DNA of 64,000 nucleotides from Candidatus Aenigmatarchaeota archaeon. GTDB lineage: Archaea > Aenigmatarchaeota > Aenigmatarchaeia > PWEA01 > JACQIF01. Where the stretch lies: positions 128,001-192,000 of the forward strand of contig CP066684.1 of the NCBI GenBank assembly GCA_016432325.1. Reading direction: 5' to 3'. This document shows, one piece after another, positions 1-64,000 of this stretch. Numbering within the stretch: position 1 is the first letter of the stretch; the number at the start of each line of letters is the position of its first letter. The notes under the pieces are model-generated. The model was not told where the DNA came from and made no database searches. It saw nothing but the letters and a program-made list of their open reading frames with translations. The position numbers and the translations under genes are program-made.

Positions 1-295
1 CGAGTTCGGCGTCTAATGCCGGCGAGCAGTGTCCCTTGCTGTAAATCAGATAGTCGCGGCCGTTCCACGTCGGTTCCTGCGGCCTGTGAGCCAGTTTGTG
101 GTTGTACATCACTTCCAGCGCGTCTATCGCGGACATCGAGCCGCCCGGGTGCCCGGAACCCGCGACCTTGGTCATCCAGAGAATTTCCTGCCTGTGTACG
201 GTTGCATTGTACCCGAGGATGTCGGGGTCAAACATATTGCGGTCTACGGGAAGAGGCCTCTCGAGCCTTGGAAAAGCAATCGCTGCAGCTGCCAC
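1..295 (-). CDS. Transketolase N-terminal subunit (partial, runs off the window edge; absent from ORF track)
   Basis: Manual translation gives ...QEILWMTKVAGSGHPGGSMSAIDALEVMY...RDYLIYSKGHCSPAL, containing the SGHPGGS and SKGH transketolase motifs; probable GTG start at 295. Confidence 0.85.
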   Translation of the reverse strand, partial: MAAAAIAFPRLERPLPVDRNMFDPDILGYNATVHRQEILWMTKVAGSGHPGGSMSAIDALEVMYNHKLAHRPQEPTWNGRDYLIYSKGHCSPALDAEL

Positions 296-381
296 AAACC
301 CCACGCGCCGATTGCCGCGCGAAAGAATATATCCTTTTGTTTTGTCGAGGCGCTTAAAAATATGAGAGTTCTTCATAGATT

Positions 382-1026
382 ATGGACTATACGGATGCGC
401 AGGAAGCGCTCATCGCGCACATGCAGGACACTGGCGCTTTAACGTCCGGGGCGGTGGAAACGGCAATTCGTGCGATGCCGCGCCACCTTTTCGTTCCGCC
501 GGCGTACGCGCGGCACGCGTACATGGACGAGCCGATGCCTCTTGCGCATGGCCAGACCATATCCCAGCCGTCCACGGTCGTTGTGATGACGGAAGCCCTG
601 CGCGTGAAACCGGGCCAGCGCGTGCTTGAGATAGGAACGGGTTCGGGCTGGCAGGCCGCCCTAATATCATATATTGTGGGCGTGAAGGGCAGCGTGATTA
701 CAATAGAGCGCTTTGCCGAGCTGGCCCGCGAAGCGAAACAGAACCTCAGGAACGCGCGAGTCGAGAACGTCGACGTGCGCGTCGGCGACGGCACTCTCGG
801 CGTTCGGGGCGAGAAGTTCGACGGCATAATCGTAACAGCAGCAGCGCCTTTTGTTCCCAAACCGCTCGAACAACAGCTGAAAACAGGCGGCCGGTTGGTG
901 ATACCCATGGGAAAAGTCGTGCAGGAGATGTTCGTGTTTATAAAGACCAAAAAGGGACTGGAACAAGCGGACGTTTTGGGCCAGTTCCGTTTCGTTCCTC
1001 TGGTGGGAAAATATGGATTTCAATAG
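382..1026 (+). CDS. pcm: Protein-L-isoaspartate O-methyltransferase
   Basis: GQTISQP, VLEIGTGSGW, GDGTLG, VTAAAP and FVPL motifs. Confidence 0.95.
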   Translation: MDYTDAQEALIAHMQDTGALTSGAVETAIRAMPRHLFVPPAYARHAYMDEPMPLAHGQTISQPSTVVVMTEALRVKPGQRVLEIGTGSGWQAALISYIVGVKGSVITIERFAELAREAKQNLRNARVENVDVRVGDGTLGVRGEKFDGIIVTAAAPFVPKPLEQQLKTGGRLVIPMGKVVQEMFVFIKTKKGLEQADVLGQFRFVPLVGKYGFQ

Positions 1027-1372
1027 CGTTCAGAAAAGAAAATTGGCGTTCGTCCTGTGGACGCTCTTCATCGCCGTCGTTACGCTCACGCCTCTGCCTG
1101 CGGGAGGGCCGGCCGCGCCGGCGACGCAAGTCGACAAGATAGCTCATTTCGCCCTCTTCTTCATCTTCGCGTTCCTCGCCGCACGCATCCGCGGCGCGCG
1201 CACGTGGGAAAACTACCTCCTGATAATCGCGGCCGCGGTGGCTTACGGAGGCCTTATAGAATATCTGCAGTTGTACGTTCCAGGACGCGAGTCGGACATG
1301 CTCGATATCGTCGCGGACGCGCTGGGCGCGCTTTCGTTGTGCATAATGGCGCCAACGGTGTTGAAAAAATAA
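1013..1372 (+). CDS. VanZ-family membrane protein
   Basis: DKIAH and EYLQLYVPGR..D..AD motifs; TM helices. Confidence 0.85.
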   Translation: MDFNSVQKRKLAFVLWTLFIAVVTLTPLPAGGPAAPATQVDKIAHFALFFIFAFLAARIRGARTWENYLLIIAAAVAYGGLIEYLQLYVPGRESDMLDIVADALGALSLCIMAPTVLKK

Positions 1373-1534
1373 TGGAAGAGGGATATGTTCCGGCGCAGTG
1401 GAACGTTTCGCCCGCGCAAGAGGTTTCCTGAAACGTTTCTCCGTCATTGTAAAGTAATCACACGTCGTCAAAAACTTTTATATACCACATTGTCGCACTG
1501 ATACGCAATAGTTGTTTTCGAGGGTGCTGTCCGA

Positions 1535-4099
1535 ATGGGATTCTTGTCTGAAAAGGGCGAACAACTGGCCGTTGGCGCCGTTTTCGTATTGGCCCTCATG
1601 CTGTCGCTGACGATATTCCTGGGCGCGCAACCCGCCGAGGCTGCTCACCTGAACCAGCCAAACGCCACAGTGGCCTTTGGCAACAACACGTCGCAGTTGC
1701 TCGAATCCCCGTGGGGCTTCCAGAACCTCGTGCCGGGAGGCGCCAACACTACATACAGCCCAAGTTCTGCAAGAACGTACGTCTTCAACGTCAGCGTGGG
1801 CAACACCACGCCAGGTAGCAACGTGAGCGTCGACAACACATCAATCATATTCCAGCTCTGCGGTCCCAGCACCTCGTGCGGGAACTTCTCCTCGGGCAGC
1901 ACTCCGTTCCCATCAAACATAACGAAGGCAAACGCAAGCGCAGACGATCTTTCAGGAGGCACGATGGTCAACTTCTCCATCTCCTTCACGCAGTCACAGC
2001 TCGGCCGCGCAGGAACGTACAACTACACGTGGTACGTCCGAGCGACAGGCGACACGACAGCCAACAGCTCTAACGTAGACAACAGTCTCGGCAACGCCGT
2101 GGTCTTCGTCATATCCAAGAACTCCACGATAGCCAATAATACCTTCGTCTTTGTCAACACCAGCACAGTCAACCACAACCGCAATTACCCCAACTTCACG
2201 TATCCGAATACCACTGTAATAGGACTGGTCGGCAACAGCACGGCAGGCTTCAGCGCCAACGACGGCGTTAACGACACGCAGTTCGAGCTCTGGTACGTCA
2301 ACACCAGCAACGTCACCCAAGGGTTCAGAATCAACACGGCCAACGCGACAAGCGGGATACAGAACCTCACGGCCAACACAAACCTCGGCAATTCCACGTA
2401 CTACATAGTCTACAACTTCACCGGCGGCCAGAACTACACCAGCAACGCCACGAACAACATATCCATAGGAGTGCTCAAAGGCACCTTGGCGCTCAACACG
2501 ACGCTGAACGATGTGCCGGCCAACGCGACAGTGTCATATCCGGGAGCCACGACGGTGGTGGCCTTCGCCAACTCTACATCCGGTATGACAGACCTTACGT
2601 TCACTCTCCACGCGGTCAACATAACGACAAGCACTGCCATCCTCCTCAATAATACAGGTACTGGAGACCCCTCATCTGCAGGGTTCGCCACGGGAGCGGT
2701 AGCATATTACAACGCCTTGCCCCTTGGATTCGGCAACTACACGTTCCATTACAACACGACAGGTGGAGGCAACTGGTCCAGCGCGTCCAACTCCACGCTG
2801 AACACGACAGTGTTCCAAGGAGCCACCACAGTCATTATCAACCTCAACAACACATTCAGTGGGCGCCAATATGACATGGGCGACATAATAGGACAGAACG
2901 TGCAGTCCAACACAACGAGCGGGCCCGGACCATCTCCAACGGTCACTCTCTATAACAACTTCAGCGGCACTAACAAGACGGTGGCATCCGGAGTCGGGAC
3001 CGCCAACGCTTCCAACGTAACGGACACGAGCAAACCGACGATAACGGTCAGCCTGTCAGACTCCACGATTACGGTCAGGGAGAAGCAGACGATCACGTGC
3101 AGCGCAACCGATATCGGCGACATCGCCGTCGGCAACTACACGGTGTTTGCCAATACTACGGCAACCCTCAACTACACGGGATCCGCGCTCATCGAGGTGC
3201 CTGTGAAGGTGCAGATACTTTCACCGACGACGAGCGTGGTTATCACCAAGCCCGGTGGCGGTACGGTCTCTGCCTCGTGCGGCGACACCATCCTAGGCGA
3301 GTCCACCAACGAAGCCGGCACATATACCGTCAAAGTTACGGCCAAGGACAAGGCCCTGAACAGTGCAGACAAGTCCGTTACATTCGAGGCTGAAAAGGCA
3401 GGCGACGGCGGAACAAGCGGCGGTGGCGGTAGCAGCGGCGGCGGAAGCAGCGGCGGCGGAGCCGAGGTAACTAAGGAAGAGAACAAGATAACAATCATAA
3501 CCCCGGGCGCGGCCGCGATAACCAAGTTCACGGACGAGGAGCTCGGAATAAAGGAGATAACCATCTCTGTCCAGAACGAGGTTAAGGACATCACGATAAC
3601 CGTGACAAAGCTCGAGGGACAGCCCGCGTCCATAACCAAGACCGTGACGGAAACGGGCAAAGTCTTCAAGTACATGGACATCAAGGCCACGAACCTCGCA
3701 GCAGCAGACATAGACACGGTCAAGATCAAGTTCGCCGTCACAAAGGCGTGGCTGACAGCCAACAACATAGACGAGGGTAAGGTTTCCCTGTACAGATACA
3801 CGACCAACTGGGACAAGCTCACAACGGCAAAGGCCAGCGAGGACGCTGGCAATGTCTACTACAATGCAGACACGCCGGGCTTCTCAACCTTCGCGATAGG
3901 CGGAGAAGAAATCGCGGCATCTCCGGAGCAGCCACAGCCTGAACAGCCAACACAAGAGACAACGACAACAACCGCGCCATCCGGCGGCAACATCCTAGTC
4001 TGGATAGCGCTGGTGATTATCGTGATTGCGGCTGTTGTCTACTGGAAGAAGGACATGCTAACGGGCGGCAAGAAGGGATTTTCCTACAAGAAGAAGTAG
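1535..4099 (+). CDS. Cell-surface (S-layer-like) glycoprotein with Ig-like repeats, PGF-pre-PGF domain and C-terminal TM anchor
   Basis: Signal peptide, dozens of N-x-S/T sequons, Gly/Ser linker, YYNADTPGFSTFAIG, Thr-rich stalk, TM helix and basic tail; TATA at about 1476. Confidence 0.85.
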   Translation: MGFLSEKGEQLAVGAVFVLALMLSLTIFLGAQPAEAAHLNQPNATVAFGNNTSQLLESPWGFQNLVPGGANTTYSPSSARTYVFNVSVGNTTPGSNVSVDNTSIIFQLCGPSTSCGNFSSGSTPFPSNITKANASADDLSGGTMVNFSISFTQSQLGRAGTYNYTWYVRATGDTTANSSNVDNSLGNAVVFVISKNSTIANNTFVFVNTSTVNHNRNYPNFTYPNTTVIGLVGNSTAGFSANDGVNDTQFELWYVNTSNVTQGFRINTANATSGIQNLTANTNLGNSTYYIVYNFTGGQNYTSNATNNISIGVLKGTLALNTTLNDVPANATVSYPGATTVVAFANSTSGMTDLTFTLHAVNITTSTAILLNNTGTGDPSSAGFATGAVAYYNALPLGFGNYTFHYNTTGGGNWSSASNSTLNTTVFQGATTVIINLNNTFSGRQYDMGDIIGQNVQSNTTSGPGPSPTVTLYNNFSGTNKTVASGVGTANASNVTDTSKPTITVSLSDSTITVREKQTITCSATDIGDIAVGNYTVFANTTATLNYTGSALIEVPVKVQILSPTTSVVITKPGGGTVSASCGDTILGESTNEAGTYTVKVTAKDKALNSADKSVTFEAEKAGDGGTSGGGGSSGGGSSGGGAEVTKEENKITIITPGAAAITKFTDEELGIKEITISVQNEVKDITITVTKLEGQPASITKTVTETGKVFKYMDIKATNLAAADIDTVKIKFAVTKAWLTANNIDEGKVSLYRYTTNWDKLTTAKASEDAGNVYYNADTPGFSTFAIGGEEIAASPEQPQPEQPTQETTTTTAPSGGNILVWIALVIIVIAAVVYWKKDMLTGGKKGFSYKKK

Positions 4100-4110
4100 T
4101 TGCGCCTTAG

Positions 4111-4743
4111 TTATTTTTTAATCCAGTCCTTAAGCTCTTTCAGGATGTTCTCCGCGCCTTCGTTGTCCACGATCTCCCAAGCGCGTTTGTATGGAGGGTC
4201 CTTGGCGTCCCTTGATTTCAGAGAGACCAACGCATCTTCCCCGAACGTCTGGGGCAGAACGATTGCGAGAGCGGCGTGAACGGGGATGTGGTTTCTCGTC
4301 ATCACGTCCTCGCCTGCGTAGCGTTCGTGAAACGTCTTCCAGTAGTCTCGAAGACGGCCTGGCCCCTCGTACATCAGGTTCACGTGCGCAAGCTCGTGAA
4401 CAAGCGTAAGCACGGCTCTGGAAGGCTCGGTCTTGCCCTCATGCGTTGTCAGGGTTAACGGATATCCAAAACCGTTGACCGCGTAGTTGACGACGAAACA
4501 GGTAACGGCGTCGTCCTTCCACGGCAGCCCGGTCGCCCGCTCTATTCCCTCTATGACCGCCCTTTCCTTCGGTTCCCATATCTCATACAGCTTGCGGGTG
4601 AAACCGAACGCCTGCGTTTTCGACAGCTCTCTGTCGAACGGTTTTACAGAAGGGTCGCGCGTATAGTGGCCGAAGCGGGCCCTGTAGAACGAACTGTCAT
4701 ACGGAGCAGAATAGACGAAATCCACCTTCACTTTTTCACCCAC
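4111..4743 (-). CDS. Hypothetical protein with HExxH (zincin-like) motif
   Basis: VHELAH motif; overlaps the fen stop, consistent with co-transcription. Confidence 0.65.
   Translation of the reverse strand: MGEKVKVDFVYSAPYDSSFYRARFGHYTRDPSVKPFDRELSKTQAFGFTRKLYEIWEPKERAVIEGIERATGLPWKDDAVTCFVVNYAVNGFGYPLTLTTHEGKTEPSRAVLTLVHELAHVNLMYEGPGRLRDYWKTFHERYAGEDVMTRNHIPVHAALAIVLPQTFGEDALVSLKSRDAKDPPYKRAWEIVDNEGAENILKELKDWIKK
4598..4647. repeat. Palindromic three-way-junction element inside a CDS
   Basis: GTGAAACCG/CGGTTTTAC stem encloses AACGC-CT-GCGTT and TTCGACAG-CTCT-CTGTCGAA with no unpaired junction bases. Confidence 0.7.
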
Positions 4744-5753
4744 TTGTCGAGCCTTTCCTGCCTCCCTTTGGCGTCTTCAAGCTTTTTAATGGCACTTTCG
4801 ATGCGTTCGCGCCCGAATTCGTGCTCGCTGACCATTATCCGCATTATCTCGTTGACATCAGGCTCGCGCCACTTCAATGTGTAATCGCGCGTCACAGGAG
4901 GGTTCATGAAAAATTCATAGACGTCGTGCGCGGAGACATCCCAACGCCATTCGAGTCCCTCTAACGCATGCGCAAGCGTCTTTTTCCTTTTCACGAGTTC
5001 CAGCGCCTTCTTGGGTCCTATTCCCCTGAAGCCGCCGGGATTGAAGTCCGTGCCTATGAGGACGCCTAGAACGACCAGCTGTTCTCTGTCGATTCCGTTC
5101 GCGCGCAGGGTATCGTCAAGACGAATCATTTCAGGCTCGACGTTCACGTAGACGCGTTTGCCCGGAAGCTTGCGCTTGCCCCCGACAGCGATGTTTCTGA
5201 GAAGCGTCGGCGCTCCGAAAAGAAGGCAGTCGTAGTCTTGCGACGAGACGGCCCACACCTCGCCTCTCTGTGCCATCGCGGCGGCCTGCGCCTCGCCTTC
5301 TGACGGAGCGTTTACGTAAGGAACGCCCATCGCCTCGAGAAGCTCCTTCGCGTCTGCTACTATATCGTCTGTCATGCTCGTGGACATCATGGCGTACTTG
5401 CGGGCCTCTTCCATGTCGCCCTTGGCGAGGGCTTCCTTGTGCAGCGCCTGCGCTTCCTCTTTCACGGCGCGCCTCTGTTCCACCGTCGTAGATTTGAAGA
5501 GCGGTGGAACACCGTCAAAAACGTAACACGGCTTGGCCCCATGCTCAAGAAGCTTTATCGTGCGGTAGAAAAGCCCGGAAAAATGCGACGTGACGCGGCC
5601 TTTGGAGTCACGCAGGGGCGTTCCGTCGGGCTGGCGTATTATCGTCAGGAACTGATAGAGAACGTTCATGGCGTCTATGGCAATTTTGCGGCCTGTCAGG
5701 TCTTCGAGAGTTATAGGCTTCCTGACGAGCATGCCTGAGATGTCAACGCCCAC
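4728..5753 (-). CDS. fen: Flap endonuclease 1
   Basis: IAIDAMN.LYQFL, GTPLRD, APSEGEAQ, SQDYD, GTDFNPGG..GIGPK, C-terminal PIP-like QERLDKW. Confidence 0.97.
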   Translation of the reverse strand: MGVDISGMLVRKPITLEDLTGRKIAIDAMNVLYQFLTIIRQPDGTPLRDSKGRVTSHFSGLFYRTIKLLEHGAKPCYVFDGVPPLFKSTTVEQRRAVKEEAQALHKEALAKGDMEEARKYAMMSTSMTDDIVADAKELLEAMGVPYVNAPSEGEAQAAAMAQRGEVWAVSSQDYDCLLFGAPTLLRNIAVGGKRKLPGKRVYVNVEPEMIRLDDTLRANGIDREQLVVLGVLIGTDFNPGGFRGIGPKKALELVKRKKTLAHALEGLEWRWDVSAHDVYEFFMNPPVTRDYTLKWREPDVNEIMRIMVSEHEFGRERIESAIKKLEDAKGRQERLDKWVKK

Positions 5754-5780
5754 GCGATCCCCGTTCTGTATTGAATGGAA

Positions 5781-6392
5781 TCATATATAGTTCTTCGTTA
5801 TGAAGAGGCCGTCCACTGTCTCTGACGATTCGTAGAACAGAGGCGCGTCCCACGGTATCTCAAGCTTTGCGACCGCCTCCTTGCTCAGACCGTCCAGATG
5901 CTTTACGAGCGCGCGGATGCTGTTGCCGTGGGCCACGACAAGCACGTTAGAACCCGCAGCGATGTCCGGTAGGATATTGCTCCTCCAGTAAGGCAGGACG
6001 CGTTCTGAAGTGTCGCTGAGGCTCTCGCCGTTCGGCGGCCGGCCTTCGAAAGAGCGCCGCCATTGCATGAACTGCTCTTCGCCGTATTTCCTGCGTATCT
6101 CGTCCTTGTTCATGCCTTGAAGGTCCCCGTAGTTCCGCTCGTTCAGGGCCGCGCTCCTCTCGGTGGGGACGCCGTTCATGCCCAGTTCGGAGAGAACGAT
6201 GTCCGCGGTCTGAATGGCCCTTTGCATCGAGGACGTGTGGAGCTTGTCTATCTTGCGGCCCACAAGCTTCTTCGCGGCCGTCCTGGCGTCTTCCTCGCCT
6301 CTTGGGCTCAGCGGAACTTCGGCCCATCCCGTGAAGCGGTTCTCCGCGTTCCATTGGGACTGGCCGTGGCGCAATAGGATTAGGTCTGTCAT
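5781..6392 (-). CDS. gpmA: 2,3-bisphosphoglycerate-dependent phosphoglycerate mutase
   Basis: LLRHGQSQWNAENRFTGW, LNERNYGDLQG, AHGNSIRA. Confidence 0.92.
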   Translation of the reverse strand: MTDLILLRHGQSQWNAENRFTGWAEVPLSPRGEEDARTAAKKLVGRKIDKLHTSSMQRAIQTADIVLSELGMNGVPTERSAALNERNYGDLQGMNKDEIRRKYGEEQFMQWRRSFEGRPPNGESLSDTSERVLPYWRSNILPDIAAGSNVLVVAHGNSIRALVKHLDGLSKEAVAKLEIPWDAPLFYESSETVDGLFITKNYI

Positions 6393-6428
6393 CGGTTTCA
6401 GAAGCACGCATAAAGATAAAAATACCCT

Positions 6429-7493
6429 TTACGCTTCCGTGCTTTCCGTTCTTGGCACAATTAAACTGACAATCTCCCCCGCAGCTTCAGGCAGTCCGTT
6501 CGAATAGGCGTTGATACGCGACGCTAATGTCGTGTAGAGCATATATGCCGGCATTAGAGGCGCGGCCAGAACGTCGCGAGTTCCCAGCTTATCGCCAGAC
6601 GCCGCGGCAAGCCCTGCAACAACCGCGCCGCTTGTAACGGCCCACGACGCCGCCTTGTTCAGCGCAGAAGGATCTCCTCTGATTGCAGAGTCGCAGATGT
6701 CGTAGATGCCGAGGGGGATTGTGATGTGCGACGAGACGGCCAGCCACGACGCGGCAGAGAGGCCATTCGGTCTCAGCATGTTCCGCGCAATATACGGAGC
6801 TTCTTTAGCGAGCACGCGCTGGCATCCCCTCTCCCAGCCTGCCCTTTGTCTGGAATGTTGTCCAAGCGTGCGCGGCGCCACTGTTCTGACCTCAATCTCC
6901 GGAATGAAGCCGGCTTTGTAACCGTCTTTCTGAATCTTAATCGTCAGCTCCATGTCGTCTCCCAGATATTCGCCGCTGTGATCGTCGAGAGCATCCTCGA
7001 GAACGCTGCGCCTGTAGATGCTGCCGGCGCCGGGCGTTATCATTTGCCTTCCTCCAAGCAGGCGCCTGAAGCCGTTAGCCATCTTGTATTCCAGAGATTG
7101 CATGCTTCCAAACACGCCTCCGGGGTTCGCCACGTTCATCCGGAAAGCCGCGGCCGCGTATCCTTTCTCCTCCATGCGGCCGCATGCCCACTCCAGATCC
7201 TCCGGCGCGCTGACTATCCGCGTGTCGTCATCCGTAGTAACCACGTAATCTATGTCCTGCGGCAGTCCGTTGACGGCTTTCTTGACCGCACCGACCTTGC
7301 GGCCGTTGACCGCCATCCTGAGAAGCTTCGGTCCCGGCGGGCTGTTGCTTGAAAAGCGCTCTATCTCGCCCAGAGTGCCGTCCGTTGAGGCGTCATCGAC
7401 GAGCGTCATCCGCTGGACGTGCGCGCTGTTGGATTCAAGGCTCGCGCGTATCGTATCGGCGCCGTTGTAGACGGGAACGACAATCTCGTACAT
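6429..7493 (-). CDS. GT2-family glycosyltransferase (processive, NodC/IcaA-like)
   Basis: VPVYN, VDDASTD, TDDD, GDDM, QRAGW (QxxRW variant) and C-terminal hydrophobic segments. Confidence 0.85.
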   Translation of the reverse strand: MYEIVVPVYNGADTIRASLESNSAHVQRMTLVDDASTDGTLGEIERFSSNSPPGPKLLRMAVNGRKVGAVKKAVNGLPQDIDYVVTTDDDTRIVSAPEDLEWACGRMEEKGYAAAAFRMNVANPGGVFGSMQSLEYKMANGFRRLLGGRQMITPGAGSIYRRSVLEDALDDHSGEYLGDDMELTIKIQKDGYKAGFIPEIEVRTVAPRTLGQHSRQRAGWERGCQRVLAKEAPYIARNMLRPNGLSAASWLAVSSHITIPLGIYDICDSAIRGDPSALNKAASWAVTSGAVVAGLAAASGDKLGTRDVLAAPLMPAYMLYTTLASRINAYSNGLPEAAGEIVSLIVPRTESTEA

Positions 7494-7562
7494 AGATATC
7501 ACTACTAGTAGATGACAGAAGCTATATATACCTCAATTTGGCCTATCTCTGTTCTACGGGCC

Positions 7563-7702
7563 TTTATATACCTTTTGTGCGAACACACGCCATACCTTTG
7601 GGATTCACCCGGTTTCGACTTGGTGAAATCCGACTCGGTGATTTAATGGATGAAATACAAGAATTTCAAACCTACCTCGCCTGCATAGGGGTGGCGATGT
7701 AG
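7563..7702 (+). promoter_or_regulatory. TATA box and structured 5' leader of rps15
   Basis: TTTATATA at 7563; hairpins including CTAC/GTAG and TCGCC/GGCGA covering the SD-like GGGGTGG. Confidence 0.5.
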
Positions 7703-8158
7703 ATGGCAAGAATGCACTCCGGAAAGCACGGGAAATCCCGCTCAAAGCGGCCGATACGCAAGACCGTTCCCAAGTGGGTCCGTTACAAGCCGGACGAAGT
7801 GGAAAAGCTCGTTCTGAAGCTCGCCAAGGAAGGCCGGACGTCGGCGCAGATAGGCACTCTCCTGCGGGACGAATACGGCGTGCCGCACGTCAAGGAGATA
7901 ACAGGCAAGCGTCTCGTCGCGATACTGGCGGCGCATGACCTCGAGCCCCAGCTGCCCGAAGACCTTTTCAGCCTGATGAAGCGCGCCGTGCACATCATGG
8001 AACACCTCGTCAAGCACAAGCACGATCCTTTCGCGATACACGGTCTCGAGCTCACGGAATCCAAGATAAGGAGACTCGGCAAGTATTACAAGAGGAAAGG
8101 CAGGCTCCCGGAAACCTGGGCGTATGACCGCGAGCAGGCCAGACTGTTGGTTAAGTGA
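7703..8158 (+). CDS. rps15: 30S ribosomal protein uS15 (S15P/S13e)
   Basis: MARMHSGKHGKSRSKRP, IG..LRD.YG, LPEDL, ESKIRRL. Confidence 0.97.
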   Translation: MARMHSGKHGKSRSKRPIRKTVPKWVRYKPDEVEKLVLKLAKEGRTSAQIGTLLRDEYGVPHVKEITGKRLVAILAAHDLEPQLPEDLFSLMKRAVHIMEHLVKHKHDPFAIHGLELTESKIRRLGKYYKRKGRLPETWAYDREQARLLVK

Positions 8159-8163
8159 TTGCA

Positions 8164-8799
8164 ATGGCTGACGAAAAACAGGCGCAGAAACAGAAGGGAC
8201 CGCAGACAGCCGAGAGCTCGGCCGTTCAGAAGCAGAAGGCTGCCGCTAAGGCGACGTGGAAAGGCAAGGAGTGGTACGAGCTCGTCGCTCCGAAGCTCTT
8301 CGGCGAACGCGTCATCGCAGAGACGCCGGCGTCTGACATCGAACAGCTCAAGGGCCGAACGGTCACAGTGAACGCCTCGGTGCTCACTGGCAATCCTTCC
8401 AAATACTACTTCAAGATTTTCTTCAGAATCGCGGACGTGAGCGGACGCAAGGCCGCGTGCGAGTACATAGGCCACGAGTGTTCGCGCGATTTCATATCCA
8501 GAATGGTTCGCAGGCGCTCGAAGCGCATAGACACGCGCGACGTCGTCACGCTTAAAGACGGCAAGCGCGTCGTCGTCAAAGTAATCGCGACAACCATAAG
8601 GCCGACGAAAACCTCCATAGTTTCGGAAGTGGCGAAGAGGATATCGGCGAGCGTCGCCAAAACGGTGTCGACGATGGAGACAGACGATCTCATAAAGGAG
8701 ATGCTTGCCGGATCCCTGCAGAAGAGCGTCCGCACAGAGGTTTCAAAAGTCTATCCGCTGCGCGAGCTGGAGATAAACAAGACCGAAATGGTCGCGTAG
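8164..8799 (+). CDS. rps3ae: 30S ribosomal protein eS1 (S3Ae)
   Basis: WKGKEWYEL.AP..FG, VRRRSKRID, KVYPLR..EI.K; follows rps15. Confidence 0.93.
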   Translation: MADEKQAQKQKGPQTAESSAVQKQKAAAKATWKGKEWYELVAPKLFGERVIAETPASDIEQLKGRTVTVNASVLTGNPSKYYFKIFFRIADVSGRKAACEYIGHECSRDFISRMVRRRSKRIDTRDVVTLKDGKRVVVKVIATTIRPTKTSIVSEVAKRISASVAKTVSTMETDDLIKEMLAGSLQKSVRTEVSKVYPLRELEINKTEMVA

Positions 8800-8909
8800 A
8801 AAAATATCGTCTGGAGCAGCAGTCATCTTTTTATACTCGCGCGACGAATCTATTCCGTACTCTTTCTTGGGCGTGCGTCGTTGGTGTACACTCACCAAAG
8901 TGATTAACA

Positions 8910-9731
8910 GTGATCCACCGGTACCTCGGAGAAGCGACGCAGGAGATAGCCAAAGCGACGCGCGCGAACACACTCGTCTTCATAAGCAAGTTCGGCAGCG
9001 CGGACGAGAAGGTTCCCATAAAGCTCATCGTCGTGAGGGAGGTTGGCACGACCGTCCGCCGCGAGTCGCGAACCCTTGAAATCAAGAGACTGCCGCCGAC
9101 GTCGATAATGCAGATTCGCCAGATAGTTCTCGAGGCCGTCAACCAGAAGCTGTTGCATCCCGGCGAGAAGGTATTCTGCATCGCCGATTCTTCTTTGGGA
9201 GAGGGCTTTGAAGGACTGATGTTCATCTTCACGATAAACGACGAGTTCATGGCTTTCACGACGCGCGACCTGCAGGAAAAGGTCGAGAGTTCCGTGTTCA
9301 ACTCCGTCTTGGCCGTTGCGAAGGAACTGGCACGCGAGGGGCGCGAAGGCAGGAAGATAGGAACGGCCTTTTTGATAGGCGATCACGAGAGCGTGATGGC
9401 CAAGAGCAAGCAGCTCGTACTCAACCCGTTCTCCGGCCACCCCATGGAACTGCGCAACGTCAGCGATCCGCGTTTCAAGGAGACCCTGAAGGAGTTCAGC
9501 CAGATAGACGGTGTGTTCGTTATAGACAACGAGGGGTTCGTCCACGCCGCCGGGCGCTACTTAAACGCCGATATAGGGCTCGTGAACTTCCCCGGGCTGG
9601 GAACGCGCCACCACGCCTGCGCGTCGATGACAAAGATGACGTCAAGCGTAGGTGTCGTTGTTTCAGAGAGCGGCGGGACAGTCCGCGTCTTCAAGGGTGG
9701 GAACCTGATTCTCGAGGAACGCGTGAACTAG
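8910..9731 (+). CDS. dacZ: Diadenylate cyclase (DisA_N domain, archaeal DacZ-like)
   Basis: EGREGRKIGTAFLIGD, LNPF.GH, KEFSQIDGVF, GLGTRH, VSESGG; start uncertain. Confidence 0.85.
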   Translation: MIHRYLGEATQEIAKATRANTLVFISKFGSADEKVPIKLIVVREVGTTVRRESRTLEIKRLPPTSIMQIRQIVLEAVNQKLLHPGEKVFCIADSSLGEGFEGLMFIFTINDEFMAFTTRDLQEKVESSVFNSVLAVAKELAREGREGRKIGTAFLIGDHESVMAKSKQLVLNPFSGHPMELRNVSDPRFKETLKEFSQIDGVFVIDNEGFVHAAGRYLNADIGLVNFPGLGTRHHACASMTKMTSSVGVVVSESGGTVRVFKGGNLILEERVN

Positions 9732-10120
9732 GCAGCTGCCTTGTTCGCCGCGTACCGATGCCGCTCGTGGGCGTCCCTCAATTCGAAGAACTCATCAGGG
9801 ACGGGGAGCTTCCCTTCAATAAGGTGGCGCTGCAGCTCCTCGATGCAGTCCGCAGTTACCCAAGGTTCGACGTGCGAGAGGCCTTGCCTGCCGACATCGA
9901 GCTGGTAGTCTACGGCCTTCTGGTAGGCTCGCATATTAAGCTCCTGAAGTTCGGGAATGGCTATGCCGGTCTGCGCGGATAGTTGTTCGGCCTTCTCCAG
10001 CGTCGTGAGTATCGTGTCCGTGGCGTATGGCGCGTCCAAAAGGCGCTTGGCTGAAGAAAGGTAGTCGTTTAGTCGTCTCTCTGCGTTTCTCAGTTCCTTG
10101 CTTTTCCTGTTCCCCCACAT
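9728..10120 (-). CDS. Hypothetical protein
   Basis: 130-aa helical ORF with GGGG SD-like element upstream. Confidence 0.6.
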   Translation of the reverse strand: MWGNRKSKELRNAERRLNDYLSSAKRLLDAPYATDTILTTLEKAEQLSAQTGIAIPELQELNMRAYQKAVDYQLDVGRQGLSHVEPWVTADCIEELQRHLIEGKLPVPDEFFELRDAHERHRYAANKAAA

Positions 10121-10138
10121 GCCAATCCCCCGATTAAC

Positions 10139-10348
10139 CTAGTCCCTTATGCTCGATGCGACCGTTATCCAGAACAGCCCTCCGATGAGTATCAGTATGA
10201 AGGCGAGGAGAACGGACCCGGCGAAGCTCGCTGGCGTCGCTCCAAGAACGTCCGGCGTGGCCTGCCCTCCTATCATGGCTCCGAAGAGTACGAGGAACGC
10301 GCCTATGACCCAAAAGAGTATCGGTCTTGCGCTTGTCAGACCCGCCAT
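10139..10348 (-). CDS. Small two-TM membrane protein
   Basis: Two hydrophobic helices; TATA about 25 nt upstream. Confidence 0.7.
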   Translation of the reverse strand: MAGLTSARPILFWVIGAFLVLFGAMIGGQATPDVLGATPASFAGSVLLAFILILIGGLFWITVASSIRD

Positions 10349-10439
10349 GCGCTACGTACGCTTGGCGGCTATATAAACTTTGGTAGCGGCCCTTAATGGT
10401 ACAGGCTTCCCGCATGGGGCCCGAGGAGACATGCGTTAA

Positions 10440-11768
10440 ATGTTGGAAAAGCTGGGTTCGGCCCTGAAGGGTGTGATGGACAAGCTCCTGAAGAAGGGCT
10501 ACGTCGACGCGGACGTGCTGGACGAGGTGGCGAAGGACATCCAGCGGTCACTGCTCGCTTCTGACGTGGAAGTGAAGCTCGTCTTTGAGCTCACAAAGAC
10601 TATAAAAGACCGCTCCCTGAAGGAGAAACCGCCTGCGGGCGTCACGCAGCGCGAACACGTCGTGCGCGTCGTTTACGACGAACTTGTGTCGTTCCTTGGC
10701 AAAGAAGCGAAGCCGCTGCCTGTACAGAGGACAAAAATCCTGCTCGTCGGCCTGTTTGGTTCGGGCAAAACGACGACCGCCGGCAAGCTCGCCAAATACT
10801 ACCAGAGGAAGGGGCTCCGGCCCGTTCTCGTGGCGTGCGACACGTTCCGTCCTGCTGCTTATGAACAGCTCGTGCAGATTGGAAGCACGCTCGGCGTACC
10901 GGTAATCGGGGAGCCCGGAGAGAAAGACTCTTCAAAAGTTCTGCAAAACGCGCTCAAGCAGACGTCCAAGTATGACGTCGTTATAGTCGACTCCTCCGGC
11001 CGCGACGCTCTTGATGGAGAGATGATAAACGAGGTCAAGAAGCTCAACGCGATTCTTGCCGCCGAAGAGAGGCTGATGGTCATACCCGCAGACCTCGGAC
11101 AGCAGGCCGGCCCGCAGGCCCGCGCGTTCCGCGACGCGCTGGGCATAACAGGCGTCATCGTGACAAAGATGGACGGCACGGCCAAGGGCGGAGGAGCGCT
11201 CTCGGCTTGCGCTGCCACAGGGGCGCCTGTGCGTCTCATAGGCGTCGGCGAGAAGCTGGACGCTCTTGAAGAATACGACCCCAAGCGGTTCGTATCGCGT
11301 CTCATCGGCTTCGGGGATCTGGAAGGCCTGCTTGAACGCGCGAAAGAGATGAAGATAGACGAAGCGCAGGCGCAGAAGCTCGTAACAGGCGAATTCACAT
11401 TGGACGAGTTCTACAACCAGATAAAGCAGGTCAAGGGCGCCGGCTCTCTTGCCCAGATGGCAGAGATGATACCCGGGATAGGAAAACTGATAGGAACGAA
11501 GATACCGAAGGAAGAGCTTGAGAGGCAGGAGGCGCGCATGGAGCGCTTCGGCCACATAATCGGTTCTATGACGCCTCAGGAGAAGAAAACCCCTGAAGTT
11601 CTGAACGCCTCGCGCATCAAGCGCATCGCCGCCGGTTCGGGTTCATCGGAGCAGGACGTCCGCGAGCTTTTGAAGATGTTCGAGCAGAGCAGGAAGATGA
11701 TGAAGACCATGGGCAAGGGCGGCAAACAGATGAAGGCCCTTATGAAACAGTTCGGGATGAAGATGTGA
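10440..11768 (+). CDS. srp54: Signal recognition particle protein SRP54
   Basis: GLFGSGKTTT, DTFRPAA, DSSGR, TKMDG.AKGGG and Met-rich M domain. Confidence 0.97.
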   Translation: MLEKLGSALKGVMDKLLKKGYVDADVLDEVAKDIQRSLLASDVEVKLVFELTKTIKDRSLKEKPPAGVTQREHVVRVVYDELVSFLGKEAKPLPVQRTKILLVGLFGSGKTTTAGKLAKYYQRKGLRPVLVACDTFRPAAYEQLVQIGSTLGVPVIGEPGEKDSSKVLQNALKQTSKYDVVIVDSSGRDALDGEMINEVKKLNAILAAEERLMVIPADLGQQAGPQARAFRDALGITGVIVTKMDGTAKGGGALSACAATGAPVRLIGVGEKLDALEEYDPKRFVSRLIGFGDLEGLLERAKEMKIDEAQAQKLVTGEFTLDEFYNQIKQVKGAGSLAQMAEMIPGIGKLIGTKIPKEELERQEARMERFGHIIGSMTPQEKKTPEVLNASRIKRIAAGSGSSEQDVRELLKMFEQSRKMMKTMGKGGKQMKALMKQFGMKM

Positions 11769-11856
11769 TGCGATGGTCGAACGGGTCCACAAAAAATAAG
11801 TGTTCGGGCACCCATTTCTATTTATAGCGGAACGGCGACCATACCGCTAGAGCACC

Positions 11857-12888
11857 ATGTACCCGGAAAACCAGATTATCAAGGATGCGCGCGTCCTCAC
11901 GGAGCACTTCATTCCGTCACGCGTCGGCCACAGGGACGGCCAGATTTCCACGCTGCGCGACTGCCTTCTTCCGATAACGCACAAGAAACAGATGAGGAAC
12001 GTTTTCCTGTACGGCCCGCCGGGTTCGGGGAAGACGTGTCTCGGACGCTACGTCTGCGAAGAGCTGACGGCGCACACGCCCACTGCCGCGTACGTATACG
12101 TGAACGTCTGGAAGCACCCGTCGAGGTTCAAGATTCTGCTTTCCGTTGTCAACGCGTTAGGCGTCGTGCTGTCCGTTCACCGCAAAGGAACACCAACCGA
12201 CGAGCTTCTGGATGCCCTGCGCAAGAAGGCCAAGGACCGTTACGTCGTGGTTATCCTAGATGAGATAGACAAGGCCGAGGACGCGAACGTACTCTATGAC
12301 ATCCTCGAGACAGCCAACGTGGGTCTCGTGCTTATCTCGAACGAAGCGACCGCACTCCATTCAGCAGACCAGCGGATACGTTCTCGGCTCTCGTCCGCCG
12401 AATACATAGAGTTCTACGGCTACAAGGATGACGAACTCGCAGACATCCTCAAAGACCGCGCGGAATGGGGGCTGGTTCCCGGCGTGGTCAAAAGAAGCCA
12501 GTTTGACACGATAGCCGAGCACGCGAACGGAGACGCACGGGTTGCTATCGATACGCTCCGCGTCGCTGCAGAGATAGCCGAGAATGCGGACGCCGCGAAG
12601 ATAACGGACGCGCACATACAGAAGGCCCTGCCGCGCGCGGCCGTTCTGTCAGACGCGAAGAAGCTGGAGATGCTCAACGTCCACCAGAAGGTCCTCTATG
12701 ATGTGATAAGCAAGCGCGGCAGCGTGGAGTCCACGGTCCTCTACCAGGAATACGAGCGCGCGATGCGTTCGCAGAAACTGGAGCCCATGGTTGAACGGAC
12801 GCTGCGCAAGTACATGGACCGTCTTGTCGTTTCTGGAATGGTCGAGGCGAAAGGAGACGGTAGATGGAGGACGTACGCGAAGAGCTAG
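11857..12888 (+). CDS. cdc6: Orc1/Cdc6 replication initiator
   Basis: GPPGSGKT, ILDEID, RIRSRL, GDARVAID and C-terminal winged helix. Confidence 0.92.
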   Translation: MYPENQIIKDARVLTEHFIPSRVGHRDGQISTLRDCLLPITHKKQMRNVFLYGPPGSGKTCLGRYVCEELTAHTPTAAYVYVNVWKHPSRFKILLSVVNALGVVLSVHRKGTPTDELLDALRKKAKDRYVVVILDEIDKAEDANVLYDILETANVGLVLISNEATALHSADQRIRSRLSSAEYIEFYGYKDDELADILKDRAEWGLVPGVVKRSQFDTIAEHANGDARVAIDTLRVAAEIAENADAAKITDAHIQKALPRAAVLSDAKKLEMLNVHQKVLYDVISKRGSVESTVLYQEYERAMRSQKLEPMVERTLRKYMDRLVVSGMVEAKGDGRWRTYAKS

Positions 12889-13439
12889 TCAAGCCCGGTC
12901 AGCTTCAGGACAAGAGCTGTTGGGTCGGCATCCCTGACAATCCGCGATTTGCTTTCTTTGTTTGCGGCCTTTAACAGGACATCGATCGCTTCCTCCGTTA
13001 TCCCGCCGCTTCCTTCAAGAACACCTATGTCCCGTTCCATGTCGTATAGTAACGTGAACTCGTTCATCGTGCCAATCCTGCCGCCCATTATGATACCTGC
13101 ATCAACGGCCGCGACAGACGAGACGTTCCTGTATTTCTTGCAGGCCCGTGGGTCGTCCACGTGCATCCAATCTGCCGGTATGTATACCAATTCTGTGAAT
13201 CCTTCTATAGGGAATTTAAATCTCTCCACGTGATCTTTCATGTCTATACCAGGCGAATAACCTATCACCTTTCCGCCAATTTCGCCGGCTCCTATAACGG
13301 CGTCTTGAGGCAGCCCATGGCACGCTCCAGTAACAAGCGTATGCCCCCGCGAAGCCACTTCCCTTCCTATGGCTCTAGCCTTCTGTTTTACATCATCTCC
13401 AATCGAACCGGCGGCAGAACCATACGCTCCGATTTTCAT
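12885..13439 (-). CDS. LOG/SLOG-family nucleotide-binding protein
   Basis: A..IGRE.A..GH.LVTGAC.GLP, YRN and GGRIGTMNEF; start reassigned to 13439. Confidence 0.8.
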   Translation of the reverse strand: MKIGAYGSAAGSIGDDVKQKARAIGREVASRGHTLVTGACHGLPQDAVIGAGEIGGKVIGYSPGIDMKDHVERFKFPIEGFTELVYIPADWMHVDDPRACKKYRNVSSVAAVDAGIIMGGRIGTMNEFTLLYDMERDIGVLEGSGGITEEAIDVLLKAANKESKSRIVRDADPTALVLKLTGLD

Positions 13440-13447
13440 AAAAACAC

Positions 13448-14509
13448 CTAAGCCTTGGCGCCGAACTCCTTCATGTACGTCTTGAAGTCGTCCATAGCAC
13501 GGTCGTCTATGCGTTTGCTCTCGTGGGCGAACTCGAATATCTCTTCTGCAGTGACTATCCAGCTTAGCGGCGCGAGACCGTGCTCTTCCAGAGCTTCGGG
13601 GACGGTTTTCCCGGTTTCGTCGACTTCGCCGCGATAGACCGCGACGTGCACGCCAGCCCATTCGGCCTTTGGGTAGCGTTTCTCTACCTTGTGCTTGCTT
13701 TCGCGTTTCGCTTTTCCTGTGGTGATGACGTCGTCGAAGGCCCGCAGCCTCTCGCCGTCGCCTACGTGGCCGAAGACGCTGCCTATGGACTCAAGATGGC
13801 CGTCTACCACAAGCGCGCGATCGTTCTCTTCTAAGCGGCCGACAAAGCTTGATTCGCCGCTCACACCGTGCGTCTTCGCGCTTACGCGGTCGTACACGAA
13901 CCTTATGTCGACATTGTCGCGTCCAGCTATCTCTCGCGCGAGCAGAGCGGCCGGTCCTATTCCTCCGTATGCCTTGCCTACTATGACGTCTACGTCATCT
14001 GGGCTGTAGTTGCGCACGAACCTTCCGTAGAGGTCATTCGCCAGAGCAACGGCAGACACGCTGTTGCACTCCGTGTGTTTGAGCGTCCCGGCGTCAAGCG
14101 TGTCCAGAATCTTTATGCCCGGTTTCTCGTGGCGCAGTTTGACGCCAATCAGCGCGTCTTGGCTTATCTGTACGGGCCCTTCCTTGAAATCGAAGGCGTA
14201 TTTCATCGCAGCACGGTCTAATCTCCAAGATTCGGCAGCGATAAGAGGAACGAGCGGGATGCCCTTCATCGCAGGACCGTGTGCTACTATATCATCGTTA
14301 TCTGAGGGTATTACAGACCCCGCATAAGCCTCCGCCGTTTGCCAGAGCCTCTTCCCCGAATCCATGGCCGTGGCCATGTTGACAAAGTAAGGAGACATGC
14401 GGCCGGACTTGAGCTTGAAGTAGTGCTCGCGATCAGGCGCAATTTTCACGGCATTCCATTCGAGCAGATTGCTTATGAATTCTTCCTGGAAGCGTTCCAT
14501 CCTATGCAC
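13448..14509 (-). CDS. pyrE: Orotate phosphoribosyltransferase with internal duplication
   Basis: FKLKSGRMSPYFVN, GPAMKGIP, DDVITTG; coupled to pyrF. Confidence 0.85.
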   Translation of the reverse strand: MHRMERFQEEFISNLLEWNAVKIAPDREHYFKLKSGRMSPYFVNMATAMDSGKRLWQTAEAYAGSVIPSDNDDIVAHGPAMKGIPLVPLIAAESWRLDRAAMKYAFDFKEGPVQISQDALIGVKLRHEKPGIKILDTLDAGTLKHTECNSVSAVALANDLYGRFVRNYSPDDVDVIVGKAYGGIGPAALLAREIAGRDNVDIRFVYDRVSAKTHGVSGESSFVGRLEENDRALVVDGHLESIGSVFGHVGDGERLRAFDDVITTGKAKRESKHKVEKRYPKAEWAGVHVAVYRGEVDETGKTVPEALEEHGLAPLSWIVTAEEIFEFAHESKRIDDRAMDDFKTYMKEFGAKA

Positions 14510-15251
14510 CTCTTATCGTTTCGCACAGCTCCTTGGCCGCGGTGTGTATGTCTTCTTCTGCTACCTTGCTCGGGTCCTTTGCGCCGCCGGGCGCATAGAT
14601 TCCAGAACCTACAATCGCGTGCCAGCGGTCGCCGGCGGCTTTTGCCGTGTCTTCTATCTTGCCTTTCTGTTTGACGAAGCCCGGAGCCATCAGCTCGACT
14701 TGCCCATCGCAAGCCTCTTCGAGAAGCGCTCTGTAACCCGCGACCTTTTCAGGCTTGTTGCCGGGAACGACGAACGAGCGCACGCCTTTTCGCGTGGCGA
14801 TTCTGTACATTTGTTGAGGCGCGGTTTCTGCTATGTATCCGCCTTCAGGTTCCAGATATTCCGGATGCGTCATCTCTCCGCCGACGATTACGCCGACTCC
14901 TGCGGCTTGCAAGGCCTTTATCCATTCTTCTTCTGTCGCGGGACCGGCCTGCGGGAATAGGATTGCAGCGTTCACGCCCGACGTTTTCATGCGTCGTGCG
15001 AAGTTCTTGCCTGTGTCAGGAATGTCAGTCCCGGCCTTCTGGTGGTCGTAGATGACAGGAAGGTCCGTGAATTCACGAACCACACCCACGACAGCGGGCA
15101 GGCCATGGCCCAAGCCAAGATCGAATCCAACCTTGTACGCGCTTATGCCCTCCACGTCGTGCGTCGCGCGTACGAGCTTGCGGAAATCTTCTAACGTGGA
15201 AACGTCACAGGCCGGAATTATGGAACGTTCGGCTTTAATGACAAAAGACAT
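14502..15251 (-). CDS. pyrF: Orotidine-5'-phosphate decarboxylase
   Basis: IIPACD, YKVG, IYDHQKAGTDIPDT, MTHP, PG..Q.G, IVG.GIY. Confidence 0.92.
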   Translation of the reverse strand: MSFVIKAERSIIPACDVSTLEDFRKLVRATHDVEGISAYKVGFDLGLGHGLPAVVGVVREFTDLPVIYDHQKAGTDIPDTGKNFARRMKTSGVNAAILFPQAGPATEEEWIKALQAAGVGVIVGGEMTHPEYLEPEGGYIAETAPQQMYRIATRKGVRSFVVPGNKPEKVAGYRALLEEACDGQVELMAPGFVKQKGKIEDTAKAAGDRWHAIVGSGIYAPGGAKDPSKVAEEDIHTAAKELCETIRGA

Positions 15252-15344
15252 GGGTTCTATGAAGACAAGAAAGTATTTATACCATCAAACGCGCGGCTCG
15301 TGAAAGAAAAATAAAAGGAGAAAAAGAAACGTTGCGCATGCGCA

Positions 15345-15617
15345 CTACTTCTTCATCGCGGCGCTGTACACCACGTACAAGAACGCTATCAAGAGCAGCG
15401 CTTCCTGTATCACGTGAGCGGCTCCTGCCGTAACAATGCCGAGATTCAGGTGCACCGTCAGGTAGATGAGCTCTGTAACGGCCCATAGCCCGAACACGAC
15501 TGTCCAGAGTCCCTGCTTGTTGTTCGACGCCCAGTAGGCTCCGTAGAGACCGACCAGAAGAGCGATTACGTGCACGGCCTGATACGCCATGTCAGGAAGT
15601 ACCAAATCAAATGCCAT
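15345..15617 (-). CDS. Small three-TM membrane protein
   Basis: GGAGGTGA SD before ATG 15617; T-rich tract downstream. Confidence 0.75.
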   Translation of the reverse strand: MAFDLVLPDMAYQAVHVIALLVGLYGAYWASNNKQGLWTVVFGLWAVTELIYLTVHLNLGIVTAGAAHVIQEALLLIAFLYVVYSAAMKK

Positions 15618-15813
15618 CAATTCACCTCCTTTGAAGTTTTCGAGGTGAGGAGGCACGAAGAGTTCATCCACATCAACAAAATTGAGGCAGACTCGTATTT
15701 AAGACTTTTGGAGGCGTTTGCGCGACCCCGCGACAGAAAGGAGGCCTTATGGCGCTCGCCTACCGGAACGGCACCAGCAAACGCTTTTAATACCCTTGGC
15801 GTCAACCGTAGCC

Positions 15814-17022
15814 ATGCTCTACTCGCATTCGCGGCTCGCCACGTTCGAGCAGTGTCCTCTGAAGTTCAAGTTTCACTACATCGACGGGCTGGAACCTCCG
15901 GACGAAGAGCAGACAATAGAGGCTTTCTTAGGCGACCTCGTCCACCGCACGCTCGAGAAGCTGTACAAAGACATGAAATTCCAGAAGACGAACACGCTCG
16001 AAGACGTGCTTGCGTACTATCACGGACTCTGGGAAAAGGAGTGGAACTCGGAGATACGCATAGTGAAGAAAGACTACAAAGAAGAAAACTACAAAAAGAT
16101 GGGCGACGTCTTCATACGCGCGTATTATGCCCGTCACGAGCCGTTCAACCACACGAAGACGCTCGGTCTGGAGCATCGCATCGTCATAGCGCTGGACGGC
16201 GGCTACCAGTTGCAAGGCTACATAGACCGTCTCTCATACGACCCGAAAACGGATACGTACGAAGTGCACGACTACAAGACCGCATCCAATCTTCCAATGA
16301 ACGAACAGCTCGTCGCGGATCGGCAACTGGCTCTTTACTCCATAGCCGTGCGCGAAGCGTATCGCACGAATCGCGTCAAGCTCATCTGGCACTTCCTCGC
16401 GTTCGACAAGGACATGGTGATAGAGAAGACCGCTGACGAGATAGAGGAGCTGAAGAAGGACACCATACACCTCATCAAGCGCGTCGAACAGGAGAAGGAG
16501 TTCAAACCGAAAGTGAGCGCGCTTTGCGACTACTGCGAATTCCGTTCGATATGCCCCGAATGGAAGCATCTCTACAAGGTGGAAGATCTTCCTCCGAAAG
16601 AGTACACGCAAGACCGCGGCGTGCAGCTCGTGAACGCGTACGTGGAGCTTCAGGACAAGGCGAAGACCTCCACAGCAGAGCTGGAAGAGGTGAAGGCCGC
16701 GCTCACGGACTTTGCGAAGCACGAAGGCATTTCCGCTGTAGCGGGCTCCGGCCATCGCGTGCGCATAGTCACATATCCGGACATCAAGATACCGAAAGAG
16801 AAGGAGGAAGAGGTCCGCGCGCTCCTGAAGGAGTACGGCCTGTGGAACGACGTGTCGCGCGTCGACTCGTTCCGCTTGCGGGACATCATACAGTCTTATC
16901 CTTACAATCCGGAGGATCCGAACGACCGTGAATGGAAGCCGTGGCCGCAGGAGCTGGTGAAGAAGCTGGCGCGCCTACTTTCCAGAGGAGAGAACGTCCG
17001 GCTTTACGTGAACAGGCTCTAG
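15814..17022 (+). CDS. PD-(D/E)XK nuclease, RecB/Cas4-like with Fe-S cysteines (not CRISPR-associated here)
   Basis: YSHSRL..FEQCP, GYIDRL, DYKT, QLALY, LCDYCEFRSICP. Confidence 0.88.
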   Translation: MLYSHSRLATFEQCPLKFKFHYIDGLEPPDEEQTIEAFLGDLVHRTLEKLYKDMKFQKTNTLEDVLAYYHGLWEKEWNSEIRIVKKDYKEENYKKMGDVFIRAYYARHEPFNHTKTLGLEHRIVIALDGGYQLQGYIDRLSYDPKTDTYEVHDYKTASNLPMNEQLVADRQLALYSIAVREAYRTNRVKLIWHFLAFDKDMVIEKTADEIEELKKDTIHLIKRVEQEKEFKPKVSALCDYCEFRSICPEWKHLYKVEDLPPKEYTQDRGVQLVNAYVELQDKAKTSTAELEEVKAALTDFAKHEGISAVAGSGHRVRIVTYPDIKIPKEKEEEVRALLKEYGLWNDVSRVDSFRLRDIIQSYPYNPEDPNDREWKPWPQELVKKLARLLSRGENVRLYVNRL

Positions 17023-17727
17023 CTCGACAGACGGGGCGTGCCACGTGCCGGCTCCAAGAGCTTCGGCCAGCGCATGTCCCGCACACTCCGCTTCTCCGAC
17101 TGTCGCGATGAGTTCTCCGTCTTTATAATCATTCAGTCCTTCCATTGCGGGAGTCGCGTACACGAGCGCCAGTTCCAGAGCCTCCGGCGTCAGGCGTTCC
17201 CTCTCGGAGAGCCACGAGACGATGCCGTCCTTCCACCCCGGAGCCCCATCGCTGGTCCTCGGCACGATGTAATTTTTTATCAGCGCCTCGAAACGTCCTG
17301 CCCCATCTTTTGCAGGGCATTCGTGCTTCGTGGATCTGTATGAGAATGGGCCAAGACCGGTGCGCAGTATGGCTGGTCTCTCGGTGTCAATCGCCAGAAG
17401 GGTAAGGCGCATCCACTGCGTGGCAGGTCGGTATTCGATATTGAGGGCCGTGTGTTTGGCCTGCGAGAAATCCAGCTGTTCCGCCGTGTCCATTATGGCG
17501 CCGCGCTCCATCCCGCTTTGCTCCATCGCGTAAGGGTCTATGCCGCCGAAGCAGATGCCAGGCGAGGGTTCCACGAGAGCCACGTCCTTGTGCGACTCGC
17601 CAGTGTCCCTGATGAGTTTCGGCACCGTGAGGAACCCCTCGCGGAGGCGCGACACGACGCAGTCCTCTCCCAACCTTCTCCCAAACTTTATTGGCTCCGC
17701 AGGGCGGTATGCCCGTATGGTGCGCAT
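16975..17727 (-). CDS. Hypothetical protein
   Basis: Long ORF; TATA (TTTATAA) about 25 nt upstream of ATG 17727. Confidence 0.55.
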   Translation of the reverse strand: MRTIRAYRPAEPIKFGRRLGEDCVVSRLREGFLTVPKLIRDTGESHKDVALVEPSPGICFGGIDPYAMEQSGMERGAIMDTAEQLDFSQAKHTALNIEYRPATQWMRLTLLAIDTERPAILRTGLGPFSYRSTKHECPAKDGAGRFEALIKNYIVPRTSDGAPGWKDGIVSWLSERERLTPEALELALVYATPAMEGLNDYKDGELIATVGEAECAGHALAEALGAGTWHAPSVELEPVHVKPDVLSSGK

Positions 17728-17771
17728 GGTAACGCGTGGCGCAGAAAAGGTTATAAACCTTACGCTCTGCT

Positions 17772-19409
17772 CTAACCCGTCGTCTCCAGCGCCGCAAAGA
17801 GCTTGTCCGGGCTGTCGTAAGGCCCTCGGCACGTCTCGCGCACGCACACAGTCGCTTCCGCTTTCGCGCCTTCCGCGTGTTTTATGACAATGCGTTCGGA
17901 GAGCCTTGAAAGCACGTTCCTGATGAAAGGACCGAGCTTCTCTGGATCGCCTGTCAGAGAGACCTCCACGAATCCGCGTTCCTTGTACATGATAGCTTCG
18001 ACGTACTGCGGAGCAAACACGGACCGCTTCTCCACGAGTCCCGCCAGTTCGTTCAGCGCGTTTTCAGCCAGTATCCTGTACTTTTCTTCACCCGTAATAG
18101 CGAACAGCTTTAGAAGAACCGTCGCGGCGAAGCCGTTGTCGTCCGCGTCCTTGTGCTTGGCGGCCATCAGGCCGTGTCCGTCGGTGCTCGCAACGTCATA
18201 GAACGCTCCCAACGAACCGAAGTCGGCTACCATCGCGTCTGCGACGTTAAGCGCGGAGACAAGATAATCCTTTTCGAGAGTGCATTGGTACGCCTTCAGC
18301 AGCGCGTTCGCCAGCGCGGTCGCGTCTGCGAGAGTCGCGGGCGCGCTCGTGCGCGGCCAGAAATGGTACACGCGTTCTCCGTCGAAGCATTTTTCAAGGA
18401 CGGTTCTTAGCGTCTGAAGCGCCGATGTCCTGTACGCGTCTTCTTTCAATGCAACGGACGCGTCGAGCAGCGCGCAGACCGCCCAGCAGTTCCAATCGGT
18501 GTAGAGGGTCTTGTCGACGTTCGGCGCTTTCCGTTTGGCGCGTTCGTCGGCGTTGAGCTTGTAGTACTCCTCATCGGCGTCCTGGCTGCCGTAGAAGTAA
18601 TGTTCCTTGTCGTCGTAAAGCGTCTTCAACATGTACCGTGCCGTCTGCTCAGCAGCGCTCAAGAACAGCTTGTCTCCGAGATTCACATACGCGCGGAGAA
18701 GGATGGAAACGAGCCTCGAGTTGTCTTCCAGCAGTTTCTCATAATGAGGAGCCGTCCATTCTCTCTGCGTGGCGTAGCGGAAGAAGCCGCCTCCGATGCG
18801 GTCGAACATGCCGCCGCCTGCCATTCTCTGAAGCGTGAGCACCATGCGATCGCGCCAGCCTTTGCCTTCCTCGGCGAGCGCGAACAGCAGTCCGTAAAGA
18901 TTCGTCTGCGGGAACTTCGCGTTGAGACCGAAGCCCCCGTTCTGCGTGTCATAAAGCTCTTCAAGCCACGTGCGGTACGCTTCAACGATGTGCGTTCCGG
19001 GCTTGCCTTCCTCGAAGCGCGGCTCCGCGGCTTTCAGCGCATTCTTTTCCAGCGTTTCCCTGTCTTCTCTGTAGAGCTTCTGCGCCTGCTCGAGCAATTG
19101 GATCATCTGCGCCGGCGGCACGTACGTTGCGCCTGTTATGAGGTTCCCGTCAGGCGTCAGCAGCGCGGTGGTGGGCCATCCGCCGAGATTGTATCTGGCA
19201 TTCACGTCAGGCCGCTTATCGGTGTCGACGCGTATTGGAACGAATTTCTCGTTAAGAAGAGCGGCAACCTTCGGGTCTGCGTACGTATCGGCATCCATGC
19301 GGTGGCACCAGTGGCACCACACGGCGCTGATATCCAGCAGCACGAGCTTGTCTTCGCTCTTCGCTTTCTGGAAGGCATCGTCCCCCCATTCGAACCATTG
19401 GACGTCCAT
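17772..19409 (-). CDS. Thioredoxin-domain YyaL/SSP411-family protein
   Basis: WGDDAF..AK.EDK, WCHWCH.M, RPDV...Y..GGWP, GGFFRY, PHYEKLL.DN, SQDAD. Confidence 0.92.
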   Translation of the reverse strand: MDVQWFEWGDDAFQKAKSEDKLVLLDISAVWCHWCHRMDADTYADPKVAALLNEKFVPIRVDTDKRPDVNARYNLGGWPTTALLTPDGNLITGATYVPPAQMIQLLEQAQKLYREDRETLEKNALKAAEPRFEEGKPGTHIVEAYRTWLEELYDTQNGGFGLNAKFPQTNLYGLLFALAEEGKGWRDRMVLTLQRMAGGGMFDRIGGGFFRYATQREWTAPHYEKLLEDNSRLVSILLRAYVNLGDKLFLSAAEQTARYMLKTLYDDKEHYFYGSQDADEEYYKLNADERAKRKAPNVDKTLYTDWNCWAVCALLDASVALKEDAYRTSALQTLRTVLEKCFDGERVYHFWPRTSAPATLADATALANALLKAYQCTLEKDYLVSALNVADAMVADFGSLGAFYDVASTDGHGLMAAKHKDADDNGFAATVLLKLFAITGEEKYRILAENALNELAGLVEKRSVFAPQYVEAIMYKERGFVEVSLTGDPEKLGPFIRNVLSRLSERIVIKHAEGAKAEATVCVRETCRGPYDSPDKLFAALETTG

Positions 19410-19458
19410 GCTTAACGTACGCGGCAGGTTATTTATGTGCGGAATCCGCACGTGAACT

Positions 19459-20259
19459 ATGGCGTTTCTGGATAGAGTAAGGGGAGCGGACGTCTACGAC
19501 ACAATCCTCGTCTTTCTGTACATTCTGGCCGCGATAGGGATATACAAGCTCGGGACGGACGCTTTGATTACATTCGCCGTTACTACGACTGTCGCAGTCG
19601 CCATAGACTTCGTAATCTACACCATTCGCAAGAGGCCCGTTAACTTCCGCAGTCTGCGCAAGGCGCTGATAACGGCTTCATTCGTTGCGTTCCTGATGCC
19701 TCCGGGGGTCGCGCTCTATCTGCCTGCTCTTGCCGCGACTCTGGCTGTGCTGTCAAAGCACGTGTTGCATCTTCCGAAAAAGAAACATATCTTTAATCCC
19801 GCGGCCTTCGGGGCGTTCGTCACAGCCTCGTTGTTCGCCTTGCCTGTCGCATGGTGGGGCGCCGACGCGTATGCCGTGTGGATACTCGGGCCCTTGTTGA
19901 TTTACAGATTCAAGAGACTCGAGCTTCCTGCGACGCTGCTGCTGGCGTACGGCGTCTTGTCCACCGTAGGATTGTATGCAGGTCTCAACACGCCGCGCAT
20001 CGACGTCGTGTTAATGCAGAACATCCCGCTCGTAATGCTTGCCTTTTTTATGGCCACGGAGCCTGTTACGAGCCCGTACACGAGAAACGGGAGAATCGTG
20101 TTCGGAGCGCTGGCAGCTGTTACGATATTCTCCGCAGGGGTTGTTGGAGGAATAGATGCCTTGTTGGGAGGGCTGCTCGTTGCGAACGTTTTCACGCCGC
20201 TGATAAACCGTTTCACCGCGCCGCGTCTTACTCAACCACAACAGAGCCAAACAGCGTAG
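19459..20259 (+). CDS. RnfD/NqrB-like membrane protein (orphan)
   Basis: SKH....HIFNPAA and FFMATEPVTSP. Confidence 0.8.
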   Translation: MAFLDRVRGADVYDTILVFLYILAAIGIYKLGTDALITFAVTTTVAVAIDFVIYTIRKRPVNFRSLRKALITASFVAFLMPPGVALYLPALAATLAVLSKHVLHLPKKKHIFNPAAFGAFVTASLFALPVAWWGADAYAVWILGPLLIYRFKRLELPATLLLAYGVLSTVGLYAGLNTPRIDVVLMQNIPLVMLAFFMATEPVTSPYTRNGRIVFGALAAVTIFSAGVVGGIDALLGGLLVANVFTPLINRFTAPRLTQPQQSQTA

Positions 20260-20671
20260 GGTTCAGGTGGTCGTGGTAGAAGAACGTGCCTGTTTGTATG
20301 AACGTAAACGCGTACGATTCGCCCGGCGCTATCCCCTTGCAAGAGTCGAACGCGCCAGCTTTCGCCACGCCTTCTGCAGAGCAGGAGCGTGTCCCGCCGT
20401 ACGTTCCTGGCTCATAGTAGGCCGCTCCTGGATACGAGTCGTGCAGAGGGTGCATGGCCGACGCGACCCAGTGGTTGGCCGTGTTGGCGTTCGTCCACGT
20501 AACGGTTCCACCCTGTCTTATCGTGACTTCGTTGGGAGCGAATCCGGCCGCGGTTATCGTTATCGTTGCCGTCTCAGGCGCGGGCTGGGTTTCTACAGCG
20601 CCGGTCTGAGGGGCGCTTCCCGTGCATCCGGCGACGAGAACGAGCAAAAGGAGCGCATAAACGGCTTTCAT
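20228..20671 (-). CDS. Cupredoxin-fold lipoprotein with atypical metal site
   Basis: LVAGC lipobox, F.P..VTI..G.TVTWTN, PGESY.FTF..GTF.YHDH. Confidence 0.8.
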   Translation of the reverse strand: MKAVYALLLLVLVAGCTGSAPQTGAVETQPAPETATITITAAGFAPNEVTIRQGGTVTWTNANTANHWVASAMHPLHDSYPGAAYYEPGTYGGTRSCSAEGVAKAGAFDSCKGIAPGESYAFTFIQTGTFFYHDHLNPTLFGSVVVE

Positions 20672-20720
20672 AGGCAACGTAAATCCGGCAGATATATAAA
20701 GGTTCGGATTCGAAATAGGA

Positions 20721-21098
20721 ATGGGTGTGAGAATGGAAGTTCTCGCGAATAGAGACTACACCGAAGGAATGCTGGCCAGAGACAGGCATAAACACGAGGG
20801 CGTTATAGCCGCTGTCATAGAAGAACGTGGAATATACCCGCTCACGTTATTGAGTGGCGGTCAGTCCAGCGCGAGCGAGCCTCACAAGACAGAGGAATAC
20901 AGGGGCGGGTTGCGCGCCGAGTATTTCGCGGACTCGGTATGCGTGACTGTCGGCAATCCGGACAAACCGAGAATAACAGAACTTTTCCCCGCGAACGCCC
21001 AGTGGCAAGCCGTTCTGGAGAAGCGCGTCAAGGACGCCGAGGACTCCAAAGCGCTGCGCAAGTTCAGGAGCCTAAACGCGCGGAAGAACGGGGATTGA
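20721..21098 (+). CDS. Hypothetical protein
   Basis: ORF downstream of a shared TATA at about 20693. Confidence 0.55.
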   Translation: MGVRMEVLANRDYTEGMLARDRHKHEGVIAAVIEERGIYPLTLLSGGQSSASEPHKTEEYRGGLRAEYFADSVCVTVGNPDKPRITELFPANAQWQAVLEKRVKDAEDSKALRKFRSLNARKNGD

Positions 21099-21105
21099 CG
21101 ATAGC

Positions 21106-21858
21106 CTAGTCCTCAACCCTCGGCGCGAGCAAAAATCGCATGCTGGCTTTTTCTGGATTAATGAACTCTATGCGCATCGGGAAGTCCTTGCCGAAGCTTA
21201 TCGAAGCGACGTCCGCTATGCGAGCGCCCCTTATCATCTTCTTGAGATAGTCCAGGGGATAACGCGAACGCGCGGGCTTGCCGTTGAGAGACAGGAGGCC
21301 GCCGTTCTTGTCCACGCGCAGCTCAGCGGACGAAGAGTCGCCGTCAGTGCGCATCACGAGCGCGTCGTCCTCGCTTTCAAAAACGAGAGAATCGGAAACG
21401 ATTGCCGCGTCGCTCACTCCTTCCTCGATGACAGGCGTGCGTATCTGCAGTTTTGTAGAGAAATCCAGATTGTCCGGAGAAGGAACCTCGCCTTCGGTTA
21501 TGTCCAGCAACGGCATTGAGAACTTGCGTGTCGTCTCGCCGACCATCTTCACGTTGAGCTTTGACTCGTCGTCGGAGAGCGACAGCTCGAGCTTGTCTTT
21601 TGCGCCAGCCCGTTTCAAAATCTGCAGGAGGCTGTCGACGTTGAGGCCCATCTTGATGGTGCCCGACACCTCGTATACCTCAAAAACGTTCTTGTCGAGC
21701 TTGAAATCGACGACCGCCACGATGGCGCGGTCGGTGGCGTTAAACGAAATCCCGTCCTTGTCCGCCTTGAATATGCCTTCTCCTATGAGCTGTGATATTG
21801 TATCGACGGCGTCGCGCAAGAGGGATACGTCTGTCAAAACTGCCCTAAAAACTGACAT
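21106..21858 (-). CDS. pcn: PCNA sliding clamp
   Basis: ATDRA.VAVVD, SRYPLDYLKK, DFPMRIEF, FLLAPRVE. Confidence 0.96.
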   Translation of the reverse strand: MSVFRAVLTDVSLLRDAVDTISQLIGEGIFKADKDGISFNATDRAIVAVVDFKLDKNVFEVYEVSGTIKMGLNVDSLLQILKRAGAKDKLELSLSDDESKLNVKMVGETTRKFSMPLLDITEGEVPSPDNLDFSTKLQIRTPVIEEGVSDAAIVSDSLVFESEDDALVMRTDGDSSSAELRVDKNGGLLSLNGKPARSRYPLDYLKKMIRGARIADVASISFGKDFPMRIEFINPEKASMRFLLAPRVED

Positions 21859-21862
21859 CTGT

Positions 21863-22219
21863 TTAACCCCTCTGTAGTTCTCGTTTCAAGGATTTATATA
21901 GCCCTATATCCAGCCCGTCCATCTTCTGGACGGTCTCAGCCTCTATGTGCAGTGCGCCTTCCGTGGAACGGACGCGGCCTATGACACGCACGACAGAGCC
22001 CTGTACGGCCGGTTTGGCGTCCGGTTGGAGGAGGACCTCGATGCTGTCCGTTCCATCGTCCAGAACGAGCCGCTCCGTGTTCGCGTTGACCACCGTGCCG
22101 AGGATGGCGACGCGTATGTCACGCTCGTTGACGTCTGTTACGTTCTTTTCTTTCATCGGTACGCGCTTGAACGCGAACGATTCACCATAGTCTTCTGTCA
22201 GTTCTGGCAACCTAACCAC
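21863..22219 (-). CDS. Single OB-fold protein, RPA small-subunit-like
   Basis: RVAILGTVV, LDDGT.SI.V, VRVIGRV, AE.VQ.M..LD..LY. Confidence 0.75.
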   Translation of the reverse strand: MVRLPELTEDYGESFAFKRVPMKEKNVTDVNERDIRVAILGTVVNANTERLVLDDGTDSIEVLLQPDAKPAVQGSVVRVIGRVRSTEGALHIEAETVQKMDGLDIGLYKSLKRELQRG

Positions 22220-22224
22220 CTTAC

Positions 22225-22263
22225 TGCCGGAAACTTGAAACCCGCGGTTTCATAGTTCGGGCA
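22225..22263. repeat. TGAAACC-CGC-GGTTTCA hairpin element in the uppS-RPA spacer
   Basis: Perfect 7-bp stem with a triloop at 22236-22252, extended by AACT/AGTT and TGCC/GGCA. Confidence 0.6.
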
Positions 22264-22268
22264 TGATT

Positions 22269-22982
22269 TCACTTCCCAAACCTTCTTTGTCTCTTCCTGT
22301 ACTCGTCGAGAACGCGCACGAATGTGCGCTTGTCAAGTTCGGGCCACCGCTTGTCGACGAAGAAGAGCTCCGCATAGGCGGACTGCCAGATGAGGAAGTT
22401 CGAGAGCCTCTTCTCGCCGCCCGTGCGTACAATCATGTCAGGGTACGGAATCTCGCCGTTCATATAGAGGTAGTGAGCGAACAGGCGCTCGTCTATCTCG
22501 TTAGCGCGTATCGTTCCGCCGCTCACACGTTCGGCAATCGCGCGGCACGCGTCGACGATCTCCTGCTGGCCGCCGTATGCGACGCAGACTGTCAGGAAGT
22601 GCTTGCTGTAGCGGGACGTCAGGGACTCGACCTTGTGCATCTGCTTCTGCAGTTCCAGAGGAAGCATCTCAAGGCGTCCGATGAAGCGCACGCGCGTCTT
22701 CGTTGTGTGAACCGGATGGTCTTCGGTCAGTATTACGTCCAGCTCTTCCCCGAAATACTTGAGAATCATCTCAAGCTCGCGCTTGGGACGGGACCTATAG
22801 TTCTCTGCGGAGAGCACGTACGCGCTCACGTAAGGAATTCCGAACTCCTCCGCCCACGTAAGCACCTCACGTGCCTTCCGGATGCCGGCTTTGTGTCCGT
22901 ACCACGGCGTCTTCATGAGTTCGCGTGCGTAACGGCGGTTGCCGTCGAGGATTATGCCAACGTGTCTAGGATTGCTTTCCAT
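22269..22982 (-). CDS. uppS: cis-prenyltransferase (polyprenyl diphosphate synthase)
   Basis: HVGIILDGNRRYA, S.EN..R, AYGG..EI, RTGGEKRLSNFLIWQSAYAE. Confidence 0.96.
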   Translation of the reverse strand: MESNPRHVGIILDGNRRYARELMKTPWYGHKAGIRKAREVLTWAEEFGIPYVSAYVLSAENYRSRPKRELEMILKYFGEELDVILTEDHPVHTTKTRVRFIGRLEMLPLELQKQMHKVESLTSRYSKHFLTVCVAYGGQQEIVDACRAIAERVSGGTIRANEIDERLFAHYLYMNGEIPYPDMIVRTGGEKRLSNFLIWQSAYAELFFVDKRWPELDKRTFVRVLDEYRKRQRRFGK

Positions 22983-23061
22983 CGTACACCCACACTCTGC
23001 TAATCTCTCGTTCTGCTCGCTTATATAAATGCCGCGGTTAAAAGCTTTTCCGGTGCTTGTA

Positions 23062-23925
23062 TTGGTTCTGGAGAACCTGCCTCTCTACGTCGCGCTCGTC
23101 GGTTCGGCGACAGCCGGTTACATAGACCTGCGCACGACAGAAATTCCGGATGAGATACCTTTGTCCATGGCGGTTTTCGGGCTTTTCTGGGCCGCGTTAG
23201 CGTACGTAACGTCAGGAAGCGCGATTCTCGTGCAAAGCGCGATCGTGGGAGGGCTCTTCTTCGCTCTCGGTTACGTGATGTATTACACGGGGCAGTGGGG
23301 GGGAGGCGACGCTAAACTTATGGCGGCCATAGGCGTGCTCGTTCCTCAGGCGCCGGCGTTTGCGGTCGCAACTCTGTTTCCGTTTGCGATGAGCATGCTC
23401 CTGAACGTCTTTATGCTGGGCGCCGTGTATATAGTCGCCTACTCACTGACCGTTTCTCTGCCGAATCGCACGGTCACGCGCGCGTTCCTGGTTGACGTGA
23501 AAGGAGGAATGAAGGAGATTGGAATCTTCGCAGTGGCGCTGACCATCGCCGTCGTGGCTGCGGTGAGGTTTGCCACCGGAGGGTTTTCACAGGCGAGCCT
23601 GACGTTCGCGTTTTCTCTCGTACCCGGCGGTCTGGGACTTTTCCTCTTGTGGAAGTTCCTGCGCGTCGTCGAGCGCGTCGGTTTCCAGAAGAGGATAAAG
23701 ACACAAGCGCTGCGCGTGGGAGACATGCTTGGGGAAGACGTGCGGGAACTGAAGATGTACAAAAAGTTATTGCGCGGCTTGGAGGAGAACGAGATAAGGA
23801 AAATAAGGCGCGTTCGCAGGATGATTCTGATAAGGGAAGGCGTTCGCTTCGGTCCCGTCTTCATGCTGGCGCTGCTGTACACGATATTCTACGGCGATGT
23901 GATGGCGCTGTTCTCGGTGGTTTAG
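23062..23925 (+). CDS. A24 prepilin/prearchaellin peptidase (FlaK/PibD-like)
   Basis: DLRTTEIPD, WGGGDAK and C-terminal G..F.P.F; start uncertain (23029 or 23062). Confidence 0.88.
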   Translation: MVLENLPLYVALVGSATAGYIDLRTTEIPDEIPLSMAVFGLFWAALAYVTSGSAILVQSAIVGGLFFALGYVMYYTGQWGGGDAKLMAAIGVLVPQAPAFAVATLFPFAMSMLLNVFMLGAVYIVAYSLTVSLPNRTVTRAFLVDVKGGMKEIGIFAVALTIAVVAAVRFATGGFSQASLTFAFSLVPGGLGLFLLWKFLRVVERVGFQKRIKTQALRVGDMLGEDVRELKMYKKLLRGLEENEIRKIRRVRRMILIREGVRFGPVFMLALLYTIFYGDVMALFSVV

Positions 23926-24752
23926 TGGCGTACATCGAGATTTTGAGACCGGTCAACTGCGCGATGGCTGCCGTTGCTGTTGTTCTGGGAGCCCTTCTTG
24001 TGAACGCCACAGGCGGCGCGCTCGCGATAGCCGCGCTCTCCGCGTTCCTGATAACAGGCGCCGGGATGGTCGTCAATGACTACTTTGACGTCCGTATAGA
24101 CAGGATAAACAGGCCGCAGAGACCGATACCGTCGGGCCGCGTGTCGTTGAGAAACGCCGCGATATATTCAGGCGCGCTGTTCGGAACGGGAATCGGTTTG
24201 ACGTTCGCTCTCAATCCGTATATGTTCGGGCTGGCGGTTTTCAACTCTGCGCTCGAAATCGTATACGCATGGAAACTCAAGAAGACGCCTTTTCTGGGCA
24301 ATGTGCTCGTAAGCTGGCTTGTAGCGTCCACGTACATCTTCGGAGGAATGGTTTCAGTGCCCGGGAAGCTCGGCATCCTCTTCCAGCTGGTTCCTGTAGT
24401 GCTGTTCGCCATTGTCGCGTTCTTGGGCAACCTTGCGCGCGAGCTGTACAAGACCGCGGCCGATTACAAGGGGGACAAGCGCGAGCGCGCGCGAACGGTT
24501 GCTGTGCTCTTCGGCCCGCCTTTCGCCAAGCGGCTCGGAGACGTTTTTGTTGTCGTATCGTCGCTATCCAGTCTGCTCGTTTACATTCTGGGCATACTCG
24601 GCATAGCGTATCTCGTGGTCCAAATGGCGTCCATCGCGGTTTACGTCTCATGCGTTTTCCTCAAGCCGGAAGAAGCCGAAAAACGAACGAAGCTGGGCAT
24701 GGTAATAGGACTGGTCGCGATAGCGGCGGGGCTTGCGGTGCCCTGGTATTGA
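23925..24752 (+). CDS. UbiA-family digeranylgeranylglyceryl phosphate synthase
   Basis: RPVNC, NDYFD..IDRINRP.RPIPSGRVS, Y..KLK..P..GN, REL.K...D..GD; next to GGGP synthase. Confidence 0.88.
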   Translation: MAYIEILRPVNCAMAAVAVVLGALLVNATGGALAIAALSAFLITGAGMVVNDYFDVRIDRINRPQRPIPSGRVSLRNAAIYSGALFGTGIGLTFALNPYMFGLAVFNSALEIVYAWKLKKTPFLGNVLVSWLVASTYIFGGMVSVPGKLGILFQLVPVVLFAIVAFLGNLARELYKTAADYKGDKRERARTVAVLFGPPFAKRLGDVFVVVSSLSSLLVYILGILGIAYLVVQMASIAVYVSCVFLKPEEAEKRTKLGMVIGLVAIAAGLAVPWY

Positions 24753-24814
24753 GTTCAAGACGCGCCATCGCCTTTAAATAGTCCGCGTTTTCCACTTCAG
24801 GCCAAGGGGATACG

Positions 24815-25639
24815 GTGTCTATAGAATTGCGTATCAACGGGAAGATGCGTGTCGGACGTGTCGAGCGATATCTTCACCAGCGCCTCGAACGGACAGGCGC
24901 GCTTCACTTCACGCTGCTCGACCCCGAACACAAGGAAGAGGACAAGATACGCACCATTATAGACGGCGCGGAGAAGGCAGGAACGGACGCGTACCTCATC
25001 GGCGGTTCCCTCGGCGTCGTGCAGTCCGTCGCCGTGCACATGGTCAAGCTTCTCAGGTCCATGACGACCAAACCCATAATCCTCTTCCCCGGAAACGCGG
25101 ATGCGGTGACTCACATGGCGGACGCGATATTCTTCCACTCTCTGCTGAACTCCAGGAACCCATACTGGATATCCGGCGTGCAGGCTCTCGGGGCGCCCAT
25201 CGTCCGCGAACTCAAGATTGAGCCGATACCAATGGCCTACATAATAATGGAGCCCGGCGGCACAGCCTCTTTCATGGGAGACGCGAAACCGATACCCAAC
25301 GAGAAACCGGACATCGCGGCCGCGTACGCAATGGCCGGTCAGTACATGGGGATGCGCATAATCTACTTGGAAGCCGGTTCGGGCGCCAAGACGCCGGTGA
25401 ACCCCCGCGTCGTGGAGATTGTACGCAAGGCCGTCGAAGTGCCAATAATAGTTGGCGGAGGCATTCGCAGCGCCTCTGAAGCCAAGAAGCGCGTCCGCGC
25501 AGGAGCCGATATCATCGTCACAGGAACCCTGACAGAACAGGCGACGGACGTCGAGAAGGCCCTGACGTCCATGATAAAGGCGATAAAAAGCGAGGGAAAG
25601 AAGCGCCTCAAAGGCTCGCGCGGGCTCCTAAAGCTGTAA
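24815..25639 (+). CDS. Geranylgeranylglyceryl phosphate synthase
   Basis: HFTLLDP, IGGS, ILFPG, SLLNSRNPYWI, YLEAGSGA, VGGGIR. Confidence 0.95.
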   Translation: MSIELRINGKMRVGRVERYLHQRLERTGALHFTLLDPEHKEEDKIRTIIDGAEKAGTDAYLIGGSLGVVQSVAVHMVKLLRSMTTKPIILFPGNADAVTHMADAIFFHSLLNSRNPYWISGVQALGAPIVRELKIEPIPMAYIIMEPGGTASFMGDAKPIPNEKPDIAAAYAMAGQYMGMRIIYLEAGSGAKTPVNPRVVEIVRKAVEVPIIVGGGIRSASEAKKRVRAGADIIVTGTLTEQATDVEKALTSMIKAIKSEGKKRLKGSRGLLKL

Positions 25640-26705
25640 CTTCTTTCAGCATGTCAATCCATTCGACTTTCTGCGAAGGGACCTTGTTCCACAGAGTGTA
25701 ACGCTCCGGGCGGACAGCGCTGGCCTTCTTGAGGAGTTCGGCCACCTGCTCCGGACTGTTTTCTTCGAGAGGCCTCAGCACGTAGCCGAGAAGGTCCCTC
25801 TCCTCAAAGAGTTCAATCAGTTCGTCGAAGAGCGTGCTCGCGTCAAAGAACAGGCCCGCGGGCATTTGCGAAGCGTTATGCTTGTACACGAGCGCAGTCA
25901 GGAGCGTGGACGTGCCGACAAGCTGCCCGTGGAAATAGCCGTTCTTCAAGAACGGGGCCAAAAGCTTTTCCAGTTCGTGCTCGGCGCCTGAGCAGTAACG
26001 AGACGAGTCGTGCATCGCCAGCCCGGAAAGGAACAGCGCTTCTGCGAGATCGTCTTCGTCGTGTTCGTTCAGGACGCGCAGCGCGGCCTCAGCCGCCATG
26101 GACATGTGGCGGTTGTCAGGCACGAAAGACGACTCGGCCATTGCAAGAGAAACGTCCTGCAGCGCCATCACGTCAGAGAGAACGTCCAGTCGCCCCGCCT
26201 TCTGGAGCTCGCCCGATTTTTTCCAGAGATATTCGGGGATCACTATCTTTACCGGATACTTTGTGGGATAGGATTTTTTGGTGCCGTTTATCAGGGCGCA
26301 GTTCCTCGACAAGAGCCCATCGTGCGTCGGAGCCGTCGGAACCGAGACTAGGGGAGCGCCGGAGCGGAACGCGACCATCTTCGCGACATCCAGCACGCGT
26401 CCGCCTCCGAAGCCCATCACGGTCGTAGGACGGGACATTGCGAGTATCGTATCTACGGTCTCCACGCTTTCTGTCTGTACGGAGAAGATGCGTTCCTCCT
26501 TGTACACTCCCAGTTTTTTCAGGTAGTCGAGCATGAAGGAATTATCCGTCAACACGGCGAGGCCTGAGCCGTCGCGCGGCAGCGTTTCAACGAGCCTCTC
26601 CTCGGACGCGCAATAGACAAACCGCGTGCCCGCATGGCGGACCGCGCCCTCGAGGCTCGTGCGTCCCGTTGCCCTCAGGATTCTGAGGAGCGATGTGGAA
26701 AGCAT
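25608..26705 (-). CDS. egsA: sn-glycerol-1-phosphate dehydrogenase
   Basis: GFGGGRVLDVAK, SVPTAPTHDG, SR..SGAEH, HGQLVG; lipid-gene context. Confidence 0.82.
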   Translation of the reverse strand: MLSTSLLRILRATGRTSLEGAVRHAGTRFVYCASEERLVETLPRDGSGLAVLTDNSFMLDYLKKLGVYKEERIFSVQTESVETVDTILAMSRPTTVMGFGGGRVLDVAKMVAFRSGAPLVSVPTAPTHDGLLSRNCALINGTKKSYPTKYPVKIVIPEYLWKKSGELQKAGRLDVLSDVMALQDVSLAMAESSFVPDNRHMSMAAEAALRVLNEHDEDDLAEALFLSGLAMHDSSRYCSGAEHELEKLLAPFLKNGYFHGQLVGTSTLLTALVYKHNASQMPAGLFFDASTLFDELIELFEERDLLGYVLRPLEENSPEQVAELLKKASAVRPERYTLWNKVPSQKVEWIDMLKEVTALGARASL

Positions 26706-26750
26706 GTCAAAAAGGACTATTGTTTAGGATATAAAGACGGCGTCTTCCGG

Positions 26751-29000
26751 CTACTCCAGAATTATCGGTTGCTGGCCGTAAGGACCGTATGTGCGGCCTT
26801 TGAGGGAGGATATCTCGTTCTCCAGTCTCTCGATGCGGGCCAAGAGCTCTGCCGTGTGTTCGGGGCCTGTGCGCTCGGCCTCTGCAGCGACACGCGCCTT
26901 GAGCCTCTGCACTTCTTCGAGTTCTGCGCGCAGGCGACGCGCGTTCTGATCGAGGTCGCTGTGGACGCGCTGCACGTCGCTCTCTATCTGCCTCCTTATG
27001 TCGTCGACGCTGGCCACGGCACGCGCCTGTATCTTCTCTATCTCGCTCTCCGCCTGCCTCTTCTTGCGGTCCAGCTCTTCCGACAGCGCGAACAGCACGT
27101 TTTCGACCTTTGCCGTTGCGAGAGCCTCGGCGTCCTGCGTAAGTATTTCGCGCACGCTCTCCTTGAGGTTTCTCTGGACACCTCCGTATTTTTCGTCCAT
27201 TCTGCCTTCCAGCGCGTGCGCGCGGCTGTCGACGCGCTGCGCAACCATCGGCTCCAGGCCGGTGCGGAACTGTTCAAGGCGCGCCTTTGTTTCTCCGCGT
27301 ATCTCTTGCAGGCGCGCTTCGAACTTGCGCGATGCGGCCTCTGTGGCGCCGCGTACCTGTCCTGTCTGTTCGCGTACCTCAGAACGCATCGCATCGAGGG
27401 ACTCTTTGAACTCCTTGCGAAGGTTCTCCTCGCCCGTCCTCTGAAGGGCGAGCACGTTGTCTATCGCGTCAAGTTTCCTCTGGAGGTCTGAAATTGAATT
27501 GAAGTGTTCTCTCGTTATGTCGGCCAGAGACGAAGCGACAGAGGACTGCAGGGCCTCTGCCTTTTCCGCGTGTGATTGTTTGAGATAATCGAGCTGCTTG
27601 TTGTATTTGCCGTCCATGGCGTTCACGTGCGAACGCAGGGACTCTGCGATGCTGATGACCTCTTTCTTCATCGCTTCGGCCGTCTCGACGACCTGTTTTT
27701 CCAGTTCGCGGTCGGCTATCTCGGCGCGCGTCCTGGCGTTTTCAACAGAACCTTCGAAAGCCCTCATCTGGGAGTCCATCGCGTCGAACCTCTGCTGGTG
27801 TTGGACGGTGGAGTCGGCAACGGCCCTGTTCACCTCGCGGGAAAGCTTTTCGTCAAAGCCCTTGTTTTGAAGGTCCACGAGGTTTTCGAGATATTCTATC
27901 TTGCCGTCTATCTTTTGGAATACTCCTTTCTCGTCGAGCTGCTGCTCAACGAGCGCCGCGATTCCCGAGCGCAGCGACTCCTTCTCCGAATTGAGGTCCT
28001 TTATCACGGCTGCGAGCGTTTCGTTGACGTCCTTGAAGTTGCCGCTTATCTTCAGGAGCTTCGTGTTCATCGATTCCATCATCCTGTTTTCCAGAGCGGA
28101 CTCGCTCTCGGCCATCGCCGTTTCCATGCGTTCCAGCCTCCCGGCAAGCCCGTCGTTGGCGACGCGCAGGGCGGAATCCATAACTTCCAGCCTTCTCGCG
28201 AGTTCGATGAGTTTGGCCCTCTGTTCCTCGGACACGCGCGCCGTGTACAGCTTCTCCTGTTCGAGCTCCTTGTCCATGGAGGCTTTAGCGCGCGACACCG
28301 AAGCCTCCGCGGCAGAACGCACGGCATCCTTCATCGCGTCTGTCGCTTTCGCGATTTCAGCGGAGACGTACTTCTTGGTGCCCGCCTCCTGCAGCGACGC
28401 GACATTCTCCAGGGAGGTCATCCTGGTTGTGATGTCGCTGACGACAGCGCGATTCTCGTCAAGCGACGCCCTGAGCGCAGCGGCGAGTTCGGTCCGCCTT
28501 TCGGCAAGAGTCTTGTCCAGGGCGTCTATGGAAGAGTCTATCTTCTTGTTCAGCGCGGCAATTCCTGCGGCCATTTCGCGTTCCACGACTTCGCGCGTTT
28601 CCTTATCGCTTTTTCCAGACTGCGCTTCGATGCGATCGAGCCTTATCTGAAGATCCCTGAGTTCGGTGGCGCTGTCTGCGCTCGTCTGTTTCAGCCTTGC
28701 GAACGCGTCCTTCCTGAACGCATCGAAATCCTGCCGTATGGCCGAGGTTCCCTTTGCGATGCCCTCGGCAACGCTTTTTGACACATCGGCTTCGAACCCT
28801 CCGACTGTGTTCTCGAGCCTGCGGAGCTTGTCTGAAACCTCCTTCCTGAGGACGTCCAGATGCGCTGCCTGTTGGCCTTCCGTTTCGGACAGGCTGTCCG
28901 CCTTCCTCTCGATGTCATCGAGCCTTTTCTGAACGGCCGTGACCTTCTCAGTGACAGACTCAGTCACGTCCACGAGCCGCTTGACTATGCTGTCTTCCAT
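26751..29000 (-). CDS. 749-aa coiled-coil protein with no recognisable globular domain
   Basis: Heptad-like E/A/L/R/K composition throughout; C-terminal QQPIILE; SD GGTGA. Confidence 0.85.
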   Translation of the reverse strand: MEDSIVKRLVDVTESVTEKVTAVQKRLDDIERKADSLSETEGQQAAHLDVLRKEVSDKLRRLENTVGGFEADVSKSVAEGIAKGTSAIRQDFDAFRKDAFARLKQTSADSATELRDLQIRLDRIEAQSGKSDKETREVVEREMAAGIAALNKKIDSSIDALDKTLAERRTELAAALRASLDENRAVVSDITTRMTSLENVASLQEAGTKKYVSAEIAKATDAMKDAVRSAAEASVSRAKASMDKELEQEKLYTARVSEEQRAKLIELARRLEVMDSALRVANDGLAGRLERMETAMAESESALENRMMESMNTKLLKISGNFKDVNETLAAVIKDLNSEKESLRSGIAALVEQQLDEKGVFQKIDGKIEYLENLVDLQNKGFDEKLSREVNRAVADSTVQHQQRFDAMDSQMRAFEGSVENARTRAEIADRELEKQVVETAEAMKKEVISIAESLRSHVNAMDGKYNKQLDYLKQSHAEKAEALQSSVASSLADITREHFNSISDLQRKLDAIDNVLALQRTGEENLRKEFKESLDAMRSEVREQTGQVRGATEAASRKFEARLQEIRGETKARLEQFRTGLEPMVAQRVDSRAHALEGRMDEKYGGVQRNLKESVREILTQDAEALATAKVENVLFALSEELDRKKRQAESEIEKIQARAVASVDDIRRQIESDVQRVHSDLDQNARRLRAELEEVQRLKARVAAEAERTGPEHTAELLARIERLENEISSLKGRTYGPYGQQPIILE

Positions 29001-29022
29001 TGAATATCACCGACTTCCATCG

Positions 29023-30408
29023 TCACACCTTCAGCCTTCTTTCCAGCGATTCAAGGTCGCGCATCAGGGACTCTTCCTCGCCCTTCTGCTTGGCCAGAAC
29101 GTCGGCGAGCTGCGCCTTTATGTCTTCCGTTGATTTGGCGAGCCTGTCGATTTCGTCTCTCTGATCCGTGACGGCAAGGCGCAGCGTTTCCGTCGTCGCC
29201 TTGGTTTCCGCAAGCTCGTTGGATATCTCGTCGAATATCTCCTGTTTAAGAATGTTGGCCGAATGGTCAAACATCTCGGCGAACCTGTTGGTGGCTTCGT
29301 TGAGCTTGTAGTCGAACTTGCCTTCGAGATTCTCTTCCACGGTTTCTATGCGCTTGACGCGGTCCTGCACGTCGATTATTACCGACAGCGCGCTTTCCCT
29401 GAGGCGTTCGGCCTCCTTCTTGAGTTCTGAGAGTACTCTCTTCTCGGAGCCGGCCAGCGCTTCCTTGGTCTCCTTCTCGGCGTCGGCGGCCTTCCGCTGC
29501 ATCTGGTTTATGGCAGAAGACGCCTGGTCTTCGGCGCGGCGCCGGACGGCGGCCATCTCGTTCTCCGTCGCGATCATCGCCTCGTCCGCCTTCTTGCGTG
29601 CGTCTTCGGCTACCTGCGCGAGCGAACTGCCGATGAACTGTCTTATCGCCCTCTCGGAGACGCGTTCGTCGACGGCAGTGACTTGGTTGGTGAGGGACTG
29701 CAGGAGATTCGCGAGGCGTTCGGCTTCCTCTGTGTGGAGCTTGAGGGTCTTTTGCATGAGCGCGAGCTCCTCCTTGCTGCTCGTTTGAGACAGCCTAGAC
29801 TGCAACTCTCCTAGCGCAGAATCCGTGTGGTTGAGCCTGGATGACAGCGTGGACTGCATCCGTTCCAGGTCTTCGGTCCTTGCCGCGGTGCGCGTCTTGG
29901 CTTCGAGCATCCTTATGGATTCGTGAACGGTTGCCTCGGTTGACGCGACGCGCGCGTCCAGCGCCTTCATGCGATCTGCGATAGAGGCGACATCTGCCAT
30001 CCTGTTTTCTAGCGCGCGCGTCTTGTCGTTGAGAGTCTGAATCTCCGACAGCCTGCCTTCCACGGAGCGGACGCGCTCGAGTAAGGGCGTCACGTCAGGA
30101 GGCTGTCGCGTCTCCAATGACCTGAACCTCGCGTCGGCGCCTGTCAGGGAACTCTGAAGGTTGGATTCCATTGATTGCACGCGTTCGTTGAGAGAAGAAA
30201 CGGATTCTAACGTTGATTTGATGTTTTCGGCTTCCTGGCGCGCCACTTCAAGCTGTCTGCGGATTTCGACCAACCCTTCGCTTTCGGAAGGTCTCGTCTG
30301 CTCTACTTCTCCTATCTTCTTTTCGAGCGCCGCGAGCCTCTCTGCCAGAGTCACCTGCAGTTCGGCCAGTTCGCCTATCTGATTGACCAATTCGTCTACT
30401 CCATCCAT
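29023..30408 (-). CDS. 461-aa coiled-coil protein
   Basis: Heptad-like L..R...LE pattern throughout; TGATG coupling to the upstream gene. Confidence 0.85.
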   Translation of the reverse strand: MDGVDELVNQIGELAELQVTLAERLAALEKKIGEVEQTRPSESEGLVEIRRQLEVARQEAENIKSTLESVSSLNERVQSMESNLQSSLTGADARFRSLETRQPPDVTPLLERVRSVEGRLSEIQTLNDKTRALENRMADVASIADRMKALDARVASTEATVHESIRMLEAKTRTAARTEDLERMQSTLSSRLNHTDSALGELQSRLSQTSSKEELALMQKTLKLHTEEAERLANLLQSLTNQVTAVDERVSERAIRQFIGSSLAQVAEDARKKADEAMIATENEMAAVRRRAEDQASSAINQMQRKAADAEKETKEALAGSEKRVLSELKKEAERLRESALSVIIDVQDRVKRIETVEENLEGKFDYKLNEATNRFAEMFDHSANILKQEIFDEISNELAETKATTETLRLAVTDQRDEIDRLAKSTEDIKAQLADVLAKQKGEEESLMRDLESLERRLKV

Positions 30409-30692
30409 CAGCGCTCACCGACGCTTTTTCTGAGAGCACGCAATATCTCTTCCTCGTCTCCGAGAACGCTCTCCACTATCTCGGATTTTATGCTGTCCGC
30501 CGACTTGAGCCTGCCTTCCATGCCGTCGATTCTGCTTTCAAGCATGCGCACCTTTCGCTTGAGCTCTTCCAGCATGGATGTGAGATACTCTACGTCTTTT
30601 GAAGGCGCGGCGTGCGCGCTTCCGAGTTCTTCCCTGACCTCTTTCAGGGACTCTTCCACGGCTTCACGCACGGCGTCTTTAAGGGTTCCCAT
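30408..30692 (-). CDS. 94-aa coiled-coil protein
   Basis: SD GGTGA before ATG 30692; coiled-coil core. Confidence 0.75.
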   Translation of the reverse strand: MGTLKDAVREAVEESLKEVREELGSAHAAPSKDVEYLTSMLEELKRKVRMLESRIDGMEGRLKSADSIKSEIVESVLGDEEEILRALRKSVGER

Positions 30693-30712
30693 GAACTTCA
30701 CCAATTTCCTCG

Positions 30713-30795
30713 TGGGATGTACGAGAACCACGTTCTCGACATGTCGAAATTCCACGGAATTTCGTACAACTTGAAATCGCATTTCATTGTTCCCA
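30713..30795. repeat. Multi-branched palindromic element
   Basis: TGGGA/TCCCA, TGTAC/GTACA, GAGAAC/GTTCTC, GACATGTC, GAAATTCC/GGAATTTC and TGAAAT/ATTTCA stems, most of them abutting. Confidence 0.8.
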
Positions 30796-30797
30796 TC

Positions 30798-31310
30798 CTA
30801 ACCACCCATTATCCTCTTGGCCTCTTGAATCTTGGAACGTATGTCGGCGATGCGTATCTCGCCTACAACAGGCGGAGGTTTCTCGAAGACAGGTTGCGCA
30901 CGTTCCGGAACGGGCGGCGCGATAACGGATGGTCTGACGGGTTCGGCCCTCTGCCTCTTGATAGCTTGCACATCCGCCGCTACCGCGTCGATTGCCTGTT
31001 GCATCTTCTTCAGGGCTTCCACATCCGTCGTCAAGGAATCGAGCCTTCTTTGTATCGCGTTCTGGAGCTTGTACAGGTTCTCGAGGGCCCTGACAACGTC
31101 CTTGGGAAGAGGCGTTGGGGCCGTCGGCGCGCCGGAAGTCGGCCCGAGCGCCGTTCCGGTCGCCGTTGCGGGCGCCTTGCCTTCCTGGATGTTCTTGAGC
31201 AGCGACTTGAGTTCCAGTATCTCTATCTTGTTCGTAAGCGAAAGGTCTTCGAGCTCCTCGAGCTTGCTTTCTATATCTTCGAATCTTCTGGGCGTGTCCT
31301 CCCCTGCCAT
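30798..31310 (-). CDS. Coiled-coil protein with Pro-rich linkers
   Basis: Three helical segments separated by P/A/T-rich linkers. Confidence 0.8.
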   Translation of the reverse strand: MAGEDTPRRFEDIESKLEELEDLSLTNKIEILELKSLLKNIQEGKAPATATGTALGPTSGAPTAPTPLPKDVVRALENLYKLQNAIQRRLDSLTTDVEALKKMQQAIDAVAADVQAIKRQRAEPVRPSVIAPPVPERAQPVFEKPPPVVGEIRIADIRSKIQEAKRIMGG

Positions 31311-31364
31311 ATTTAAAGCACGAATTTCCCCAAATAAATGCATTATATTGGCTTTTTAGGTCGT

Positions 31365-31943
31365 TTAAACGCTTCCCGAGCCGTGCGGGAGAAACTTTAA
31401 AACCGCCGTTTTAAACGTGCTTACCCGCGTTCTCGCGAGGCCGGCCAGAATGGATTTCTTCTTCAGCCACGCGAACCACAGGGCCAGAACGGCGGCCGCC
31501 ATTCCTGCCTGCCAGAGAATGTCGTGGAAGAGGTAAAACGTTTCGACCCCGTAGAATGCCGAATACGACGTGACAGAGACGCGCACGATGTTGATGGCGT
31601 AGATTAGGGGCACAAAGACCGCGATTCCGAGCAGTTTCTCCGCAGACTTGGCCTTGGCCGCAACTATCAGTGCGGCCAGGAAGAACGCGCTCTTCCAACC
31701 CGTGGAATCTCTCGAAACCAGGACGTCAAACCCGTCGAAACGGAGCACGGCGCCATTCAACTGCGCGTTGACGCCGAACAGAGCGAGCGCCGAGTGCACG
31801 TTTTGGGCGGTGAATGTCTGGAGCCACGAAAGGTCGGCGTATGCTATGGCCAGATGGAAGGGTATCGCCATGGCCGAGAGCTTCAGAAGAAAGTAAAAGG
31901 AGTTCTCCAGCCTCCTCGTCTGCCTCTCCGACAAGTCAATCAT
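31365..31943 (-). CDS. Archaeosortase/exosortase-family protein (catalytic Cys replaced by Ser)
   Basis: V.RDSTGWKS, NIVRV, FHD and TM pattern. Confidence 0.8.
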   Translation of the reverse strand: MIDLSERQTRRLENSFYFLLKLSAMAIPFHLAIAYADLSWLQTFTAQNVHSALALFGVNAQLNGAVLRFDGFDVLVSRDSTGWKSAFFLAALIVAAKAKSAEKLLGIAVFVPLIYAINIVRVSVTSYSAFYGVETFYLFHDILWQAGMAAAVLALWFAWLKKKSILAGLARTRVSTFKTAVLKFLPHGSGSV

Positions 31944-32403
31944 GGCCTTGGCCTCTGAGGGCTTCTGTTATGTTGTGCACTCTGCGTTTCAGAAGAAGGT
32001 CTTTGAGTTCCTCGTTTTCCTCTCCCGAACTCCTTCTGTTCACGCGTTCAAATACGTCCTTGTAAGCGTTGCGTGCGATAAGTGCCGCGGCAAGGGCGTC
32101 GCGTTCATGGAGATTATGCGTTGCATATGAGGACGTCGACTCTTCCTTTGAGCGTCTCGTTGCGTCAGTCTCCGGAGAATGCACGGGCGCGCCGAAACTC
32201 GTCGCTATCTTTGAGACGAGCGCAGGCGGTCTGGCCCTGTCCGTGGCGACAATGCTGGGATGCCCGACGGACATGATGGTTTTTATTATTTCCTTCGCCG
32301 AGAAGTTTTTCCTGCTCGTCAGCAACAGCACGTTCCCATAGAAGTCCAGAGCGCACAGCCCCGTTTTTGTCCCTGGGTCTATTCCCACTATGAACCTTTT
32401 CAA
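31936..32403 (-). CDS. DUF460-like RNase H-fold protein
   Basis: IVGIDPGT.TG..ALD..G, VATD..P, N.HERDALAAA. Confidence 0.85.
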   Translation of the reverse strand: MKRFIVGIDPGTKTGLCALDFYGNVLLLTSRKNFSAKEIIKTIMSVGHPSIVATDRARPPALVSKIATSFGAPVHSPETDATRRSKEESTSSYATHNLHERDALAAALIARNAYKDVFERVNRRSSGEENEELKDLLLKRRVHNITEALRGQGHD

Positions 32404-32413
32404 GGTATCGCCC

Positions 32414-33061
32414 CTAGCCTACGGCGGCCAGCTTCTTTTCCAGGAGCAGATTCGCTATTTCCGATGGAACGTCAACGACGTCTCCCGGAGCAACGGGTCC
32501 GTATACCTTGCCGTCAGTGCCGAGGAAGCGTTCAAGTTCGCTCAGCATCCTGACTCTCAGATAAGGGTTCGCGGTTTGTACGGGAGGTTCAGGACGGACC
32601 TCTTTCTTAGTCTCCGCGGCCGTTGAACTAAATGTTTTTTCTATGGGAGGTTCCTGGACGGGCGCGGCTGACTGGGGCGGCGCTGCCTGCGTATGCGCGC
32701 CGCGTATTCTTTCGAGGCTCGCCTTTCTTACGCGTTCAAGTTCCGAGACGACGACGTCGAAGCACGTCTTCTCCGCCGGCAGGAGATTCTGAGGTGCGGT
32801 CCCTCCGCGGATGTAATTTATGGCGAGCTTCACGAGCTTGTGTTCGCGCCTGTCCATCACGTCGCGGATGACCTGCATGACGTTTTCTATTTCGCGCACC
32901 AGGCTCGGTTCCTTGGTCTTCTCGAAAAGAAGCTCCTTGCGTTTTATCCAGTCGCGGCACAGATCGTAGAAGTCTTCGGGGAGTTTCTGCAGGGCGTCGT
33001 TCTCCTTCTCAAGCCTCTGAAACCTGCGGAACGTTTCGTAAGTTATGACGTTTTCGTTCAT
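32414..33061 (-). CDS. GINS subunit (GINS15-like)
   Basis: R.EK....LQKLP.DFY, RE.KL, NLL..E and B-domain FLG.DG..YGP...GDVV..P...A..L. Confidence 0.85.
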   Translation of the reverse strand: MNENVITYETFRRFQRLEKENDALQKLPEDFYDLCRDWIKRKELLFEKTKEPSLVREIENVMQVIRDVMDRREHKLVKLAINYIRGGTAPQNLLPAEKTCFDVVVSELERVRKASLERIRGAHTQAAPPQSAAPVQEPPIEKTFSSTAAETKKEVRPEPPVQTANPYLRVRMLSELERFLGTDGKVYGPVAPGDVVDVPSEIANLLLEKKLAAVG

Positions 33062-33136
33062 CACCAGACCCCACGGGTTTTGTTCAGCGACCGAAGATAA
33101 ATATGCGATTCCACCACACCTGTCCGTGGTAAGAGT

Positions 33137-33655
33137 ATGAGGCTTTACGCGTTGCTGCTTGTCGTTCTCGCCGCGGGTTGCGTAGGAAGCACGGCCCAGA
33201 CGGGGTCGCAAACGGAACAGCCGGCGGAGACTTGGGCCGACGCGACGCTCACAAACGCACTCACAGGAGAGACTTTCGCCATATCGGACTATCGTGGTCA
33301 GATAGTCCTTCTGGAGGCCATGGCCGTCTGGTGTCCTGTGTGCGCAGAGCAGCAGGCGGAGATTGAACGCGCGCACGCGCTCGCTCCCGGTGAGTTCGTT
33401 TCCATATCCGTCGACGTCGACAATACGGAGACCGCGGAAAAGCTCAGTTCATACGTAGCGGGCAAAGGATTCGACTGGGCCTTCGCGACAGACGCGGGAG
33501 GGTTCGGCTCTTCTCTTGAAAGGCAGTTCGGTTTCCAGGTTCTGAGCGTTCCAAGCGCGCCCATAATACTGATAGACCGTGAAGGAAACGCCCGCCTGCT
33601 GCCGGGAGGCGTCAAGAACGCAGATGCGCTGGTCGCGTACGTGAGGTCTTCCTGA
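33137..33655 (+). CDS. TlpA/ResA-like thioredoxin lipoprotein
   Basis: LAAGC lipobox; WCPVC active site. Confidence 0.88.
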   Translation: MRLYALLLVVLAAGCVGSTAQTGSQTEQPAETWADATLTNALTGETFAISDYRGQIVLLEAMAVWCPVCAEQQAEIERAHALAPGEFVSISVDVDNTETAEKLSSYVAGKGFDWAFATDAGGFGSSLERQFGFQVLSVPSAPIILIDREGNARLLPGGVKNADALVAYVRSS

Positions 33656-34350
33656 TGGCGCTGGCGGACTTGGCGCTGGCCTTCACGCTGGGAACGTTTG
33701 CTTCTGCCAACCCGTGCGTTCTGCCTCTCTATCCGGGTTTCCTCGCGTACATGGCTTCGCGTTCGCGGGAAATGGGCAAAACGCCGCACGAAGGTCTGAT
33801 GGGACTCCTCGTGCTCGCGGGCGTCCTGACGATGATGCTCTTGCTGGGTCTCGCAATCTCCCTTATCGGCGTGTCGACCTCTGACGTTCTCAAAATCGTG
33901 ACGCCTGTGGCTGACGTAATGCTGATTCTAATCGGTCTCGTCCTCTTGCTCAACATCGACATCGGCTCGCGCATCCCGCAGCTGCGCGCGCCTTTGACGA
34001 AGGACCCGCTCAGAGGCTCTTTCGTCTACGGACTGCTCTACGGTCCGATCGTGCTGCCGTGCAACGCTCCGCTGTTTCTGGCGGTCTTTACGCGTTCCGT
34101 CGGCGTGGAGGACTTCTTCGGGCGGCTCGGCATCGTGCTCGCTTTCGGCTTGGGCTTCGGCCTGCCTCTATTGTTGATATCGCTGCTCGGCAAGGCGCGG
34201 CAGGGCTGGCTCGTCAGGATGTTCGCGGAGAACCATTCAAATATCAACAGGGTTGCCGGCGTAATACTGATAGCCGTCGGCCTCTACGACCTCTATCTGA
34301 CGACATTCTACCTGTCTGTGCTGCTGGCCAACCCGGCCATGCCAACCTAG
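33655..34350 (+). CDS. ccdA: CcdA/DsbD-type transmembrane disulfide reductase
   Basis: NPCVLPLYPGFL and PCNAP cysteine pair; GLG.P. Confidence 0.88.
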   Translation: MALADLALAFTLGTFASANPCVLPLYPGFLAYMASRSREMGKTPHEGLMGLLVLAGVLTMMLLLGLAISLIGVSTSDVLKIVTPVADVMLILIGLVLLLNIDIGSRIPQLRAPLTKDPLRGSFVYGLLYGPIVLPCNAPLFLAVFTRSVGVEDFFGRLGIVLAFGLGFGLPLLLISLLGKARQGWLVRMFAENHSNINRVAGVILIAVGLYDLYLTTFYLSVLLANPAMPT

Positions 34351-34943
34351 AACTTCCCTTCTGTAACGCTTATTACAGTCTGCAAATAGGTTTTTGACTT
34401 GAAATCGCGTGATACCGCTTTGTTGTAGAATACGATGTTGCCGTACAGGCAGGGGGCGACCATCGTGTCCAGCGCAGACGTGCGGTTGTAGAAGCCCCTG
34501 CACTCGCTCGTCTGCGAGAGGCTGTCGAATACGACATCATGCGTCCCTGACGCGAGGTCTCCTTCGAGCGTGCTGTAGAACGACTCGGCGTTCGCGAACG
34601 AATCAAAAACGTACAGCTTCTGCGTGACCTGGTCTATCTGCAGGACGCTGTTGGTCACGTTGTCCACGTATCTCCTGCCGTAGACGATCGTGAGGCCGTC
34701 TGTTATTCCAGGGGCTTCGTCGCTGCCGACGGCTATTTTGAGCATGGTCTTCCAGTTGAGCGGAGACCTGTACTTTGGCAGTTCGTGTGTCTGGAGCAGC
34801 AGCTCGTCGGCCGTCTTGTTGACGAAATGAGCCTCCGGTCTGGGCATCTCAATCTGTTGGGTCGGAAGAAGAAAAAAGACTGTCAGCACGGCTACCGGGA
34901 TGAGAAATATCGCGGCCGCGTACGTTATGGAAAGCGCTTTCAT
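34347..34943 (-). CDS. Hypothetical protein with N-terminal TM anchor
   Basis: N-terminal hydrophobic helix; TATA upstream. Confidence 0.6.
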   Translation of the reverse strand: MKALSITYAAAIFLIPVAVLTVFFLLPTQQIEMPRPEAHFVNKTADELLLQTHELPKYRSPLNWKTMLKIAVGSDEAPGITDGLTIVYGRRYVDNVTNSVLQIDQVTQKLYVFDSFANAESFYSTLEGDLASGTHDVVFDSLSQTSECRGFYNRTSALDTMVAPCLYGNIVFYNKAVSRDFKSKTYLQTVISVTEGKF

Positions 34944-34957
34944 AGCCCAACAGGCAC

Positions 34958-36241
34958 TCATCCTTTTATAAGCTTTCTGGAAACCCCTGCGAATGGGTAG
35001 GACACGGGATTCTTTATCTGTATCGTTTCGGTGCCGCGCTTGCACCTCTCGTCCGGTTGGCAGATGTTATACCCTGTGTAAAACGCGTCGTTTGCGCAGT
35101 TGGGCGGCAGCAGGCTCCTTCCGGTTTCTGCGCTGCGCCTGAACCAGTTCAGTTGCGTGTTCACGTACGTATCGGAGAGCGGCGGCTTGTTCTTCGCGTT
35201 CGCCTCTCGCACCGCGGCGTCTATCTTTTCCCATGGCCAGTTCATCTGCTGCAGGAAGTTAACGAGCACGAGCACGGAACGCTTGCGTCCGTCTGCGAGA
35301 CCGCCCATTATGAGTTTTATGCACGGCGGGAACACGGACTCCGGAACCTCTTTCGTGCGTTTGACGTGCTTCGTCGTTTCCTTCCTTTCCTCCTTTACCC
35401 GCGACGCGTGCCAGTCCATGGCCGCGACGACGAGGGAGTCTGCGTCGCCGCCGGGCGCGAGGAATCCTTGGGGCTTGTATTTGACGGCCCGTTCTGGAGA
35501 CGCGTATTCGATTTTGAACGAGTCTAGTTCCGTCCTGGCGAGCGGCACGCTCGCAAGCCACGTTTTCTCATTGAGCGAGTACGGAAGGCGGAACAGGTGG
35601 CGCTCGCCCCAGTTGCTCTCTATGTCCACGAACAGATACGGCGAGAGCGTGGTCGCCTGGACGTCTCCGAGCTCCTCCATCAGTTCGTGCAGCGAGCCCT
35701 TGCTCTTCTTCAGGTCTGCGAACAGCCGGTCCTTGACGGTCTCCTTGATGTACGACGCCACGATGCGCGGCACCTTGGGGAACTGATGCGTGGCGGGCTC
35801 GTAGTCTATCGTTTTGGGGAGGGACTCCCACGGGACCCCTATGTGGAAACCGCGGTTGCCCGAGAACTTCACCGTCGCCTCGACGCCGTACGAACGCAGG
35901 AGGTCGAGGACCCGCAGAGCCGCGAGCTTCGACGCATCCAGTCCTATCGAAGAGTCTATGTCTATTATCATGTCCCATCCGGTCCGCAAATCCTTCATAT
36001 CCGCGGAGCTTATCCCCGTTCGCAGCAGCAGAGGGTTCTTCCAGTGCTCCACCGTTCCGTGGAAAGAAGTGGCGCCCTTCCTCACCAGTTCCAGAATGTC
36101 GCGTTCATACACGAGCACGTTGGGGCGCGTCATGTGACCGCCGTTTTCAAGGGCGACCGATACTTCGCGGTTCTTCGCGTGAGAGAGTATCTGCTCCAGA
36201 ACAACGGGATTCGAATAGTACGTGAGCAGGTTCGTGAACAC
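34958..36241 (-). CDS. Fused DNA primase (PriS catalytic domain plus PriL C-terminal domain)
   Basis: WDMIIDID, FSGNRGFH, HLFRLPYSLNEKT, then FPPCI, DGRKR, PPNC and C.PD..C. Confidence 0.9.
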   Translation of the reverse strand: MFTNLLTYYSNPVVLEQILSHAKNREVSVALENGGHMTRPNVLVYERDILELVRKGATSFHGTVEHWKNPLLLRTGISSADMKDLRTGWDMIIDIDSSIGLDASKLAALRVLDLLRSYGVEATVKFSGNRGFHIGVPWESLPKTIDYEPATHQFPKVPRIVASYIKETVKDRLFADLKKSKGSLHELMEELGDVQATTLSPYLFVDIESNWGERHLFRLPYSLNEKTWLASVPLARTELDSFKIEYASPERAVKYKPQGFLAPGGDADSLVVAAMDWHASRVKEERKETTKHVKRTKEVPESVFPPCIKLIMGGLADGRKRSVLVLVNFLQQMNWPWEKIDAAVREANAKNKPPLSDTYVNTQLNWFRRSAETGRSLLPPNCANDAFYTGYNICQPDERCKRGTETIQIKNPVSYPFAGVSRKLIKG

Positions 36242-36308
36242 ACCCCGCGACCTATTGCGCCGCCGTTTATTTATAGCGTTTAAATAGGCGTTCGGCTTCC
36301 GTCATGTC

Positions 36309-37061
36309 ATGGACGTCGTGACATACGCGATAGCCAGCGTGATTCTCGTGAGCGCCGTATCCTTCGTCGGTGTGGCCGCGCTCGCGATAAGCAGGAAGAG
36401 ATTGCAGAGGATGCTTCTATACATGGTCGCGTTCTCCGCGGGCGCGCTTCTGGGCGACGTCTTCTTCCATCTCCTGCCTGAGACCGTGGAGACCGTCGGC
36501 TTCACCTCGCAGGTGTCGCTTTACGTGTTGTCCGGCATAGCCGTCTTTTTCGTCGTCGAGAAGGTCGTCCTCCGGACGCACGCTTCGAACGCCGCGCGTT
36601 CAAAGCGCGAATCCGTTCACTCGTTCGCGGTCATGAACCTTCTGGGCGACGGCATCCATAACTTCATCGACGGCCTCATCATAGGGGCAAGCTACATCGT
36701 GGCGACGCCGATAGGCATCGCCACAACGCTTGCCGTGGTTTTGCACGAGATTCCCCAGGAGATTGGGGACTTCGGTGTCCTGATGCGCGGCGGTTTCTCG
36801 AGAAAGAAGGCGCTTCTGTTCAATTTCATCACGGCCCTGACGGCCGTGGCAGGCGCAGGCGTCGCGCTCGCGCTGAACTCTTACGTGGGAGGCCTGACGG
36901 ATTTCCTCATCCCGTTCGCCGCCGGCGGATTCATATACATCGCGGGAGCCGACCTTATACCCGAACTTCACAAGGAATCGGGCGCGTTGCAGTCGTTGTT
37001 GCAGACGGCGGCTCTTATGCTCGGCTTGTTTGTGATGCTGTTGCTTAAAACCGCGGGTTAG
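36309..37061 (+). CDS. ZIP-family zinc transporter
   Basis: HLLPE, GDGIHNFIDG, HEIPQEIGDF, AAG.FIYIA..DLIPE. Confidence 0.93.
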   Translation: MDVVTYAIASVILVSAVSFVGVAALAISRKRLQRMLLYMVAFSAGALLGDVFFHLLPETVETVGFTSQVSLYVLSGIAVFFVVEKVVLRTHASNAARSKRESVHSFAVMNLLGDGIHNFIDGLIIGASYIVATPIGIATTLAVVLHEIPQEIGDFGVLMRGGFSRKKALLFNFITALTAVAGAGVALALNSYVGGLTDFLIPFAAGGFIYIAGADLIPELHKESGALQSLLQTAALMLGLFVMLLLKTAG

Positions 37062-37192
37062 CGTTCGAGAAGCTTGAGAAGACCGACCAATACGAGGAAC
37101 GCCCCTGCGAGTATGGAGAGAAGCTCGGGTTTCCACAGTATGAGCGCTCCGCTGACCAACGCCAGCGCACCGAGCACGCGTTCGTCTTTCAA
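37058..37192 (-). CDS. 44-aa two-TM microprotein (DUF3096-like; absent from ORF track)
   Basis: MKDERVLGALALVSGALILWKPELLSILAGAFLVLVGLLKLLER; GGAGGGG SD before TTG. Confidence 0.7.
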   Translation of the reverse strand: MKDERVLGALALVSGALILWKPELLSILAGAFLVLVGLLKLLER

Positions 37193-37271
37193 CGTATCCC
37201 CTCCATTGGAATTAGACCCCGGCGGGTGGTCACATCAGGCATAAATATTGGCTTCCCCATTATATAAGTCA

Positions 37272-37440
37272 CCTAGTGGGGTGGTTTTTCGGTCTCAGGC
37301 GTTTGCCGGGCCGAAGCGTTGGGGCGCATTCGCACTGCCTTCAGACGCGCAGGCGTTTGAAGTCAATACCTTCTGGTGCAAGGTGCCGTGTCCTCGACAC
37401 TCAACCCGAAGTGGTGTCGAATGCCCTCACGGCCACTAGG
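37272..37440. ncRNA. Candidate structured non-coding element of about 170 nt
   Basis: Terminal CCTAGTGG/CCACTAGG stem enclosing several internal hairpins; no convincing ORF. Confidence 0.5.
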
Positions 37441-37452
37441 ATTTTCGTTTTC

Positions 37453-37605
37453 TCATGCCAGCTGACTGACGAGCCCTATCTGGCTGTGAATGAGGATAAA
37501 GAGGACAATAAGAAACAGTATGAGAAAGACGGAGGCGCACGCGTACAAAGGCGTCTGGTCGAATCCCCTGTCGCCGAGCATGTCCAGTGGTTGGCGACGC
37601 CGCAT
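37453..37605 (-). CDS. Possible small single-TM protein with pilin-like N-terminus
   Basis: MRRRQPLDMLGDRGFDQTPLYACASVFLILFLIVLFILIHSQ... Confidence 0.4.
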   Translation of the reverse strand: MRRRQPLDMLGDRGFDQTPLYACASVFLILFLIVLFILIHSQIGLVSQLA

Positions 37606-37619
37606 AAAAACCTTTGCTG

Positions 37620-40286
37620 TCAGTCGATTATCCTGTAGCCGAGCAATCTTTTCGCAATCTCCGTCGTCGCCAGCACCGTCAGCGACACGGCTACCACGGC
37701 GACCCAGTCTCCGAAAGTCAGGGGCACGACTTCGAACACGGCGGCCAGCGGCGTGTAGAGCAGAACGAACTGAAGCGCGACAGAGAGAGCCACTGCCGCG
37801 AGGAGATACTTGTTGCGCAGGATTCCCTCTTTCAGCAGCGAGTCGTTCGTCCTGCAGCAGAACACGTTCACAATCTCGTACATCACGATAGTCGTGAAGG
37901 CAACGGTCTGCGCGTAGGCCGCGCCCTTCGGAAGATATGCGTAGAAGAGGGCGAGAGTGCCGACGGCCATTGTCGCGCCGACAGAGAGCAGGAACGCAGC
38001 GGTGTTCCAGTCCAGGATGGCCTTGTTCTTGGCGACGGGCTTCCTCCTCATCGCGTCCTTGGAGATGGGGTCCGCGCCAAGCGCTATCGCAGGCAGCCCG
38101 TCGGTGGCTATGTTTATCCACAGCAGCTGCAGCGCCTGAAGCGGCAGCACGGGGAACAGAAGGACGCCGAAGAAGAGTACGAAAACCTCCCCTATGTTTG
38201 AACTCAGGAGGTAGTTGACGAACTTCTGCACGTTGTCGTATACGCCGCGGCCTTCTTCGATAGCTGCGACGATGGACGAATAGTTGTCATCCACGAGAAC
38301 CATGTCGCTCGCTTCCTTGGCGACGTCCGTGCCTGTGACGCCCATCGCGACACCGACGTCGGATTTCTTGAGAGCAGGCGCGTCGTTGACGCCGTCGCCT
38401 GTCATCGCGACCACGTGGCCGTGTTTTTTGAGGGCGTCCACAATGCGCACCTTGTGCTCCGGATCGACGCGCGCAAAAACGGAAACGGTGCGTATCTTCT
38501 CCGCAAGCGCGTCATCGCCCATCTTGTCGAGTTCCTTGCCTTCGACGACATCGCTGCCGTCAAGCTCTACCAGCTGCGCTATCGCCCGCGCGGTGAGGGC
38601 GTTGTCTCCGGTGACCATGATAGTGCGGATGCCGGCTTCTCGCGCTTTCGCTATCGACGACTTTATCTCTTCCCTCGGCGGGTCCATCATGCCGGCGATT
38701 CCGAGGAAAACCAGTTCGCGTTCCGTTTGTTCGGGCGTGTATTCGCTCCGTTTCTCGATTTCCCTGTACGCGAACGCGAGGACGCGCAGCGCTTCGGAGC
38801 CCATGTGCCCGACCTCGGATAAGATGCGCACGCGATCTTTCTGGGTGATTGTACGGATGCGTCCGTCCGCCAGTATGCGGTCGCAGCGCTCCAGAATCTC
38901 CTCAGGAGCGCCTTTGGTGTGCACGACGAGCCCGCGCCCGACGGCGTTCACGGTGCTCATCATCTTGCGTTCCGCGTCGAAGGGTATCTCGGCCATGCGC
39001 GGATGTCTCTTCTCCTGTTCGGCTTTCTGCAAACCGGCCTTGCCGGTCAGCGTCAGAAGACATCCTTCGGTCGGGTCTCCAAGAACGTCCCAGCCGTTTT
39101 TCTGCACAATCTCCGCGTTGTTGGCCAGCACAGCCGTTCTTAACATGAGCATGAGGGTGTCGTTCTTTATCGCGTCTGTTTGTCTGCCGGCCTTCGTGAA
39201 TGCGCCTTCTGGCTTGTATCCTATGCCCGTAACGTCATAGACATTTTCATCGCAATAGACGCGCGTGACGGTCATCCTGTTCTGCGTCAACGTCCCTGTC
39301 TTGTCCGTGCAGATGACGGATATGGAGCCGAGCGTCTCGACGGCAGGCAGTTTTCTTATTATTGCGTTTCTTTTCACCATTCTTTGCACGCCGAGCGCAA
39401 GGGATACCGTGACTACGGCGGGCAATCCCTCGGGTATCGCGGCGACGGCCAGAGCAACGCCCACTATGAACATCTGCCTCACGATGTCGAGCGTTATCAG
39501 AGGGCTCTTCAGGACTCCTGCGAGGGCGACGACCGCGACTATTACCAGCGTTGCCAGGCCGAGTTTCTTGCTTATCTCCTCCATCTTTATTTCCAGCGGC
39601 AGCTTCTCTTTGCCCTCCTGTACGAGAGACGCTATCCTTCCCAGCTCGGTCTGCATACCAGTGCTTACGACGATCGCTCTGGCGACGCCGTAGGAGACAT
39701 CCGTGCCCATGAAAACCATGTTGGTTCGCTGCACGACAGTCGCGTCATCCTTCAGGACTCCAGAGAATTTTTTGACAGGAACAGATTCGCCGGTGAGCGA
39801 CGCCTCCTGCATCTTCAGGTTGCTGGATTCGACAATCCTCGCATCCGCGGGTACTTTGTCCCCGGGTTCCAGTGTGACGATGTCTCCAGGCACAAGCTCA
39901 GACGTAACCACTTCTGTCTTCCTGCCGTCCCTGATAACAGTGCACGTATTCTTGACCATCTTCCTGAGCGCCTCGAGCGCGCGCTCGGCCTTGTACTCCT
40001 GGAAGAATCCCAGCGCGGCGTTTAGTACGAGTATCGCTAGTATCGCTATCGCGTCAAGCCCCTCGCCTATGGCAGCAGACACGAGGGCCGCGATGAGCAG
40101 CAGGATGACCAGGAAGTTCTTGAACTGGTCAAAGAACATCACTATCGGGTTTACGCCGCCTACGCGCTTGAGCTCGTTGCGGCCGTATCTTTCCAGCCGC
40201 GACGGCGCTTCTGCAGACGAGAGGCCCGACGCCGATGAGTTGAGCTCCTTATAGACGGCGTCTATAGGCGACGAGTGCCAGAGCAT
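37620..40286 (-). CDS. P-type IIA (Ca2+-type) cation-transporting ATPase
   Basis: [41 protein letters not shown]. Confidence 0.96.
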
Positions 40287-40318
40287 AAGCGTATTGGAAA
40301 GAGCCCGTTCTTAAATCA

Positions 40319-40507
40319 TCATTCGCCCTTCTTCTTGAGAACGATATCGCAGTTGGGGCACATGCCCTTCTCCTTGTACATGGTGCTGCAAATCTCGCAG
40401 ACGTAACGGGCCCTTTTCTCCTCTTTTTTCTCTTCGTCGCCCTCTTCTTCGCTTTCCTCGTCTCCTGTGTCAGCGGACTCGTATTTCTCGTCTTCTTCGT
40501 CTGGCAT
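40319..40507 (-). CDS. Acidic zinc-finger microprotein
   Basis: D/E-rich N-terminus, YVCEIC...GMCPNC; GAGGTG SD. Confidence 0.75.
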   Translation of the reverse strand: MPDEEDEKYESADTGDEESEEEGDEEKKEEKRARYVCEICSTMYKEKGMCPNCDIVLKKKGE

Positions 40508-40516
40508 CGTTACACC

Positions 40517-40669
40517 TCATTGGCTCGCGGGCGGGTTGAAAGCGCCCAGTACGTTCAGCAGGAACAGCAGCAATTCCGTGGGCGTGGGCAGCCCGAGCAG
40601 TTTCAATCCTACGTGGACGGCCACATATATTACAATCAACCACAGCAGATGCTTGAGCTTCATACCCAT
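40517..40669 (-). CDS. 50-aa membrane microprotein (absent from ORF track)
   Basis: MGMKLKHLLWLIVIYVAVHVGLKLLGLPTPTELLLFLLNVLGAFNPPASQ; fills the gap between flanking genes with coupled ends. Confidence 0.6.
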   Translation of the reverse strand: MGMKLKHLLWLIVIYVAVHVGLKLLGLPTPTELLLFLLNVLGAFNPPASQ

Positions 40670-42348
40670 GCGCCTTTCCTGTACCTGTCTTTCAGGTGCC
40701 GTACGTGATGCTTCCTCATGGTTATTATATCTTTTCCCCTGCCCAGCGTGAACTCGCTGACCATCTTGGCCGCGGTTTCGCTGCCCAGGAAATGCGGCAT
40801 CACCACATAGTCGGCTCCCATGCCGTACAACTCTTGCGCGTCTTTGACCGTTCCTGCCGTAACGAAGATAATGGATCCCGTCTTTTTGAAGCCGTCTATC
40901 ACAGACGCGCTGTCGTCAAACCCCGGCATCGTGGACACGACGAGTTTCGGCTTCAGCCGCAACAGTCCTTCCTGCACGTACGCGTCTGTGGCGTCTCCGT
41001 AGAGGCAGTTGTATCCCTTTGCGCGCAGCTCTTTGACAACCGCGGGGTTGAAGTCTATGACCGACAACTTTTTCTTGGCCGTTTTCATGTGCGACAGGAA
41101 GACGCGGCCCATCCTGTCGCATCCTATCAGTATGGTGTCGGCGCGGTATTTGCGCATGTTCGGTTTCAGCTCTTTGATGTTCTTGCGCTCGAACACGCCG
41201 AGGTACGGGGCGAGCAGGCGGAACAGCCTCTCGCCGTGCGCCATCATGTAGACAGAGCCGGCTATCGTCACGGCGCCTACCAGAGTGACAAGCGTGACGG
41301 CCGTCTGCGTCACGTGGCCGAATGCAAGGCCGAGGGCCATCAGTATCAGCGAAAATTCGCTTATCTGGGCGATTGTCAGACCGGTCATGAAACCCGTCCG
41401 CTTCGTGTAGCCGAGCGCTCCCATCAGGACCATCACTATCAGTGGGTTTCCGACGAGCACGAAAAGAGACAGCGCGAGCGCCGGATAGAGGATCGTTCCT
41501 ATCAGCGCGGGAGTCATCTGCGTTCCCAGAGCGATGAAGAACAGGACGACGAAGAAATCGCGGAGCGGCCGGATGCGCGAGCCGAGGTCATACGTATACG
41601 GAAGGGAAGCCATGCTGACGCCGGCGAGGAAGGCGCCTGCCTCTATGGACAGCTCGGCGGCAGCCGCTATTCCGGCAAAGAGGAACATCCACGCGATGCC
41701 TGCGAGGAAGAGCAGCTCCTGCGAGCGCGCGATATATCCCATGACAGGCGGCAGGAAGTAGCGGCTTGATAAATATACGAGCGCCAGGAACAGCAACGTC
41801 TTTCCGGCGGTGAGTCCCACGAGAACGGGCAACGGAACTCCCGAAGCGAAGCCTGTTATCAGTATCAAAACGACGATAGACACGAAGTCCTGCACAAGGA
41901 GCAAACCGACGGACACCTTGCCGTAGAGAGCATCCAGATCCCCCTTGTCCGAGAGTACCTTCACGACTATGACGGTCGACGAGAACGTGAGCGCGGCGCT
42001 GATGTACAATGCTTCGACCATTTCGAAACCCATGGCGCGGACGATGAAGTAGCCTATAAGCGAGGTGAAGAGCACCTGTCCCAGTCCTGTCACGAAAGAG
42101 ATGCTTCCGACCTCTCTCAGCACGCGGGGCTTGAGGTTAAGGCCTATCAGGTATAACAGGAATGCAACGCCGATCGCGGAGAACGCTTCGAGGGTTCCGG
42201 ACGGTTTCACGAATCCGAGCACAGGGCCGACGAGCAGGCCGGCGATTATGTAGGCGATGATGGGCGGCTGTCTCAGCGCGTGCGCCAGTAATGCGACGAG
42301 CGCCGATGCGACTACGACGAGCCCGATGTCAAAGAAGACCGACGACAT
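40660..42348 (-). CDS. CPA2/Kef-type K+/H+ antiporter with RCK_N domain
   Basis: FSST..VVK.L, LVQD, LRDFF..LFF, QISEF, G..R.G, YGDA. Confidence 0.93.
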   Translation of the reverse strand: MSSVFFDIGLVVVASALVALLAHALRQPPIIAYIIAGLLVGPVLGFVKPSGTLEAFSAIGVAFLLYLIGLNLKPRVLREVGSISFVTGLGQVLFTSLIGYFIVRAMGFEMVEALYISAALTFSSTVIVVKVLSDKGDLDALYGKVSVGLLLVQDFVSIVVLILITGFASGVPLPVLVGLTAGKTLLFLALVYLSSRYFLPPVMGYIARSQELLFLAGIAWMFLFAGIAAAAELSIEAGAFLAGVSMASLPYTYDLGSRIRPLRDFFVVLFFIALGTQMTPALIGTILYPALALSLFVLVGNPLIVMVLMGALGYTKRTGFMTGLTIAQISEFSLILMALGLAFGHVTQTAVTLVTLVGAVTIAGSVYMMAHGERLFRLLAPYLGVFERKNIKELKPNMRKYRADTILIGCDRMGRVFLSHMKTAKKKLSVIDFNPAVVKELRAKGYNCLYGDATDAYVQEGLLRLKPKLVVSTMPGFDDSASVIDGFKKTGSIIFVTAGTVKDAQELYGMGADYVVMPHFLGSETAAKMVSEFTLGRGKDIITMRKHHVRHLKDRYRKGAWV

Positions 42349-42386
42349 ACGCGTGGTGGCGCACCGGAGAATAAAAGCGTTTTGTC

Positions 42387-43199
42387 TCACGAGCCTCTAA
42401 GCGTTCGCCGGCTTTCTTCCAGCTCGTCGTCCACGTCCTTTATTTTGTTGAGAGCGTCGACAGCCTGCGCGGCTGCGGATGCGATATCGCCTCTTTGCAG
42501 AGTCTCCTTGGCTTCTTCGAGGATGCTCTTCGCTTCGTCTATCCTGCCCTGCGCGTCGACTATCGCGTTGTGCATGTCAGGGTCGCGCTCCGTTTCTATT
42601 TTTTCCACGGTCTCTGTCGCCGCGTTTATAATTTGCGTGACGCGTTCCGCGGACTCTTCCAGCGCTTTTTCCATGGCCGGCCGCGTCAGCTTGACGGCTT
42701 GCACGGGATCGTCTTTTTTCAGAGCCTCCACGGCCTTGTTTCCGGCCTCCTCGTCTTTTTTCGTATCAAGCCCGAGAGATTCCTTGAGAGCGGAGGCTGT
42801 TTCCAAAGACGAGATGTTTTCCTTGGCTGCCCCGAACTTGTTGAAGAACATACGGCTGAGCGTAACCGCGGGGAAGAAGCCCAGAGCGATTTCCAGGGTG
42901 TCGCCCACGACAGGTATGAAGCTCAGCGGTATAAGGTTTGCGGCTTCCCACGCCAGAAAGAGACCGACTCCTGTGCCTGATATCTTCTTCTCCTTGTTGA
43001 ATATCATCATCGCCGCAATCCAGTCTCCGATGTCTATTCCGATGAGGCCCAGTCCGAAGACGAAGTTGTCCGCGAACGAGAACAGGCCGTCGACCAGAAA
43101 GTCATAAGCCAGAGTCTCGATGTACCTGCGGAACACGAGGGCCAGCGCCACGAAAAGGACGATGCCTGCGCCAAGAACGATTGTCGCATCCAGTGCCAT
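42387..43199 (-). CDS. Hypothetical membrane protein with C-terminal helical/coiled-coil domain
   Basis: N-terminal TM segments; directly downstream of the pilin-like gene. Confidence 0.7.
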   Translation of the reverse strand: MALDATIVLGAGIVLFVALALVFRRYIETLAYDFLVDGLFSFADNFVFGLGLIGIDIGDWIAAMMIFNKEKKISGTGVGLFLAWEAANLIPLSFIPVVGDTLEIALGFFPAVTLSRMFFNKFGAAKENISSLETASALKESLGLDTKKDEEAGNKAVEALKKDDPVQAVKLTRPAMEKALEESAERVTQIINAATETVEKIETERDPDMHNAIVDAQGRIDEAKSILEEAKETLQRGDIASAAAQAVDALNKIKDVDDELEESRRTLRGS

Positions 43200-43200
43200 G

Positions 43201-44091
43201 TTACGGCGCCTCCGGCAGGCGGATTCTTATATAGTCGGTTTCCGTTTTCTCTCCTGCAGCGTCGACCACGATTCCCACGCTTCCTTCCGTGTATTGGCTG
43301 TCAATAAGGAACGCATCCCATTCGTCCGGCTCTTGCGTTCCCTCGGCCCACGCCTTTCCGAAATAGGTGCCGTCGCCTTCCGACGACACTTCAAAGAGAT
43401 ACCATTTCTGCGGGTCCCATTTCCATTCGTACGTGGCACTGCCTTTCTTCACGTCTCCCTTCCAGAACGCGATCTCTGTGGTTGCGGCGTTGCGGTCCGA
43501 CACTCCAAAAGCATATCCTCCGTCATTTTGAAGAAACGCCACCTGCGGCGAGTCGCCCTTCATCTTTGTTGCGAGAATCCATGCGCCTCTTTTCATAATC
43601 GTTCTGTCCAGCGCGAGTCCGGTTCCCATATTCCTGACCACAGCGTTCCCGTTGGATATGTTCAACGTCACGCCTTCTGTTTGCCAATCCGGCTGCTCGT
43701 TAAACTCTTCATTGTAGACGCACAGTTCCGCTTCAGCCGACGTTATTGAAAAAGAGCTGACGCCTTCTATCTTTACACGGCACGGTCCGGGCACAAGTTG
43801 CAGAACGAGTTCCCCTGTCCTGCCGGGCGCTATGGGTTCGGCCTGTTCGTATGCGAACGCGCGGCCGTTGACGAGCAGGCGCACGCTTCCGGGCCTGATT
43901 TCCTCTGTTCCGTCGTTGCGCACCAGGACCGTGCTGTCCCTTACGCTCTGTATGGTAAAGCTGGTCGCCAGCGGGCCTGTCAGGTCCGCCTCGTGCGGCG
44001 CGCCCGCTAGCGCATATGCGGCTATGGCCAATACTACGAGAATGATGACAAACATCGCGGCTATCGAAGTCGTGGGGTTCACGCCTTTCAT
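43201..44091 (-). CDS. Type IV pilin-like protein with C-terminal beta (lectin-like) domain
   Basis: Class III signal MKG|VNP followed by a hydrophobic helix; VRNDGT..I and I.PG..G. Confidence 0.7.
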   Translation of the reverse strand: MKGVNPTTSIAAMFVIILVVLAIAAYALAGAPHEADLTGPLATSFTIQSVRDSTVLVRNDGTEEIRPGSVRLLVNGRAFAYEQAEPIAPGRTGELVLQLVPGPCRVKIEGVSSFSITSAEAELCVYNEEFNEQPDWQTEGVTLNISNGNAVVRNMGTGLALDRTIMKRGAWILATKMKGDSPQVAFLQNDGGYAFGVSDRNAATTEIAFWKGDVKKGSATYEWKWDPQKWYLFEVSSEGDGTYFGKAWAEGTQEPDEWDAFLIDSQYTEGSVGIVVDAAGEKTETDYIRIRLPEAP

Positions 44092-44114
44092 GTGCGTATA
44101 TCGTTCGGGTAGGC

Positions 44115-44852
44115 TTAAAAGGCTTTGTTTTCAAGCATCTCGCGTTCTATATCGTTCAGCTCTGCGGGGATTATCAACACGGCAGGCGTAGGCATGGCCG
44201 TTCGTTTGAGCTCCGCCAGCGTCGCGTAAGATATCACGTCGGTTTCTCCGAAAGACGCGGCCACGGCCTTCCTCGTTTCTCCTATCATGCCTTTTCTCTT
44301 TTCCTTCTCCGCCGCCTCCAGCAGTTCGACGGCTTCCTTCACAGTCATCGGCCTGTCGCCCACGTCGAGAAGACACAGCGTGTGCGCTCCGACGCGCAGG
44401 TTCTCCAGAATGACGTCGTAGAAGCTTAGCGGCGCGAAGCCCTCCTGCGGTCGCGGAAGCGTGCACGTCTTGCCGAACTTGTATATTGAGAGGCCGGTTG
44501 AAGCGACGGCGGATATGACGGACGGCGCATGGATAACGCGCACGTCAACTCCCAGCCTCTTCGCTTCCAGAAACAGCGCGACGTGTGTGGTCGCTACCAG
44601 AGGGTCCCCGGGAACTAGAACGGCCACGTCGCGCGTGCGCGAATCCTCGAGAAGCTTTCCCATTCCCTCTTCCATGTCGCCGCGTTTCAGTTCCGTTATA
44701 GTCTTGCGCAGCCTCTCTTCCAGCGCCTCTTTCCCTTTCCATTTGGACGTGTAGAGCTCTATGCAGATGCGCTCGCACGCTTGCATAGTTTCGAGACCTT
44801 TCAGCGTGATGTCTCGTTCGTCGTGCAGTCCTACTCCTATGAGATAGAGCAT
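44115..44852 (-). CDS. dph5: Diphthine synthase
   Basis: LYLIGVGLHDERDITLKG, ELYTS, GDPLVATTH, GL..YKFGKT, HTLCLLD. Confidence 0.95.
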   Translation of the reverse strand: MLYLIGVGLHDERDITLKGLETMQACERICIELYTSKWKGKEALEERLRKTITELKRGDMEEGMGKLLEDSRTRDVAVLVPGDPLVATTHVALFLEAKRLGVDVRVIHAPSVISAVASTGLSIYKFGKTCTLPRPQEGFAPLSFYDVILENLRVGAHTLCLLDVGDRPMTVKEAVELLEAAEKEKRKGMIGETRKAVAASFGETDVISYATLAELKRTAMPTPAVLIIPAELNDIEREMLENKAF

Positions 44853-44904
44853 GGAATCAGGTTCGTGCAACACACTATAAATATAGGGCCGAAACAGTCC
44901 GCAT

Positions 44905-45276
44905 ATGGACTGGACGAAAGCGCTGACGCTCGGCATCGCCGACTACATCATGGTGTTCATGCTTCTGATGGCCGCCGATCTGGCGTACCTGTCCCGAAGC
45001 TCCATGGAGATAGTGGCTGTAGTCCTGAACCTTTTCCTTGTTCTGTTTCTGGCCTACTACTATTTCCGCTGGGTGGGCGTCCGCACGAAAAACGACGGCA
45101 TTTTCCTCGGCGGCTCGTGGGTTGTCGTCGCGTTCGTGCTTGAGGCCGCCCTAGGCGCGACGGGCTTTTCCAGAGGGCCGTTCGTGGGCGACGTCTCCTT
45201 TTGGCTGTACAGTTTCGAACGTCTGGCGCTACCGATGGTTTTCAGCAGCGGGCTGATAGAAATCAAGGGTGCCTAA
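44905..45276 (+). CDS. Hypothetical membrane protein
   Basis: Three to four TM segments; TATA about 25 nt upstream. Confidence 0.7.
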   Translation: MDWTKALTLGIADYIMVFMLLMAADLAYLSRSSMEIVAVVLNLFLVLFLAYYYFRWVGVRTKNDGIFLGGSWVVVAFVLEAALGATGFSRGPFVGDVSFWLYSFERLALPMVFSSGLIEIKGA

Positions 45277-45317
45277 CAGTTGTACTATTTATAAAAGTTC
45301 GGGGCTAGGGAAAGCGT

Positions 45318-46220
45318 ATGGACAAATCCAAACCGATGGAGCGAGAAGAGGTTATCGGTGTCAGAAAGGATTTGGAAATGTTGGGTTTGACGATGCATGG
45401 GGCGTCGATAGTGCTGAGTCTTGCAGAGGCGCCAGCTGAGGGAATCACGGCGGCTGAGATATGCGATCTCTCGAGGAGGGCGGGCGCGAATATATTCAGA
45501 ACGAAGGTCTACAGCGAAATAAGCAAACTTGAGGAAAAAGGACTGGTGCTGCAGACAGGGGGGAACGCAGAATACGCGAAGCGATTTTGTCTCGCCCACG
45601 ATTACTCGGAGACAATCGGCATCCTCGCGGGGAGACTCTCGGAACCCGTAGAGACGGCGCGGACGAGACTTCTCGCGTCTTCAAGGCAGATTCAGAACGG
45701 ATACGCGACAGACACTACGGGAGGAATAGGAACCATAACATCGGATAGAGTTATAACGAGAATAAAACACGAAACTCTCGACGGGGCCGAAGAAGAGATA
45801 TTGCTGATGATCGGGCAATCGCCAACATCTTTGTTGGATAGAAGGTCAGGGGACATTGTGAGGAGTAGGGCGCGGAGCATTGGCGTGAAATGTCTCTTGG
45901 CCGAACCCGGTACGATTAAGGACGCCGTTAACAGAAGGAGATGCGGTCTCCTAGAAAAGTCACTGGAAACGGCTGGCGTGGACACCGGATATCACGAACC
46001 GCGGTCCCTTGAAATGATCGTTGCCGATTCGGAGGAAGCTTTGGTGTTCGTATACCCTTCGGGCATGATGGAATCGATGAGCCCGGCAAAGGTTCTGTTC
46101 TCCACAGGAACCGAATTCGCCCGCGATATGCGAGACCTTTTCCTCTCCAAGTTCCCGAAGGCCGGGGTCGCGAAGGAGTCACCACCCATAATACAGCCTC
46201 TCGGCGAGGGAACTGGGTAG
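45318..46220 (+). CDS. TrmB-family transcriptional regulator
   Basis: L..LGLT, A.EI, RTKVY..I..LEEKGLV, A.EEI and IVAD..EA. Confidence 0.75.
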   Translation: MDKSKPMEREEVIGVRKDLEMLGLTMHGASIVLSLAEAPAEGITAAEICDLSRRAGANIFRTKVYSEISKLEEKGLVLQTGGNAEYAKRFCLAHDYSETIGILAGRLSEPVETARTRLLASSRQIQNGYATDTTGGIGTITSDRVITRIKHETLDGAEEEILLMIGQSPTSLLDRRSGDIVRSRARSIGVKCLLAEPGTIKDAVNRRRCGLLEKSLETAGVDTGYHEPRSLEMIVADSEEALVFVYPSGMMESMSPAKVLFSTGTEFARDMRDLFLSKFPKAGVAKESPPIIQPLGEGTG

Positions 46221-46880
46221 GCCGGCGCGCTTCATCGAATCGACCACCATGTTTATGTTGTACGGGACGCGGTGAAAGTTGAGCTGGCGCGTTTCGGTGT
46301 CGAGGAACACATAGCATGCCCGCGCGTCCTTGTCTCTAGGCGCACCGACAGAGCCGACGTTCACCAGCAGTTTGTCTTCCCACTGGCGCACGAAAGGCAT
46401 GTGCGTGTGGCACGTAAGGATTATGTCCGCGCGCGTGCGCTCGAACATAGTCTGCATCTGCGCGGACGTGACGTTTGCATAGACCTCCCCCGTCTTCAGG
46501 TTTTCCGGAGAGCCGTGCACGAGCAGTACTTCCAGTCCGTCGCTCTTCAGGCCGACGTATTCTTCCATCTTCTCCAAGAAGCGCCTGTTTTCCGGTGTAA
46601 GCGTGCGTGACGTCCATTCGAGAGTCTGGGCGGCCTCGGTATCCATGTTTGCGACGTCGTTTTCAATGATCGCGCGGTCGTGATCGCCTTTGACGGCAAG
46701 CAGTTTCCGCATGCTTCTCAAAATCGTGCAGACATCGTTCGGGTTGGGTCCTATTCCGACGGCGTCCCCTCCGAAGAGGTAGAAGTTAATCGCCGGCCCG
46801 TAGGTGATGTTTGCGTGGTCCATTACGGCGCGGAGCGCGGCGTGGTTGGCGTGGACGTCGGCGAAAGCAATGTATTTCAT
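46179..46880 (-). CDS. Calcineurin-like metallophosphoesterase
   Basis: ADVHAN..AL, GDAVG, GDHD, VHGSP, HTH.P, NVGSVG.PRD. Confidence 0.92.
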   Translation of the reverse strand: MKYIAFADVHANHAALRAVMDHANITYGPAINFYLFGGDAVGIGPNPNDVCTILRSMRKLLAVKGDHDRAIIENDVANMDTEAAQTLEWTSRTLTPENRRFLEKMEEYVGLKSDGLEVLLVHGSPENLKTGEVYANVTSAQMQTMFERTRADIILTCHTHMPFVRQWEDKLLVNVGSVGAPRDKDARACYVFLDTETRQLNFHRVPYNINMVVDSMKRAGLPSSLAERLYYGW

Positions 46881-46929
46881 GGTTTAAGTTAAGGAATGCG
46901 GATAAAAATACGTTTAGCGGTGTGATTGT

Positions 46930-47715
46930 ATGGAGCAGCGTGTGAAGATTCCGGGTTCGTATGACGTCGTGGGAGACATAGCAATAATTGAGCTGTCTGA
47001 CGCGGCTATGCCCCAGCGCCGCAAGATAGCGAACGCTCTGATGGAGAGGCACAAGAACATACGCACGGTTCTTCTGAAACTTGCGGGGCGCAAAGGAACG
47101 TACCGCGTGCGCGGTTACGAGCATCTGGCCGGGCAAAGGAAGACGCGTACGACGCACGCGGAGAGCGGTTGCAGGTTCGCCGTGGACGTCGCGCGTGCGT
47201 ATTTTTCCGTGCGCGAAGGCTCCGAACGTTTGCGCATCGCGCGTTACGTTAAAGACAAGGAACGCGTTCTTGTGATGTTCGCCGGCGTCGGCCCGTATGC
47301 CATAATAATAGCCAAGCAGAAGGACGCCGAGGTCTGCGCGATAGAGATGAATCCCGTGGCCTGTTCATCGATGCAGGCGAACGTGAGAACGAACAAGGTC
47401 ATGCACCGCGTCTTCCCGTATTGCGGCGACGTCCGTACGATAGCGCCGAAGCTCGGCCTCTTCGACCGCGTGGTGATGCCTCTTCCGAAAGAGGGCTACA
47501 TGTATCTGGATGTCGCGCTGCGCGTGCTCAAGAAAGGCGGTATCGTCCACTTCTATTCCGTCGAGCCGAAAGAAGACCTGTGGAAGAATCCGTTGGAGCA
47601 GTTGACGCGCGCGGCCCAGAAGGCGACGCGCCGCGTTCACATTCTGGACAAGCACATCGTTCTTCCTTACGCGCCGCGCGTGTACAAGGTGTGTGTGGAC
47701 GCGAGGGTGGACTAA
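46930..47715 (+). CDS. Trm5/TYW2-family tRNA methyltransferase
   Basis: SYDVVGDIA, T.H.ESG, ER.RI, MFAGVGPY, IEMNP, DRVVMPLP. Confidence 0.9.
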   Translation: MEQRVKIPGSYDVVGDIAIIELSDAAMPQRRKIANALMERHKNIRTVLLKLAGRKGTYRVRGYEHLAGQRKTRTTHAESGCRFAVDVARAYFSVREGSERLRIARYVKDKERVLVMFAGVGPYAIIIAKQKDAEVCAIEMNPVACSSMQANVRTNKVMHRVFPYCGDVRTIAPKLGLFDRVVMPLPKEGYMYLDVALRVLKKGGIVHFYSVEPKEDLWKNPLEQLTRAAQKATRRVHILDKHIVLPYAPRVYKVCVDARVD

Positions 47716-47746
47716 ACCTATTTAAGGATAATCGGAGTTCCTTCTG

Positions 47747-48012
47747 TGGGATAGGCCGGGGGAGCTAGGGGTCCCTTGCAAGCGCAAACCCTCTACAGCG
47801 CGGCCGAAAAGCCTGGAGAGGTCCGGTTGTACGGCAGGCCTCAGGAACTGACTGAGAAGTCCTGTCCTTCTGGAGCGCTTCAGGCGCGAACCTGGTCAGG
47901 CCCGGAAGGGAGCAGCCATAAGCGTCTGCAACGCTGTTAGAAGGGTAGCAGGATGGAGAAGGCTTCTGGGACAACCTTCCGTGTGACCAAAGATCCATCC
48001 AGGCGAATCCCA
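47747..48012 (+). ncRNA. ffs: Archaeal SRP (7S) RNA
   Basis: Helix-8 signature GTCAGGCCCGGAAGGGAGCAGC; terminal TGGGAT/ATCCCA pairing; TTTAAG TATA about 25 nt upstream. Confidence 0.93.
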
Positions 48013-48034
48013 TCAATCTATACGTTGGATTATC

Positions 48035-48565
48035 TTATCGCTTCCTAAGTCGATACGCTGTGTAAATCGTTATCGCCAATCCGGCACCAATACCGGCGGC
48101 GACAAGCCCGCGGGACCACCACTCGTCCGGCAACCCATCGGCCAGCTTGTTCATCAGATCCGGATACCGATCGTGGAAGTCAGTAAGGGCCTGTTTAGAA
48201 CCTTCTATTACCCCGTCCACATCGAAAAGATCGGGCCTTATATACCGTTCAACGCCGTGCACAATAGACTCTGCGAACTCACCGGTCTCGGCGTCCGTCA
48301 GGACTCCGTCGGCCAACTTGCGTTCCACGAGGTCTCCTTCAAACTCTGGCGTATTATAAACCGCAACACGTGCACCGAGATGTGTCAGAGGGCTGTTGCC
48401 TACCACAACGTCCGCAACCCTGATTCTCAAATCATCGTTGACCGCGTCGCCGAGGACGCTTGCGTCGGTAGGAAAGACGGTCGGAGATGCGATGCCACCA
48501 ACCGCTCCGAGTATTGCACCAGAGACGGTCGAATTTCGCAGGGCATTCTTCTCTATTTTGGCCAT
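48035..48565 (-). CDS. Hypothetical protein with N- and C-terminal hydrophobic segments
   Basis: TATA upstream of ATG 48565; C-terminal TM and basic tail. Confidence 0.6.
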   Translation of the reverse strand: MAKIEKNALRNSTVSGAILGAVGGIASPTVFPTDASVLGDAVNDDLRIRVADVVVGNSPLTHLGARVAVYNTPEFEGDLVERKLADGVLTDAETGEFAESIVHGVERYIRPDLFDVDGVIEGSKQALTDFHDRYPDLMNKLADGLPDEWWSRGLVAAGIGAGLAITIYTAYRLRKR

Positions 48566-48673
48566 ACGCACTATAGGAACCGCAATCTTTAAATTCGCAT
48601 TTCGACTTCTCTTGCGCAGATACAACAGTATCCCATTTATTAATCTGGTTCTATACACGGTATGCGTGGTCCA

Positions 48674-49423
48674 ATGAACATCAAATCTTCCGAAGTGCTC
48701 GGCCTTCTCGTGCTCGTGCTGGCCATAGGAATCGCTTCCGGGTACTCGATGGCTCAGCCCCAGTTCGCCCAGCTTGCGCCCTTTCAGGCAGACGGTGCCG
48801 GCACGATCTCAGAGGCCCATACGAGTCTCGTGGCCGTTGACAAGGCGGGACACGGCGTCGTCACAGGACTGGACGTGAAGACCGTTCCAGGCAGCGGACG
48901 CATACTCGTTGACATAGACAGCCTCATATTCTTCGTCGATACGCAGCAGTCGATACAGACGGCGCGCGAAGTCGCAGAGGACTATCTGAACACAAACGTC
49001 ACGGACCGCGACATAGTATACACTATTAAAATAGAAAACAGCAGCATCGTCGGCGGAGAGAGCGCTGGCGGAGCGCTGACCGTTGCGACCATCGCCGCGC
49101 TTACTGGGAAACCTCTCAGAGGCGATACTGTCATGACAGGCACCGTAAACCAGGACGGAACAATCGGCAAGATAGGAGGGTTGGAGGAAAAGGCCAGAGC
49201 GGCGAAAGAGGCCGGCTACTCGGTTCTCCTTGTGCCTGCAGGGCAGGGAGCGCAGACGACTGTCGAGAAGATGAGAACGTGCGAGAGGGTCGGCAGGTCG
49301 ACCGTTTGCACCGTTGCGTTCAAACAGAACAACGTGAGCATCGGGGAAGACATAGGCATCACGGTGGTAGAGGTCGCGAACATACAGGATGTCGTTGACC
49401 ACTTCTTGAGCGAGGGAATATGA
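48674..49423 (+). CDS. Membrane-anchored Lon-type (S16) protease domain without ATPase
   Basis: GGESAGGA (Ser), MTGT...DG.IG.IGGLEEK (Lys). Confidence 0.88.
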   Translation: MNIKSSEVLGLLVLVLAIGIASGYSMAQPQFAQLAPFQADGAGTISEAHTSLVAVDKAGHGVVTGLDVKTVPGSGRILVDIDSLIFFVDTQQSIQTAREVAEDYLNTNVTDRDIVYTIKIENSSIVGGESAGGALTVATIAALTGKPLRGDTVMTGTVNQDGTIGKIGGLEEKARAAKEAGYSVLLVPAGQGAQTTVEKMRTCERVGRSTVCTVAFKQNNVSIGEDIGITVVEVANIQDVVDHFLSEGI

Positions 49424-50028
49424 TAACCATTGTGGGAACGTCACACGTCTCTCCGGAGAGCGGGAAGGCCGTATCAAAGTCAATGAAGAACAAGGACTGC
49501 GTGTGCGTCGAACTGGACGCCCTGAGATACCACGCGATTACGACGAACGAGAAAAGGCAGCCTCCCGGAATCTTTCTGAAAGTCCTGCACTTCATACAGC
49601 AGCGCCTCGGCAAGGCTACGGGAACGGCTCCCGGGGATGACATGATATCTGCGGTAAAGGCGGGGCAGGAGGCGGGGATACCGGTCTATCTTATAGACCA
49701 GGACTTCCGGGTTACCCTTTCAAAGCTCAGGGGCGTGCCGCTTATGGAAAAACTGGCCGTGTTCGTTCCTATCTTCCTGACGCCCTTGAAGTTCGACCTG
49801 TCCAAGATACCCGAAAAGCGCGTTGTCGATTCGGCGCTTGGCATGTTGCGCAAAACCGCGCCTCGCATGCATAACGTGCTCGTCACCGAAAGAAACGCAT
49901 ACATGGCCGCGCAGATAACGCGCATCGCGCAGAAACACAAGAACGTCCTTGTCGTCGTCGGCGCGGGCCACGCGGCGGGTCTCCAAAAGCTATTAAAGTC
50001 GGCGGGCCTCAGGGTTAGAGTGGTATAA
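49420..50028 (+). CDS. TraB/PrgY-family protein
   Basis: IVGTSHVS, VCVELD, PG.DM, LIDQD, ERN.YM, VVGAGH. Confidence 0.9.
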   Translation: MITIVGTSHVSPESGKAVSKSMKNKDCVCVELDALRYHAITTNEKRQPPGIFLKVLHFIQQRLGKATGTAPGDDMISAVKAGQEAGIPVYLIDQDFRVTLSKLRGVPLMEKLAVFVPIFLTPLKFDLSKIPEKRVVDSALGMLRKTAPRMHNVLVTERNAYMAAQITRIAQKHKNVLVVVGAGHAAGLQKLLKSAGLRVRVV

Positions 50029-50615
50029 TGAGTTTTTCCCAAACGGAGATCAGGGACATTGCAGTATCTACCATAGTCCTGGCAATGGCATTTGGTTACG
50101 GTCTGATACAGGAGCTCGGGCCTTATGCAGGGCTTTCCATAGCTTTTGTCGTTGTCGGCATCGGGTTTCTCGCGCACGAGCTGATGCACCGCGCTGCCGC
50201 GCACCGCTTCGGCGCGGTCGCCGAGTATCGCGCCTACCCGTTCGGACTTTTGCTGGCGCTCGTCCTTTCCGTGGCGTCAGGCGGCGGCTTCGTCTTCGCG
50301 GCTCCGGGAGCCGTATACATCTCGCACCACAAAACCGGTCGCTGGCACCGCTCGATGGACGAGAGAATAAGCGTTGAAGAGAGCGGCGTCATCTCTCTCG
50401 CAGGGCCCTTGACGAACATCGCGCTGGCCGTTGCATTCCTGGCGCTCAACGCGCTTGTTCCCTTCTCAATCTTCAAGATAGCCGCGCAGGTTAACGCGTT
50501 CCTGGCGCTGTTCAATCTCCTGCCTTTCCATCCGCTGGACGGCGGGAAGATATTCCTATGGGACAGGAAGGTATGGGCATTCGCGTTTATCGCGGCCGCG
50601 ATAGGGTGGCTCTAA
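50028..50615 (+). CDS. Site-2 (M50) membrane metalloprotease
   Basis: HELMH, AGPLTN, FNLLP..PLDG. Confidence 0.93.
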   Translation: MSFSQTEIRDIAVSTIVLAMAFGYGLIQELGPYAGLSIAFVVVGIGFLAHELMHRAAAHRFGAVAEYRAYPFGLLLALVLSVASGGGFVFAAPGAVYISHHKTGRWHRSMDERISVEESGVISLAGPLTNIALAVAFLALNALVPFSIFKIAAQVNAFLALFNLLPFHPLDGGKIFLWDRKVWAFAFIAAAIGWL

Positions 50616-50616
50616 C

Positions 50617-50741
50617 TTTATATCGCGCCTCACCCATTTCTTCGCATGAAGTTTACCGCTCAGAGAGCCAAGAGGGACCGGTAAATGCATGAAACTGCGG
50701 TTTCATATTTACTTCGCAGAGATATGGGAGGTGCTCGGTAA
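50617..50741 (+). promoter_or_regulatory. TATA box and structured leader with two tandem uORFs in frame with the HerA-like gene
   Basis: TTTATAT at 50617; uORFs 50646-50684 and 50685-50741, each ending CGG TAA and followed by ATG. Confidence 0.55.
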
Positions 50742-52034
50742 ATGCCCGTCCGTCCAATAGTCATCGGCAGAGACGAAGAGGACGCGAAGCGTTTTGGCGA
50801 ACTGGGCACGATCACCCTCGGCAAGCACATCGTCGGCACAGGCGAGGACGCGCATCTCACGAACACGATAGTGATGGACGTCGCGCGTCCGCACGTGATG
50901 CTCGTTCTGGGCAAGCGCGGCCAGGGCAAGTCCTACACGCTCGCGACCATAGCAGAAGGCGTAACAGAGCTGCCTAAGGATATCCGCTCGAACCTCTCTG
51001 TCGTGATAATCGATACCATGGGAATCTTCTGGTCCATGAAAAATCCGAACGAAAAACAGGTCGAACTCCTCGCCGCGTGGGGTCTTCAACCCAAGGCTTT
51101 CGACGTTACGGTTTACGTGCCGCACGGCCACAAGGATTTCTTCCATAAGGAGGGCATCCCTTACGACGGGACGTACGCTTTGAATCCGTCTGACCTTACT
51201 CCAGAGGACTGGGCGCTGTCTTTCGAACTGTCTCTGATAGACCCGACTGGCATACTTCTCGATCGTGTCGTGCGCAAGCTGAAAGAGAGCGGCAGCTATG
51301 GAATCGACGACATCATAGAAGCCGTAGACGCGGACAGGCGGGCCGAGCCGAAAGTCAAGGAAGCCCTGCAGAACCGCCTGCTTTCGGCAAAGGAGTGGGG
51401 TCTCTTCTCGTCGCGCGGCACGCCGATAGAGGAGCTCCTGCAGCCCGGCAAGGTTTCTATAATCGACACGTCGCTCTTCAGCCAGCTCGGGGAAGGATGG
51501 AGCGTGCGCTCGCTTCTTGTGGGTTTGGTGGCTCGTCGCATATACGAAGCCCGCATCGCCGCCCGCAGGCGCGAGGAGACAGAACTGATCACCGGTACGG
51601 TCGCCAAGAAGAAGATTCCTTTGACGTGGTTGATGATAGACGAGGCGCACCAGTTCCTGCCGGCGGACGGACGTACAGCGGCCACTGAAGCGCTGCTCTC
51701 TCTCGTGAAGCAGGGCCGCCAGCCCGGCATTTCCTGCGTGTTCGCCACTCAACGCCCGAACAAGCTTCACGAGGACGCGATATCGCAGGCCGACCTCGTG
51801 CTCACGCACCGCCTGACAGTAAAGGCGGACATCGATGCGCTGCGCAGCATCATGCAGACGTACGTTCTTTTCGACATCACGAAATATCTCAATGAACTGC
51901 CTCGCGAGAAAGGTGTGGCGCTTGTGCTGGACGACAATTCGGAACGCCTGTTTACGTTGAAGGTAAAACCGCGCCAGTCATGGCATGCAGGCGACACGCC
52001 GATAGCGCTGAGAGTGAAGGAAGGGCTGGTTTAG
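50742..52034 (+). CDS. HerA/FtsK-like ATPase (DUF87)
   Basis: GKRGQGKSY, IIDTMG, IDEAH, QGRQPG, ATQRP. Confidence 0.9.
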   Translation: MPVRPIVIGRDEEDAKRFGELGTITLGKHIVGTGEDAHLTNTIVMDVARPHVMLVLGKRGQGKSYTLATIAEGVTELPKDIRSNLSVVIIDTMGIFWSMKNPNEKQVELLAAWGLQPKAFDVTVYVPHGHKDFFHKEGIPYDGTYALNPSDLTPEDWALSFELSLIDPTGILLDRVVRKLKESGSYGIDDIIEAVDADRRAEPKVKEALQNRLLSAKEWGLFSSRGTPIEELLQPGKVSIIDTSLFSQLGEGWSVRSLLVGLVARRIYEARIAARRREETELITGTVAKKKIPLTWLMIDEAHQFLPADGRTAATEALLSLVKQGRQPGISCVFATQRPNKLHEDAISQADLVLTHRLTVKADIDALRSIMQTYVLFDITKYLNELPREKGVALVLDDNSERLFTLKVKPRQSWHAGDTPIALRVKEGLV

Positions 52035-53410
52035 CATTGGTACTTCGCTAATTTCGCGGCGAGTCCGGTGTAATTGCGCGGGGTTATCGCGTGCATCTTC
52101 GCCTTGGCCTCTTTTGAAATGTCAAGACCTTCTATGAAGTTGTGAATATCAACAGCCGTTATCTCCTTGCCGCGCGACATTCCCTTGAGCAGGTCGTACG
52201 CGTCGTCCCTTCCCTCCCTGCGAAGAATTGTTTGAAGGGCTTCCGTAACTACTTCAGGATGCGCGTCCAGTTCAGCCAATATCTTTGGTTCGTTGATGGT
52301 TATCTTCCCGAGGCCTTCCAGCATAGAGTCCCAGCCCAACCCTGTAGCACCGAGAGCTGGCCCGGCAAATCTCATGGTGACGCTGTCGGACAGGTCACGC
52401 TGGAGGCGCGATATCTGGAGTTTTTCACTGAGCCCTTTAAGAATCCAATTCGACGCGGTGAAAGCGCCCTCCGCCCTCTCGAATCTAATCGGATTTACCT
52501 TGTGAGGCATTGTGGAGGATCCGGTCTCTCCTTCTTTCGACTTCAATCCTACCCAATGGTCGCTGATGTAGCGCCACATGTCCTGCGCGTAGTTTATGCC
52601 GACGCGGTTGAGTCTGGCTACGTTGTCGAACACGCCTGCGAGGTTGTCGTGGGGCTCTATTTGGGTTGTCACGTAGTTCGGCACGAACTTGATCTTTTTG
52701 CCAGTCCCCAGTTCGTCCACGAAGTTGCGCGTGAAGCCCATCCAGTCCACATTCGGGTACGCTGCGACGTGCGCGTCGTAGCCCCCTGTCGCGCCGTTGA
52801 GCTTTACGGAAAGACGCGTCTCCTCGAGTTGCTTTAACTCGCTCTCCATGCGCCTGGCGAACACGTTGAACTCCTTGCCGACCGTCGTTGGTGAAGCAGG
52901 TTGGCCGTGCGTGCGCGCAAGCATCGGAAGGTCGGCGTACCTAACAGCAAACGATTCGGTTTCTTTTAGAACGTTGTGGGCCGCGGGAATTATGGCCTTC
53001 TCCAGAGCATCGCCGACCATGAGAGCGTAAGACGTGTTATTCACGTCTTCGGATGTCAGGCCGAAATGAAGCCAGCTCGTTACATCGGCCAAGGACGTCT
53101 TCTTGAGCCGCTCGCGCATGAACGTTTCGACGGCCTTGACGTCGTGGTCTGACACGGCTTCCAGTTCCTTGATTCTTCTGGAGTCGTCCAACGAGAGCTC
53201 TGCCAACGACATGAGCCGCTCGCACTCTTCTGGTGAGAATTCCCTCAAATCGGTCTGCGGGTGCTCGGATAGCCTTATCAAATATTCGGCTTCAACGCGT
53301 GTTCTGTAGCTTTGCAAACCCTTCTCGGAGAATATATTCCTCACTTTGGCGACAGTAGGTTTGTCAGCGTAGCGGCCGTCGAGAGGATCGAGCATTTCCA
53401 AAGAATGCAT
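52031..53410 (-). CDS. purB: Adenylosuccinate lyase
   Basis: PLDGRY, HDVKAVE, HFGLTSED, ARTHGQPA.PT, GSSTMPHKVNP. Confidence 0.96.
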   Translation of the reverse strand: MHSLEMLDPLDGRYADKPTVAKVRNIFSEKGLQSYRTRVEAEYLIRLSEHPQTDLREFSPEECERLMSLAELSLDDSRRIKELEAVSDHDVKAVETFMRERLKKTSLADVTSWLHFGLTSEDVNNTSYALMVGDALEKAIIPAAHNVLKETESFAVRYADLPMLARTHGQPASPTTVGKEFNVFARRMESELKQLEETRLSVKLNGATGGYDAHVAAYPNVDWMGFTRNFVDELGTGKKIKFVPNYVTTQIEPHDNLAGVFDNVARLNRVGINYAQDMWRYISDHWVGLKSKEGETGSSTMPHKVNPIRFERAEGAFTASNWILKGLSEKLQISRLQRDLSDSVTMRFAGPALGATGLGWDSMLEGLGKITINEPKILAELDAHPEVVTEALQTILRREGRDDAYDLLKGMSRGKEITAVDIHNFIEGLDISKEAKAKMHAITPRNYTGLAAKLAKYQC

Positions 53411-53537
53411 GAGTCCTTACTGCTCACAAAAACTATAAATAAGCCTCAAGCGCGCGTACTTCGGTAAACAATTGTAAGCCCGAACAGCAAAACACAAGCT
53501 TAAAAGCGTGTGTTGCGTTATTCGCACAGGTAATTTC

Positions 53538-54062
53538 ATGTCAATAGCGGCTTCAGCGTACCAAGGAGATAAGAACATCGGACTCTGCGCAGACGTCGTG
53601 CGCGCGATGCAGAACACTCTTGATAACTATCTGGCGCAGCCTGTTGCGACCGTTGAATATGACACTATAGAGAAAGGAGGACCTGTGCACAAGACGCACG
53701 ATATAGAAACCCGCAGGGACGCCCTCATCTATGACCTTCAGACAGAGAATTTTGAGAACGATATGCCGCAAACTGAGTTCGGATGGAGATACGGTCTTGT
53801 GGCCGCGGACGTCATCGGCAAGATGTTCACCGAAGCGACAGGCGGCGTGCATAGAAATCCCTACGCGGTATTGAGACACTCGATGGCAGGTCAATGCAGG
53901 GAAGCTTTGTTGGAAACGGCCGGCCACGTGGGATTGCACTTCCGCGAGGCCATGGAAAACGTTCTCGAAAATCAGGATGCGTACGCTCACGTCGTGGACG
54001 TCTACCGAGACTCGTTGAGACCAAAACACTCGCGGCATCCCATAAAGGATAAGGGTAAATAG
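53538..54062 (+). CDS. Hypothetical protein
   Basis: 174-aa ORF with no recognised motif. Confidence 0.55.
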   Translation: MSIAASAYQGDKNIGLCADVVRAMQNTLDNYLAQPVATVEYDTIEKGGPVHKTHDIETRRDALIYDLQTENFENDMPQTEFGWRYGLVAADVIGKMFTEATGGVHRNPYAVLRHSMAGQCREALLETAGHVGLHFREAMENVLENQDAYAHVVDVYRDSLRPKHSRHPIKDKGK

Positions 54063-54082
54063 TACACTTGTCCAATCTTTCC

Positions 54083-55630
54083 ATGTTCGTGACTCATCCT
54101 CTGATTAAGCCCGAATCCGTCGAGCAGAGGCTCTATCAGGAGAACGTGCTCGCCACGGCCGTTTCCGCCAACACGCTGGTCGTGCTTCCGACAGGGCTCG
54201 GCAAAACGGCAGTAGCCGCGCTGCTCGCGGCGCACAGAATCAGCAAGAACGGCGGCAAGATTCTCGTACTCGCGCCGACGCGTCCGCTAGTCGAACAGCA
54301 CAAGCGTTCGTTCGCGCAGATCATGGAAGTCGCGGAAGGAGACATGGCCGTTTACACGGGGAAGATAGGACCCAAAGAGCGCAGGGAAGGCTACAAGAAT
54401 CACGTCATGATTTTCGCGACGCCGCAGGTTGTGCAGAACGATCTGATCGCAGGACGCCTCGACCTTTCGCAGTACACGCTTCTCGTGCTGGACGAATGCC
54501 ACCGCGGCATAGGAGACTACCCATATCCTTTCATAGCAGAGCTTTACATGCGTCGTGCGCACGCGCCGCGCATCCTCGGCCTTACGGCGTCTCCGGGCGC
54601 GACCAAGGAAAAGGTTGACGCAATATGCAAAGGCTTGCACATCGAGCGCGTTGAGATACGGACGGAAAGCGACGAGGATGTGCTTCCGTACGTGCAGAGC
54701 GTCCATACGCAGTGGATAGGCGTTGACCTGCCAAAGGAGTTTATCGAGGTGCAGGTGCTTCTCGACGAAGCACTCAAGCAGCGTTACGCGAAGCTGCGCG
54801 AGTGGGACTATCTCACAGGACCGTATGTGCGCAAGACCGACCTGCTTCGCCTGCAGATTCAGCTGAGAAAGGCCGCCGGCGGGCGGAAACCAGCGGCGTA
54901 TATTTTCTCCGCGATATCGCTCGTCGCCGAGGCGCTGAAGATAGAGCATGCGTTAGTTCTCCTGGAAACGCAGGGCGTGTCGCCGCTCCTGGAGTACTTC
55001 AAGCGCATGCGCGAGGCTGCGGAGAAGGGGAAAACAAAGGCCGTCAAACGCGTGATGCACGACGCGCGCATGGAAGCCGCGTTCCTGAAGACCTACGACC
55101 TCGTCGGTCGGCGCGTCGAGCATCCGAAACTGGCGGAGCTGCAGAAGATAGTCGAAAAGAAACTGAACGAGAATGATGGAACGAAGATAATCGTCTTCAC
55201 GCACTACCGCGATTCTGTCAAACAAGTTCTCAACACCCTGCGCGCTGTCAAGGGCTGCAAGCCTGTGGGTTTCGTCGGTCAGGCCGGGGACGGGGGTCTA
55301 GACCAGAGGACTCAGGTTGCAATTCTGCAGAAGTTCCGCGAGCTGCATTACAACGTTCTCGTTTGCACGTCAGTGGGAGAGGAAGGGCTGGACGTGCCGG
55401 CCGTCGATACGGTCGTCTTCTACGAGCCCGTGCCGTCGGAGATACGCTCGATTCAGAGGCGCGGTCGCACAGGCCGCCAGAAGGCCGGAGAGGTCGTGAT
55501 TCTGATGGCGCGCGACACCAGAGACGAAGGAATCTTCTGGTCCGCGCAGCACAAGGAGAAGAAGATGAAAGCGCTGCTCAAGAATATGCAGGGTCGTTCG
55601 GTGCAGACGAGTTTGACGGAGCTATTTTAG
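54083..55630 (+). CDS. Hef/FANCM-type SF2 helicase (helicase part only)
   Basis: RLYQ, LPTGLGKT, DECH, TASPG, HPKL, SVGEEGLD, IQRRGRTGR, terminal PIP-like QTSLTELF. Confidence 0.93.
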   Translation: MFVTHPLIKPESVEQRLYQENVLATAVSANTLVVLPTGLGKTAVAALLAAHRISKNGGKILVLAPTRPLVEQHKRSFAQIMEVAEGDMAVYTGKIGPKERREGYKNHVMIFATPQVVQNDLIAGRLDLSQYTLLVLDECHRGIGDYPYPFIAELYMRRAHAPRILGLTASPGATKEKVDAICKGLHIERVEIRTESDEDVLPYVQSVHTQWIGVDLPKEFIEVQVLLDEALKQRYAKLREWDYLTGPYVRKTDLLRLQIQLRKAAGGRKPAAYIFSAISLVAEALKIEHALVLLETQGVSPLLEYFKRMREAAEKGKTKAVKRVMHDARMEAAFLKTYDLVGRRVEHPKLAELQKIVEKKLNENDGTKIIVFTHYRDSVKQVLNTLRAVKGCKPVGFVGQAGDGGLDQRTQVAILQKFRELHYNVLVCTSVGEEGLDVPAVDTVVFYEPVPSEIRSIQRRGRTGRQKAGEVVILMARDTRDEGIFWSAQHKEKKMKALLKNMQGRSVQTSLTELF

Positions 55631-55663
55631 TTTGTAGAGCTGTACCGGGAAAACCGCCAATAT

Positions 55664-55795
55664 TCAATCCGCCGCTTCCATCTCTGTCCCGCATCTGGGG
55701 CACTTGCCGGATGCGTGCTCAAGATGGCCGCATTTGGGACACTCGTAATGTCCTTTGTGATCGCCGGGCGTCTCGTCGATGAAGTCATCGGGCAT
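55664..55795 (-). CDS. 43-aa CPxCG zinc-finger microprotein (absent from ORF track)
   Basis: MPDDFIDETPGDHKGHYECPKCGHLEHASGKCPRCGTEMEAAD. Confidence 0.8.
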   Translation of the reverse strand: MPDDFIDETPGDHKGHYECPKCGHLEHASGKCPRCGTEMEAAD

Positions 55796-55801
55796 ACGCG
55801 T

Positions 55802-55936
55802 CTACTCTTCGCCTTCGAAGACTTCCTCTTCTGTATCTTCTTCCATGGTCTCTTCGTCCTTCTGCTCTACCATGGGCTTGCCGCAGTGCTTGCCCGTTTT
55901 CTCCGACTCGTATCCGCATTCGTTGCAGACGTACAT
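55802..55936 (-). CDS. 44-aa zinc-finger microprotein with acidic tail (absent from ORF track)
   Basis: MYVCNECGYESEKTGKHCGKPMVEQKDEETMEEDTEEEVFEGEE; AGGTGA SD. Confidence 0.8.
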   Translation of the reverse strand: MYVCNECGYESEKTGKHCGKPMVEQKDEETMEEDTEEEVFEGEE

Positions 55937-56006
55937 CGCATCACCTACGGCGTAAAGGGAGAACCAGAATATAAGGCTTTATAACGATTGGCGGGCGTCT
56001 ATCGTC

Positions 56007-56702
56007 ATGCCATCCCAGTCCATTCTCAAACCGGAAAACAAAGTGCTGATCTTCGCAGACAACCGTGAGTTCGCCTCCAAGGTAGTCCGTGAGCTCGCCC
56101 TTATGGACTGCATCGTGCAGCCGCAGCAGCTCGCTGTCGCGGACTTCATACTATCCGACCGCGTCGGCGTGGAACGCAAGACGACCGCCGACTTCGTTTC
56201 CTCCGTTTTTGACCAGCGCCTGTTCGAGCAGATAAGGAACCTGAAGAACTCGTACGAAAAACCCATCCTGATAATCGAGGGAGTGGACGTCTACGGCGAG
56301 CGCAACGTGCATCCGAACAGCATACGCGGCGCGCTTGCGTCGATAGCGATAGACTACGCCGTTCCCATACTGTGGACGCAGGATGAGGCCGAGACGGCAG
56401 GGATGCTTTTCTGGATAGCCAAGCGCGAACAGCTGGACCTTGGACGGCCTGTGGCGATACGCGCAGAGAAGAGGCGCACGACGCTTTCAGAGCACCAGGA
56501 GTTCCTCGTGGCCGGGCTGCCTGACGTGAACCGCGTTCGCGCGCGTGCGCTGCTCGAGCACCTCAGGACTCCGGAGAAGCTGTTCCGCGCCTCTGAGGAG
56601 CGTTTGCAGAAGGTCGGGGGCATAGGCCCGGTTCTCGCTAGGCGCATAAGAGAGGTCCTGACATCCGAATACGCGCCTGCTGAAGGCTCGAAAAAGGCTT
56701 AA
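56007..56702 (+). CDS. XPF/ERCC4 structure-specific endonuclease with HhH motifs
   Basis: ADNRE, ADFIL, VERKT..DF.SS, RLFEQ, IIEG and tandem HhH. Confidence 0.93.
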   Translation: MPSQSILKPENKVLIFADNREFASKVVRELALMDCIVQPQQLAVADFILSDRVGVERKTTADFVSSVFDQRLFEQIRNLKNSYEKPILIIEGVDVYGERNVHPNSIRGALASIAIDYAVPILWTQDEAETAGMLFWIAKREQLDLGRPVAIRAEKRRTTLSEHQEFLVAGLPDVNRVRARALLEHLRTPEKLFRASEERLQKVGGIGPVLARRIREVLTSEYAPAEGSKKA

Positions 56703-56737
56703 ATAAAGAGAGGGCGGATTAGAAGCCGAGTGTACAT

Positions 56738-57316
56738 ATGGACGCCAAGATTATGTTCGCCCAGGCCTTCGGGACGGGCAACGAGATAAGCACGCTCGTC
56801 CAGAGCGAGTTCTTCGCGTACGCGCTGCCGTTCCTGTTCGCTTTTGCGGTGGTTTACGGTCTGCTGAGCCACGTCGGCGAGAAGGGTCTGCCGGAGGACA
56901 AGCACTCGCGCGTGGTTATTGCTCTTGCTTCTGGATTCCTTGTATTGCCGATTGCGCCCAGCTTGGTAGGAATACTCAGCACGGTGTCGAGCGGGCTTGT
57001 GGTTGGCGTTGGAGCACTCCTGATTCTCGTAATACTATTCGAACTACTTGGTGTACGCTCAAGTAAGAAGGTGCCTGTCCTCGAGGGAGGCAAGCACGTT
57101 GGATACCAAGACATCCCAATGTCTATCTTCGAAGCACACAATAAGATGTTCTTGGCGCTCCTTGCTATAATAGCCGTTTTGATATTCGCAAACGCCGGAT
57201 GGTTCTCGGCTCTGGGTCTGCCCACACCAGACTTCCTGTTTAACTCGCCGCTAATCCTTTTCGTTATATTCATGATTGCGATAGTAGCGTGGGTTAGCCG
57301 AGGGGAGCAAACATGA
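56738..57316 (+). CDS. Multi-TM membrane protein, paralog A
   Basis: QSEFF..LPFLFAFAVVYGLL; paralogous to the next gene. Confidence 0.8.
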   Translation: MDAKIMFAQAFGTGNEISTLVQSEFFAYALPFLFAFAVVYGLLSHVGEKGLPEDKHSRVVIALASGFLVLPIAPSLVGILSTVSSGLVVGVGALLILVILFELLGVRSSKKVPVLEGGKHVGYQDIPMSIFEAHNKMFLALLAIIAVLIFANAGWFSALGLPTPDFLFNSPLILFVIFMIAIVAWVSRGEQT

Positions 57317-57879
57317 TAGGAGCTTTGTTGCTTCAGATACCTGTCGGGGTTGGAAGCGAGATAAGACAATTTACGCAGAGCGAGTTCTTCGTCTTTGTAA
57401 TCCCGTTCCTTCTCTCTTTCGCTATTGTCTACGGCTTTCTGGGCCACGCGAAGGTTCCCAAGGACCCGCAGATACGGGCGGTAATATCTCTGCTTGTCGG
57501 ATTGCTTACCCTGCCGGCGGCACCTATCCTTGTTGGATTCCTCACGCCTCTCTCTGGAAGCCTGCTCGTGCTGATAGGAGGACTGCTCGTTTTAATAATC
57601 ATGCTGGAGATGCTCGGCCTCGGCTCTAAAGGGAAGTCTTACATAGAAAAAACCAAGGAAGGCGTCAGTCTTAAATCCTTGCCAGGCAGCGGTCTGTTCC
57701 AGCGTCATGGCACAGGATTCGCAATTATAATGATTGCCGCGGCATTGCTAATCTTCTTCAACGCCGGCGGCCTGAACCTGCTGGGCTTCCAGACGCCTGG
57801 CGTGTTCCTCAACGCCCCTCTGATATTCTTCCTGATAGTAATCTTCCTGGTAGTCTACTTCGTTTCTCTGAAAGAATGA
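57313..57879 (+). CDS. Multi-TM membrane protein, paralog B
   Basis: QSEFF..IPFLLSFAIVYGFL; ATGA overlap. Confidence 0.8.
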   Translation: MIGALLLQIPVGVGSEIRQFTQSEFFVFVIPFLLSFAIVYGFLGHAKVPKDPQIRAVISLLVGLLTLPAAPILVGFLTPLSGSLLVLIGGLLVLIIMLEMLGLGSKGKSYIEKTKEGVSLKSLPGSGLFQRHGTGFAIIMIAAALLIFFNAGGLNLLGFQTPGVFLNAPLIFFLIVIFLVVYFVSLKE

Positions 57880-57883
57880 GCGC

Positions 57884-58672
57884 CTAGCCCATCGCATATC
57901 CGTTCCTGTTCCAGTGGTTGTCTATCCACAGGCGGGCTCTCTGTTGTTTGTCGTAGTCCAGTGAAACATGACCTTCTGAAATGAGTTCGACTGCTTTGAC
58001 GAACGCAGGAACGTCGCACAGGCGTTTCATCTTCTCCTGGTGAGCCGCGGCGAACGCTTCCAGACTCGATTCGTGGTTGAATATCTCTTCTGTCATTCCT
58101 TCCACAGGCAGCGCTTTCGAGCGCACGAGTATCGGGCCCTGGTCGGGCTCCTCGCTCATCAGATGAATCGTTGAGCGCGTCTCGTTTTCGCCTGCTCTCA
58201 GAGCCTTCAGCACAGCACGGTCTCCTGTGTACTTCCTACTGCCGTGTTCGTCCGTAGAGGCCAAGTCGGCCGGATGCACGTTGAAGACAGGGAAGCGTTT
58301 TATTACCGGCGCCGTCAGCTTCTTCATGTAACCGGACGCGATGATTATGTCTGTTTTGAACCGCTCAACTTCCATCAAGTCATCGAGAAGTAGTGTGCCC
58401 GCCCTGTCGAACAGACGCCGCGTATCCATATCCTTCAGGTTCGGCTGGTCGCTGTTGGCGTAGAACTTTTCCATGTCATTGACGATAACGGGTATTTCGT
58501 GCGATTCGAACCATCCGAGCGCTCCGGCCTTCGAATTGTCTGTATAGCCCGCTTTCAGAGGCCAGCGTTCGTGGATTGCTTTAGCGCTCGACGCGCCTCC
58601 GCTGAAAAAGGCGACGATGCCTATGTCTTCAGGTTTTCCAGAATAGATTGCGTGCTGCTCGTGAGCCTGCAT
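57884..58672 (-). CDS. purN: Phosphoribosylglycinamide formyltransferase
   Basis: FFSGGAS, ASGYM, NVHPADL, T.STIH, D.GPI; divergent from purL. Confidence 0.85.
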   Translation of the reverse strand: MQAHEQHAIYSGKPEDIGIVAFFSGGASSAKAIHERWPLKAGYTDNSKAGALGWFESHEIPVIVNDMEKFYANSDQPNLKDMDTRRLFDRAGTLLLDDLMEVERFKTDIIIASGYMKKLTAPVIKRFPVFNVHPADLASTDEHGSRKYTGDRAVLKALRAGENETRSTIHLMSEEPDQGPILVRSKALPVEGMTEEIFNHESSLEAFAAAHQEKMKRLCDVPAFVKAVELISEGHVSLDYDKQQRARLWIDNHWNRNGYAMG

Positions 58673-58688
58673 GCAGATACGAACGAGT

Positions 58689-58708
58689 CGAAAGTATATA
58701 TCCTTTCG
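58689..58708. promoter_or_regulatory. Symmetric bidirectional promoter for purN and purL
   Basis: CGAAAG-TATATATC-CTTTCG, with start codons roughly 25-30 nt away on each side. Confidence 0.65.
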
Positions 58709-58725
58709 GTGCGCACGTGCGTTCG

Positions 58726-61700
58726 ATGGCCGTTTCTGTCATACAAGTGGGGTACAAGGCAGACCAGCGCGACCCTGACGGGGAAAAGACGCTGCGCGAG
58801 TTGCGCAACGCGGGTTTGCGTGTCGAAGACGTCCGCGTGCTCAAGAACTATCGAATCGAGTCAGACCTGCTACAGGACGAACTCGAGCGCCTCACGCGTG
58901 GACTGTTCTTGGATCCTATAGCACAGCAGGTCTCTCTCAACGAACCTCTTGACGTGCCCGCTGACGCAGCCGTAGAGGTCGCATTCAAGGGGGGTGTGAC
59001 GGATAGGGAAGGCCGCACGGCGCAAGAAGCCATCTCGGACTTTCTCGGCAGGTCGTTTGAAGGGAAGGTATACACATCAGCAGAATATCTTCTCAGAGGA
59101 GGTTTAACAGACGCTGAACTCGAACGCGCCTCCTCGATGCTGCACAATTCGCGGATAAAGGATGCCACGGTAACGCGCACACGGGAACTGAGAACCGCCG
59201 TGCCGCATGTTGACGGCGCCCATGAGATACGCGTGGATACAGTAGACCTCAACGTATCAGACGAACAGTTATTGTCCATAAGCAAACGCGGCACCCTCTC
59301 TCTTGATTTGAAAGAAATGAAAACAATGCAGGAGCACTTCGTGAGACCAGCAATCGTCCAGGAGCGCGTCTCCATGGGCTTCCCTGTCGCGCCCACTGCC
59401 GCAGAAATCGAGATACTCGCGCAGACGTGGTCCGAACACTGCAAACACAAGATATTCAACGCCGTGGTCGATTACACGAATCTGGATACGGGCGAATCAC
59501 GTACCATAGACAGCCTCTTTGAGACATGCATCAAAGGGCCGACAGAACGCGCGATGAAGCGCGGACGCACGCCGATAGTCGTCGCATTCAAGGACAACGC
59601 AGGCATCGCAACGTTCAACAAGGGCTGGAACTACTGCGAAAAATTTGAGTCGCACAACCACCCGTCCGGCTTGGACGGGTACGGTGGCTCGATGACAGGG
59701 CTTAACGGAGTTCAGAGAGACATATTAGGAGCCGGTCTAGGCGCTAAGCTGATAAGCGGACATTTTGCCTACCATTTGGGCCCCCTGGACTACGAAGGCC
59801 CACTCAAATCGAGGTTCCACCCAAGGGATCTTCTGTCCGCCATCCATAAAGGAGTCGTGGACGCCGGAAACCAGACGGGCATCCCAACCACGAACGGTTC
59901 TGTCCGCACGGACCTCGGTTGGCTCGGTAAACCGGGCGTTCTTGTCGGCGCCAGAGGAATAATGCCTGCAGAGATAAACGGCCGACCGAGCCACCTTAAG
60001 GAAATCAGACCGGGTTACGCTGCTATCATGATTGGTGGTCGCGTCGGCAGGGACGGCATACACGGCGCGACAGCGTCCAGCGGTGGTCTGCATAAGGAGT
60101 CGCCGACATCGTCTGTCCAGCTCGGGGATCCGATAGTGCAGAAGAGGGAAATGGACCTCCAGATGGAAGCCCGTGATAGAGGCTACTATACGGGTGTCAC
60201 AGACTGCGGTGCTGGCGGTCTTAGCTCGAGCATTGGCGAGACAGCGCAGCTTAGCGGAGGAGCAGAAGTTGACACAAGTGTCGTGCCCCTAAAGCACGGG
60301 TTCCTTCAGCCAGATGAGACTATCGTTTCTGAATCCCAAGAACGCATGGTGGTAGCTGCTCCTCGGGAGAATGTGCCGGCCTTCCTCGAACTCTCGCGAA
60401 AGAGACATGTCGAATCCACGGTGGTCGGCAAATACACAAACACAGGCAAGTTCCACGTCCACCATGGAGGCAGGCCTGTCGCGTATCTGGACATGGAGTT
60501 CCTGCACAACGGCGCGCCGCGCAAGCGACTTGAGGCAGAATGGAGAAAGCCAGTCAACCCGGAGCCGAGGTTCGCCCGTTCTTCGGGGAGGCGGCTTGAC
60601 GAGGAACTATTGATGCTCATGTCAAGACCCAATCTCGCCAGCATAGAGGTGCTCATGCGTCAGTACGATCACGAGGTTCAGGGCGGCAGCGTCATCAAAC
60701 CCTTCGTTGGTAAGAATCGAGACGTCGCGAGCGACGCTGTCGTGCAGAGGCCTCTTCTGGATTCGATGGAGGGTCTTGCTTTCAGTCAGGGAAGCAACCC
60801 AGACCTGAGCCGTATCGACACGTATCACATGGCTACGAACGCGATGGACGAGGCTGTACGGCGCGTCGTGGCCGTGGGCGCTCCTCTCAGGCGGCGCGAC
60901 GGCAAGGATAATATTCTGGTCAACGACAACTTCTTCTGGCCTTCGCCACTCTTCGACGCCAAGAATAACCCGGATGGTAAGTACAAGATGGCCCAACTCG
61001 TCAGGGCGAACGAAGGTCTCGCCGCTTATGCGCAGTCAATGGGCGTTTGGCCATTTTCAGGAAAGGACAGCATGTCAATGGATAGCGAACACGACGACGG
61101 AACAGGAAAGATAACAAAGGTTTCGGGCTTGCCAATGCTCCTCATCTCAGCCAGCGCCAAGGTCGAGGACGTGCGCGACTGCGTGACAATGGACTTCAAA
61201 CAGAAAGGCGATGTGGTTTACATTGTCGGCAAGACAGACGGCCGGATGGGCGCGTCAGAGTTTGCGTTGATGAACAGCGAGAATGCTATAGGCAACGATG
61301 TTCCAGAGGTTAACTTCCGCACGTCCAGGCGCACTTACGCGCGAACGCACGACGCGATAGCTCGCGGGCTCGTAAGCTCTGTTCACGGCTGTTACAAAGG
61401 AGGTTTGGCTGCTGCGCTCGCGCAGAGCGCAATTGGCGGCGATTGCGGCGTGTCGGTAGATATCGGTTCCTATGCGGATGTCTGCGGTACCACAGATGTC
61501 GAGACGCTCTTTGCAGAGACGCCTTCGCGTTTCGTGGTCAGCGTCTCGCAGGAGCGTGCCAGAGCGTTCGAGCGTCTCATGGGACCCGTTACGGCTGCGA
61601 AGATAGGGCATGTGAATGGAGGGGCCAGATCGGTGGACGTGAGCTTCTATGGGCGTCATATCATAGAAACGGAGACGCAAGAGTTGCGAGACGCATCCAA

Positions 61701-61740
61701 ATCGACATTCAAGAGTTGGGAGTATGAACCGAAAGCCTAG
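58726..61740 (+). CDS. purL: FGAM synthase PurL with fused PurS-like N-terminus
   Basis: AQTWSEHCKHKIF, KFESHNHPS, GRDGIHGAT, DCGAGG, SESQERM, QYDHEVQG, SGKDSM. Confidence 0.95.
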   Translation: MAVSVIQVGYKADQRDPDGEKTLRELRNAGLRVEDVRVLKNYRIESDLLQDELERLTRGLFLDPIAQQVSLNEPLDVPADAAVEVAFKGGVTDREGRTAQEAISDFLGRSFEGKVYTSAEYLLRGGLTDAELERASSMLHNSRIKDATVTRTRELRTAVPHVDGAHEIRVDTVDLNVSDEQLLSISKRGTLSLDLKEMKTMQEHFVRPAIVQERVSMGFPVAPTAAEIEILAQTWSEHCKHKIFNAVVDYTNLDTGESRTIDSLFETCIKGPTERAMKRGRTPIVVAFKDNAGIATFNKGWNYCEKFESHNHPSGLDGYGGSMTGLNGVQRDILGAGLGAKLISGHFAYHLGPLDYEGPLKSRFHPRDLLSAIHKGVVDAGNQTGIPTTNGSVRTDLGWLGKPGVLVGARGIMPAEINGRPSHLKEIRPGYAAIMIGGRVGRDGIHGATASSGGLHKESPTSSVQLGDPIVQKREMDLQMEARDRGYYTGVTDCGAGGLSSSIGETAQLSGGAEVDTSVVPLKHGFLQPDETIVSESQERMVVAAPRENVPAFLELSRKRHVESTVVGKYTNTGKFHVHHGGRPVAYLDMEFLHNGAPRKRLEAEWRKPVNPEPRFARSSGRRLDEELLMLMSRPNLASIEVLMRQYDHEVQGGSVIKPFVGKNRDVASDAVVQRPLLDSMEGLAFSQGSNPDLSRIDTYHMATNAMDEAVRRVVAVGAPLRRRDGKDNILVNDNFFWPSPLFDAKNNPDGKYKMAQLVRANEGLAAYAQSMGVWPFSGKDSMSMDSEHDDGTGKITKVSGLPMLLISASAKVEDVRDCVTMDFKQKGDVVYIVGKTDGRMGASEFALMNSENAIGNDVPEVNFRTSRRTYARTHDAIARGLVSSVHGCYKGGLAAALAQSAIGGDCGVSVDIGSYADVCGTTDVETLFAETPSRFVVSVSQERARAFERLMGPVTAAKIGHVNGGARSVDVSFYGRHIIETETQELRDASKSTFKSWEYEPKA

Positions 61741-62584
61741 GGTTGCCGTGCTGACAGGAGACGGGATAAACTGCGAGGTCGAGATGGCCTACGCCTTCCG
61801 ACTTGCGGGCGCGCAAGCCGACATCATACACCTGACAGACCTGTTCAACGGGGACAGGACGCTCGAACCGTACCAGATGCTTGGGCTTCCCGGAGGCTTC
61901 CATGCGGGTGATGATCTCTGTTCTGGCAAGGTTCTGGCCAACCAACTGCGCACGAAGCTGCGCGAACCTCTCGCGGAGTTCGTTGAAGACGGAAAGCTCA
62001 TGATCGGAATATGCAACGGTTTCCAGGCTCTCGTGCGCGCGGGGATGCTGCCTGCAACGGACGGCATAGACTGGAAGAGCGACGACCCGCAGGTTTACCA
62101 GCAGGCGACGCTCGCGGCGAACGACTCCGGCCGTTTCGAAGACAGGTGGGTTACTGTACGAACTCCCACTATGCTGGAAGAGCTCATCGATACAGATGGT
62201 CCTGTCACGCCCTTCACAAAGTACGTGCGCCAGATCGATTTGCCCGTTCGCCATGGAGAGGGCAAGTTCGTATCTTCCAGAAAAATGATGGATAAGATGT
62301 GGAGCAACAGGCAGATATCATACCTATACGCCAACCCATGCAGTGGAGAAAGGACGGCCGGCTATCCGTGCAACCCCAACGGAGCGATGGACGACATCGC
62401 TGCGATTTCAGACCCCACAGGACGCATCTTCGGCATGATGCCGCATCCCGAGGCTTACAACCACCCCACAAACCACCCCGACTACACGCGCTGGCCCAGA
62501 GAGAAGAGGCGGGCCATGAAGGAAGGCGAAGGCATAGCCATTCTGCGCGGCGGAGTGGAATATGCGCGAGAGCGGCTGCTTTAG
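61724..62584 (+). CDS. purQ: FGAM synthase glutaminase subunit
   Basis: GINCE.E, PGGF..GD, GICNGFQ, HGEG, GMMPHPE. Confidence 0.96.
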   Translation: MNRKPRVAVLTGDGINCEVEMAYAFRLAGAQADIIHLTDLFNGDRTLEPYQMLGLPGGFHAGDDLCSGKVLANQLRTKLREPLAEFVEDGKLMIGICNGFQALVRAGMLPATDGIDWKSDDPQVYQQATLAANDSGRFEDRWVTVRTPTMLEELIDTDGPVTPFTKYVRQIDLPVRHGEGKFVSSRKMMDKMWSNRQISYLYANPCSGERTAGYPCNPNGAMDDIAAISDPTGRIFGMMPHPEAYNHPTNHPDYTRWPREKRRAMKEGEGIAILRGGVEYARERLL

Positions 62585-62591
62585 AAATTAT

Positions 62592-62700
62592 TGGAGCGGG
62601 GGTTGGGAATTGCACCCAAGTAGATCCGCTTTCCGGCATGTCGGAAAATCGCGTTTCCGCACGCCTGCAGGCGGACGCATAGCTGCTCTGCCACCCCCGC
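62592..62700 (-). tRNA. tRNA-Cys(GCA) with a 34-nt intron at 37/38 (62631-62664) and encoded CCA
   Basis: GCGGGGG/CCCCCGC acceptor stem, U73 then CCA, TCCGC/GCGGA anticodon stem, CT-GCA loop, TTGGG/CCCAA T-stem; 75 nt after intron removal. Confidence 0.92.
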
Positions 62701-62701
62701 G

Positions 62702-64000
62702 TCACTTGATGAAACGCCACCTCGGGCCTTCCGACGTATCTTGGACTTCAATTCCGTACTGGTCCAAGAGCCTCTTCCGCAGCTCGTCCGCGGCCGTGAA
62801 GTCCTTCTGCTTCCTCATCTCTTCCCTCTGTTCGATAAGCTTCTTAACCTCGGCGGGTAGAGGGCGTTCCTCTTTTCTGAGTACGGCAAGGACACTGTCA
62901 AAGTCGTGCATTGTGTCGAGTACTCGCTGCGCGTCGCGGGAAGCCATCGCCTTCGTTTCGAGCAGCTTGTTGATGGAACCCACGAAGTGATGCAGAGATG
63001 CCCACATCTCCGGCACGTTAAGGTCATCGTCCATCGTGCGCTCGAACTCTTTGCGCACCTCGGCGACCAGCTTGCGTACGGCTGTACTGCTCTTCCCGTT
63101 CTTGTGACGTGCGAGCCGATCCATGAACTCGTCGAGCTTGTCGAGCGTGTTCGCGGCGTTCTTCAGCGACTCCCAGCTGAAAAGCTGCTGCGTGCGATAG
63201 TGCGCGGTCAGGTAAAAAAACCTCAGCTGGCGCGGCGTGAACGTTTCGTCGATAACGCTCTGCAACCGCAGGAAGTTCCCTTTGGATTTTGCCATCTTCA
63301 AAGGCCGGGCCTTTGAAGTTTCCGACCAATTGTCGGAAATTTTTGTGTCGCTCACGTTCAGGAATTCGCAGTGGAACCAGTACTTGGCGAAAGGACGGCC
63401 TGTGGCCGCCTCGCTCTGCGCGATTTCATTCGTGTGGTGTACGGGTATGTGGTCTATGCCTCCGGCATGTACGTCGAGCGTGCGTCCCAGATACTTCATT
63501 GCCATCGCAGAGCACTCGATGTGCCAGCCGGGGAATCCTCGGCCCCAGGGCGAGTCCCATTCCATGTGGCGTAGCGTGCCCGCAGGAGTGAGTTTCCACA
63601 GCGCGAAGTCCGTGGCGTTGCGCTTGCCTGCCGTGACCTCGACGCGCGCGCCTGCCTTCAATCCTTCGATGTTCAGGCGCGCCAGCTTCCCGTAATCCTT
63701 GAGCCTGGACGTATCAAAGTAGACTCCATCGCGTATCTTGTATGTGTAACCCTTGCGTTCGAGAGTTCTGACGAGAGTAATCTGTTCACTTATGTGGTCT
63801 GTCGCGCGGCACCAGATGTCAGGCATGAGTGCGCCCAGAAGCTCCAAGTCGTTCTTGAAGACCTTCTCGTAAAACGCAGCAATATCCCAGGCGCTCTTAT
63901 GCTCGCGCTGCTCGGCGACTACCATCTTGTCCTCTCCCTGATCGGCGTCATCGGTCAGGTGCCCGACGTCCGTGACGTTCGTGACGTGCTTGACGCGGAA
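62702..64000 (-). CDS. cysS: Cysteinyl-tRNA synthetase (5' end outside the window)
   Basis: NVTDVGH, DFALWK, WDSPWG.G.PGWHIECSAM, GGIDH..HH.NE.AQ, KMAKS, HYR. Confidence 0.97.
   Translation of the reverse strand, partial: FRVKHVTNVTDVGHLTDDADQGEDKMVVAEQREHKSAWDIAAFYEKVFKNDLELLGALMPDIWCRATDHISEQITLVRTLERKGYTYKIRDGVYFDTSRLKDYGKLARLNIEGLKAGARVEVTAGKRNATDFALWKLTPAGTLRHMEWDSPWGRGFPGWHIECSAMAMKYLGRTLDVHAGGIDHIPVHHTNEIAQSEAATGRPFAKYWFHCEFLNVSDTKISDNWSETSKARPLKMAKSKGNFLRLQSVIDETFTPRQLRFFYLTAHYRTQQLFSWESLKNAANTLDKLDEFMDRLARHKNGKSSTAVRKLVAEVRKEFERTMDDDLNVPEMWASLHHFVGSINKLLETKAMASRDAQRVLDTMHDFDSVLAVLRKEERPLPAEVKKLIEQREEMRKQKDFTAADELRKRLLDQYGIEVQDTSEGPRWRFIK
63296..63340. repeat. 45-nt double-palindrome in-frame insertion in cysS
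   Basis: CTTCAAAGGCC-G-GGCCTTTGAAG directly abutting TTTCCGAC-CAATT-GTCGGAAA. Confidence 0.85.

Follow-up and report, generated by a model that had tools for sequence, protein, structure and literature searches.

A family of short perfect palindromes, mostly double hairpins, in a DPANN archaeon and its sister species

The cysteinyl-tRNA synthetase (CysRS) gene of a DPANN archaeon is interrupted by two abutting palindromes that keep the reading frame, and other short hairpins lie scattered through the neighboring DNA. Do these hairpins form one dispersed family, and how would its members reach such sites? The window analyzed here is a 64,000-nt stretch of the organism's closed, 875-kb genome (G+C content, 57%). 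A first-pass annotation had proposed an undescribed modular palindromic micro-element; in-frame insertions and restriction to one genus support this core idea, whereas the window itself is not enriched in hairpins and the list of loci is mixed. What emerges is a palindrome family of ~20-base perfect hairpins, mostly arranged as ~45-base double hairpins. The main comparison was with a congener, the sister species G001, whose assembly is 73% complete and of which 60 of 90 contigs (369 kb) were compared.

Hairpin abundance and lineage distribution

Every hairpin cited in the first-pass annotation is present, but the expected surplus over shuffled controls did not materialize in the window. Perfect stems of at least 7 bp with loops of 0 to 8 nt numbered 37, compared with 36.8 ± 5.8 in dinucleotide shuffles; there were 12 coding stems of at least 8 bp (8.6 ± 3.6 in codon-preserving shuffles) and 2 intergenic stems of at least 7 bp (2.8 expected). 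Genome-wide counts, which are approximate because the coding/intergenic split comes from the gene calls of a crude self-trained ORF scorer, revealed 143 intergenic perfect stems of at least 8 bp versus 16.3 ± 3.4 expected (~9-fold) and 77 of at least 9 bp versus 3.6 ± 1.9 (~21-fold). By the same approximate split, the coding excess was small (135 stems of at least 8 bp versus 107.4 ± 8.4 in codon-preserving shuffles), with ~80% of these stems expected from chance alone. Loops were most often 3 to 4 nt long. Among intergenic stems of at least 9 bp, 81 were perfect and 49 had one mismatch; mismatches were G:T in 14 cases and A:C in 9, with no preference for G:T.

The motifs that had been proposed to link the loci differed in their enrichment. 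TGAAA-N3-10-TTTCA was clearly overrepresented, both in the window (4 versus 0.5 expected; P = 0.005) and in the genome (54 versus 6.6). The AACGCCTG/CAGGCGTT 8-mer was at or near chance (6 versus 2.7 in the window and 71 versus 34 in the genome), its weak surplus fitting k-mer bias, and the literal TTCCGAC..GTCGGAA arm was not enriched in the genome (3 versus 5.2 expected). The listed loci mix at least three distinct things, namely, a double hairpin, a GTGYACG..CGRCATGYCG..CGTRCAC junction, and a TGAAAC-N4-GTTTCA hairpin. Two further entries, the chance-level 8-mer and a single-copy, 177-nt structured RNA candidate that is conserved in the sister species (37268-37444), are unrelated to the palindrome family.

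This genome has 19 copies of the hairpin TTCGAAC-N1-10-GTTCGAA and the congener has 10, whereas none of 369 other genomes of the phylum has more than one; a reversed-pattern control gave 0 matches in this genome. By these sequence searches, the family appears to be confined to one genus, represented by the two congeners. An excess of hairpins, though with different stem sequences, was also present in two other genomes of the class, so part of the intergenic load may be functional or may reflect a general mutational process.

The double-hairpin module and its insertions in genes

The best-defined member of the superfamily, type B, has as its core unit an abutting hairpin pair of 44 to 48 nt with the consensus TTTyCGrAC..GTyCGrAAA + CTTCGAAn..nTTCGAAG-A; its oriented strand reads TTT(T)CGRAC-loop-GTYCGAAA-(TA)-CTTCGAAN-loop-NTTCGAAG-A. 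In the 21 oriented pairs from the two species, the order and type of both hairpins are kept, and an A comes next in 20 of 21. Palindromes are mostly extragenic and cluster in arrays of two to five abutting hairpins.

In an intrinsic terminator, a U-tract follows a G+C-rich hairpin at a gene 3' end. This identity was rejected: the T-run of type B is 5' of the stem and part of it, not 3' of it, and intergenic hairpin density, although highest in divergent (5'/5') spacers, is about alike in divergent, tandem, and convergent spacers, which is no terminator pattern.

The copy in the CysRS gene (63296..63340, minus strand) is a type B module forming an exact 15-codon insertion. Its forward strand reads CTTCAAAGGCC-g-GGCCTTTGAAG followed at 63319 by TTTCCGAC-caatt-GTCGGAAA, and its sense strand, TTTCCGAC-aattg-GTCGGAAA plus CTTCAAAGGCC-c-GGCCTTTGAAG, reads in frame as ISDNWSETSKARPLK. 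The host gene (62702..64000, minus strand, continuing past the window end; genome positions 190702-192177; 491 aa) matches the Pfam families tRNA-synt_1e (7.5e-69), DALR_2, and CysS_C and is the genome's sole CysRS match. In 19 orthologues, a 15-residue gap falls exactly at the insert, which is also missing in P0002, the closest homologue among 5.8 billion database proteins (64 to 66% identity). The insert lies directly N-terminal to the KMSKS motif (here MAKSK), and residues 281 to 294 have AlphaFold2 pLDDT values below 50 in an otherwise confident model, so that the insert is predicted to be disordered.

Comparable insertions occur in other genes. The Lhr insert (16 aa, 48 nt) is missing in 15 orthologues, including that of the congener at 79% identity, with which a nucleotide alignment displays the empty site; those of uL5 (48 nt, 16 aa) and PolB (17 aa) are missing in the congener, that of the RpoE tail (14 to 15 aa) is missing in orthologues, and one further case measures 24 nt. 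Polarity for CysRS, Lhr, RpoE, uL5, and PolB was set by outgroups. The exact gaps at the CysRS, Lhr, uL5, and PolB copies supply the empty sites sought from orthologue alignment. Across the 369 kb aligned to the congener, 6 of 35 coding hairpins were gaps there, compared with 48 of 5,000 control windows; in reverse, 5 of 34 congener coding hairpins were gaps in this genome. The congener is empty at the Lhr, uL5, and PolB insert sites yet carries insertions of its own, and at one PolB site, the two species have different hairpins.

Copies that survive in genes have lengths divisible by three and are stop-free (45, 48, 48, 51, and 24 nt), and no frame-breaking insertion was found among 308 genes with a congener orthologue. 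The earlier statement that in-gene copies keep the reading frame is borne out by CysRS, but the 30722 copy is probably located 5' of the true start codon, and that at 36581 is not a clean indel. The latter (36581..36607, plus strand), CGCTTCGAACGC-cg-GCGTTCAAAGCG, is an imperfect palindrome of the CTTC type that resembles the hairpin family in sequence and reads as ASNAARSK; it falls in a ZIP transporter's variable loop and was rejected as a clean insertion, the orthologue loop being just 2 residues shorter.

New copies enter intergenic DNA, the loops or centers of other palindromes, and ORFs without target-site duplication. The longest flanking direct repeat averaged 3.96, compared with 3.63 under the null, and no duplication was found when the filled Lhr and uL5 sites were compared with their empty counterparts or in the junction test of 21 copies. 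In Lhr and uL5, short microhomologies (GAAG) are shared by the empty site and the element ends, and the inserted 45 to 48 nt share the two-hairpin consensus with copies elsewhere, with no local source sequence. The search for HUH (TnpA/RAYT) nucleases returned no Y1-HUH match, RAYT (PF01797) included, in the genome at an E value of ≤0.01, although control genomes were matched. Nor does the genome have a gene for TnpB, a serine recombinase, rve, DDE_Tnp_1, IS110, or Cas1; its only recombinase genes encode two tyrosine recombinases. The absence of a transposase noted for the window therefore extends genome-wide.

Junction modules, a tRNA intron, and leader hairpins

Type A is a three-way junction with the consensus GTGYA-CG[hairpin]CG-RCATGY-CG[hairpin]CG-TRCAC. 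The window's copy (30722..30770, minus strand), whose sense strand reads GTA-CGAAATTCC-gt-GGAATTTCG-ACATG-TCGAGAAC-gtg-GTTCTCG-TAC, has a skeleton common to at least 13 other genome copies. Together with an adjoining hairpin of the TGAAA..TTTCA class, TGAAAT-cgc-ATTTCA (30772..30786), it makes a block of three abutting hairpins (30722-30786), and a ATGGGAAC direct repeat lies on both sides of the whole block. The copy is 5' of an ATG at 30692 that has a GGTGA Shine-Dalgarno sequence, and alignment with the G001 orthologue begins at residue 31; judged from these features, it is probably outside the coding region, upstream of the true start at 30692. Several such "in-ORF" copies near N termini are probably in 5' leaders. 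At 4607..4650 (minus strand), another three-way junction, recognized from sequence and fold, lies, in frame, within the N-terminal portion of the ORF at 4111-4743. Here, AAACCG/CGGTTT closes AACGC-ct-GCGTT and TTCGACAG-ctct-CTGTCGAA (at 4619), every in-frame start codon is upstream of the junction, and the single distant homologue aligns from residue 48 on. Modules are also nested: four junction copies hold a hairpin pair inside their central CATG, and pairs may be enclosed by outer stems.

The tRNA-Cys(GCA) gene (62592..62700, minus strand; ARAGORN with the intron option) contains an ordinary anticodon-loop intron of 34 nt whose content, CGGAAA..TTTCCG, ACATG, and CCGGAAA, is that of a shortened type A module. 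Over 42 nt, the intron matches at 82% a type A copy of the sister species (C7:94-138 in G001; E value, 7e-5), supporting the proposed kinship of the tRNA-intron hairpin with the family and suggesting that at least one tRNA intron was made from the same palindrome material. Few tRNAs of this genome are detected unless introns are allowed, and the small-subunit (SSU) rRNA match spans 2,178 nt, compared with 1,478 model positions.

A fixed TGAAAC-N4-GTTTCA hairpin recurs 12 to 43 nt ahead of start codons, just before GGTGA ribosome-binding sites. Because sequence, spacing, and distance to the start are fixed, these hairpins look regulatory more than selfish and probably represent an expression signal that is either separate or co-opted. 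Related hairpins in the window are TGAAACC-cgc-GGTTTCA (22236..22252), in the 49-nt spacer that separates an UppS gene from an OB-fold gene, where an outer GAACT/AGTTt stem surrounds it and the start follows after 16 nt; ATGAAAC-tgcg-GTTTCAT (50689..50706), 36 nt before the start of a HerA-like gene, with a core, TGAAACTGCGGTTTCA, that is identical six times in the genome; and TGAAAT-acaaga-ATTTCA (7651..7668), in a divergent intergenic region. A palindrome with TATA-box-like arms, TTTAAAAC-cgcc-GTTTTAAA, lies at the end of an exosortase-like gene (31396..31415), and hairpins of this type also recur in a 95-nt promoter module with 5 genome copies, ~24 nt ahead of gene starts.

Origin of the palindromes and comparison with known systems

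We think it probable, with moderate confidence, that part of the listed loci belong to a genus-specific superfamily of short perfect palindromes acting as non-autonomous insertion elements. Copying may proceed by an unrecognized hairpin-guided single-stranded DNA (ssDNA) mechanism or by templated copy-in during replication or repair, either of which we favor. Stem tips vary from copy to copy yet remain perfectly Watson-Crick, which points to maintenance at the DNA level or selection of a DNA/ssDNA hairpin rather than to an RNA fold; intrastrand template switching that corrects quasi-palindromes could provide such maintenance. Gene copies would be translated into short unstructured surface loops, as in CysRS directly ahead of KMSKS.

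Selection as expression signals, RNA or DNA stem-loops acting in mRNA stability, processing, termination, translation control, or the binding of a lineage-specific protein, would make abundance a sign of use and not of mobility. Overall this is unlikely, although it is consistent with the ~9-fold intergenic enrichment, the fixed TGAAAC hairpins, the 95-nt promoter module with TATA-like palindromes before 5 genes, the hairpin excess in other genomes of the class, and the covarying stem tips. It leaves unexplained why CysRS, Lhr, uL5, PolB, and RpoE have exact, frame-keeping inserts that orthologues lack; moreover, the T-run does not follow the stem, and G:U-compatible mismatches are not preferred on the transcribed strand. 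We regard as improbable a lineage-specific quirk of replication or repair (fold-back priming or template switching) that makes and perfects palindromes in place, shared motifs being its sequence preference. Such a process could account for the preponderance of perfect over one-mismatch stems, the missing target-site duplications and transposase, the GAAG microhomologies, and the two hairpins at one PolB site, but not for inserts of 45 to 48 nt that match a consensus elsewhere without a local source or for the constancy of both hairpins in 21 copies of two species.

That the in-gene copies are mini-introns, which the archaeal splicing endonuclease would excise from mRNA as it does tRNA introns so that no peptide is added, is very improbable. 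A tRNA-Cys intron of related sequence does lie 700 nt away, in a lineage rich in introns (tRNAs and SSU rRNA), but the tested inserts are all stop-free multiples of three, none breaking the frame, and no bulge-helix-bulge spans the cysS insert boundaries in the predicted fold; the insert forms two independent hairpins (z = -4.2) with unpaired A-rich flanks, which makes such a motif impossible. Chance hairpins of a 57% G+C genome are a scarcely credible source of the listed loci as a whole: window counts equal to shuffles, the 8-mer and TTCCGAC frequencies, and the ~80% of coding stems expected anyway would fit, but not the ~9- to 21-fold intergenic excess genome-wide, the exact coincidence of orthologue gaps with hairpins, or a motif limited to one genus. 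For the CysRS, type A, and TGAAAC copies, a chance origin is refuted; it is possible for 36581 and for parts of the loci at 4607 and 31362.

To our knowledge, units so short and so varied in sequence are found in no characterized transposable element. Rickettsia palindromic elements (RPEs), credited to Ogata et al. in 2000, are reportedly ~100 to 150 bp long and occur between genes and in ORFs with the frame kept, and the MJRE repeats of Methanocaldococcus jannaschii, credited to Suyama et al. in 2005, are said to be longer, sequence-defined palindromic repeats, an archaeal precedent. Like these, the present family has frame-keeping ORF copies that add peptide missing in orthologues; in contrast, its units are a 20-nt hairpin or a 45-nt pair in which only stem bases are conserved, its copies adjoin a catalytic motif (KMSKS), and a congener has the empty sites. 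A size of 45 nt versus 100 nt or more argues against homology. Transposition of tRNA introns has reportedly been described in Thermoproteales (by Fujishima et al. in 2010), where archaeal bulge-helix-bulge introns are concerned. Short structured segments common to a tRNA intron and other loci in an intron-rich lineage are a likeness, but the in-gene copies here lack a bulge-helix-bulge and keep the reading frame.

REP/BIME palindromes (20 to 40 nt), reported across bacteria and archaea (PMC3733652, PMC12306157), are high copy, mostly extragenic, and often clustered, as is this family. They differ in their RAYT/Y1-HUH gene, absent here, and in consisting of alternating imperfect REPs rather than abutting perfect hairpins with copies in ORFs; moreover, the REP GTAG/CGTC tag occurs in none of the 21 oriented copies, whose consensus is TTT ... 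GAAG-A. For MITEs, neither a fixed-length target-site duplication nor a related autonomous IS with a transposase was found in this genome. The palindromic amphipathic repeat coding element, PARCEL (PMC2996958), is likewise palindromic DNA translated in either orientation, but its coding repeats are arranged in tandem and belong to surface proteins of Mollicutes and protists, in contrast to dispersed hairpin insertions. The mitochondrial double-hairpin elements (DHEs) of Allomyces (Paquin et al. 2000, as cited in PMC2800124) and repetitive hairpin-forming elements (RHEs) of sponges (PMC2800124) share the architecture: two abutting short hairpins, intergenic and sometimes genic, with insertions that differ between close relatives, no flanking duplication, and no encoded transposase (PMC2800124). 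The likeness is one of architecture alone, between unrelated hosts and sequences in eukaryote organelles and a free archaeal chromosome. The archaeal family is set apart by stems that are perfectly Watson-Crick while their tips covary and by copies lying in frame within essential nuclear-type genes.

On the best reading, this palindrome family stands near both REP/RPE/MJRE elements and the double-hairpin elements of mitochondria. Its sequences suggest palindromes that settle in frame even in essential genes such as that of CysRS, without a recognizable transposase to move them, in a family apparently private to a DPANN archaeon and its sole known sister species.

Hairpin load and palindrome architectures

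The archaeal chromosome is closed (874,869 bp; G+C content, ~57%), and the window, its bases 128001 to 192000, contains an archaeal SRP RNA. A simple, self-trained scorer of ORFs predicted 885 genes (85% coding), and counts that rest on its calls are approximate. Every hairpin listed in the first-pass annotation, which proposed a dispersed family of palindromic elements, was found by inspection at its cited locus. The window itself is not hairpin rich, and its counts equal those of both shuffle controls, which inside the window goes against the proposal. Perfect stems of at least 7 bp with loops of 0 to 8 nt numbered 37, compared with 36.8 ± 5.8 in dinucleotide shuffles. Under a second control, in which synonymous codons were shuffled per gene, spacers were permuted, and known RNAs were masked, there were 12 coding stems of at least 8 bp (8.6 ± 3.6 in the control) and 2 intergenic stems of at least 7 bp (2.8 in the control). 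Over the whole genome, intergenic stems of at least 8 bp numbered 143, against 16.3 ± 3.4 expected, and those of at least 9 bp numbered 77, against 3.6 ± 1.9. The coding excess was smaller than the intergenic one but significant (135 versus 107.4 ± 8.4 and 42 versus 27.8 ± 4.0, respectively). Intergenic hairpins have loop lengths peaking at 3 to 4 nt and stem lengths peaking at 8 to 10 bp, and arrays of two to five abutting hairpins occur across the chromosome.

The reported reuse of motifs held for TGAAA-N3-10-TTTCA (4 in the window versus 0.5 expected, P = 0.005; 54 in the genome versus 6.6), amounted to just twice the expectation for the 8-mer AACGCCTG, and failed for the literal TTCCGAC..GTCGGAA arm, whose count showed no enrichment over expectation. 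A scan for overrepresented octamers was uninformative because codon bias dominated the signal.

Several architectures recur. Read in its orientation, the double hairpin (44 to 48 nt) is TTT(T)CGRAC-loop-GTYCGAAA-(TA)-CTTCGAAN-loop-NTTCGAAG-A; strict copies number 14 here and 7 in the 369 kb compared from the congener, a sister species. The three-way junction has the palindromic skeleton GTGYA-CG[hairpin]CG-RCATGY-CG[hairpin]CG-TRCAC and at least 13 copies, four of which carry an extra hairpin pair within the central CATG; a similar copy at genome position 649153 was dropped, as it belongs to the RNase P RNA. TGAAAC-N4-GTTTCA is intergenic in 42 of its 54 copies, usually 12 to 43 nt upstream of a start codon and directly before the GGTGA ribosome-binding site, and is often enclosed by a longer outer stem. 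TATA-like palindromes (TTTAAAAC..GTTTTAAA) lie ~24 nt upstream of starts, some of them within a 95-nt repeated module that precedes five genes (genome 13781, 273205, 370001, 448788, and 607584). This module comprises a small hairpin, an TTTGCGAAC hairpin, an CTTACGAAC hairpin, and a TTTAAAAC..GTTTTAAATA palindrome, with the ATG ~22 to 24 nt past the last TATA-like arm, and resembles a portable bidirectional promoter. Some of the intergenic hairpins, chiefly the TGAAAC hairpins and the promoter palindromes, likely have a functional role, which is compatible with an origin as insertion elements.

Insertions within genes

The double hairpin at window 63296-63340 lies in the genome's only cysteinyl-tRNA synthetase (CysRS) gene. 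Immediately before the KMSKS motif, 19 orthologues drawn from the order and the class have a gap that its 15 codons (ISDNWSETSKARPLK) fill exactly. Of 5.8 billion database proteins, the closest homologue (64 to 66% identity) likewise lacks them; the closest named homologues come from Aenigmarchaeota/Aenigmatarchaeota MAGs. In the predicted fold of the insert, two separate hairpins form and the flanks stay unpaired, and a bulge-helix-bulge intron is therefore unlikely. An AlphaFold2 model of CysRS is confident overall (mean pLDDT, 85.3) and leaves the insert unstructured (pLDDT below 50), which is weak evidence because the alignment holds no homologous residues there. Lhr helicase has 16 additional residues that 15 orthologues lack, among them that of the congener (79% identity); the congener's empty site reads GAAGG|AGACAAC, and in this genome 48 nt composed of the two hairpins stand in between. 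RpoE/Rpo7 has an insert of 14 to 15 residues in its tail.

In a systematic comparison with the congener (60 contigs, 369 kb), hairpins in coding sequence coincided with congener gaps in 6 of the 35 cases with an aligned orthologue, against 48 of 5,000 random windows. These six hairpins represent three loci, namely, family-B DNA polymerase (PolB), ribosomal protein uL5, and Lhr. The reverse comparison gave gaps in this genome for 5 of 34 congener hairpins, again at three loci, and one further case of 24 nt was found. The coding excess is of the size expected from this frequency of orthologue gaps, and insertions therefore explain essentially all of it. The suggestion that the elements enter genes was thus borne out by empty sites in relatives for the CysRS, Lhr, uL5, and PolB copies.

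All tested inserts are multiples of three in length (45, 48, 48, 51, and 24 nt), and no frame-breaking hairpin insert was seen among 308 genes with a congener orthologue; two candidate pairs of genes split by such an insert proved to be tandem paralogues. In-gene pairs are oriented sense in six cases and antisense in one, and about three-quarters of all element frames are stop free. The best-supported reading is that gene copies survive only as multiples of three, and they are probably translated as protein loops. In PolB (genome 39867-42356, at ~40421), the sister species has different hairpins at the same position (its contig C33, ~2999-3028), indicating either a reused permissive site or an old, fast-evolving insert that has been kept palindromic.

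Some apparent in-gene copies do not qualify as such. The palindrome at 36581 in a ZIP transporter gene shows no clean indel relative to orthologues, and the ORF at 4111-4743, which bears the 4607-4650 junction, has a single, distant homologue. For copies near N termini (window 30722, L7Ae, a pilin, and DUF1405), the congener protein is alignable only downstream of the element; judging from these alignments, such copies would more likely lie in 5' leaders or lineage-specific extensions, and the window gene at 30.7 kb likely starts at ATG 30692, which has a GGTGA site. At window 30692-30790 and 50640-50745 and at genome 481593, 395591, and 297996, hairpin blocks lie immediately before start codons and have direct repeats of the start region itself on both sides (for example, ATGGGAAC around the 30.7-kb block and ~14 nt at genome 481593), which creates decoy start sites. 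The repeats may reflect a long duplication of variable length that accompanies insertion, or they may act as a translational switch.

The tRNA-Cys intron, rRNAs, and a separate RNA candidate

The intron of tRNA-Cys (gene at window 62592-62700) contains CGGAAA..TTTCCG-ACATG-CCGGAAA and is 82% identical over 42 nt to a junction copy in the congener (E = 7e-5), which backs the proposed link between the family and the intron. Neither ARAGORN at default settings nor Rfam at its gathering threshold detected a tRNA in the window, so both missed tRNA-Cys, for which the ARAGORN intron option was needed. With that option, ARAGORN calls only 12 tRNAs in the whole genome, most with introns, and in three of these calls the intron is implausibly long (965 to 1806 nt); the organism thus has an unusual set of tRNAs. 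The small-subunit rRNA match (genome 637095-639272; 3096-5273 of stretch L126) spans 2178 nt against a model of 1478 positions, implying ~700 nt of insertions or introns, and the large-subunit match spans 3204 nt against 2987.

Window 37268-37444 (plus strand) is a single-copy, 177-nt closed fold (-80.6 kcal/mol, z = -4.4). Rfam gave no match at E of ≤1 in 37100-37650. The structure is partly conserved in the sister species, where a 35-nt block next to the orthologue of the same ZIP gene shows 97% identity. We regard it as a candidate for a separate, new structured RNA gene and not as a master copy of the family; the loci at 37296, 37350, and 37394, formerly assigned to the family, fall within it.

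Spread, distribution, and known analogues

This genome contains 19 occurrences of TTCGAAC-N1-10-GTTCGAA, the 73%-complete congener contains 10, and each of 369 other genomes of the phylum has at most one; the reversed-pattern control gave 0 in this genome. Hairpins are in excess in the congener too (123 stems of at least 8 bp versus 41.6). Two more distant relatives (200 kb sampled in each) also have an excess of perfect hairpins with other stem sequences, one of them with 71 stems of at least 9 bp versus 6.5 expected. In G022, a relative from another family of the class (contig C4, 100001-300000), the excess is even larger (138 stems of at least 8 bp versus 28), with stem families of its own (GGCAGAAAC.., CAGAGAAGC.., CCTTTTCTTT.., and CCACCGTCT..) that are likewise clustered. 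Hairpin load may therefore be a class trait with lineage-specific families.

The best-supported interpretation of the family described here is a genus-specific set of non-autonomous insertional DNA palindromes. Among intergenic stems of at least 9 bp, 81 were perfect and 49 had one mismatch; G:T mismatches were not favored over A:C (14 to 9), and pairing thus appears to be maintained at the DNA level, beyond a single RNA strand. In the CTTCGAA stem, the pair at position 8 varies among copies (C:G, G:C, A:T, or T:A) but is always complementary, and hairpin pairs often lie within an outer stem or at the center of another palindrome. No target site duplication was found: flanking-repeat and junction tests gave chance-level results, and filled and empty sites showed none; only the copy at genome 52551 is bracketed by a 7-bp repeat, TTGCGAA. 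The search for an HUH nuclease recommended in the first-pass annotation returned none, and the genome has no gene for Y1-HUH, TnpB, a serine recombinase, rve, DDE_Tnp_1, IS110, or Cas1; the only recombinases of the classes sought are two tyrosine recombinases. It is also conceivable, but improbable in our judgment, that the modules are a self-propagating nucleic acid parasite without an enzyme of its own, spreading via host replication or repair or via host RNA splicing and ligation machinery and supplying the material for this lineage's tRNA and rRNA introns, 5' leaders, promoters, and new protein loops. If true, this would tie mobile palindromes directly to the origin of archaeal introns.

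Two identical palindromes (ATATAACACTGTTATAT) are separated by 10 kb (genome 279052 and 289066). A tyrosine recombinase frame (289344-289823) adjoins the second, and similar palindromes occur at 318792 and 689929 as well as in the sister species. These may be the att sites of an integrated element, or else dif-like sites.

Rickettsia, one methanogen, and some mitochondria are known to carry palindromic mini-elements that enter genes, and the Rickettsia RPEs and M. jannaschii MJREs are tolerated in coding regions; to our knowledge, how such elements move is unsolved in every known case. The question may be easier here because the 875-kb genome is closed and has no recognizable transposase, because a sister species offers filled and empty sites, and because copies lie in essential genes (CysRS, next to KMSKS; PolB; uL5; and Rpo7), in a tRNA intron, and in one another. 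The system could reveal how streamlined DPANN genomes keep making new sequence and could offer a test of whether hairpins can spread by host enzymes of replication, repair, or splicing alone. In practice, gene callers, tRNA finders, and start codon prediction will be misled by these inserts in such genomes. In coding-region tolerance, the nearest analogues are the RPEs and MJREs. REP/BIME elements are nearest in copy number and location (PMC3733652, PMC12306157), whereas their defining tag and RAYT gene are absent in this archaeon. In architecture and in the absence of flanking duplications, the nearest are the mitochondrial double-hairpin elements (Paquin et al. 2000, cited in PMC2800124).

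Follow-up and report, generated by a model that had tools for sequence, protein, structure and literature searches.

The cell biology of Aenigmarchaeota is almost unknown, and a locus of four adjacent genes on the minus strand of a Candidatus Aenigmatarchaeota genome raises the question of what their helical products build and to what they attach. The locus lies in the window, that is, the whole stretch of 64,000 nt that was analysed (contig CP066684.1, positions 128,001 to 192,000), and all coordinates below are those of the window.

An operon encoding four helical proteins

The four co-oriented and tightly spaced genes reported in a preliminary description of this DNA are found as open reading frames at the claimed place and with the claimed sizes (170, 94, 461 and 749 aa).

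31310..30798, minus strand: gene A, open reading frame of 170 aa
30692..30408, minus strand: gene B, open reading frame of 94 aa
30408..29023, minus strand: gene C, open reading frame of 461 aa
29000..26751, minus strand: gene D, open reading frame of 749 aa
31332..31349, minus strand: TATA-like element AATATAAT / TTTATTT, read from the sequence, within the 54-nt gap between the archaeosortase gene and A
30693..30797, minus strand: A-B spacer of 105 nt with a palindrome-rich element inside, from the sequence and relatives

Orthologues set the starts of the first two genes: five of them place that of A at MAGED, the upstream ATG at 31343 being discarded, and B begins with MGTLKD, the ATG at 30782 being discarded likewise. 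A starts 54 nt after the archaeosortase stop codon, B follows A after 105 nt, the stop of B and the start of C overlap in TGATG, and 22 nt separate C from D. GGTGA Shine-Dalgarno motifs stand ahead of B, C and D (5 nt upstream of the ATG in the case of B), and TTTATTT lies about 25 nt upstream of the start of A, a TATA-like spacing that fits a putative leaderless A transcript. Orthologous operons, with A-B-C-D in the same order and likewise tightly coupled, were found in four other near relatives, which upholds the earlier view of the four genes as a unit; the A-B spacer is at most 2 nt long in four relatives, against 105 nt here.

None of the four proteins matches a Pfam or NCBIfam family at the curated cutoff, and they belong, as had been supposed, to no known family. 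Motif and hydropathy scans agree with the preliminary description that A-D carry no Walker A or Walker B motif, no membrane segment (19-residue Kyte-Doolittle means peak at 0.62) and no N-terminal signal peptide; Cys and Trp are absent from all four. Since signal peptides and membrane segments are lacking throughout, the proposed role in host attachment is unlikely. The proteins are all-helical and cytoplasmic in character. AlphaFold2 models D as seven long helices (~97% helix, pLDDT 52) and C as six helices (~94% helix, pLDDT 69), confidences so low that the models speak for helix content only and not for tertiary or quaternary structure. Hydrophobic periodicity is above that of 300 of 300 shuffles in each protein, with peaks at 3.44 (A), 3.58 (B), 3.50 (C) and 3.62 (D), the last being hendecad-like as compared with the heptad value of 3.5. 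Within C, the N-terminal half is of heptad type and the C-terminal half mixed or hendecad-like. The layout of A comprises an N-terminal coiled-coil domain, a Pro-rich linker, a second coiled coil, another Pro-rich linker and an amphipathic C-terminal helix, the two Pro/Ala/Gly-rich linkers together accounting for about one third of the protein. B is helical with an acidic N-terminal helix, and D is Ala-rich and contains roughly four internal repeats, recognisable by LENVxxLQxxG. The characterization of these proteins as almost entirely coiled coil is therefore right as regards their helical and periodic nature, but it overlooks the linker third of A and the hendecad-like nature of D and of the C-terminal half of C.

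Conserved ends and a class-wide family

The two ends of the operon products and the C-terminal helix of A could be compared across relatives (families of genomes are denoted by f and a number).

31185..31310, minus strand: N-terminal domain of A (residues 1-42, ..RRFEDIESKLEELEDLSLTNKIEILELKSLLK..), the conserved family head, matched by the A profile
30801..30863, minus strand: C-terminal helix of A (GEIRIADIRSKIQEAKRIMGG), amphipathic, net charge +2, compared with relatives
26754..26768, minus strand: last five residues of D, P-I-I-L-E, a family-wide motif

The head follows the pattern LE.IE.K..ELED..L.NK..I.. on the first or only protein of a locus and is present in A. In many families the A profile finds this domain at the start of small or fused proteins: small ones in f4, and fused ones of 374-695 aa in f5, f8, f17, f20 and f34, a fused f8 orthologue having 492 aa. 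At the other end, D terminates in QQPIILE and has the C-terminal module of the last or only protein, h..LE..h..h and then [P/A]-h-h-h-E at the very end, with variants such as PIILE, PVVVE and similar. This tail closes a helical protein in all 38 loci checked outside the window and ends just 2 of the 3,661 long frames of this genome. Moreover, a C-terminal profile built from other families only, without the genus of D itself, picks D as the best of the 9,318 ORFs of this genome (E = 3e-9). The QQPIILE tail, noted earlier as a likely docking motif, is thus conserved. The same holds for the tail of A, the basic C-terminal helix being shared by five congeners and the f4 A-like proteins; in two f24 loci the first protein also has a basic C-terminal stretch. 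The best 11-residue hydrophobic moment of this helix is 0.65, it lacks aromatics, is weakly hydrophobic on average and carries a net charge of 0 to +3 only, and the case for its binding a membrane is not compelling. An ESCRT-III-related MIM/MIT role of the A tail was ruled out, matches to MIT (PF04212) and Snf7 (PF03357) in the 875-kb genome being zero. As a separate observation, the genome encodes two FtsZ genes and SepF.

On sequence grounds, A-D are a genus-specific split and enlarged form of one coiled-coil family of the class Aenigmarchaeia, without a name in Pfam or NCBIfam. The C-terminal profile matches 203 of 301 class genomes, part of which may represent generic coiled coil. The family layout consists of an N-terminal coiled-coil domain of about 40 residues, a variable helical rod and a conserved C-terminus, in which a conserved last coiled-coil turn precedes the [P/A]-h-h-h-Glu end. 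The rod is fast-evolving and very variable in length, combines heptads with Ala-rich hendecad-like stretches, and has evidently grown by internal duplication. One fused protein of 450-950 aa is the form found in many families, two or three genes in others and four in this genus. That the operon represents one ancestral-type gene in split form had escaped the preliminary description. When compared by hhalign with the long proteins of f4, B (probability 19%), C (2%) and the body of D (9%) gave no link, so that kinship is judged from gene order and from the two conserved modules, the head and the C-terminal one. Family membership, conservation of both ends and gene fusion or fission are established. 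In many other families the A-type head and the D-type tail occur on a single polypeptide, and by this Rosetta-stone argument the earlier suggestion of a heteromeric assembly of A-D gains indirect support. A predicted complex of two A heads (residues 1-60) with the last 55 residues of D scored 0.17 (mark 0.32), a value taken as evidence neither way on binding.

The conserved ends also bear on another reading, in which the protein would be an apolipoprotein- or LEA-like amphipathic-helix protein coating membranes or lipid bodies, and not a coiled-coil rod. Like apolipoproteins A-I, A-IV and E, D has amphipathic helices, a periodicity of the 11-residue type (near 11/3) and a weak profile match, to Apolipoprotein PF01442 (E = 9e-14, 52 bits) and to the ApoA-IV chain 3s84 of the PDB (E = 3e-5, 26 bits). 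Furthermore, the operon abuts ether-lipid genes here and at the congener locus L007; in f4 only uppS is seen, a few kb downstream. However, 52 bits are far under the PF01442 gathering threshold of 90, D is without Pro-punctuated 22-mers, and the adjacency to lipid genes is missing in f8 and f22. The archaeal context is cytoplasmic, and apolipoproteins have no counterpart of the conserved termini, head and tail, or of a heptad-type protein such as C. We consider such a coat very unlikely.

Gene neighbourhood

Upstream of the operon, on the same strand, a domain scan bears out the reported GINS, DUF460 and archaeosortase genes, the latter two being the closest.

31365..31943, minus strand: short archaeosortase-like membrane protein with DSTG replacing DCTG, a conserved upstream neighbour
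31936..32403, minus strand: truncated DUF460 protein of 155 aa with the RNase H-like domain only; the DUF460-archaeosortase-coiled-coil gene order is conserved

In some 24 of 40 loci (~60%), from families f1, f5, f7, f8, f20, f22, f26 and f33, an archaeosortase gene is found no more than about 3.5 kb from the coiled-coil gene; it is upstream and on the same strand except at one locus, where it is divergent, and often is still adjacent where DUF460 or XPF has been lost. In f4, FtsY comes after the archaeosortase and the coiled-coil module is elsewhere, and the two are also apart in f24, f17 and f29. The adjacency in eight families, its persistence and a tail that starts with Pro, like exosortase signals, would suit a coiled-coil protein that serves the short archaeosortase as partner or substrate, its P-h-h-h-E tail being recognised and the rod held or processed at the membrane. 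Exosortase and archaeosortase signals are carried by exported proteins and combine a motif with a membrane helix and a basic cluster. Unlike these known substrates, A-D have neither signal peptide nor membrane helix, the hydropathy maximum of 0.62 and the end of the tail five residues past the Pro being at odds with a sorting signal; the four families with separate genes speak against the idea as well, and adjacency could simply be inherited gene order. A partner or substrate relationship is quite unlikely.

Two other links to neighbouring genes were considered and dropped. The coiled-coil genes are not the detached C-terminal part of DUF460 proteins, as the five longer DUF460 proteins inspected still have both a coiled coil and a C-terminal domain of their own, and the tail closes none of the five. 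Kinship of a 232-aa membrane protein (34347-35045) with the pilin-like genes that precede the f24 modules was unsupported (E = 0.9-1.8).

The neighbourhood might also point to DNA. The operon has GINS, primase and DUF460 genes as neighbours here, and Hef, XPF, DUF460 and, as judged by eye, a HerA-like ATPase and a topoisomerase-like gene in other families; together with partial NCBIfam matches to the arms of SMC, Rad50 and ASRP (lowest E = 4e-15, f22 proteins), this would be in keeping with a DNA-associated scaffold, a coiled coil like an SMC or Rad50 arm that lacks ATPase heads and organises factors of replication or repair. These matches, however, are far under the cutoffs (e.g. 55 vs 567 bits) and cover coiled coil only, A-D have no head, hinge or DNA-binding domain, and the genome encodes its own SMC and a second, Rad50-like protein with an SMC_N head. 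In addition, unrelated housekeeping genes are often packed together in small genomes. With the ABC-type ATPase head and both Walker motifs absent and arm matches below cutoff, the exclusion of A-D from SMC/Rad50 proper in the preliminary description is sound, and we regard a DNA-associated scaffold as unlikely.

Known coiled-coil systems and a candidate scaffold or tether

A short conserved N-terminal domain followed by a rod of hugely varying length is reminiscent of DivIVA, GpsB, FilP and Scy. The DivIVA-FilP-Scy pattern combines a conserved end with a variable coiled-coil rod of heptads and Ala-rich hendecads and with duplication (PMC9858780, PMC6599971), and it is matched here by conserved ends, a variable rod, mixed heptads and hendecads, high Ala content and internal repeats (PMC9858780). 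As in that series, heptads are extended by Ala-rich hendecads, the family has expanded through duplication both within genes and of whole genes, and a nucleotide-binding domain is lacking. However, the Gram-positive series has no sequence relation to the A-D family, scans of the A family giving no DivIVA Pfam match; the A-D family is archaeal and split into four genes here, and the P-h-h-h-E tail is absent from the bacterial proteins.

Long helical rods without cofactor sites are also shared with intermediate filaments and crescentin. Intermediate filaments are built from a non-helical head, a central coiled-coil rod and a non-helical tail (PMC6599971), whereas in the present family the heads are coiled coil and the tail is a five-residue motif after a short spacer. 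Filament (PF00038) does not match A-D at E <= 0.1, and reaches 20.4 bits in one f4 relative, the cutoff being 40. The intermediate-filament-like membership that had been proposed is therefore not supported. A lead to FlaC (ESM Atlas, score 0.82) was dropped, as FlaC_arch is not one of the families that recur over 14 A-family members. A near-universal archaeal coiled-coil protein is known, arCOG01159/COG1340 (TK2157; PMC6393860); a shallow literature search turned up no archaeal protein rich in coiled coil to which a role in the cytoskeleton or as a scaffold had been ascribed.

The reading that we favour, at a probability of about one half, is that A-D, as the split form of the class-wide family, assemble into a cytoplasmic scaffold or tether that is rod-like and docks at both ends. 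The products of the four genes would form a single rod. Its conserved ends, the head in A and the tail in D, would bind partners or one another, and the helix at the C-terminus of A, being basic and amphipathic, would either link A back to B through the acidic N-terminus of the latter or attach to the membrane. That the family keeps its place beside a membrane archaeosortase suggests that such a scaffold may act close to the membrane. A bolder version, which we hold to be very improbable, would be a class-wide archaeal coiled-coil cytoskeleton, its rods joined head to tail or fixed to the membrane via P-h-h-h-E, with the archaeosortase-like neighbour as the anchor on the cytoplasmic side; if true, this would give that enzyme family a new function apart from sorting.

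For the scaffold or tether, the two sharply conserved ends offer handles for finding partners, and the series of fused, two-, three- and four-gene forms would constitute a natural experiment in which a long rod protein has been split and its function kept. Although Aenigmarchaeota genomes are very small, the coiled-coil protein is retained in about two thirds of the 301 that were sampled, and this retention indicates that the family is probably part of basic cell organisation.

The A-D operon and its products

The four co-oriented genes of the preliminary description, which lie on the single 875-kb contig of an Aenigmarchaeota archaeon whose nearest relatives by name are Aenigmarchaeota MAGs, match ORFs in the window sequence exactly in size:

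Gene A, 31310..30798, minus strand, 170 aa
Gene B, 30692..30408, minus strand, 94 aa
Gene C, 30408..29023, minus strand, 461 aa
Gene D, 29000..26751, minus strand, 749 aa

Their spacing is indeed close, with the end of B overlapping the start of C (TGATG) and 22 nt between C and D. A GGTGA motif precedes each of B, C and D, and a TATA-like TTTATTT is found ~25 nt upstream of the A start, a position that would fit a leaderless A transcript. Alternative upstream starts exist at ATG 31343 for A and ATG 30782 for B; since the orthologues begin with MAGED/MTSED and MGTL, respectively, the shorter forms are correct. As for the neighbouring GINS ORF (32414-33376, listed as 320 aa), its orthologues have the N-terminus MRMNESIITYETF and a length of 188-229 aa; its first ~105 codons are therefore likely untranslated, the probable true start being the internal MNENVITYETF.

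A-D have no confident match to a known family: no Pfam or NCBIfam model reached its cutoff. The best matches below it were to Apolipoprotein (52 bits against a cutoff of 90) for D and, for C, to the arms of the ASRP, SMC and Rad50 coiled coils. Walker A and Walker B motifs are absent, as are Cys and Trp, and the 19-residue hydropathy mean peaks at 0.62, so that no membrane segment or signal peptide is present, as first described. In the AlphaFold2 predictions, D consists of seven long helices (~97% helix, pLDDT 52) and C of six (~94% helix, pLDDT 69), and the hydrophobic periodicity of each protein exceeds that of 300/300 shuffles. The initial view that the products are almost entirely coiled coil thus holds for the predicted helicity of C and D but not throughout, since A is partly linker (head helix, Pro/Ala/Gly linker, second coil, Pro-rich linker, terminal helix) and the period of D is 3.62. 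This period differs among the proteins, being 3.58 in B and 3.50 in C, where heptads are found mainly in the N-terminal half. D, with 12.6% Ala, contains about four repeats of ~150 residues with an LENVxxLQxxG-type break at residues 197, 371, 513 and 632 (z-scores of 5-7.5 by local alignment against composition shuffles, values that are inflated for coiled coils); C has a single copy at residue 354. Against solved structures, the A-family profile had no match and the D profile matched ApoA-IV alone (26 bits). An apolipoprotein-like lipid coat has some support, which, as for the links to archaeosortase and to DNA considered below, comes from gene context or composition, but a feature that defines such a coat is lacking.

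Conserved ends and a divergent rod

Four more close relatives (33-57% identity) have the genes in the order A-B-C-D, namely a congener MAG (loci L006 and L007/L008), a JGI metagenome contig (L009) and two Logan contigs (L027, L028). In all four, B starts at most 2 nt after the end of A; the 105-nt A-B spacer of the window (30693-30797), which includes a palindromic element and is unique to this genome, thus looks like an insertion outside the ancestral operon design. The short tails singled out in the preliminary description are conserved among these relatives, as ..PPVVGE.RI.DIR.KI.EAKRIMG in A and QPII[LM]E in D. The congener locus also encodes, between D and egsA, a 352-aa Laminin_G_3 / Toxin_R_bind_N protein (L007 1895-2953) that the window lacks.

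Beyond these relatives, the A profile matches N-termini in numerous families elsewhere in the class through the first ~40 residues of A, the head. In family f4, the head is on a protein of 99-166 aa that also contains a Pro/Lys/Glu linker and ends in a basic helix (..RARKIKEMLRELK); a helical protein of 204-424 aa follows it. The head is fused into one helical protein of 359-695 aa in f5, f8, f17, f20 and f34, is more diverged in f22, and in f24 belongs to a protein split over two or three genes. Wherever this was examined, the final or sole protein terminates in [P/A]-h-h-h-E, where h is mostly Ile, Leu or Val (AVVLE, PRVLE, PTVLE, PIVLE, PVVLE, PVIIE, PIILE, PIIIE, PIIVE, PIVIE, PLILE, PLIIE, PVVVE). 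Tail conservation across Aenigmarchaeota was borne out in 17/17 loci of a first round (window D excluded), in one additional f4 locus known from the C-terminal profile search alone, and in 20/20 loci of a second sample drawn from ten families. One f4 exception, the 424-aa protein of genome G004, has a reading frame that runs beyond the motif, the alignment showing an internal ILE there; this genome has a separate, weaker match to the C-terminal profile.

The link between window and family is not circular, because a C-terminal profile built from other families only ranks D first among 9,318 genome ORFs (E = 3e-9 with 120 residues, 2.6e-3 with 40), with the C, A and B ORFs near the top when longer profiles are used. 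Even a loose form of the tail motif is rare in this genome, terminating only 2 of its 3,661 long frames. Including D and its congener, the profile matched 203 of 301 sampled class genomes (E <= 1e-3), many matches extending to the last profile position, although generic coiled coil may account for some of the weaker matches. No relative matched a Pfam or NCBIfam model at cutoff, and the database relatives of the A family that bear names are all Aenigmarchaeota.

With a summed length of 1,474 residues, versus ~450-950 in the fused forms, the A-D operon is the enlarged version, divided among four genes, of a protein that many lineages encode as a single chain. Since the fusions carry the A head and the D tail on the same chain, they provide Rosetta-stone evidence that the split products work together. 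The rod has diverged past profile-profile recognition (hhalign probabilities of 2-19%), so that the head, the C-terminal module and gene order carry the case for kinship. The first protein ends basic in the split lineages inspected (the window's own family f1, f4 and two f24 loci). In f1 and f4 this end is an amphipathic helix that is conserved, and the second protein opens with an acidic helix (net charge -3 over B residues 1-24); these helices would form a putative zipper rejoining the split pieces. In the f24 genome G120 (L023 5274-8335), the head-bearing proteins have zinc ribbons; there and in G240 (L033 5117-8442) a third gene follows, encoding a helical protein of 419-436 aa without a Pfam match that begins MGFL..LKKK, an FtsY/SepF-style amphipathic N-terminus.

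Gene neighbourhood

The reported position of A-D downstream of GINS, DUF460 and the archaeosortase is confirmed, and close relatives retain the order (GINS)-(DUF460)-archaeosortase-A. Across the class, the most frequent order is DUF460, short archaeosortase, coiled-coil gene, often with Hef and XPF farther upstream; some families have a putative HerA-like ATPase gene upstream and a putative topoisomerase-like gene downstream, both read by eye. A DNA-repair or replication scaffold has some support, but a feature that would define one is lacking.

The archaeosortase gene lies within ~3.5 kb of the coiled-coil gene in ~24/40 loci from eight families, always upstream on the same strand except for one divergent case. 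In f4, it is followed by FtsY, the coiled-coil module being found instead after a SpoIIM-like gene; in f24 the module is preceded by pilin-like genes, and in f17 and f29 no archaeosortase is nearby. The association of the two genes is thus ancient and common, yet dispensable. Gene context lends some support to a functional link with the archaeosortase, but a feature that would define such a link is lacking. The coiled-coil proteins also have none of the features of a sortase substrate. The f4 layout (DUF460-archaeosortase-FtsY and, separately, aIF6-prefoldin-SpoIIM-(A-like)-(long coiled coil); L018-L021, L039, L040, L042) is consistent with one rearrangement that exchanged FtsY and the module between two sites.

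In the archaeosortase, Ser (DSTGWK/DSSGWK) takes the place of the catalytic Cys (DCTGWK) in the window (31365-31943), L006, L027, L028, L031, L035 and L036, that is, in 4/4 aligned species of the window genus and 3/4 f22 genomes. Being recurrent and retained, the change is neither a recent mutation nor a sequencing error; Cys is kept in f4, f5, f8 and f24, and Arg and His everywhere. DUF460 is missing at the congener locus (L006) and is reduced to 155 aa, the RNase H-like domain only, in the window (31936-32403) and to 90 aa in L027 (4084-4356); it measures 335-402 aa in other Aenigmarchaeota and ~650-690 aa in Euryarchaeota, some with a VLRF1-type domain (PF18859).

A candidate structural scaffold

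The family combines two sharply conserved ends with a rod variable in length and sequence, in which heptads pass into Ala-rich hendecad-like stretches and growth occurs by internal duplication, and it has no enzymatic or nucleotide-binding site. Structural coiled-coil scaffolds show this pattern; the nearest described parallel is the series DivIVA, FilP and Scy, in which a conserved N-terminal domain bears rods of <100 to >1,000 residues (PMC9858780). From this pattern and parallel, A-D would together make up a heteromeric rod or tether in the cytoplasm, its ends serving for docking. Of the earlier interpretation, the conserved tails, the synteny and the lack of a known family stand, and the scaffold reading is inferred by analogy. 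The genome encodes two FtsZ, SepF, SMC and a second, Rad50-like protein with an SMC_N head, while searches for Snf7 and MIT gave no match; with this standard set present, the coiled-coil module adds to the division and chromosome systems and replaces none. The A-D operon represents a previously undescribed family of coiled-coil proteins that extends across the class and bears a distinctive C-terminal motif, here split over four genes.

Follow-up and report, generated by a model that had tools for sequence, protein, structure and literature searches.

A composite palindromic element, probably inserted DNA, between two coupled coiled-coil genes of an Aenigmatarchaeota genome

A palindromic element that separates two coiled-coil genes in the genome of a groundwater archaeon (Candidatus Aenigmatarchaeota; 875 kb, 90% complete) is probably a composite, non-coding insertion of DNA at the joint of two translationally coupled genes, and not an RNA junction that evolved in place. 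We analysed a window of 64,000 nucleotides (contig CP066684.1, hereafter C1, positions 128001-192000), to which all coordinates without a contig name refer. The element consists of two layers. In the outer layer, a 53-nt start cassette, a duplicated start is followed by a hairpin (H), the start in antisense, a portable ribosome-binding module and the real start, while the inner layer is a 51-nt twin hairpin with a REPIN-like layout, nested inside the antisense segment. Judged from the genome comparisons below, both layers are members of dispersed families that differ between sister species.

The operon joint and its counterpart in the sister genome

The open reading frame list indicates the minus strand as the coding strand at the element, in an operon that runs from an archaeosortase-like gene (31943-31365, with a Pfam match to Exosortase_EpsH) through a coiled-coil gene (31343-30798) to the element, followed by coiled-coil genes of 94, 461 and 749 aa. 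The coiled-coil gene directly upstream is a 181-aa open reading frame, possibly of 170 aa if read from ATG 31310, and it ends in ...EAKRIMGG-TAG with the stop at 30800-30798; the old Shine-Dalgarno sequence GGTGG (30806-30802) lies within its last codons. One nucleotide past this stop, the sequence and the empty-site alignment reveal a decoy start, ATGGGAAC (30789..30796), which duplicates the initial 8 nt of the downstream gene. It is separated by an AA dinucleotide from hairpin H (TGAAAT-GCG-ATTTCA, 30772..30786), the apical hairpin of the start cassette. The antisense start copy comes in two parts, AGT (30771-30769) and TCCCA (30713..30717), which together read AGTTCCCA, the reverse complement of TGGGAACT, and which are interrupted by the twin hairpin (30718..30768). 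The latter is laid out as TGTAC, hairpin A (30763-30746), the palindrome GACATGTC (30745-30738), hairpin B (30737-30723) and GTACA. Finally, the ribosome-binding module CGAGGAAATTGGTGAAGTTC (30693..30712), with its Shine-Dalgarno sequence GGTGA at 30702-30698, leads into the 94-aa coiled-coil gene (30408..30692), whose start at ATG 30692 (MGTLKDAVREAV...) was assigned by alignment with its orthologue.

The inverted repeats that an earlier note had described at 30713-30795 are indeed present, namely the TGGGA/TCCCA ends, the TGTAC/GTACA pair enclosing GAAATTCC-GT-GGAATTTC, the 8-nt palindrome and GAGAAC-GTG-GTTCTC, and hairpin H as the fourth hairpin. The element is also AT-richer than its neighbours, as had been noticed, having a GC content of 43%, whereas the flanking genes have 55-56% and the whole genome 56%. 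Inspection of the insert detected neither a TATA-like box nor a T-run, suggesting that it is likely co-transcribed with the operon.

We then compared the locus with Candidatus Aenigmatarchaeota MAG NC_groundwater_1118_Ag_S-0.1um_53_25, the only other genome of the genus (the sister genome below), which was also the only one of 40 relatives searched to encode an orthologue of the 94-aa protein; alignment of the 461-aa protein against JGI metagenome contigs found no relative. In the sister genome, the upstream gene ends in ...EAKRIMGGQ-TAG and the very next base begins ATG GGG ACA CTT (MGTLTD...), with no spacer, so that the junction reads ...AATAATGGGTGGCCAATAG|ATGGGGACACTT and all 104 nt are absent. 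Here, the corresponding stretch reads ...EAKRIMGG-TAG-g-ATGGGAAC, then 96 nt, and then ATGGGAAC-CCTT (MGTLKD...). This genome thus carries 104 extra nt, the gene's initial 8 nt are duplicated, and the decoy occupies the position of the real start in the sister genome; the empty allele would be expected to read TAG-G-ATGGGAACCCTT. Since the site is empty in the sister species, the inserted unit can be defined to the base, as a 53-nt cassette plus a 51-nt nested twin hairpin. The suggestion that the element might be an inserted palindromic element, to be sought by presence or absence in relatives, is supported by the empty joint in the same-genus genome and by the membership of both parts in dispersed families. 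A second empty site was found at the fibrillarin gene, where the twin hairpin in the 5' leader is missing from the sister genome. As the comparison comprises two genomes, an insertion in this genome and an exact deletion in the sister genome, bounded by the 8-nt repeats, would fit these sequences equally.

The same comparison bears on the start of the downstream gene. The 94-aa protein and its orthologue share 44% identity and align from residue 1, and the open frame of the sister genome spans only 96 aa, which places the true start at ATG 30692. As had been pointed out, a frame beginning at ATG 30782 is indeed open into the downstream gene, but by the orthologue alignment this ATG is not the start, and the resulting 124-aa reading is best taken as a false N-terminal extension through the insert. 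The insert thereby sets an annotation trap, yielding a spurious extension of 30 residues as well as a decoy start.

The start cassette and twin-hairpin families

All five parts of the start cassette were found at this locus, in the order of a ATGGGAAC copy, TGAAAT-GCG-ATTTCA, AGT|TCCCA, the GAAATTGGTGAAGTTC ribosome-binding module and the real start. Without its twin hairpin, the locus can be aligned collinearly to at least seven further cassettes of the genome, and at least eight other genes of this genome carry the same architecture. A scripted search for a start copy, a TGAAAY-n-RTTTCA hairpin, an antisense copy, a GGTGA module and a start returned 11 gene starts, while the sister genome yielded one cassette of the same plan (C63:4937). 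The spacing from the old to the new start is 53-56 nt in the cassettes, and the 104 nt at this locus correspond to 53 + 51. The TGAAAY-n-RTTTCA family comprises 35 sites in this genome, and the narrower form TGAAAC-n3-5-GTTTCA was counted 28 times here, twice in the sister genome and between 0 and 8 times in each of 20 further genomes of the order, whereas the reversed control pattern for hairpin H gave 0 sites. Furthermore, direct repeats of at least 8 nt flank 15 of the 35 H sites, compared with 9.7% of 2000 random sites. Taken at this locus alone, both the repeat of 8 nt and the antisense copy of 5+3 nt are short, and it is the family pattern that gives them weight.

The ribosome-binding module was also found to be characteristic of the cassettes. 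The genome contains the string GGTGAAGT-n(1-3)-ATG just 12 times, and most of these instances belong to hairpin cassettes. Of 1012 predicted genes, no more than 102 have GGTGA upstream at all, in diverse contexts, and the context GGTGAAGTnC-ATG is cassette-specific. This rarity, together with the location at cassettes, suggests that the module travels with the cassette. In addition, several host genes whose old start lacks a GGTG within the preceding 14 nt now possess one.

The window contains a second start cassette at 22236-22252 (C1:150236), between an uppS-like gene and an OB-fold gene, with the decoy ATGCCCGAACT, the hairpin TGAAACCGCGGGTTTCA and the real start TTGCCAGAACT 54 nt downstream.

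We next turn to the inner layer. At this locus, the twin hairpin reads as two inverted hairpin units, follows the plan TGTAC-hp-GACATGTC-hp-GTACA (in the family form, TGTAC-hairpin-GACATGYC-hairpin-GTRCA) and leaves all three sense frames open (51 nt, or 17 codons). A BLAST search with the element against its own genome, followed by a regular-expression scan, identified 10 copies in this genome. With the strict core pattern we counted 9 sites here, the tenth copy having a variant centre, and 1 in the sister genome, while the 199 other genomes of the class contained none. Its reversed form, used as a control, had no match here or in the sister genome and matched in only 1 of the 201 genomes. 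The pattern scan of metagenomes returned 120 loci, mostly chance matches, of which 7 had perfect hairpins in both gaps. These seven copies lie on contigs of 42-49% GC, one of which carries an archaeal SRP RNA.

Genes were called by codon usage. The genomic copies are all intergenic (10/10), and eight of the ten are found at a distance of 16-104 nt from a gene or tRNA start. The neighbours scanned are unrelated to each other, comprising a RibD_C reductase, a DUF975 membrane protein, a DUF7289 protein, fibrillarin and NAC, besides a tRNA gene and the coiled-coil gene described here. When the orientation of the copies to their host genes was read from the flanking genes, six were sense and two antisense, and the remaining two read as antisense inserts of tRNA genes. 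Searches with Rfam covariance models gave at best 14-15 bits at this locus, against thresholds of 39-57, and assigned no family to four other twin-hairpin copies or to the doublets of the seven metagenome loci.

Some copies stand in more elaborate surroundings. One twin hairpin (C1:607600-607790) has TATATAAA on both sides, so that a promoter box, not a gene start, is seemingly duplicated, and two further perfect hairpins lie just upstream of it. At four of the metagenome loci, of lower GC (L032, L116, L130 and L139), the twin hairpin sits in the middle of a stretch of about 190 nt with long terminal inverted repeats, such as GCAGCATC...GATGCTGC; these stretches, to which Rfam assigned no family, might represent an RNA gene or a composite element of larger size. 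Across the genome, perfect hairpins occur at 2.2 per kb compared with 1.3 per kb in shuffled sequence, and 42 clusters hold at least three perfect hairpins (stem of at least 6 bp) within 70 nt.

One copy (C1:851740) was located within a 138-nt insert in the T-loop of a tRNA gene (C1:851600-851860). With the insert removed, ARAGORN recognised a 7-bp acceptor stem, a D arm and a T arm, the anticodon arm still being interrupted. This insert holds the twin hairpin along with another hairpin, and the tRNA is recognisable only without it. Similar-looking flanks surround two other twin hairpins, the one at C1:515999 and the one in the sister genome. More generally, the tRNA genes of this genome seem heavily interrupted: ARAGORN found 3 with default settings and 12 when introns were allowed, and the Rfam tRNA model found 8, in this 875-kb, 90%-complete genome. 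Elsewhere (C1:782962-784530), a 396-aa tyrosine recombinase adjoins a tRNA gene, with a twin hairpin between the TATA box and the 5' end of the tRNA and a degenerate copy of the tRNA's first 17 nt upstream of the insert.

RNA folding, DNA-level constraint and rival explanations

The earlier note had interpreted the element as a nearly fully paired multi-way junction. In the minimum-energy fold of the sense strand, UGGGA/UCCCA encloses the fourth hairpin together with two adjacent extended hairpins that each contain a single bulged base, UGU-A-CG...CG-ACA and UGU-CG...CG-U-ACA. The outer closure together with the fourth hairpin thus stands, but the junction closed by TGTAC/GTACA is absent from this fold, and a GACA/TGTC stem has no loop and cannot fold alone. 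As for significance, the isolated 83-mer folds modestly better than shuffles (z = -3.9 on the plus strand; -26.6 kcal/mol and z = -2.4 on the sense strand), but a 161-nt context does no better than shuffled sequence (z = -0.2). The TCCCA can pair with either the decoy or the real start in alternative folds, and a fold of longer context places the start codon in a stem and the Shine-Dalgarno sequence in a loop. The accessibility of the Shine-Dalgarno sequence and the AUG computed from the partition function varies with the context chosen, and the folds near the start are thus not decisive.

To see at which level the hairpins are constrained, we analysed the stems of 18 twin hairpins by script, since MAFFT misregistered the second hairpin. 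Each of the 36 hairpins, 31 of them unique, has an uninterrupted Watson-Crick stem of 5-8 bp and a loop of 2-6 nt, with 204 Watson-Crick pairs in total and at most one G.T. The stem sequence varies between copies, always as an exact palindrome. The sole recurrent change outside the stems is itself paired: in 12 copies a central TGT->TGC accompanies ACA->GCA at the 3' end, whereas five copies have T/A at this pair and one is mismatched, indicating that Watson-Crick pairing is kept in the two-hairpin model. In foot and bulge, the second unit (TGY-CG..CG-T-RCA) is the inverted first unit (TGT-A-CG..CG-ACA), and their stems have different sequences, so that the doublet cannot be read as a single long hairpin. 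The perfect palindromes, the occurrence in both orientations and the low GC content argue for a constraint or a generating mechanism on DNA or on both strands, not on a strand-specific RNA. From these patterns, the constraint looks to act on DNA or both strands, with the RNA hairpins as by-products; alternatively, the high conservation of the core across GC backgrounds in the seven metagenome copies could reflect an RNA or protein-binding role.

We also searched for an enzyme that might mobilise the modules. The Y1/RAYT family (PF01797) gave no match in the 875-kb, 90%-complete genome, although control genomes matched, and the TnpB families likewise gave none. Two tyrosine recombinases were the only recombinase matches, the search covering Y1/RAYT, TnpB and tyrosine recombinases, and no transposase of the families searched was linked to the cassettes or the twin hairpins.

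Among the rival explanations, a dedicated cis-acting RNA deserves the most attention, though we regard it as unlikely. Here a processing site, a stabiliser or a translational attenuator would set the ratio of the coiled-coil proteins, by means of the hairpins or by alternating pairing of the antisense copy. The strong hairpins and the sense-strand fold energy, the ability of TCCCA to pair with either UGGGA copy, the start codon held in a stem in the longer-context fold and the probable co-transcription would all suit it. However, the sister operon lacks the element, identical modules precede unrelated genes in both orientations and occur in a tRNA insert, the stems are free of G.U pairs, and the fold of the 161-nt context is not significant. 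The processing or stoichiometry role that had been proposed for the element is for these reasons unsupported. An array of operator sites in double-stranded DNA, bound by a dimeric regulator through half-sites like TGTACG and CGACA, would account for the invariance of the core tetranucleotides GTAC and CATG and of the CG feet, as well as for the position of most copies near gene starts or promoters. Such an array is nonetheless improbable, since the stems differ among copies while their arms stay exactly complementary, which is unexpected of a protein site, the downstream genes have no common function, and copies also lie within a tRNA insert.

The relative of the module in a tRNA intervening sequence recalls archaeal bulge-helix-bulge introns; in such a case the splicing endonuclease would excise the insert from the mRNA and restore the ancestral stop/start overlap, a seamless join that the direct repeats would permit. 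A lenient scan, however, gave 2 matches per strand compared with 2.19 expected from shuffles, none of them bracketing the insert, and the helix between the start and its antisense copy has a 2x1 internal loop instead of staggered 3-nt bulges. As two 3-nt bulges 4 bp apart were absent from the insert boundaries in the scripted scan of both strands, we rejected this candidate and consider it very improbable. Chance palindromes or an assembly artefact can hardly be credited at all on the available sequences, because the core recurs 10 times in the genome and again in other assemblies, the reversed-pattern control gave none in either the genome or its sister, and the sense frames are intact. On these sequence grounds, it is the recurrence across the genome, and not the fold z-scores, that is the decisive evidence against chance. 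A composite DNA insertion thus remains our preferred reading of the element.

Translation across the insert and comparison with known systems

The decoy ATG opens a 32-codon frame, MGTMKCDF...PRGNW*, which crosses hairpin H, the twin hairpin and the antisense segment, and ends at TGA 30700-30698, a stop that forms part of the new GGTGA and precedes the real AUG by 5 nt. Elsewhere in the cassette family, the corresponding frame stops at -8 in five or six cases, as an ATGA overlap at +1 in two and at -10 in one, and comes to an early end in two. A stop that abuts a start is the usual arrangement of translational coupling. The old start would keep its place 1 nt past the upstream stop, behind the old GGTGG, and open a relay frame, through which ribosomes leaving the upstream gene could be passed on to the real start, melting the hairpins and the helix between the antisense copy and the start en route. 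The downstream gene would now be served by the GGTGA of the cassette. In this way, translational coupling may persist through the relay frame, although the frame is fixed by the shared length of the cassettes, so that its recurrence is not independent evidence of selection. If the frame is kept for the relay and the insert brings its own ribosome-binding site, the locus would show how a very small, gene-dense genome tolerates such elements. As to the antisense copy, it might speculatively have arisen by outward growth of the palindrome through template switching, after insertion with an 8-nt target duplication.

More broadly, the locus might be a clean and dated example of a previously undescribed class of archaeal mobile mini-elements, a tentative view that we hold with somewhat more doubt than belief. 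Such elements would be hairpin modules of 50 nt with gene and tRNA ends as their insertion sites. They would duplicate the target end in direct and inverted form, bring along a ribosome-binding site, nest in each other, build tRNA intervening sequences and be moved by an enzyme other than RAYT. The presence of the twin hairpin in 5' leaders and in at least one tRNA insert makes it a candidate source of the heavily interrupted tRNA genes of DPANN archaea. Literature searches for the concept and for the motif strings turned up no account of such an element; the MITE-like sRNA element of Pyrobaculum (PMC6009581) was considered and is a different thing. The cassette and the twin hairpin nevertheless share features with several known systems. 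To our knowledge, no element carries an antisense copy of its own target plus a ribosome-binding site, and we know of no parent insertion sequence.

The closest resemblance of the twin hairpin is to the bacterial REP doublets (REPINs/BIMEs), reportedly described by Bertels and Rainey in 2011 and said to be mobilised by RAYT Y1 transposases. Both are short extragenic hairpins with a conserved foot, which in the twin hairpin seem to be paired in inverted orientation as in the REP doublets, and both are restricted to a lineage, non-coding and constrained as DNA palindromes. In numbers, REPINs have tens of copies, and the twin hairpin has 10 intergenic copies here, 1 in the sister genome and 0 in the 199 other genomes of the class. 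The twin hairpin differs in that its two hairpins are not complementary to each other, that copies also occur in tRNA intervening sequences and nested in cassettes, that the host is an archaeon, and that no RAYT/Y1 gene was found in this genome.

Bacterial MITEs that alter the expression of their neighbours, such as the Correia elements of Neisseria and BOX/RUP of pneumococci, are likewise small, modular, palindromic inserts near gene starts that are co-transcribed, can provide expression signals and vary in presence among close relatives. In contrast to their fixed-length target-site duplication, the flanking repeat here is variable (8-18 nt) and copies the gene's own start, and the insert holds an antisense start copy and a ribosome-binding site instead of a promoter; the twin hairpin for its part shows no target-site duplication at this locus. 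Termination-reinitiation coupling by way of a short upstream open reading frame, a general mechanism of prokaryotes in which a stop lies in or next to the ribosome-binding site or the start of the next cistron, is matched by the UGA 5 nt before the AUG here and by the ATGA overlaps in other cassettes, but the relay frame, whose function is putative, is made by the inserted element and a decoy start.

Finally, the integrative elements of archaeal tRNA-targeting integrases (Sugahara et al. 2012, PMC3293823) regenerate the end of their target gene. The likeness lies in the working copy supplied beside the insert and in the partial duplicate of the gene end that insertion leaves behind. Those elements span kilobases, with an integrase and a fixed attachment site, whereas the modules reported here measure 50-100 nt and duplicate a sequence that differs from site to site.

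Follow-up and report, generated by a model that had tools for sequence, protein, structure and literature searches.

The stretch of DNA analysed here (‘the window’, 64,000 nt) corresponds to genome positions 128001-192000 of a genome assembled as a single 874,869-bp contig, which has a G+C content of 55.9% and is 90% complete. Two adjoining genes at the end of the window, both on the minus strand, encode a cysteine--tRNA ligase (CysRS) and a tRNA-Cys, and each of them is interrupted. The features of this locus (in window positions) are as follows:

62592 to 62700, minus strand: tRNA-Cys(GCA) gene with encoded CCA, called by ARAGORN with introns allowed; the cloverleaf and all pairs were checked by hand and by structure evaluation
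62631 to 62664, minus strand: tRNA-Cys intron of 34 nt at position 37/38; it has a relaxed bulge-helix-bulge, and its body consists of a truncated copy of a repeat termed ‘module X’
62702 to 64000, with the 5' end beyond the window edge, minus strand: cysS (cysteine--tRNA ligase, 491 aa; Pfam domains tRNA-synt_1e, DALR_2 and CysS_C)
63296 to 63340, minus strand: in-frame insert in cysS, 45 nt or 15 codons, directly before the KMAKS (KMSKS) codons at 63284-63298
63296 to 63318, plus strand: C-type hairpin of the cysS double hairpin, a perfect 11-bp inverted repeat (-12.7 kcal/mol) that aligns with 20 other copies
63319 to 63339, plus strand: T-type hairpin of the cysS double hairpin, with an 8-bp stem and a 5-nt loop (-9.8 kcal/mol), which holds a 9-mer shared with the intron

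The tRNA-Cys gene starts 1-2 nt after the stop codon of cysS (on the minus strand), and no TATA-like box was seen by eye upstream of it. Because of this narrow gap and the missing box, the two genes are likely to be co-transcribed, with RNase P predicted to cut directly behind the cysS stop codon. The cysS gene is present in a single copy in the genome and matches solved CysRS structures, and no SepRS was found in the genome above its cut-off. Contigs from two other sequencing runs match the cysS locus exactly over 1701 nt, and no variant of the sequence was seen among contigs from four DNA runs; in a low-depth contig that belongs to a relative (~86% identity), positions 63241 and 63354 are joined by unknown letters. 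On the other side of the tRNA gene, an FGAM synthase ORF (1030 aa, window 58648-61740) has an N-terminal PurS domain fused to PurL and is followed by a separate PurQ gene (window 61724-62584), which overlaps that ORF by 17 nt.

The tRNA-Cys intron and module X

The tRNA-Cys gene was missed by ARAGORN under default settings and by Rfam (in both the gathering and the E-value modes), and was found by ARAGORN only when introns were allowed. Removal of 34 nt (62664-62631) produces a 75-nt canonical cloverleaf with an anticodon loop of 7 nt (CUGCAGA), a discriminator U and CCA. When scored for a bulge-helix-bulge motif, over 4 central, 5 outer and 5 inner pairs, the intron reaches 12/14: three of the four central pairs are formed (with one C-C mismatch), together with all five outer and four of the five inner pairs, and both 3-nt bulges are present, corresponding to a relaxed form of hBHBh'. 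In the splicing-competent fold, the TTTCCG of the intron and an upstream CGGAAA form the inner helix; bases 32-34 of the anticodon loop are paired with the downstream CGG, and the AAA that follows is the 3' bulge. A splicing endonuclease gene is present (PF01974 match, 97 bits, genome 849784-850062). The intron would occupy the ancestral 37/38 site and, judged from this structure and from the presence of the enzyme's gene, would be removed by the endonuclease via its relaxed bulge-helix-bulge.

In relatives, the tRNA-Cys gene was found (with ARAGORN) to carry a 37/38 intron of 18-106 nt at about ten of the loci examined. Those introns are unrelated in sequence, and most of them end in ...GGAA or ...AGAA before position 38. 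Since unrelated introns share both properties, the 37/38 site and the CGGAA end are taken to be old and dictated by the splice motif, and the interior of the intron alone to be new. An earlier interpretation made from the window's letters (the ‘sequence-only reading’) had seen in this locus a possible route for tRNA intron gain; for tRNA-Cys that proposal is unsupported, given that position 37/38 is occupied in many relatives and that the ...GGAA/A 3' end is shared among them. The tRNA-Cys case, as far as comparison of sequences can tell, looks like a turnover of intron content and not like a new intron. In the 90%-complete genome as a whole, Rfam scores only 8 tRNA genes above its cut-off, and ARAGORN, when permitted introns, detects about 10-12. 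One or more introns seem to interrupt most tRNA genes, inserts of ~140 nt in the T-loop included.

The body of the intron aligns with six other copies (one of them from a genome of the same genus) around an invariant core that includes TTTCCGACA, and it is this alignment that defines module X. In all six of the other copies a CGACAT core is followed by a second hairpin, and two of the six have the same 12-mer as the Cys intron, running on into the second hairpin; because the other copies continue in this way, the Cys intron can be read as a module X that stops early, at the splice site. Module X also includes a weak, overlapping hairpin whose polarity is that of the T-type. Its core is found 8 times in the genome, against 0.1 expected from Markov controls. 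A model of module X (‘R2’) gives 38 strand-matches in this genome and 15 in that of the same genus, with weaker matches in one further family, and the intron, itself a member of the training set, scores 55 bits.

Copies of module X, which are seen in either orientation, also lie in intergenic arrays and within inserts of ~137-141 nt that lie between the complementary T-stem halves of two other tRNA genes, where they would form part of T-loop introns as read by eye. The anticodon loops of these two genes were read (again by eye) as UCU and GUU, and ARAGORN gave no clean call on hand-spliced versions of them. The best-scoring copy of all (genome 649160-649224) lies within the span of a match to archaeal RNase P RNA (RF00373; 56 bits, below the 84-bit gathering score), and it could represent either a native helix pair of that RNA or an inserted module. 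In the window itself, a weaker module X-like match is located at 30707-30771 (39 bits with R2).

The cysS insert and the double-hairpin family

The insert adds 15 residues directly before the KMSKS motif (here KMAKS), and was found in this genome only: it is present in none of the CysRS genes of 29 relatives (genomes of the same order and class) in an alignment. It is also absent from the closest CysRS in a large protein collection (P0003, 61% identity) and from the solved CysRS that is the best-matching structure (8qhp); a search for short fragments of a closer CysRS found none above about 65% identity. The AlphaFold2 model of the enzyme, which was built with 45 homologues, has a mean pLDDT of 85.8 and falls below 50 exactly at residues 279-289, that is, between the strand preceding the insert and KMAKS. 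Such a stretch of low pLDDT is what a tolerated surface loop would look like.

In terms of DNA sequence, the insert is one complete double hairpin of ~44 nt, in which a C-type hairpin abuts a T-type hairpin; the two perfect hairpins fold together at -23.4 kcal/mol. In the genome, perfect hairpins of 7 bp or more abut one another in 53 pairs, versus 0-2 pairs in five second-order Markov controls. In total, 21 copies (the cysS insert included) were aligned, all of which consist of a C-type hairpin, a junction of 0-2 nt and a T-type hairpin, with the consensus arms CTTCGAAC (C-type) and TTTCGAAC (T-type). Across these 21 copies, 98.8% of the cells in the T-type stem pair, and 5 of its 8 pairs are changed on both sides. 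A covariance model of this family (‘R1’), in which the second hairpin alone was captured as structure (the first having been set out of register by MAFFT), detects about 30 loci in this genome; the same-genus genome (0.5 Mb, 73% complete) yields 18 matches, as compared to 0-3 in other families of the order and 0 in 19 genomes of other orders. With this model the T-type cysS hairpin, a member of its training set, scores 39 bits; copies from this genome were used to train both R1 and R2, which makes their own scores circular. The same hairpin falls into a four-copy subgroup with TTTCCG arms, a hexamer that is identical to that of the module X arms.

Two further copies of the double hairpin lie within conserved genes. 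An Lhr-type helicase gene harbors an in-frame insert of 16 residues (48 nt, genome 316898-316945) that coincides with a double-hairpin element and leaves the frame open. This insert is absent from the same-genus genome (where the helicase is 72% identical) and from eight other relatives, and since the same-genus genome lacks it, its insertion would be younger than the split within the genus. The third copy (genome 10279-10322) falls within the C-terminal tail of the Rpb7-like subunit E' of RNA polymerase, in the same frame as in cysS, and the tail peptide is similar to the peptide of the cysS insert. By inspection, no clear target-site duplication was seen at the cysS, Lhr and rpoE' sites, and a Y1 transposase (of the RAYT or IS200 type) was looked for as PF01797 and not found in the 90%-complete genome. 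The double-hairpin element would have entered cysS in frame, after the split from the nearest sampled relatives. Of all the elements at the locus, this double hairpin, in frame and next to KMSKS, is the most interesting.

Shared words and the relation between intron and insert

The sequence-only reading had noticed that TTTCCGACA and CGGAAA occur both in the tRNA-Cys intron and in the cysS insert, and both strings were indeed located in the two features. On the sense (minus) strand the intron reads ATTTTCCGACATGCCGGAAA (window 62649-62630) and the insert reads AATTTCCGACAATTGGTCGGAAA (63341-63319), ~690 nt from the copy in the intron. In the 64-kb window TTTCCGACA occurs at these two sites only, and two or more matches to it are seen in 15 of 100 shuffles; genome-wide, the 9-mer is at background (13 observed versus 9.2 +/- 2.6 expected from second-order Markov controls). 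Two hairpin patterns are enriched against genome-wide Markov controls: TTTCCG-N2-10-CGGAAA (16 strand-counts versus 3.3) and CGGRAA-N4-8-TTYCCG (46 versus 5.6). The same words would, moreover, play different parts in the two features. In the intron, TTTCCGACA would represent the invariant core of module X and CGGAAA the end of the splice motif, which provides the 3-nt bulge as well as the partner of anticodon-loop bases 32-34; within cysS, TTTCCGACA would be one arm of the T-type hairpin and CGGAAA simply the other. A complementarity between GUCGGAAA and UUUCCGAC, as had also been pointed out, exists but is trivial, since the perfect hairpin in cysS is self-complementary and contains both the word and its complement, so that complementarity to the intron follows automatically. 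The shared words and the apparent ‘cross-pairing’ stem from hairpin arms, and not from a specific interaction. The earlier reading had itself named background frequency of the motif and independent distribution of the two features as grounds for its abandonment, and this is largely what was found: the 9-mer is at background, and 37/38 introns are widespread without the insert.

The distribution of the two features among relatives bears on how they might be connected. The closest relative likewise has its tRNA 2 nt behind the stop of cysS; it lacks both the insert and a 37/38 intron, and has a T-loop intron instead. This is one data point that, by sequence comparison, would be compatible with a linked gain as well as with independent ones. 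More distant relatives have 37/38 introns without the cysS insert, and at least five more distant relatives have the tRNA-Cys gene on the same strand as cysS, 0.6-1.2 kb upstream of it. The same-genus genome assembly (73% complete) contains neither cysS nor the tRNA-Cys exons. Insert and intron were seen together in no second genome.

Three alternative explanations for the two features were weighed against this background. That the intron pairs with the insert in the cysS-tRNA-Cys co-transcript, thereby coupling tRNA processing to cysS expression, can draw upon 8 nt of perfect complementarity and upon the likelihood of a co-transcript (with the tRNA 1-2 nt after the stop codon, an arrangement that is kept in the closest relative). 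This interaction, which the sequence-only reading had offered as one of its two explanations, is nevertheless scarcely credible: when the pre-tRNA and the insert in its context are cofolded, the minimum is the sum of the separate folds (-86.2 = -54.5 + -31.7 kcal/mol) with zero intermolecular pairs, both words are engaged in stronger local helices, TTTCCG...CGGAAA-type hairpins are found at eight genome loci, and in the closest relative the genes are arranged alike and both features are missing. A common descent of the two sequences, whereby a single ancestral module gave rise both to the T-type hairpin in cysS and to the intron's TTTCCGACA...CGGAA stretch, by copying or recombination between the two neighbouring sites, is unlikely, despite several observations in its favour: the identity of the 9-mer together with a matching second arm, a module X copy from the same-genus genome that has a near-perfect palindrome at this place and resembles the cysS hairpin except for a 3-nt difference in the loop, the restriction of the TTTCCG-armed double-hairpin subgroup to four members, and the absence of both features from the closest relative. 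However, palindromes that share one arm automatically share the other, so that the match comprises ~9 nt of independent information in a 9-mer at background; in the splicing-competent fold, furthermore, the intron's TTTCCG pairs with the upstream CGGAAA, in a polarity opposite to that of the cysS hairpin, the terminal CGGAA of the intron is common to the unrelated introns of relatives, and the cysS hairpin and its C-type partner align in full to the double-hairpin family.

The third alternative concerns the insert by itself. Removal of exactly 45 nt restores the spacing before KMSKS that is seen in all homologues, the endonuclease gene is present and the genome is rich in introns, all of which would fit an mRNA intron of the archaeal cbf5 kind, excised by the tRNA splicing endonuclease. 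This possibility must be considered very unlikely, since the best bulge-helix-bulge score for a 45-nt excision is 7/14 (versus 12/14 for the tRNA-Cys intron), a value that is reached by 18% of random 45-nt cysS windows, since the perfect 11-bp hairpin ties up the bases that a central helix would require, and since the Lhr insert is likewise in frame (48 nt) and open, as expected of translated survivors. A bulge-helix-bulge reading of the insert was therefore rejected, its score of 7/14 lying inside the null distribution. In view of the missing bulge-helix-bulge signal and the locked central-helix bases, the insert is taken to be translated, and probably forms a disordered or flexible surface loop of 15 residues just before the KMSKS loop, to judge from the structural model.

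The other explanation offered by the sequence-only reading, that both features derive from one element, holds insofar as both would come from one genus-specific pool of hairpin modules, and fails in that the alignments assign them to two different module families. The cysS insert would correspond to a whole double-hairpin element, and the interior of the intron to a truncated copy of a different module, module X, in which the hairpin polarity is opposite (CGGAAA...TTTCCG, versus TTTCCG...CGGAAA in the T-type). Several lines of evidence connect the two families. Both are concentrated in the same genus; copies of the two abut at genome 127228/127298 and 607634/607676, where 0.16 such pairs are expected by chance; single T/C-type hairpins occur in T-loop introns; and a composite at genome 758960-759070 holds both hairpin kinds. 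The TTTCCG arms common to both families, and the weak hairpin of T-type polarity within module X, make recombination between them possible as far as their sequences go. The proximity of the two features to one another is itself unremarkable, because about 29 and 24 loci lead one to expect ~1 pair within 700 nt. It is thus quite likely that two separate products of one hairpin-module pool happen to lie 690 nt apart in the cysS-tRNA-Cys transcription unit. The composite at 758960-759070 lies ~55 nt downstream of a tRNA-Gly(CCC)-like gene; it contains four different hairpins (X-type, T-type, G-type and one more) and has GTGCAC words on both sides.

Comparison with known systems and possible modes of spread

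The REP/BIME and REPIN sequences of bacteria are mobilised by RAYT (Y1) transposases. The modules described here resemble them in their palindromic units of ~20-40 nt, their tandem or mosaic arrays, the compensatory changes in their stems and their lineage-specific expansion, and differ from them in that no Y1 transposase was found in this 90%-complete genome and that copies are not confined to extragenic sites. Introns of the bulge-helix-bulge type are also found in archaeal protein-coding mRNA, namely in the cbf5 gene of Crenarchaeota; the cysS insert similarly interrupts a conserved gene over a short stretch and in frame, and the archaeon likewise has a splicing endonuclease, but the boundaries of the insert are without a bulge-helix-bulge motif. 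A third comparison involves the Rickettsia palindromic elements (RPEs), which are roughly 100-150 nt in length. As with those elements, short palindromic repeats are dispersed in a reduced genome and in-frame copies are found in conserved genes, the frame of the host remaining open. The corresponding observations here are a dispersed palindromic family and in-frame copies in cysS and Lhr, the homologues of which are without them. In contrast, the element in this genome is ~44 nt long, consists of two abutting perfect hairpins and is archaeal, a sequence relationship to RPEs is not to be expected, and related modules also fill tRNA introns; the comparison to RPEs (which have been reviewed among prokaryotic MITEs in PMC10969869) is therefore one of mode and not of membership.

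Transposed bulge-helix-bulge introns in tRNA genes have been described in Thermoproteales (Fujishima et al. 2010, Mol Biol Evol 27:2233, as summarised in PMC4090602). On the basis of that summary, the likeness is that the same sequence appears in different tRNA genes and at different positions, as module X does in the 37/38 intron of tRNA-Cys and in two T-loop introns. The unit that recurs here would differ in being a module smaller than an intron, which is also found outside tRNA genes and in either orientation, and the site of the tRNA-Cys intron would be old, its content alone being new. A literature search found no description of such hairpin modules in DPANN archaea.

If one genus-specific pool supplies the body of a canonical tRNA intron as well as in-frame protein inserts, its products are to be seen side by side at this locus. 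The cysS insert touches the KMSKS catalytic loop of the sole CysRS found in the genome, and offers a natural test of the tolerance of that loop to insertion; the insertion events, of which the Lhr insert that is missing in the same-genus genome is one example, are concrete and datable. The idea of a communication between intron and insert, on the other hand, can be dropped. A bolder extension of the preferred reading, which we regard as improbable, is that the genus pool moves independently of a transposase among tRNA introns, RNase P RNA, intergenic DNA and ORFs (including the catalytic loop of CysRS, an essential tRNA ligase), perhaps spreading through tRNA splicing and ligation, by insertion at the RNA level and copying back into DNA. 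If true, it would tie archaeal bulge-helix-bulge introns directly to mobile DNA and would provide a mechanism for the growth and gain of introns.

Hairpins also occur in a larger arrangement, an array of three, at genome 13806-13877 and 370026-370097 and also upstream of cysS in the closest relative. One of its three hairpins is a palindrome with two TTTAAA words, which is possibly a bidirectional promoter or terminator element.
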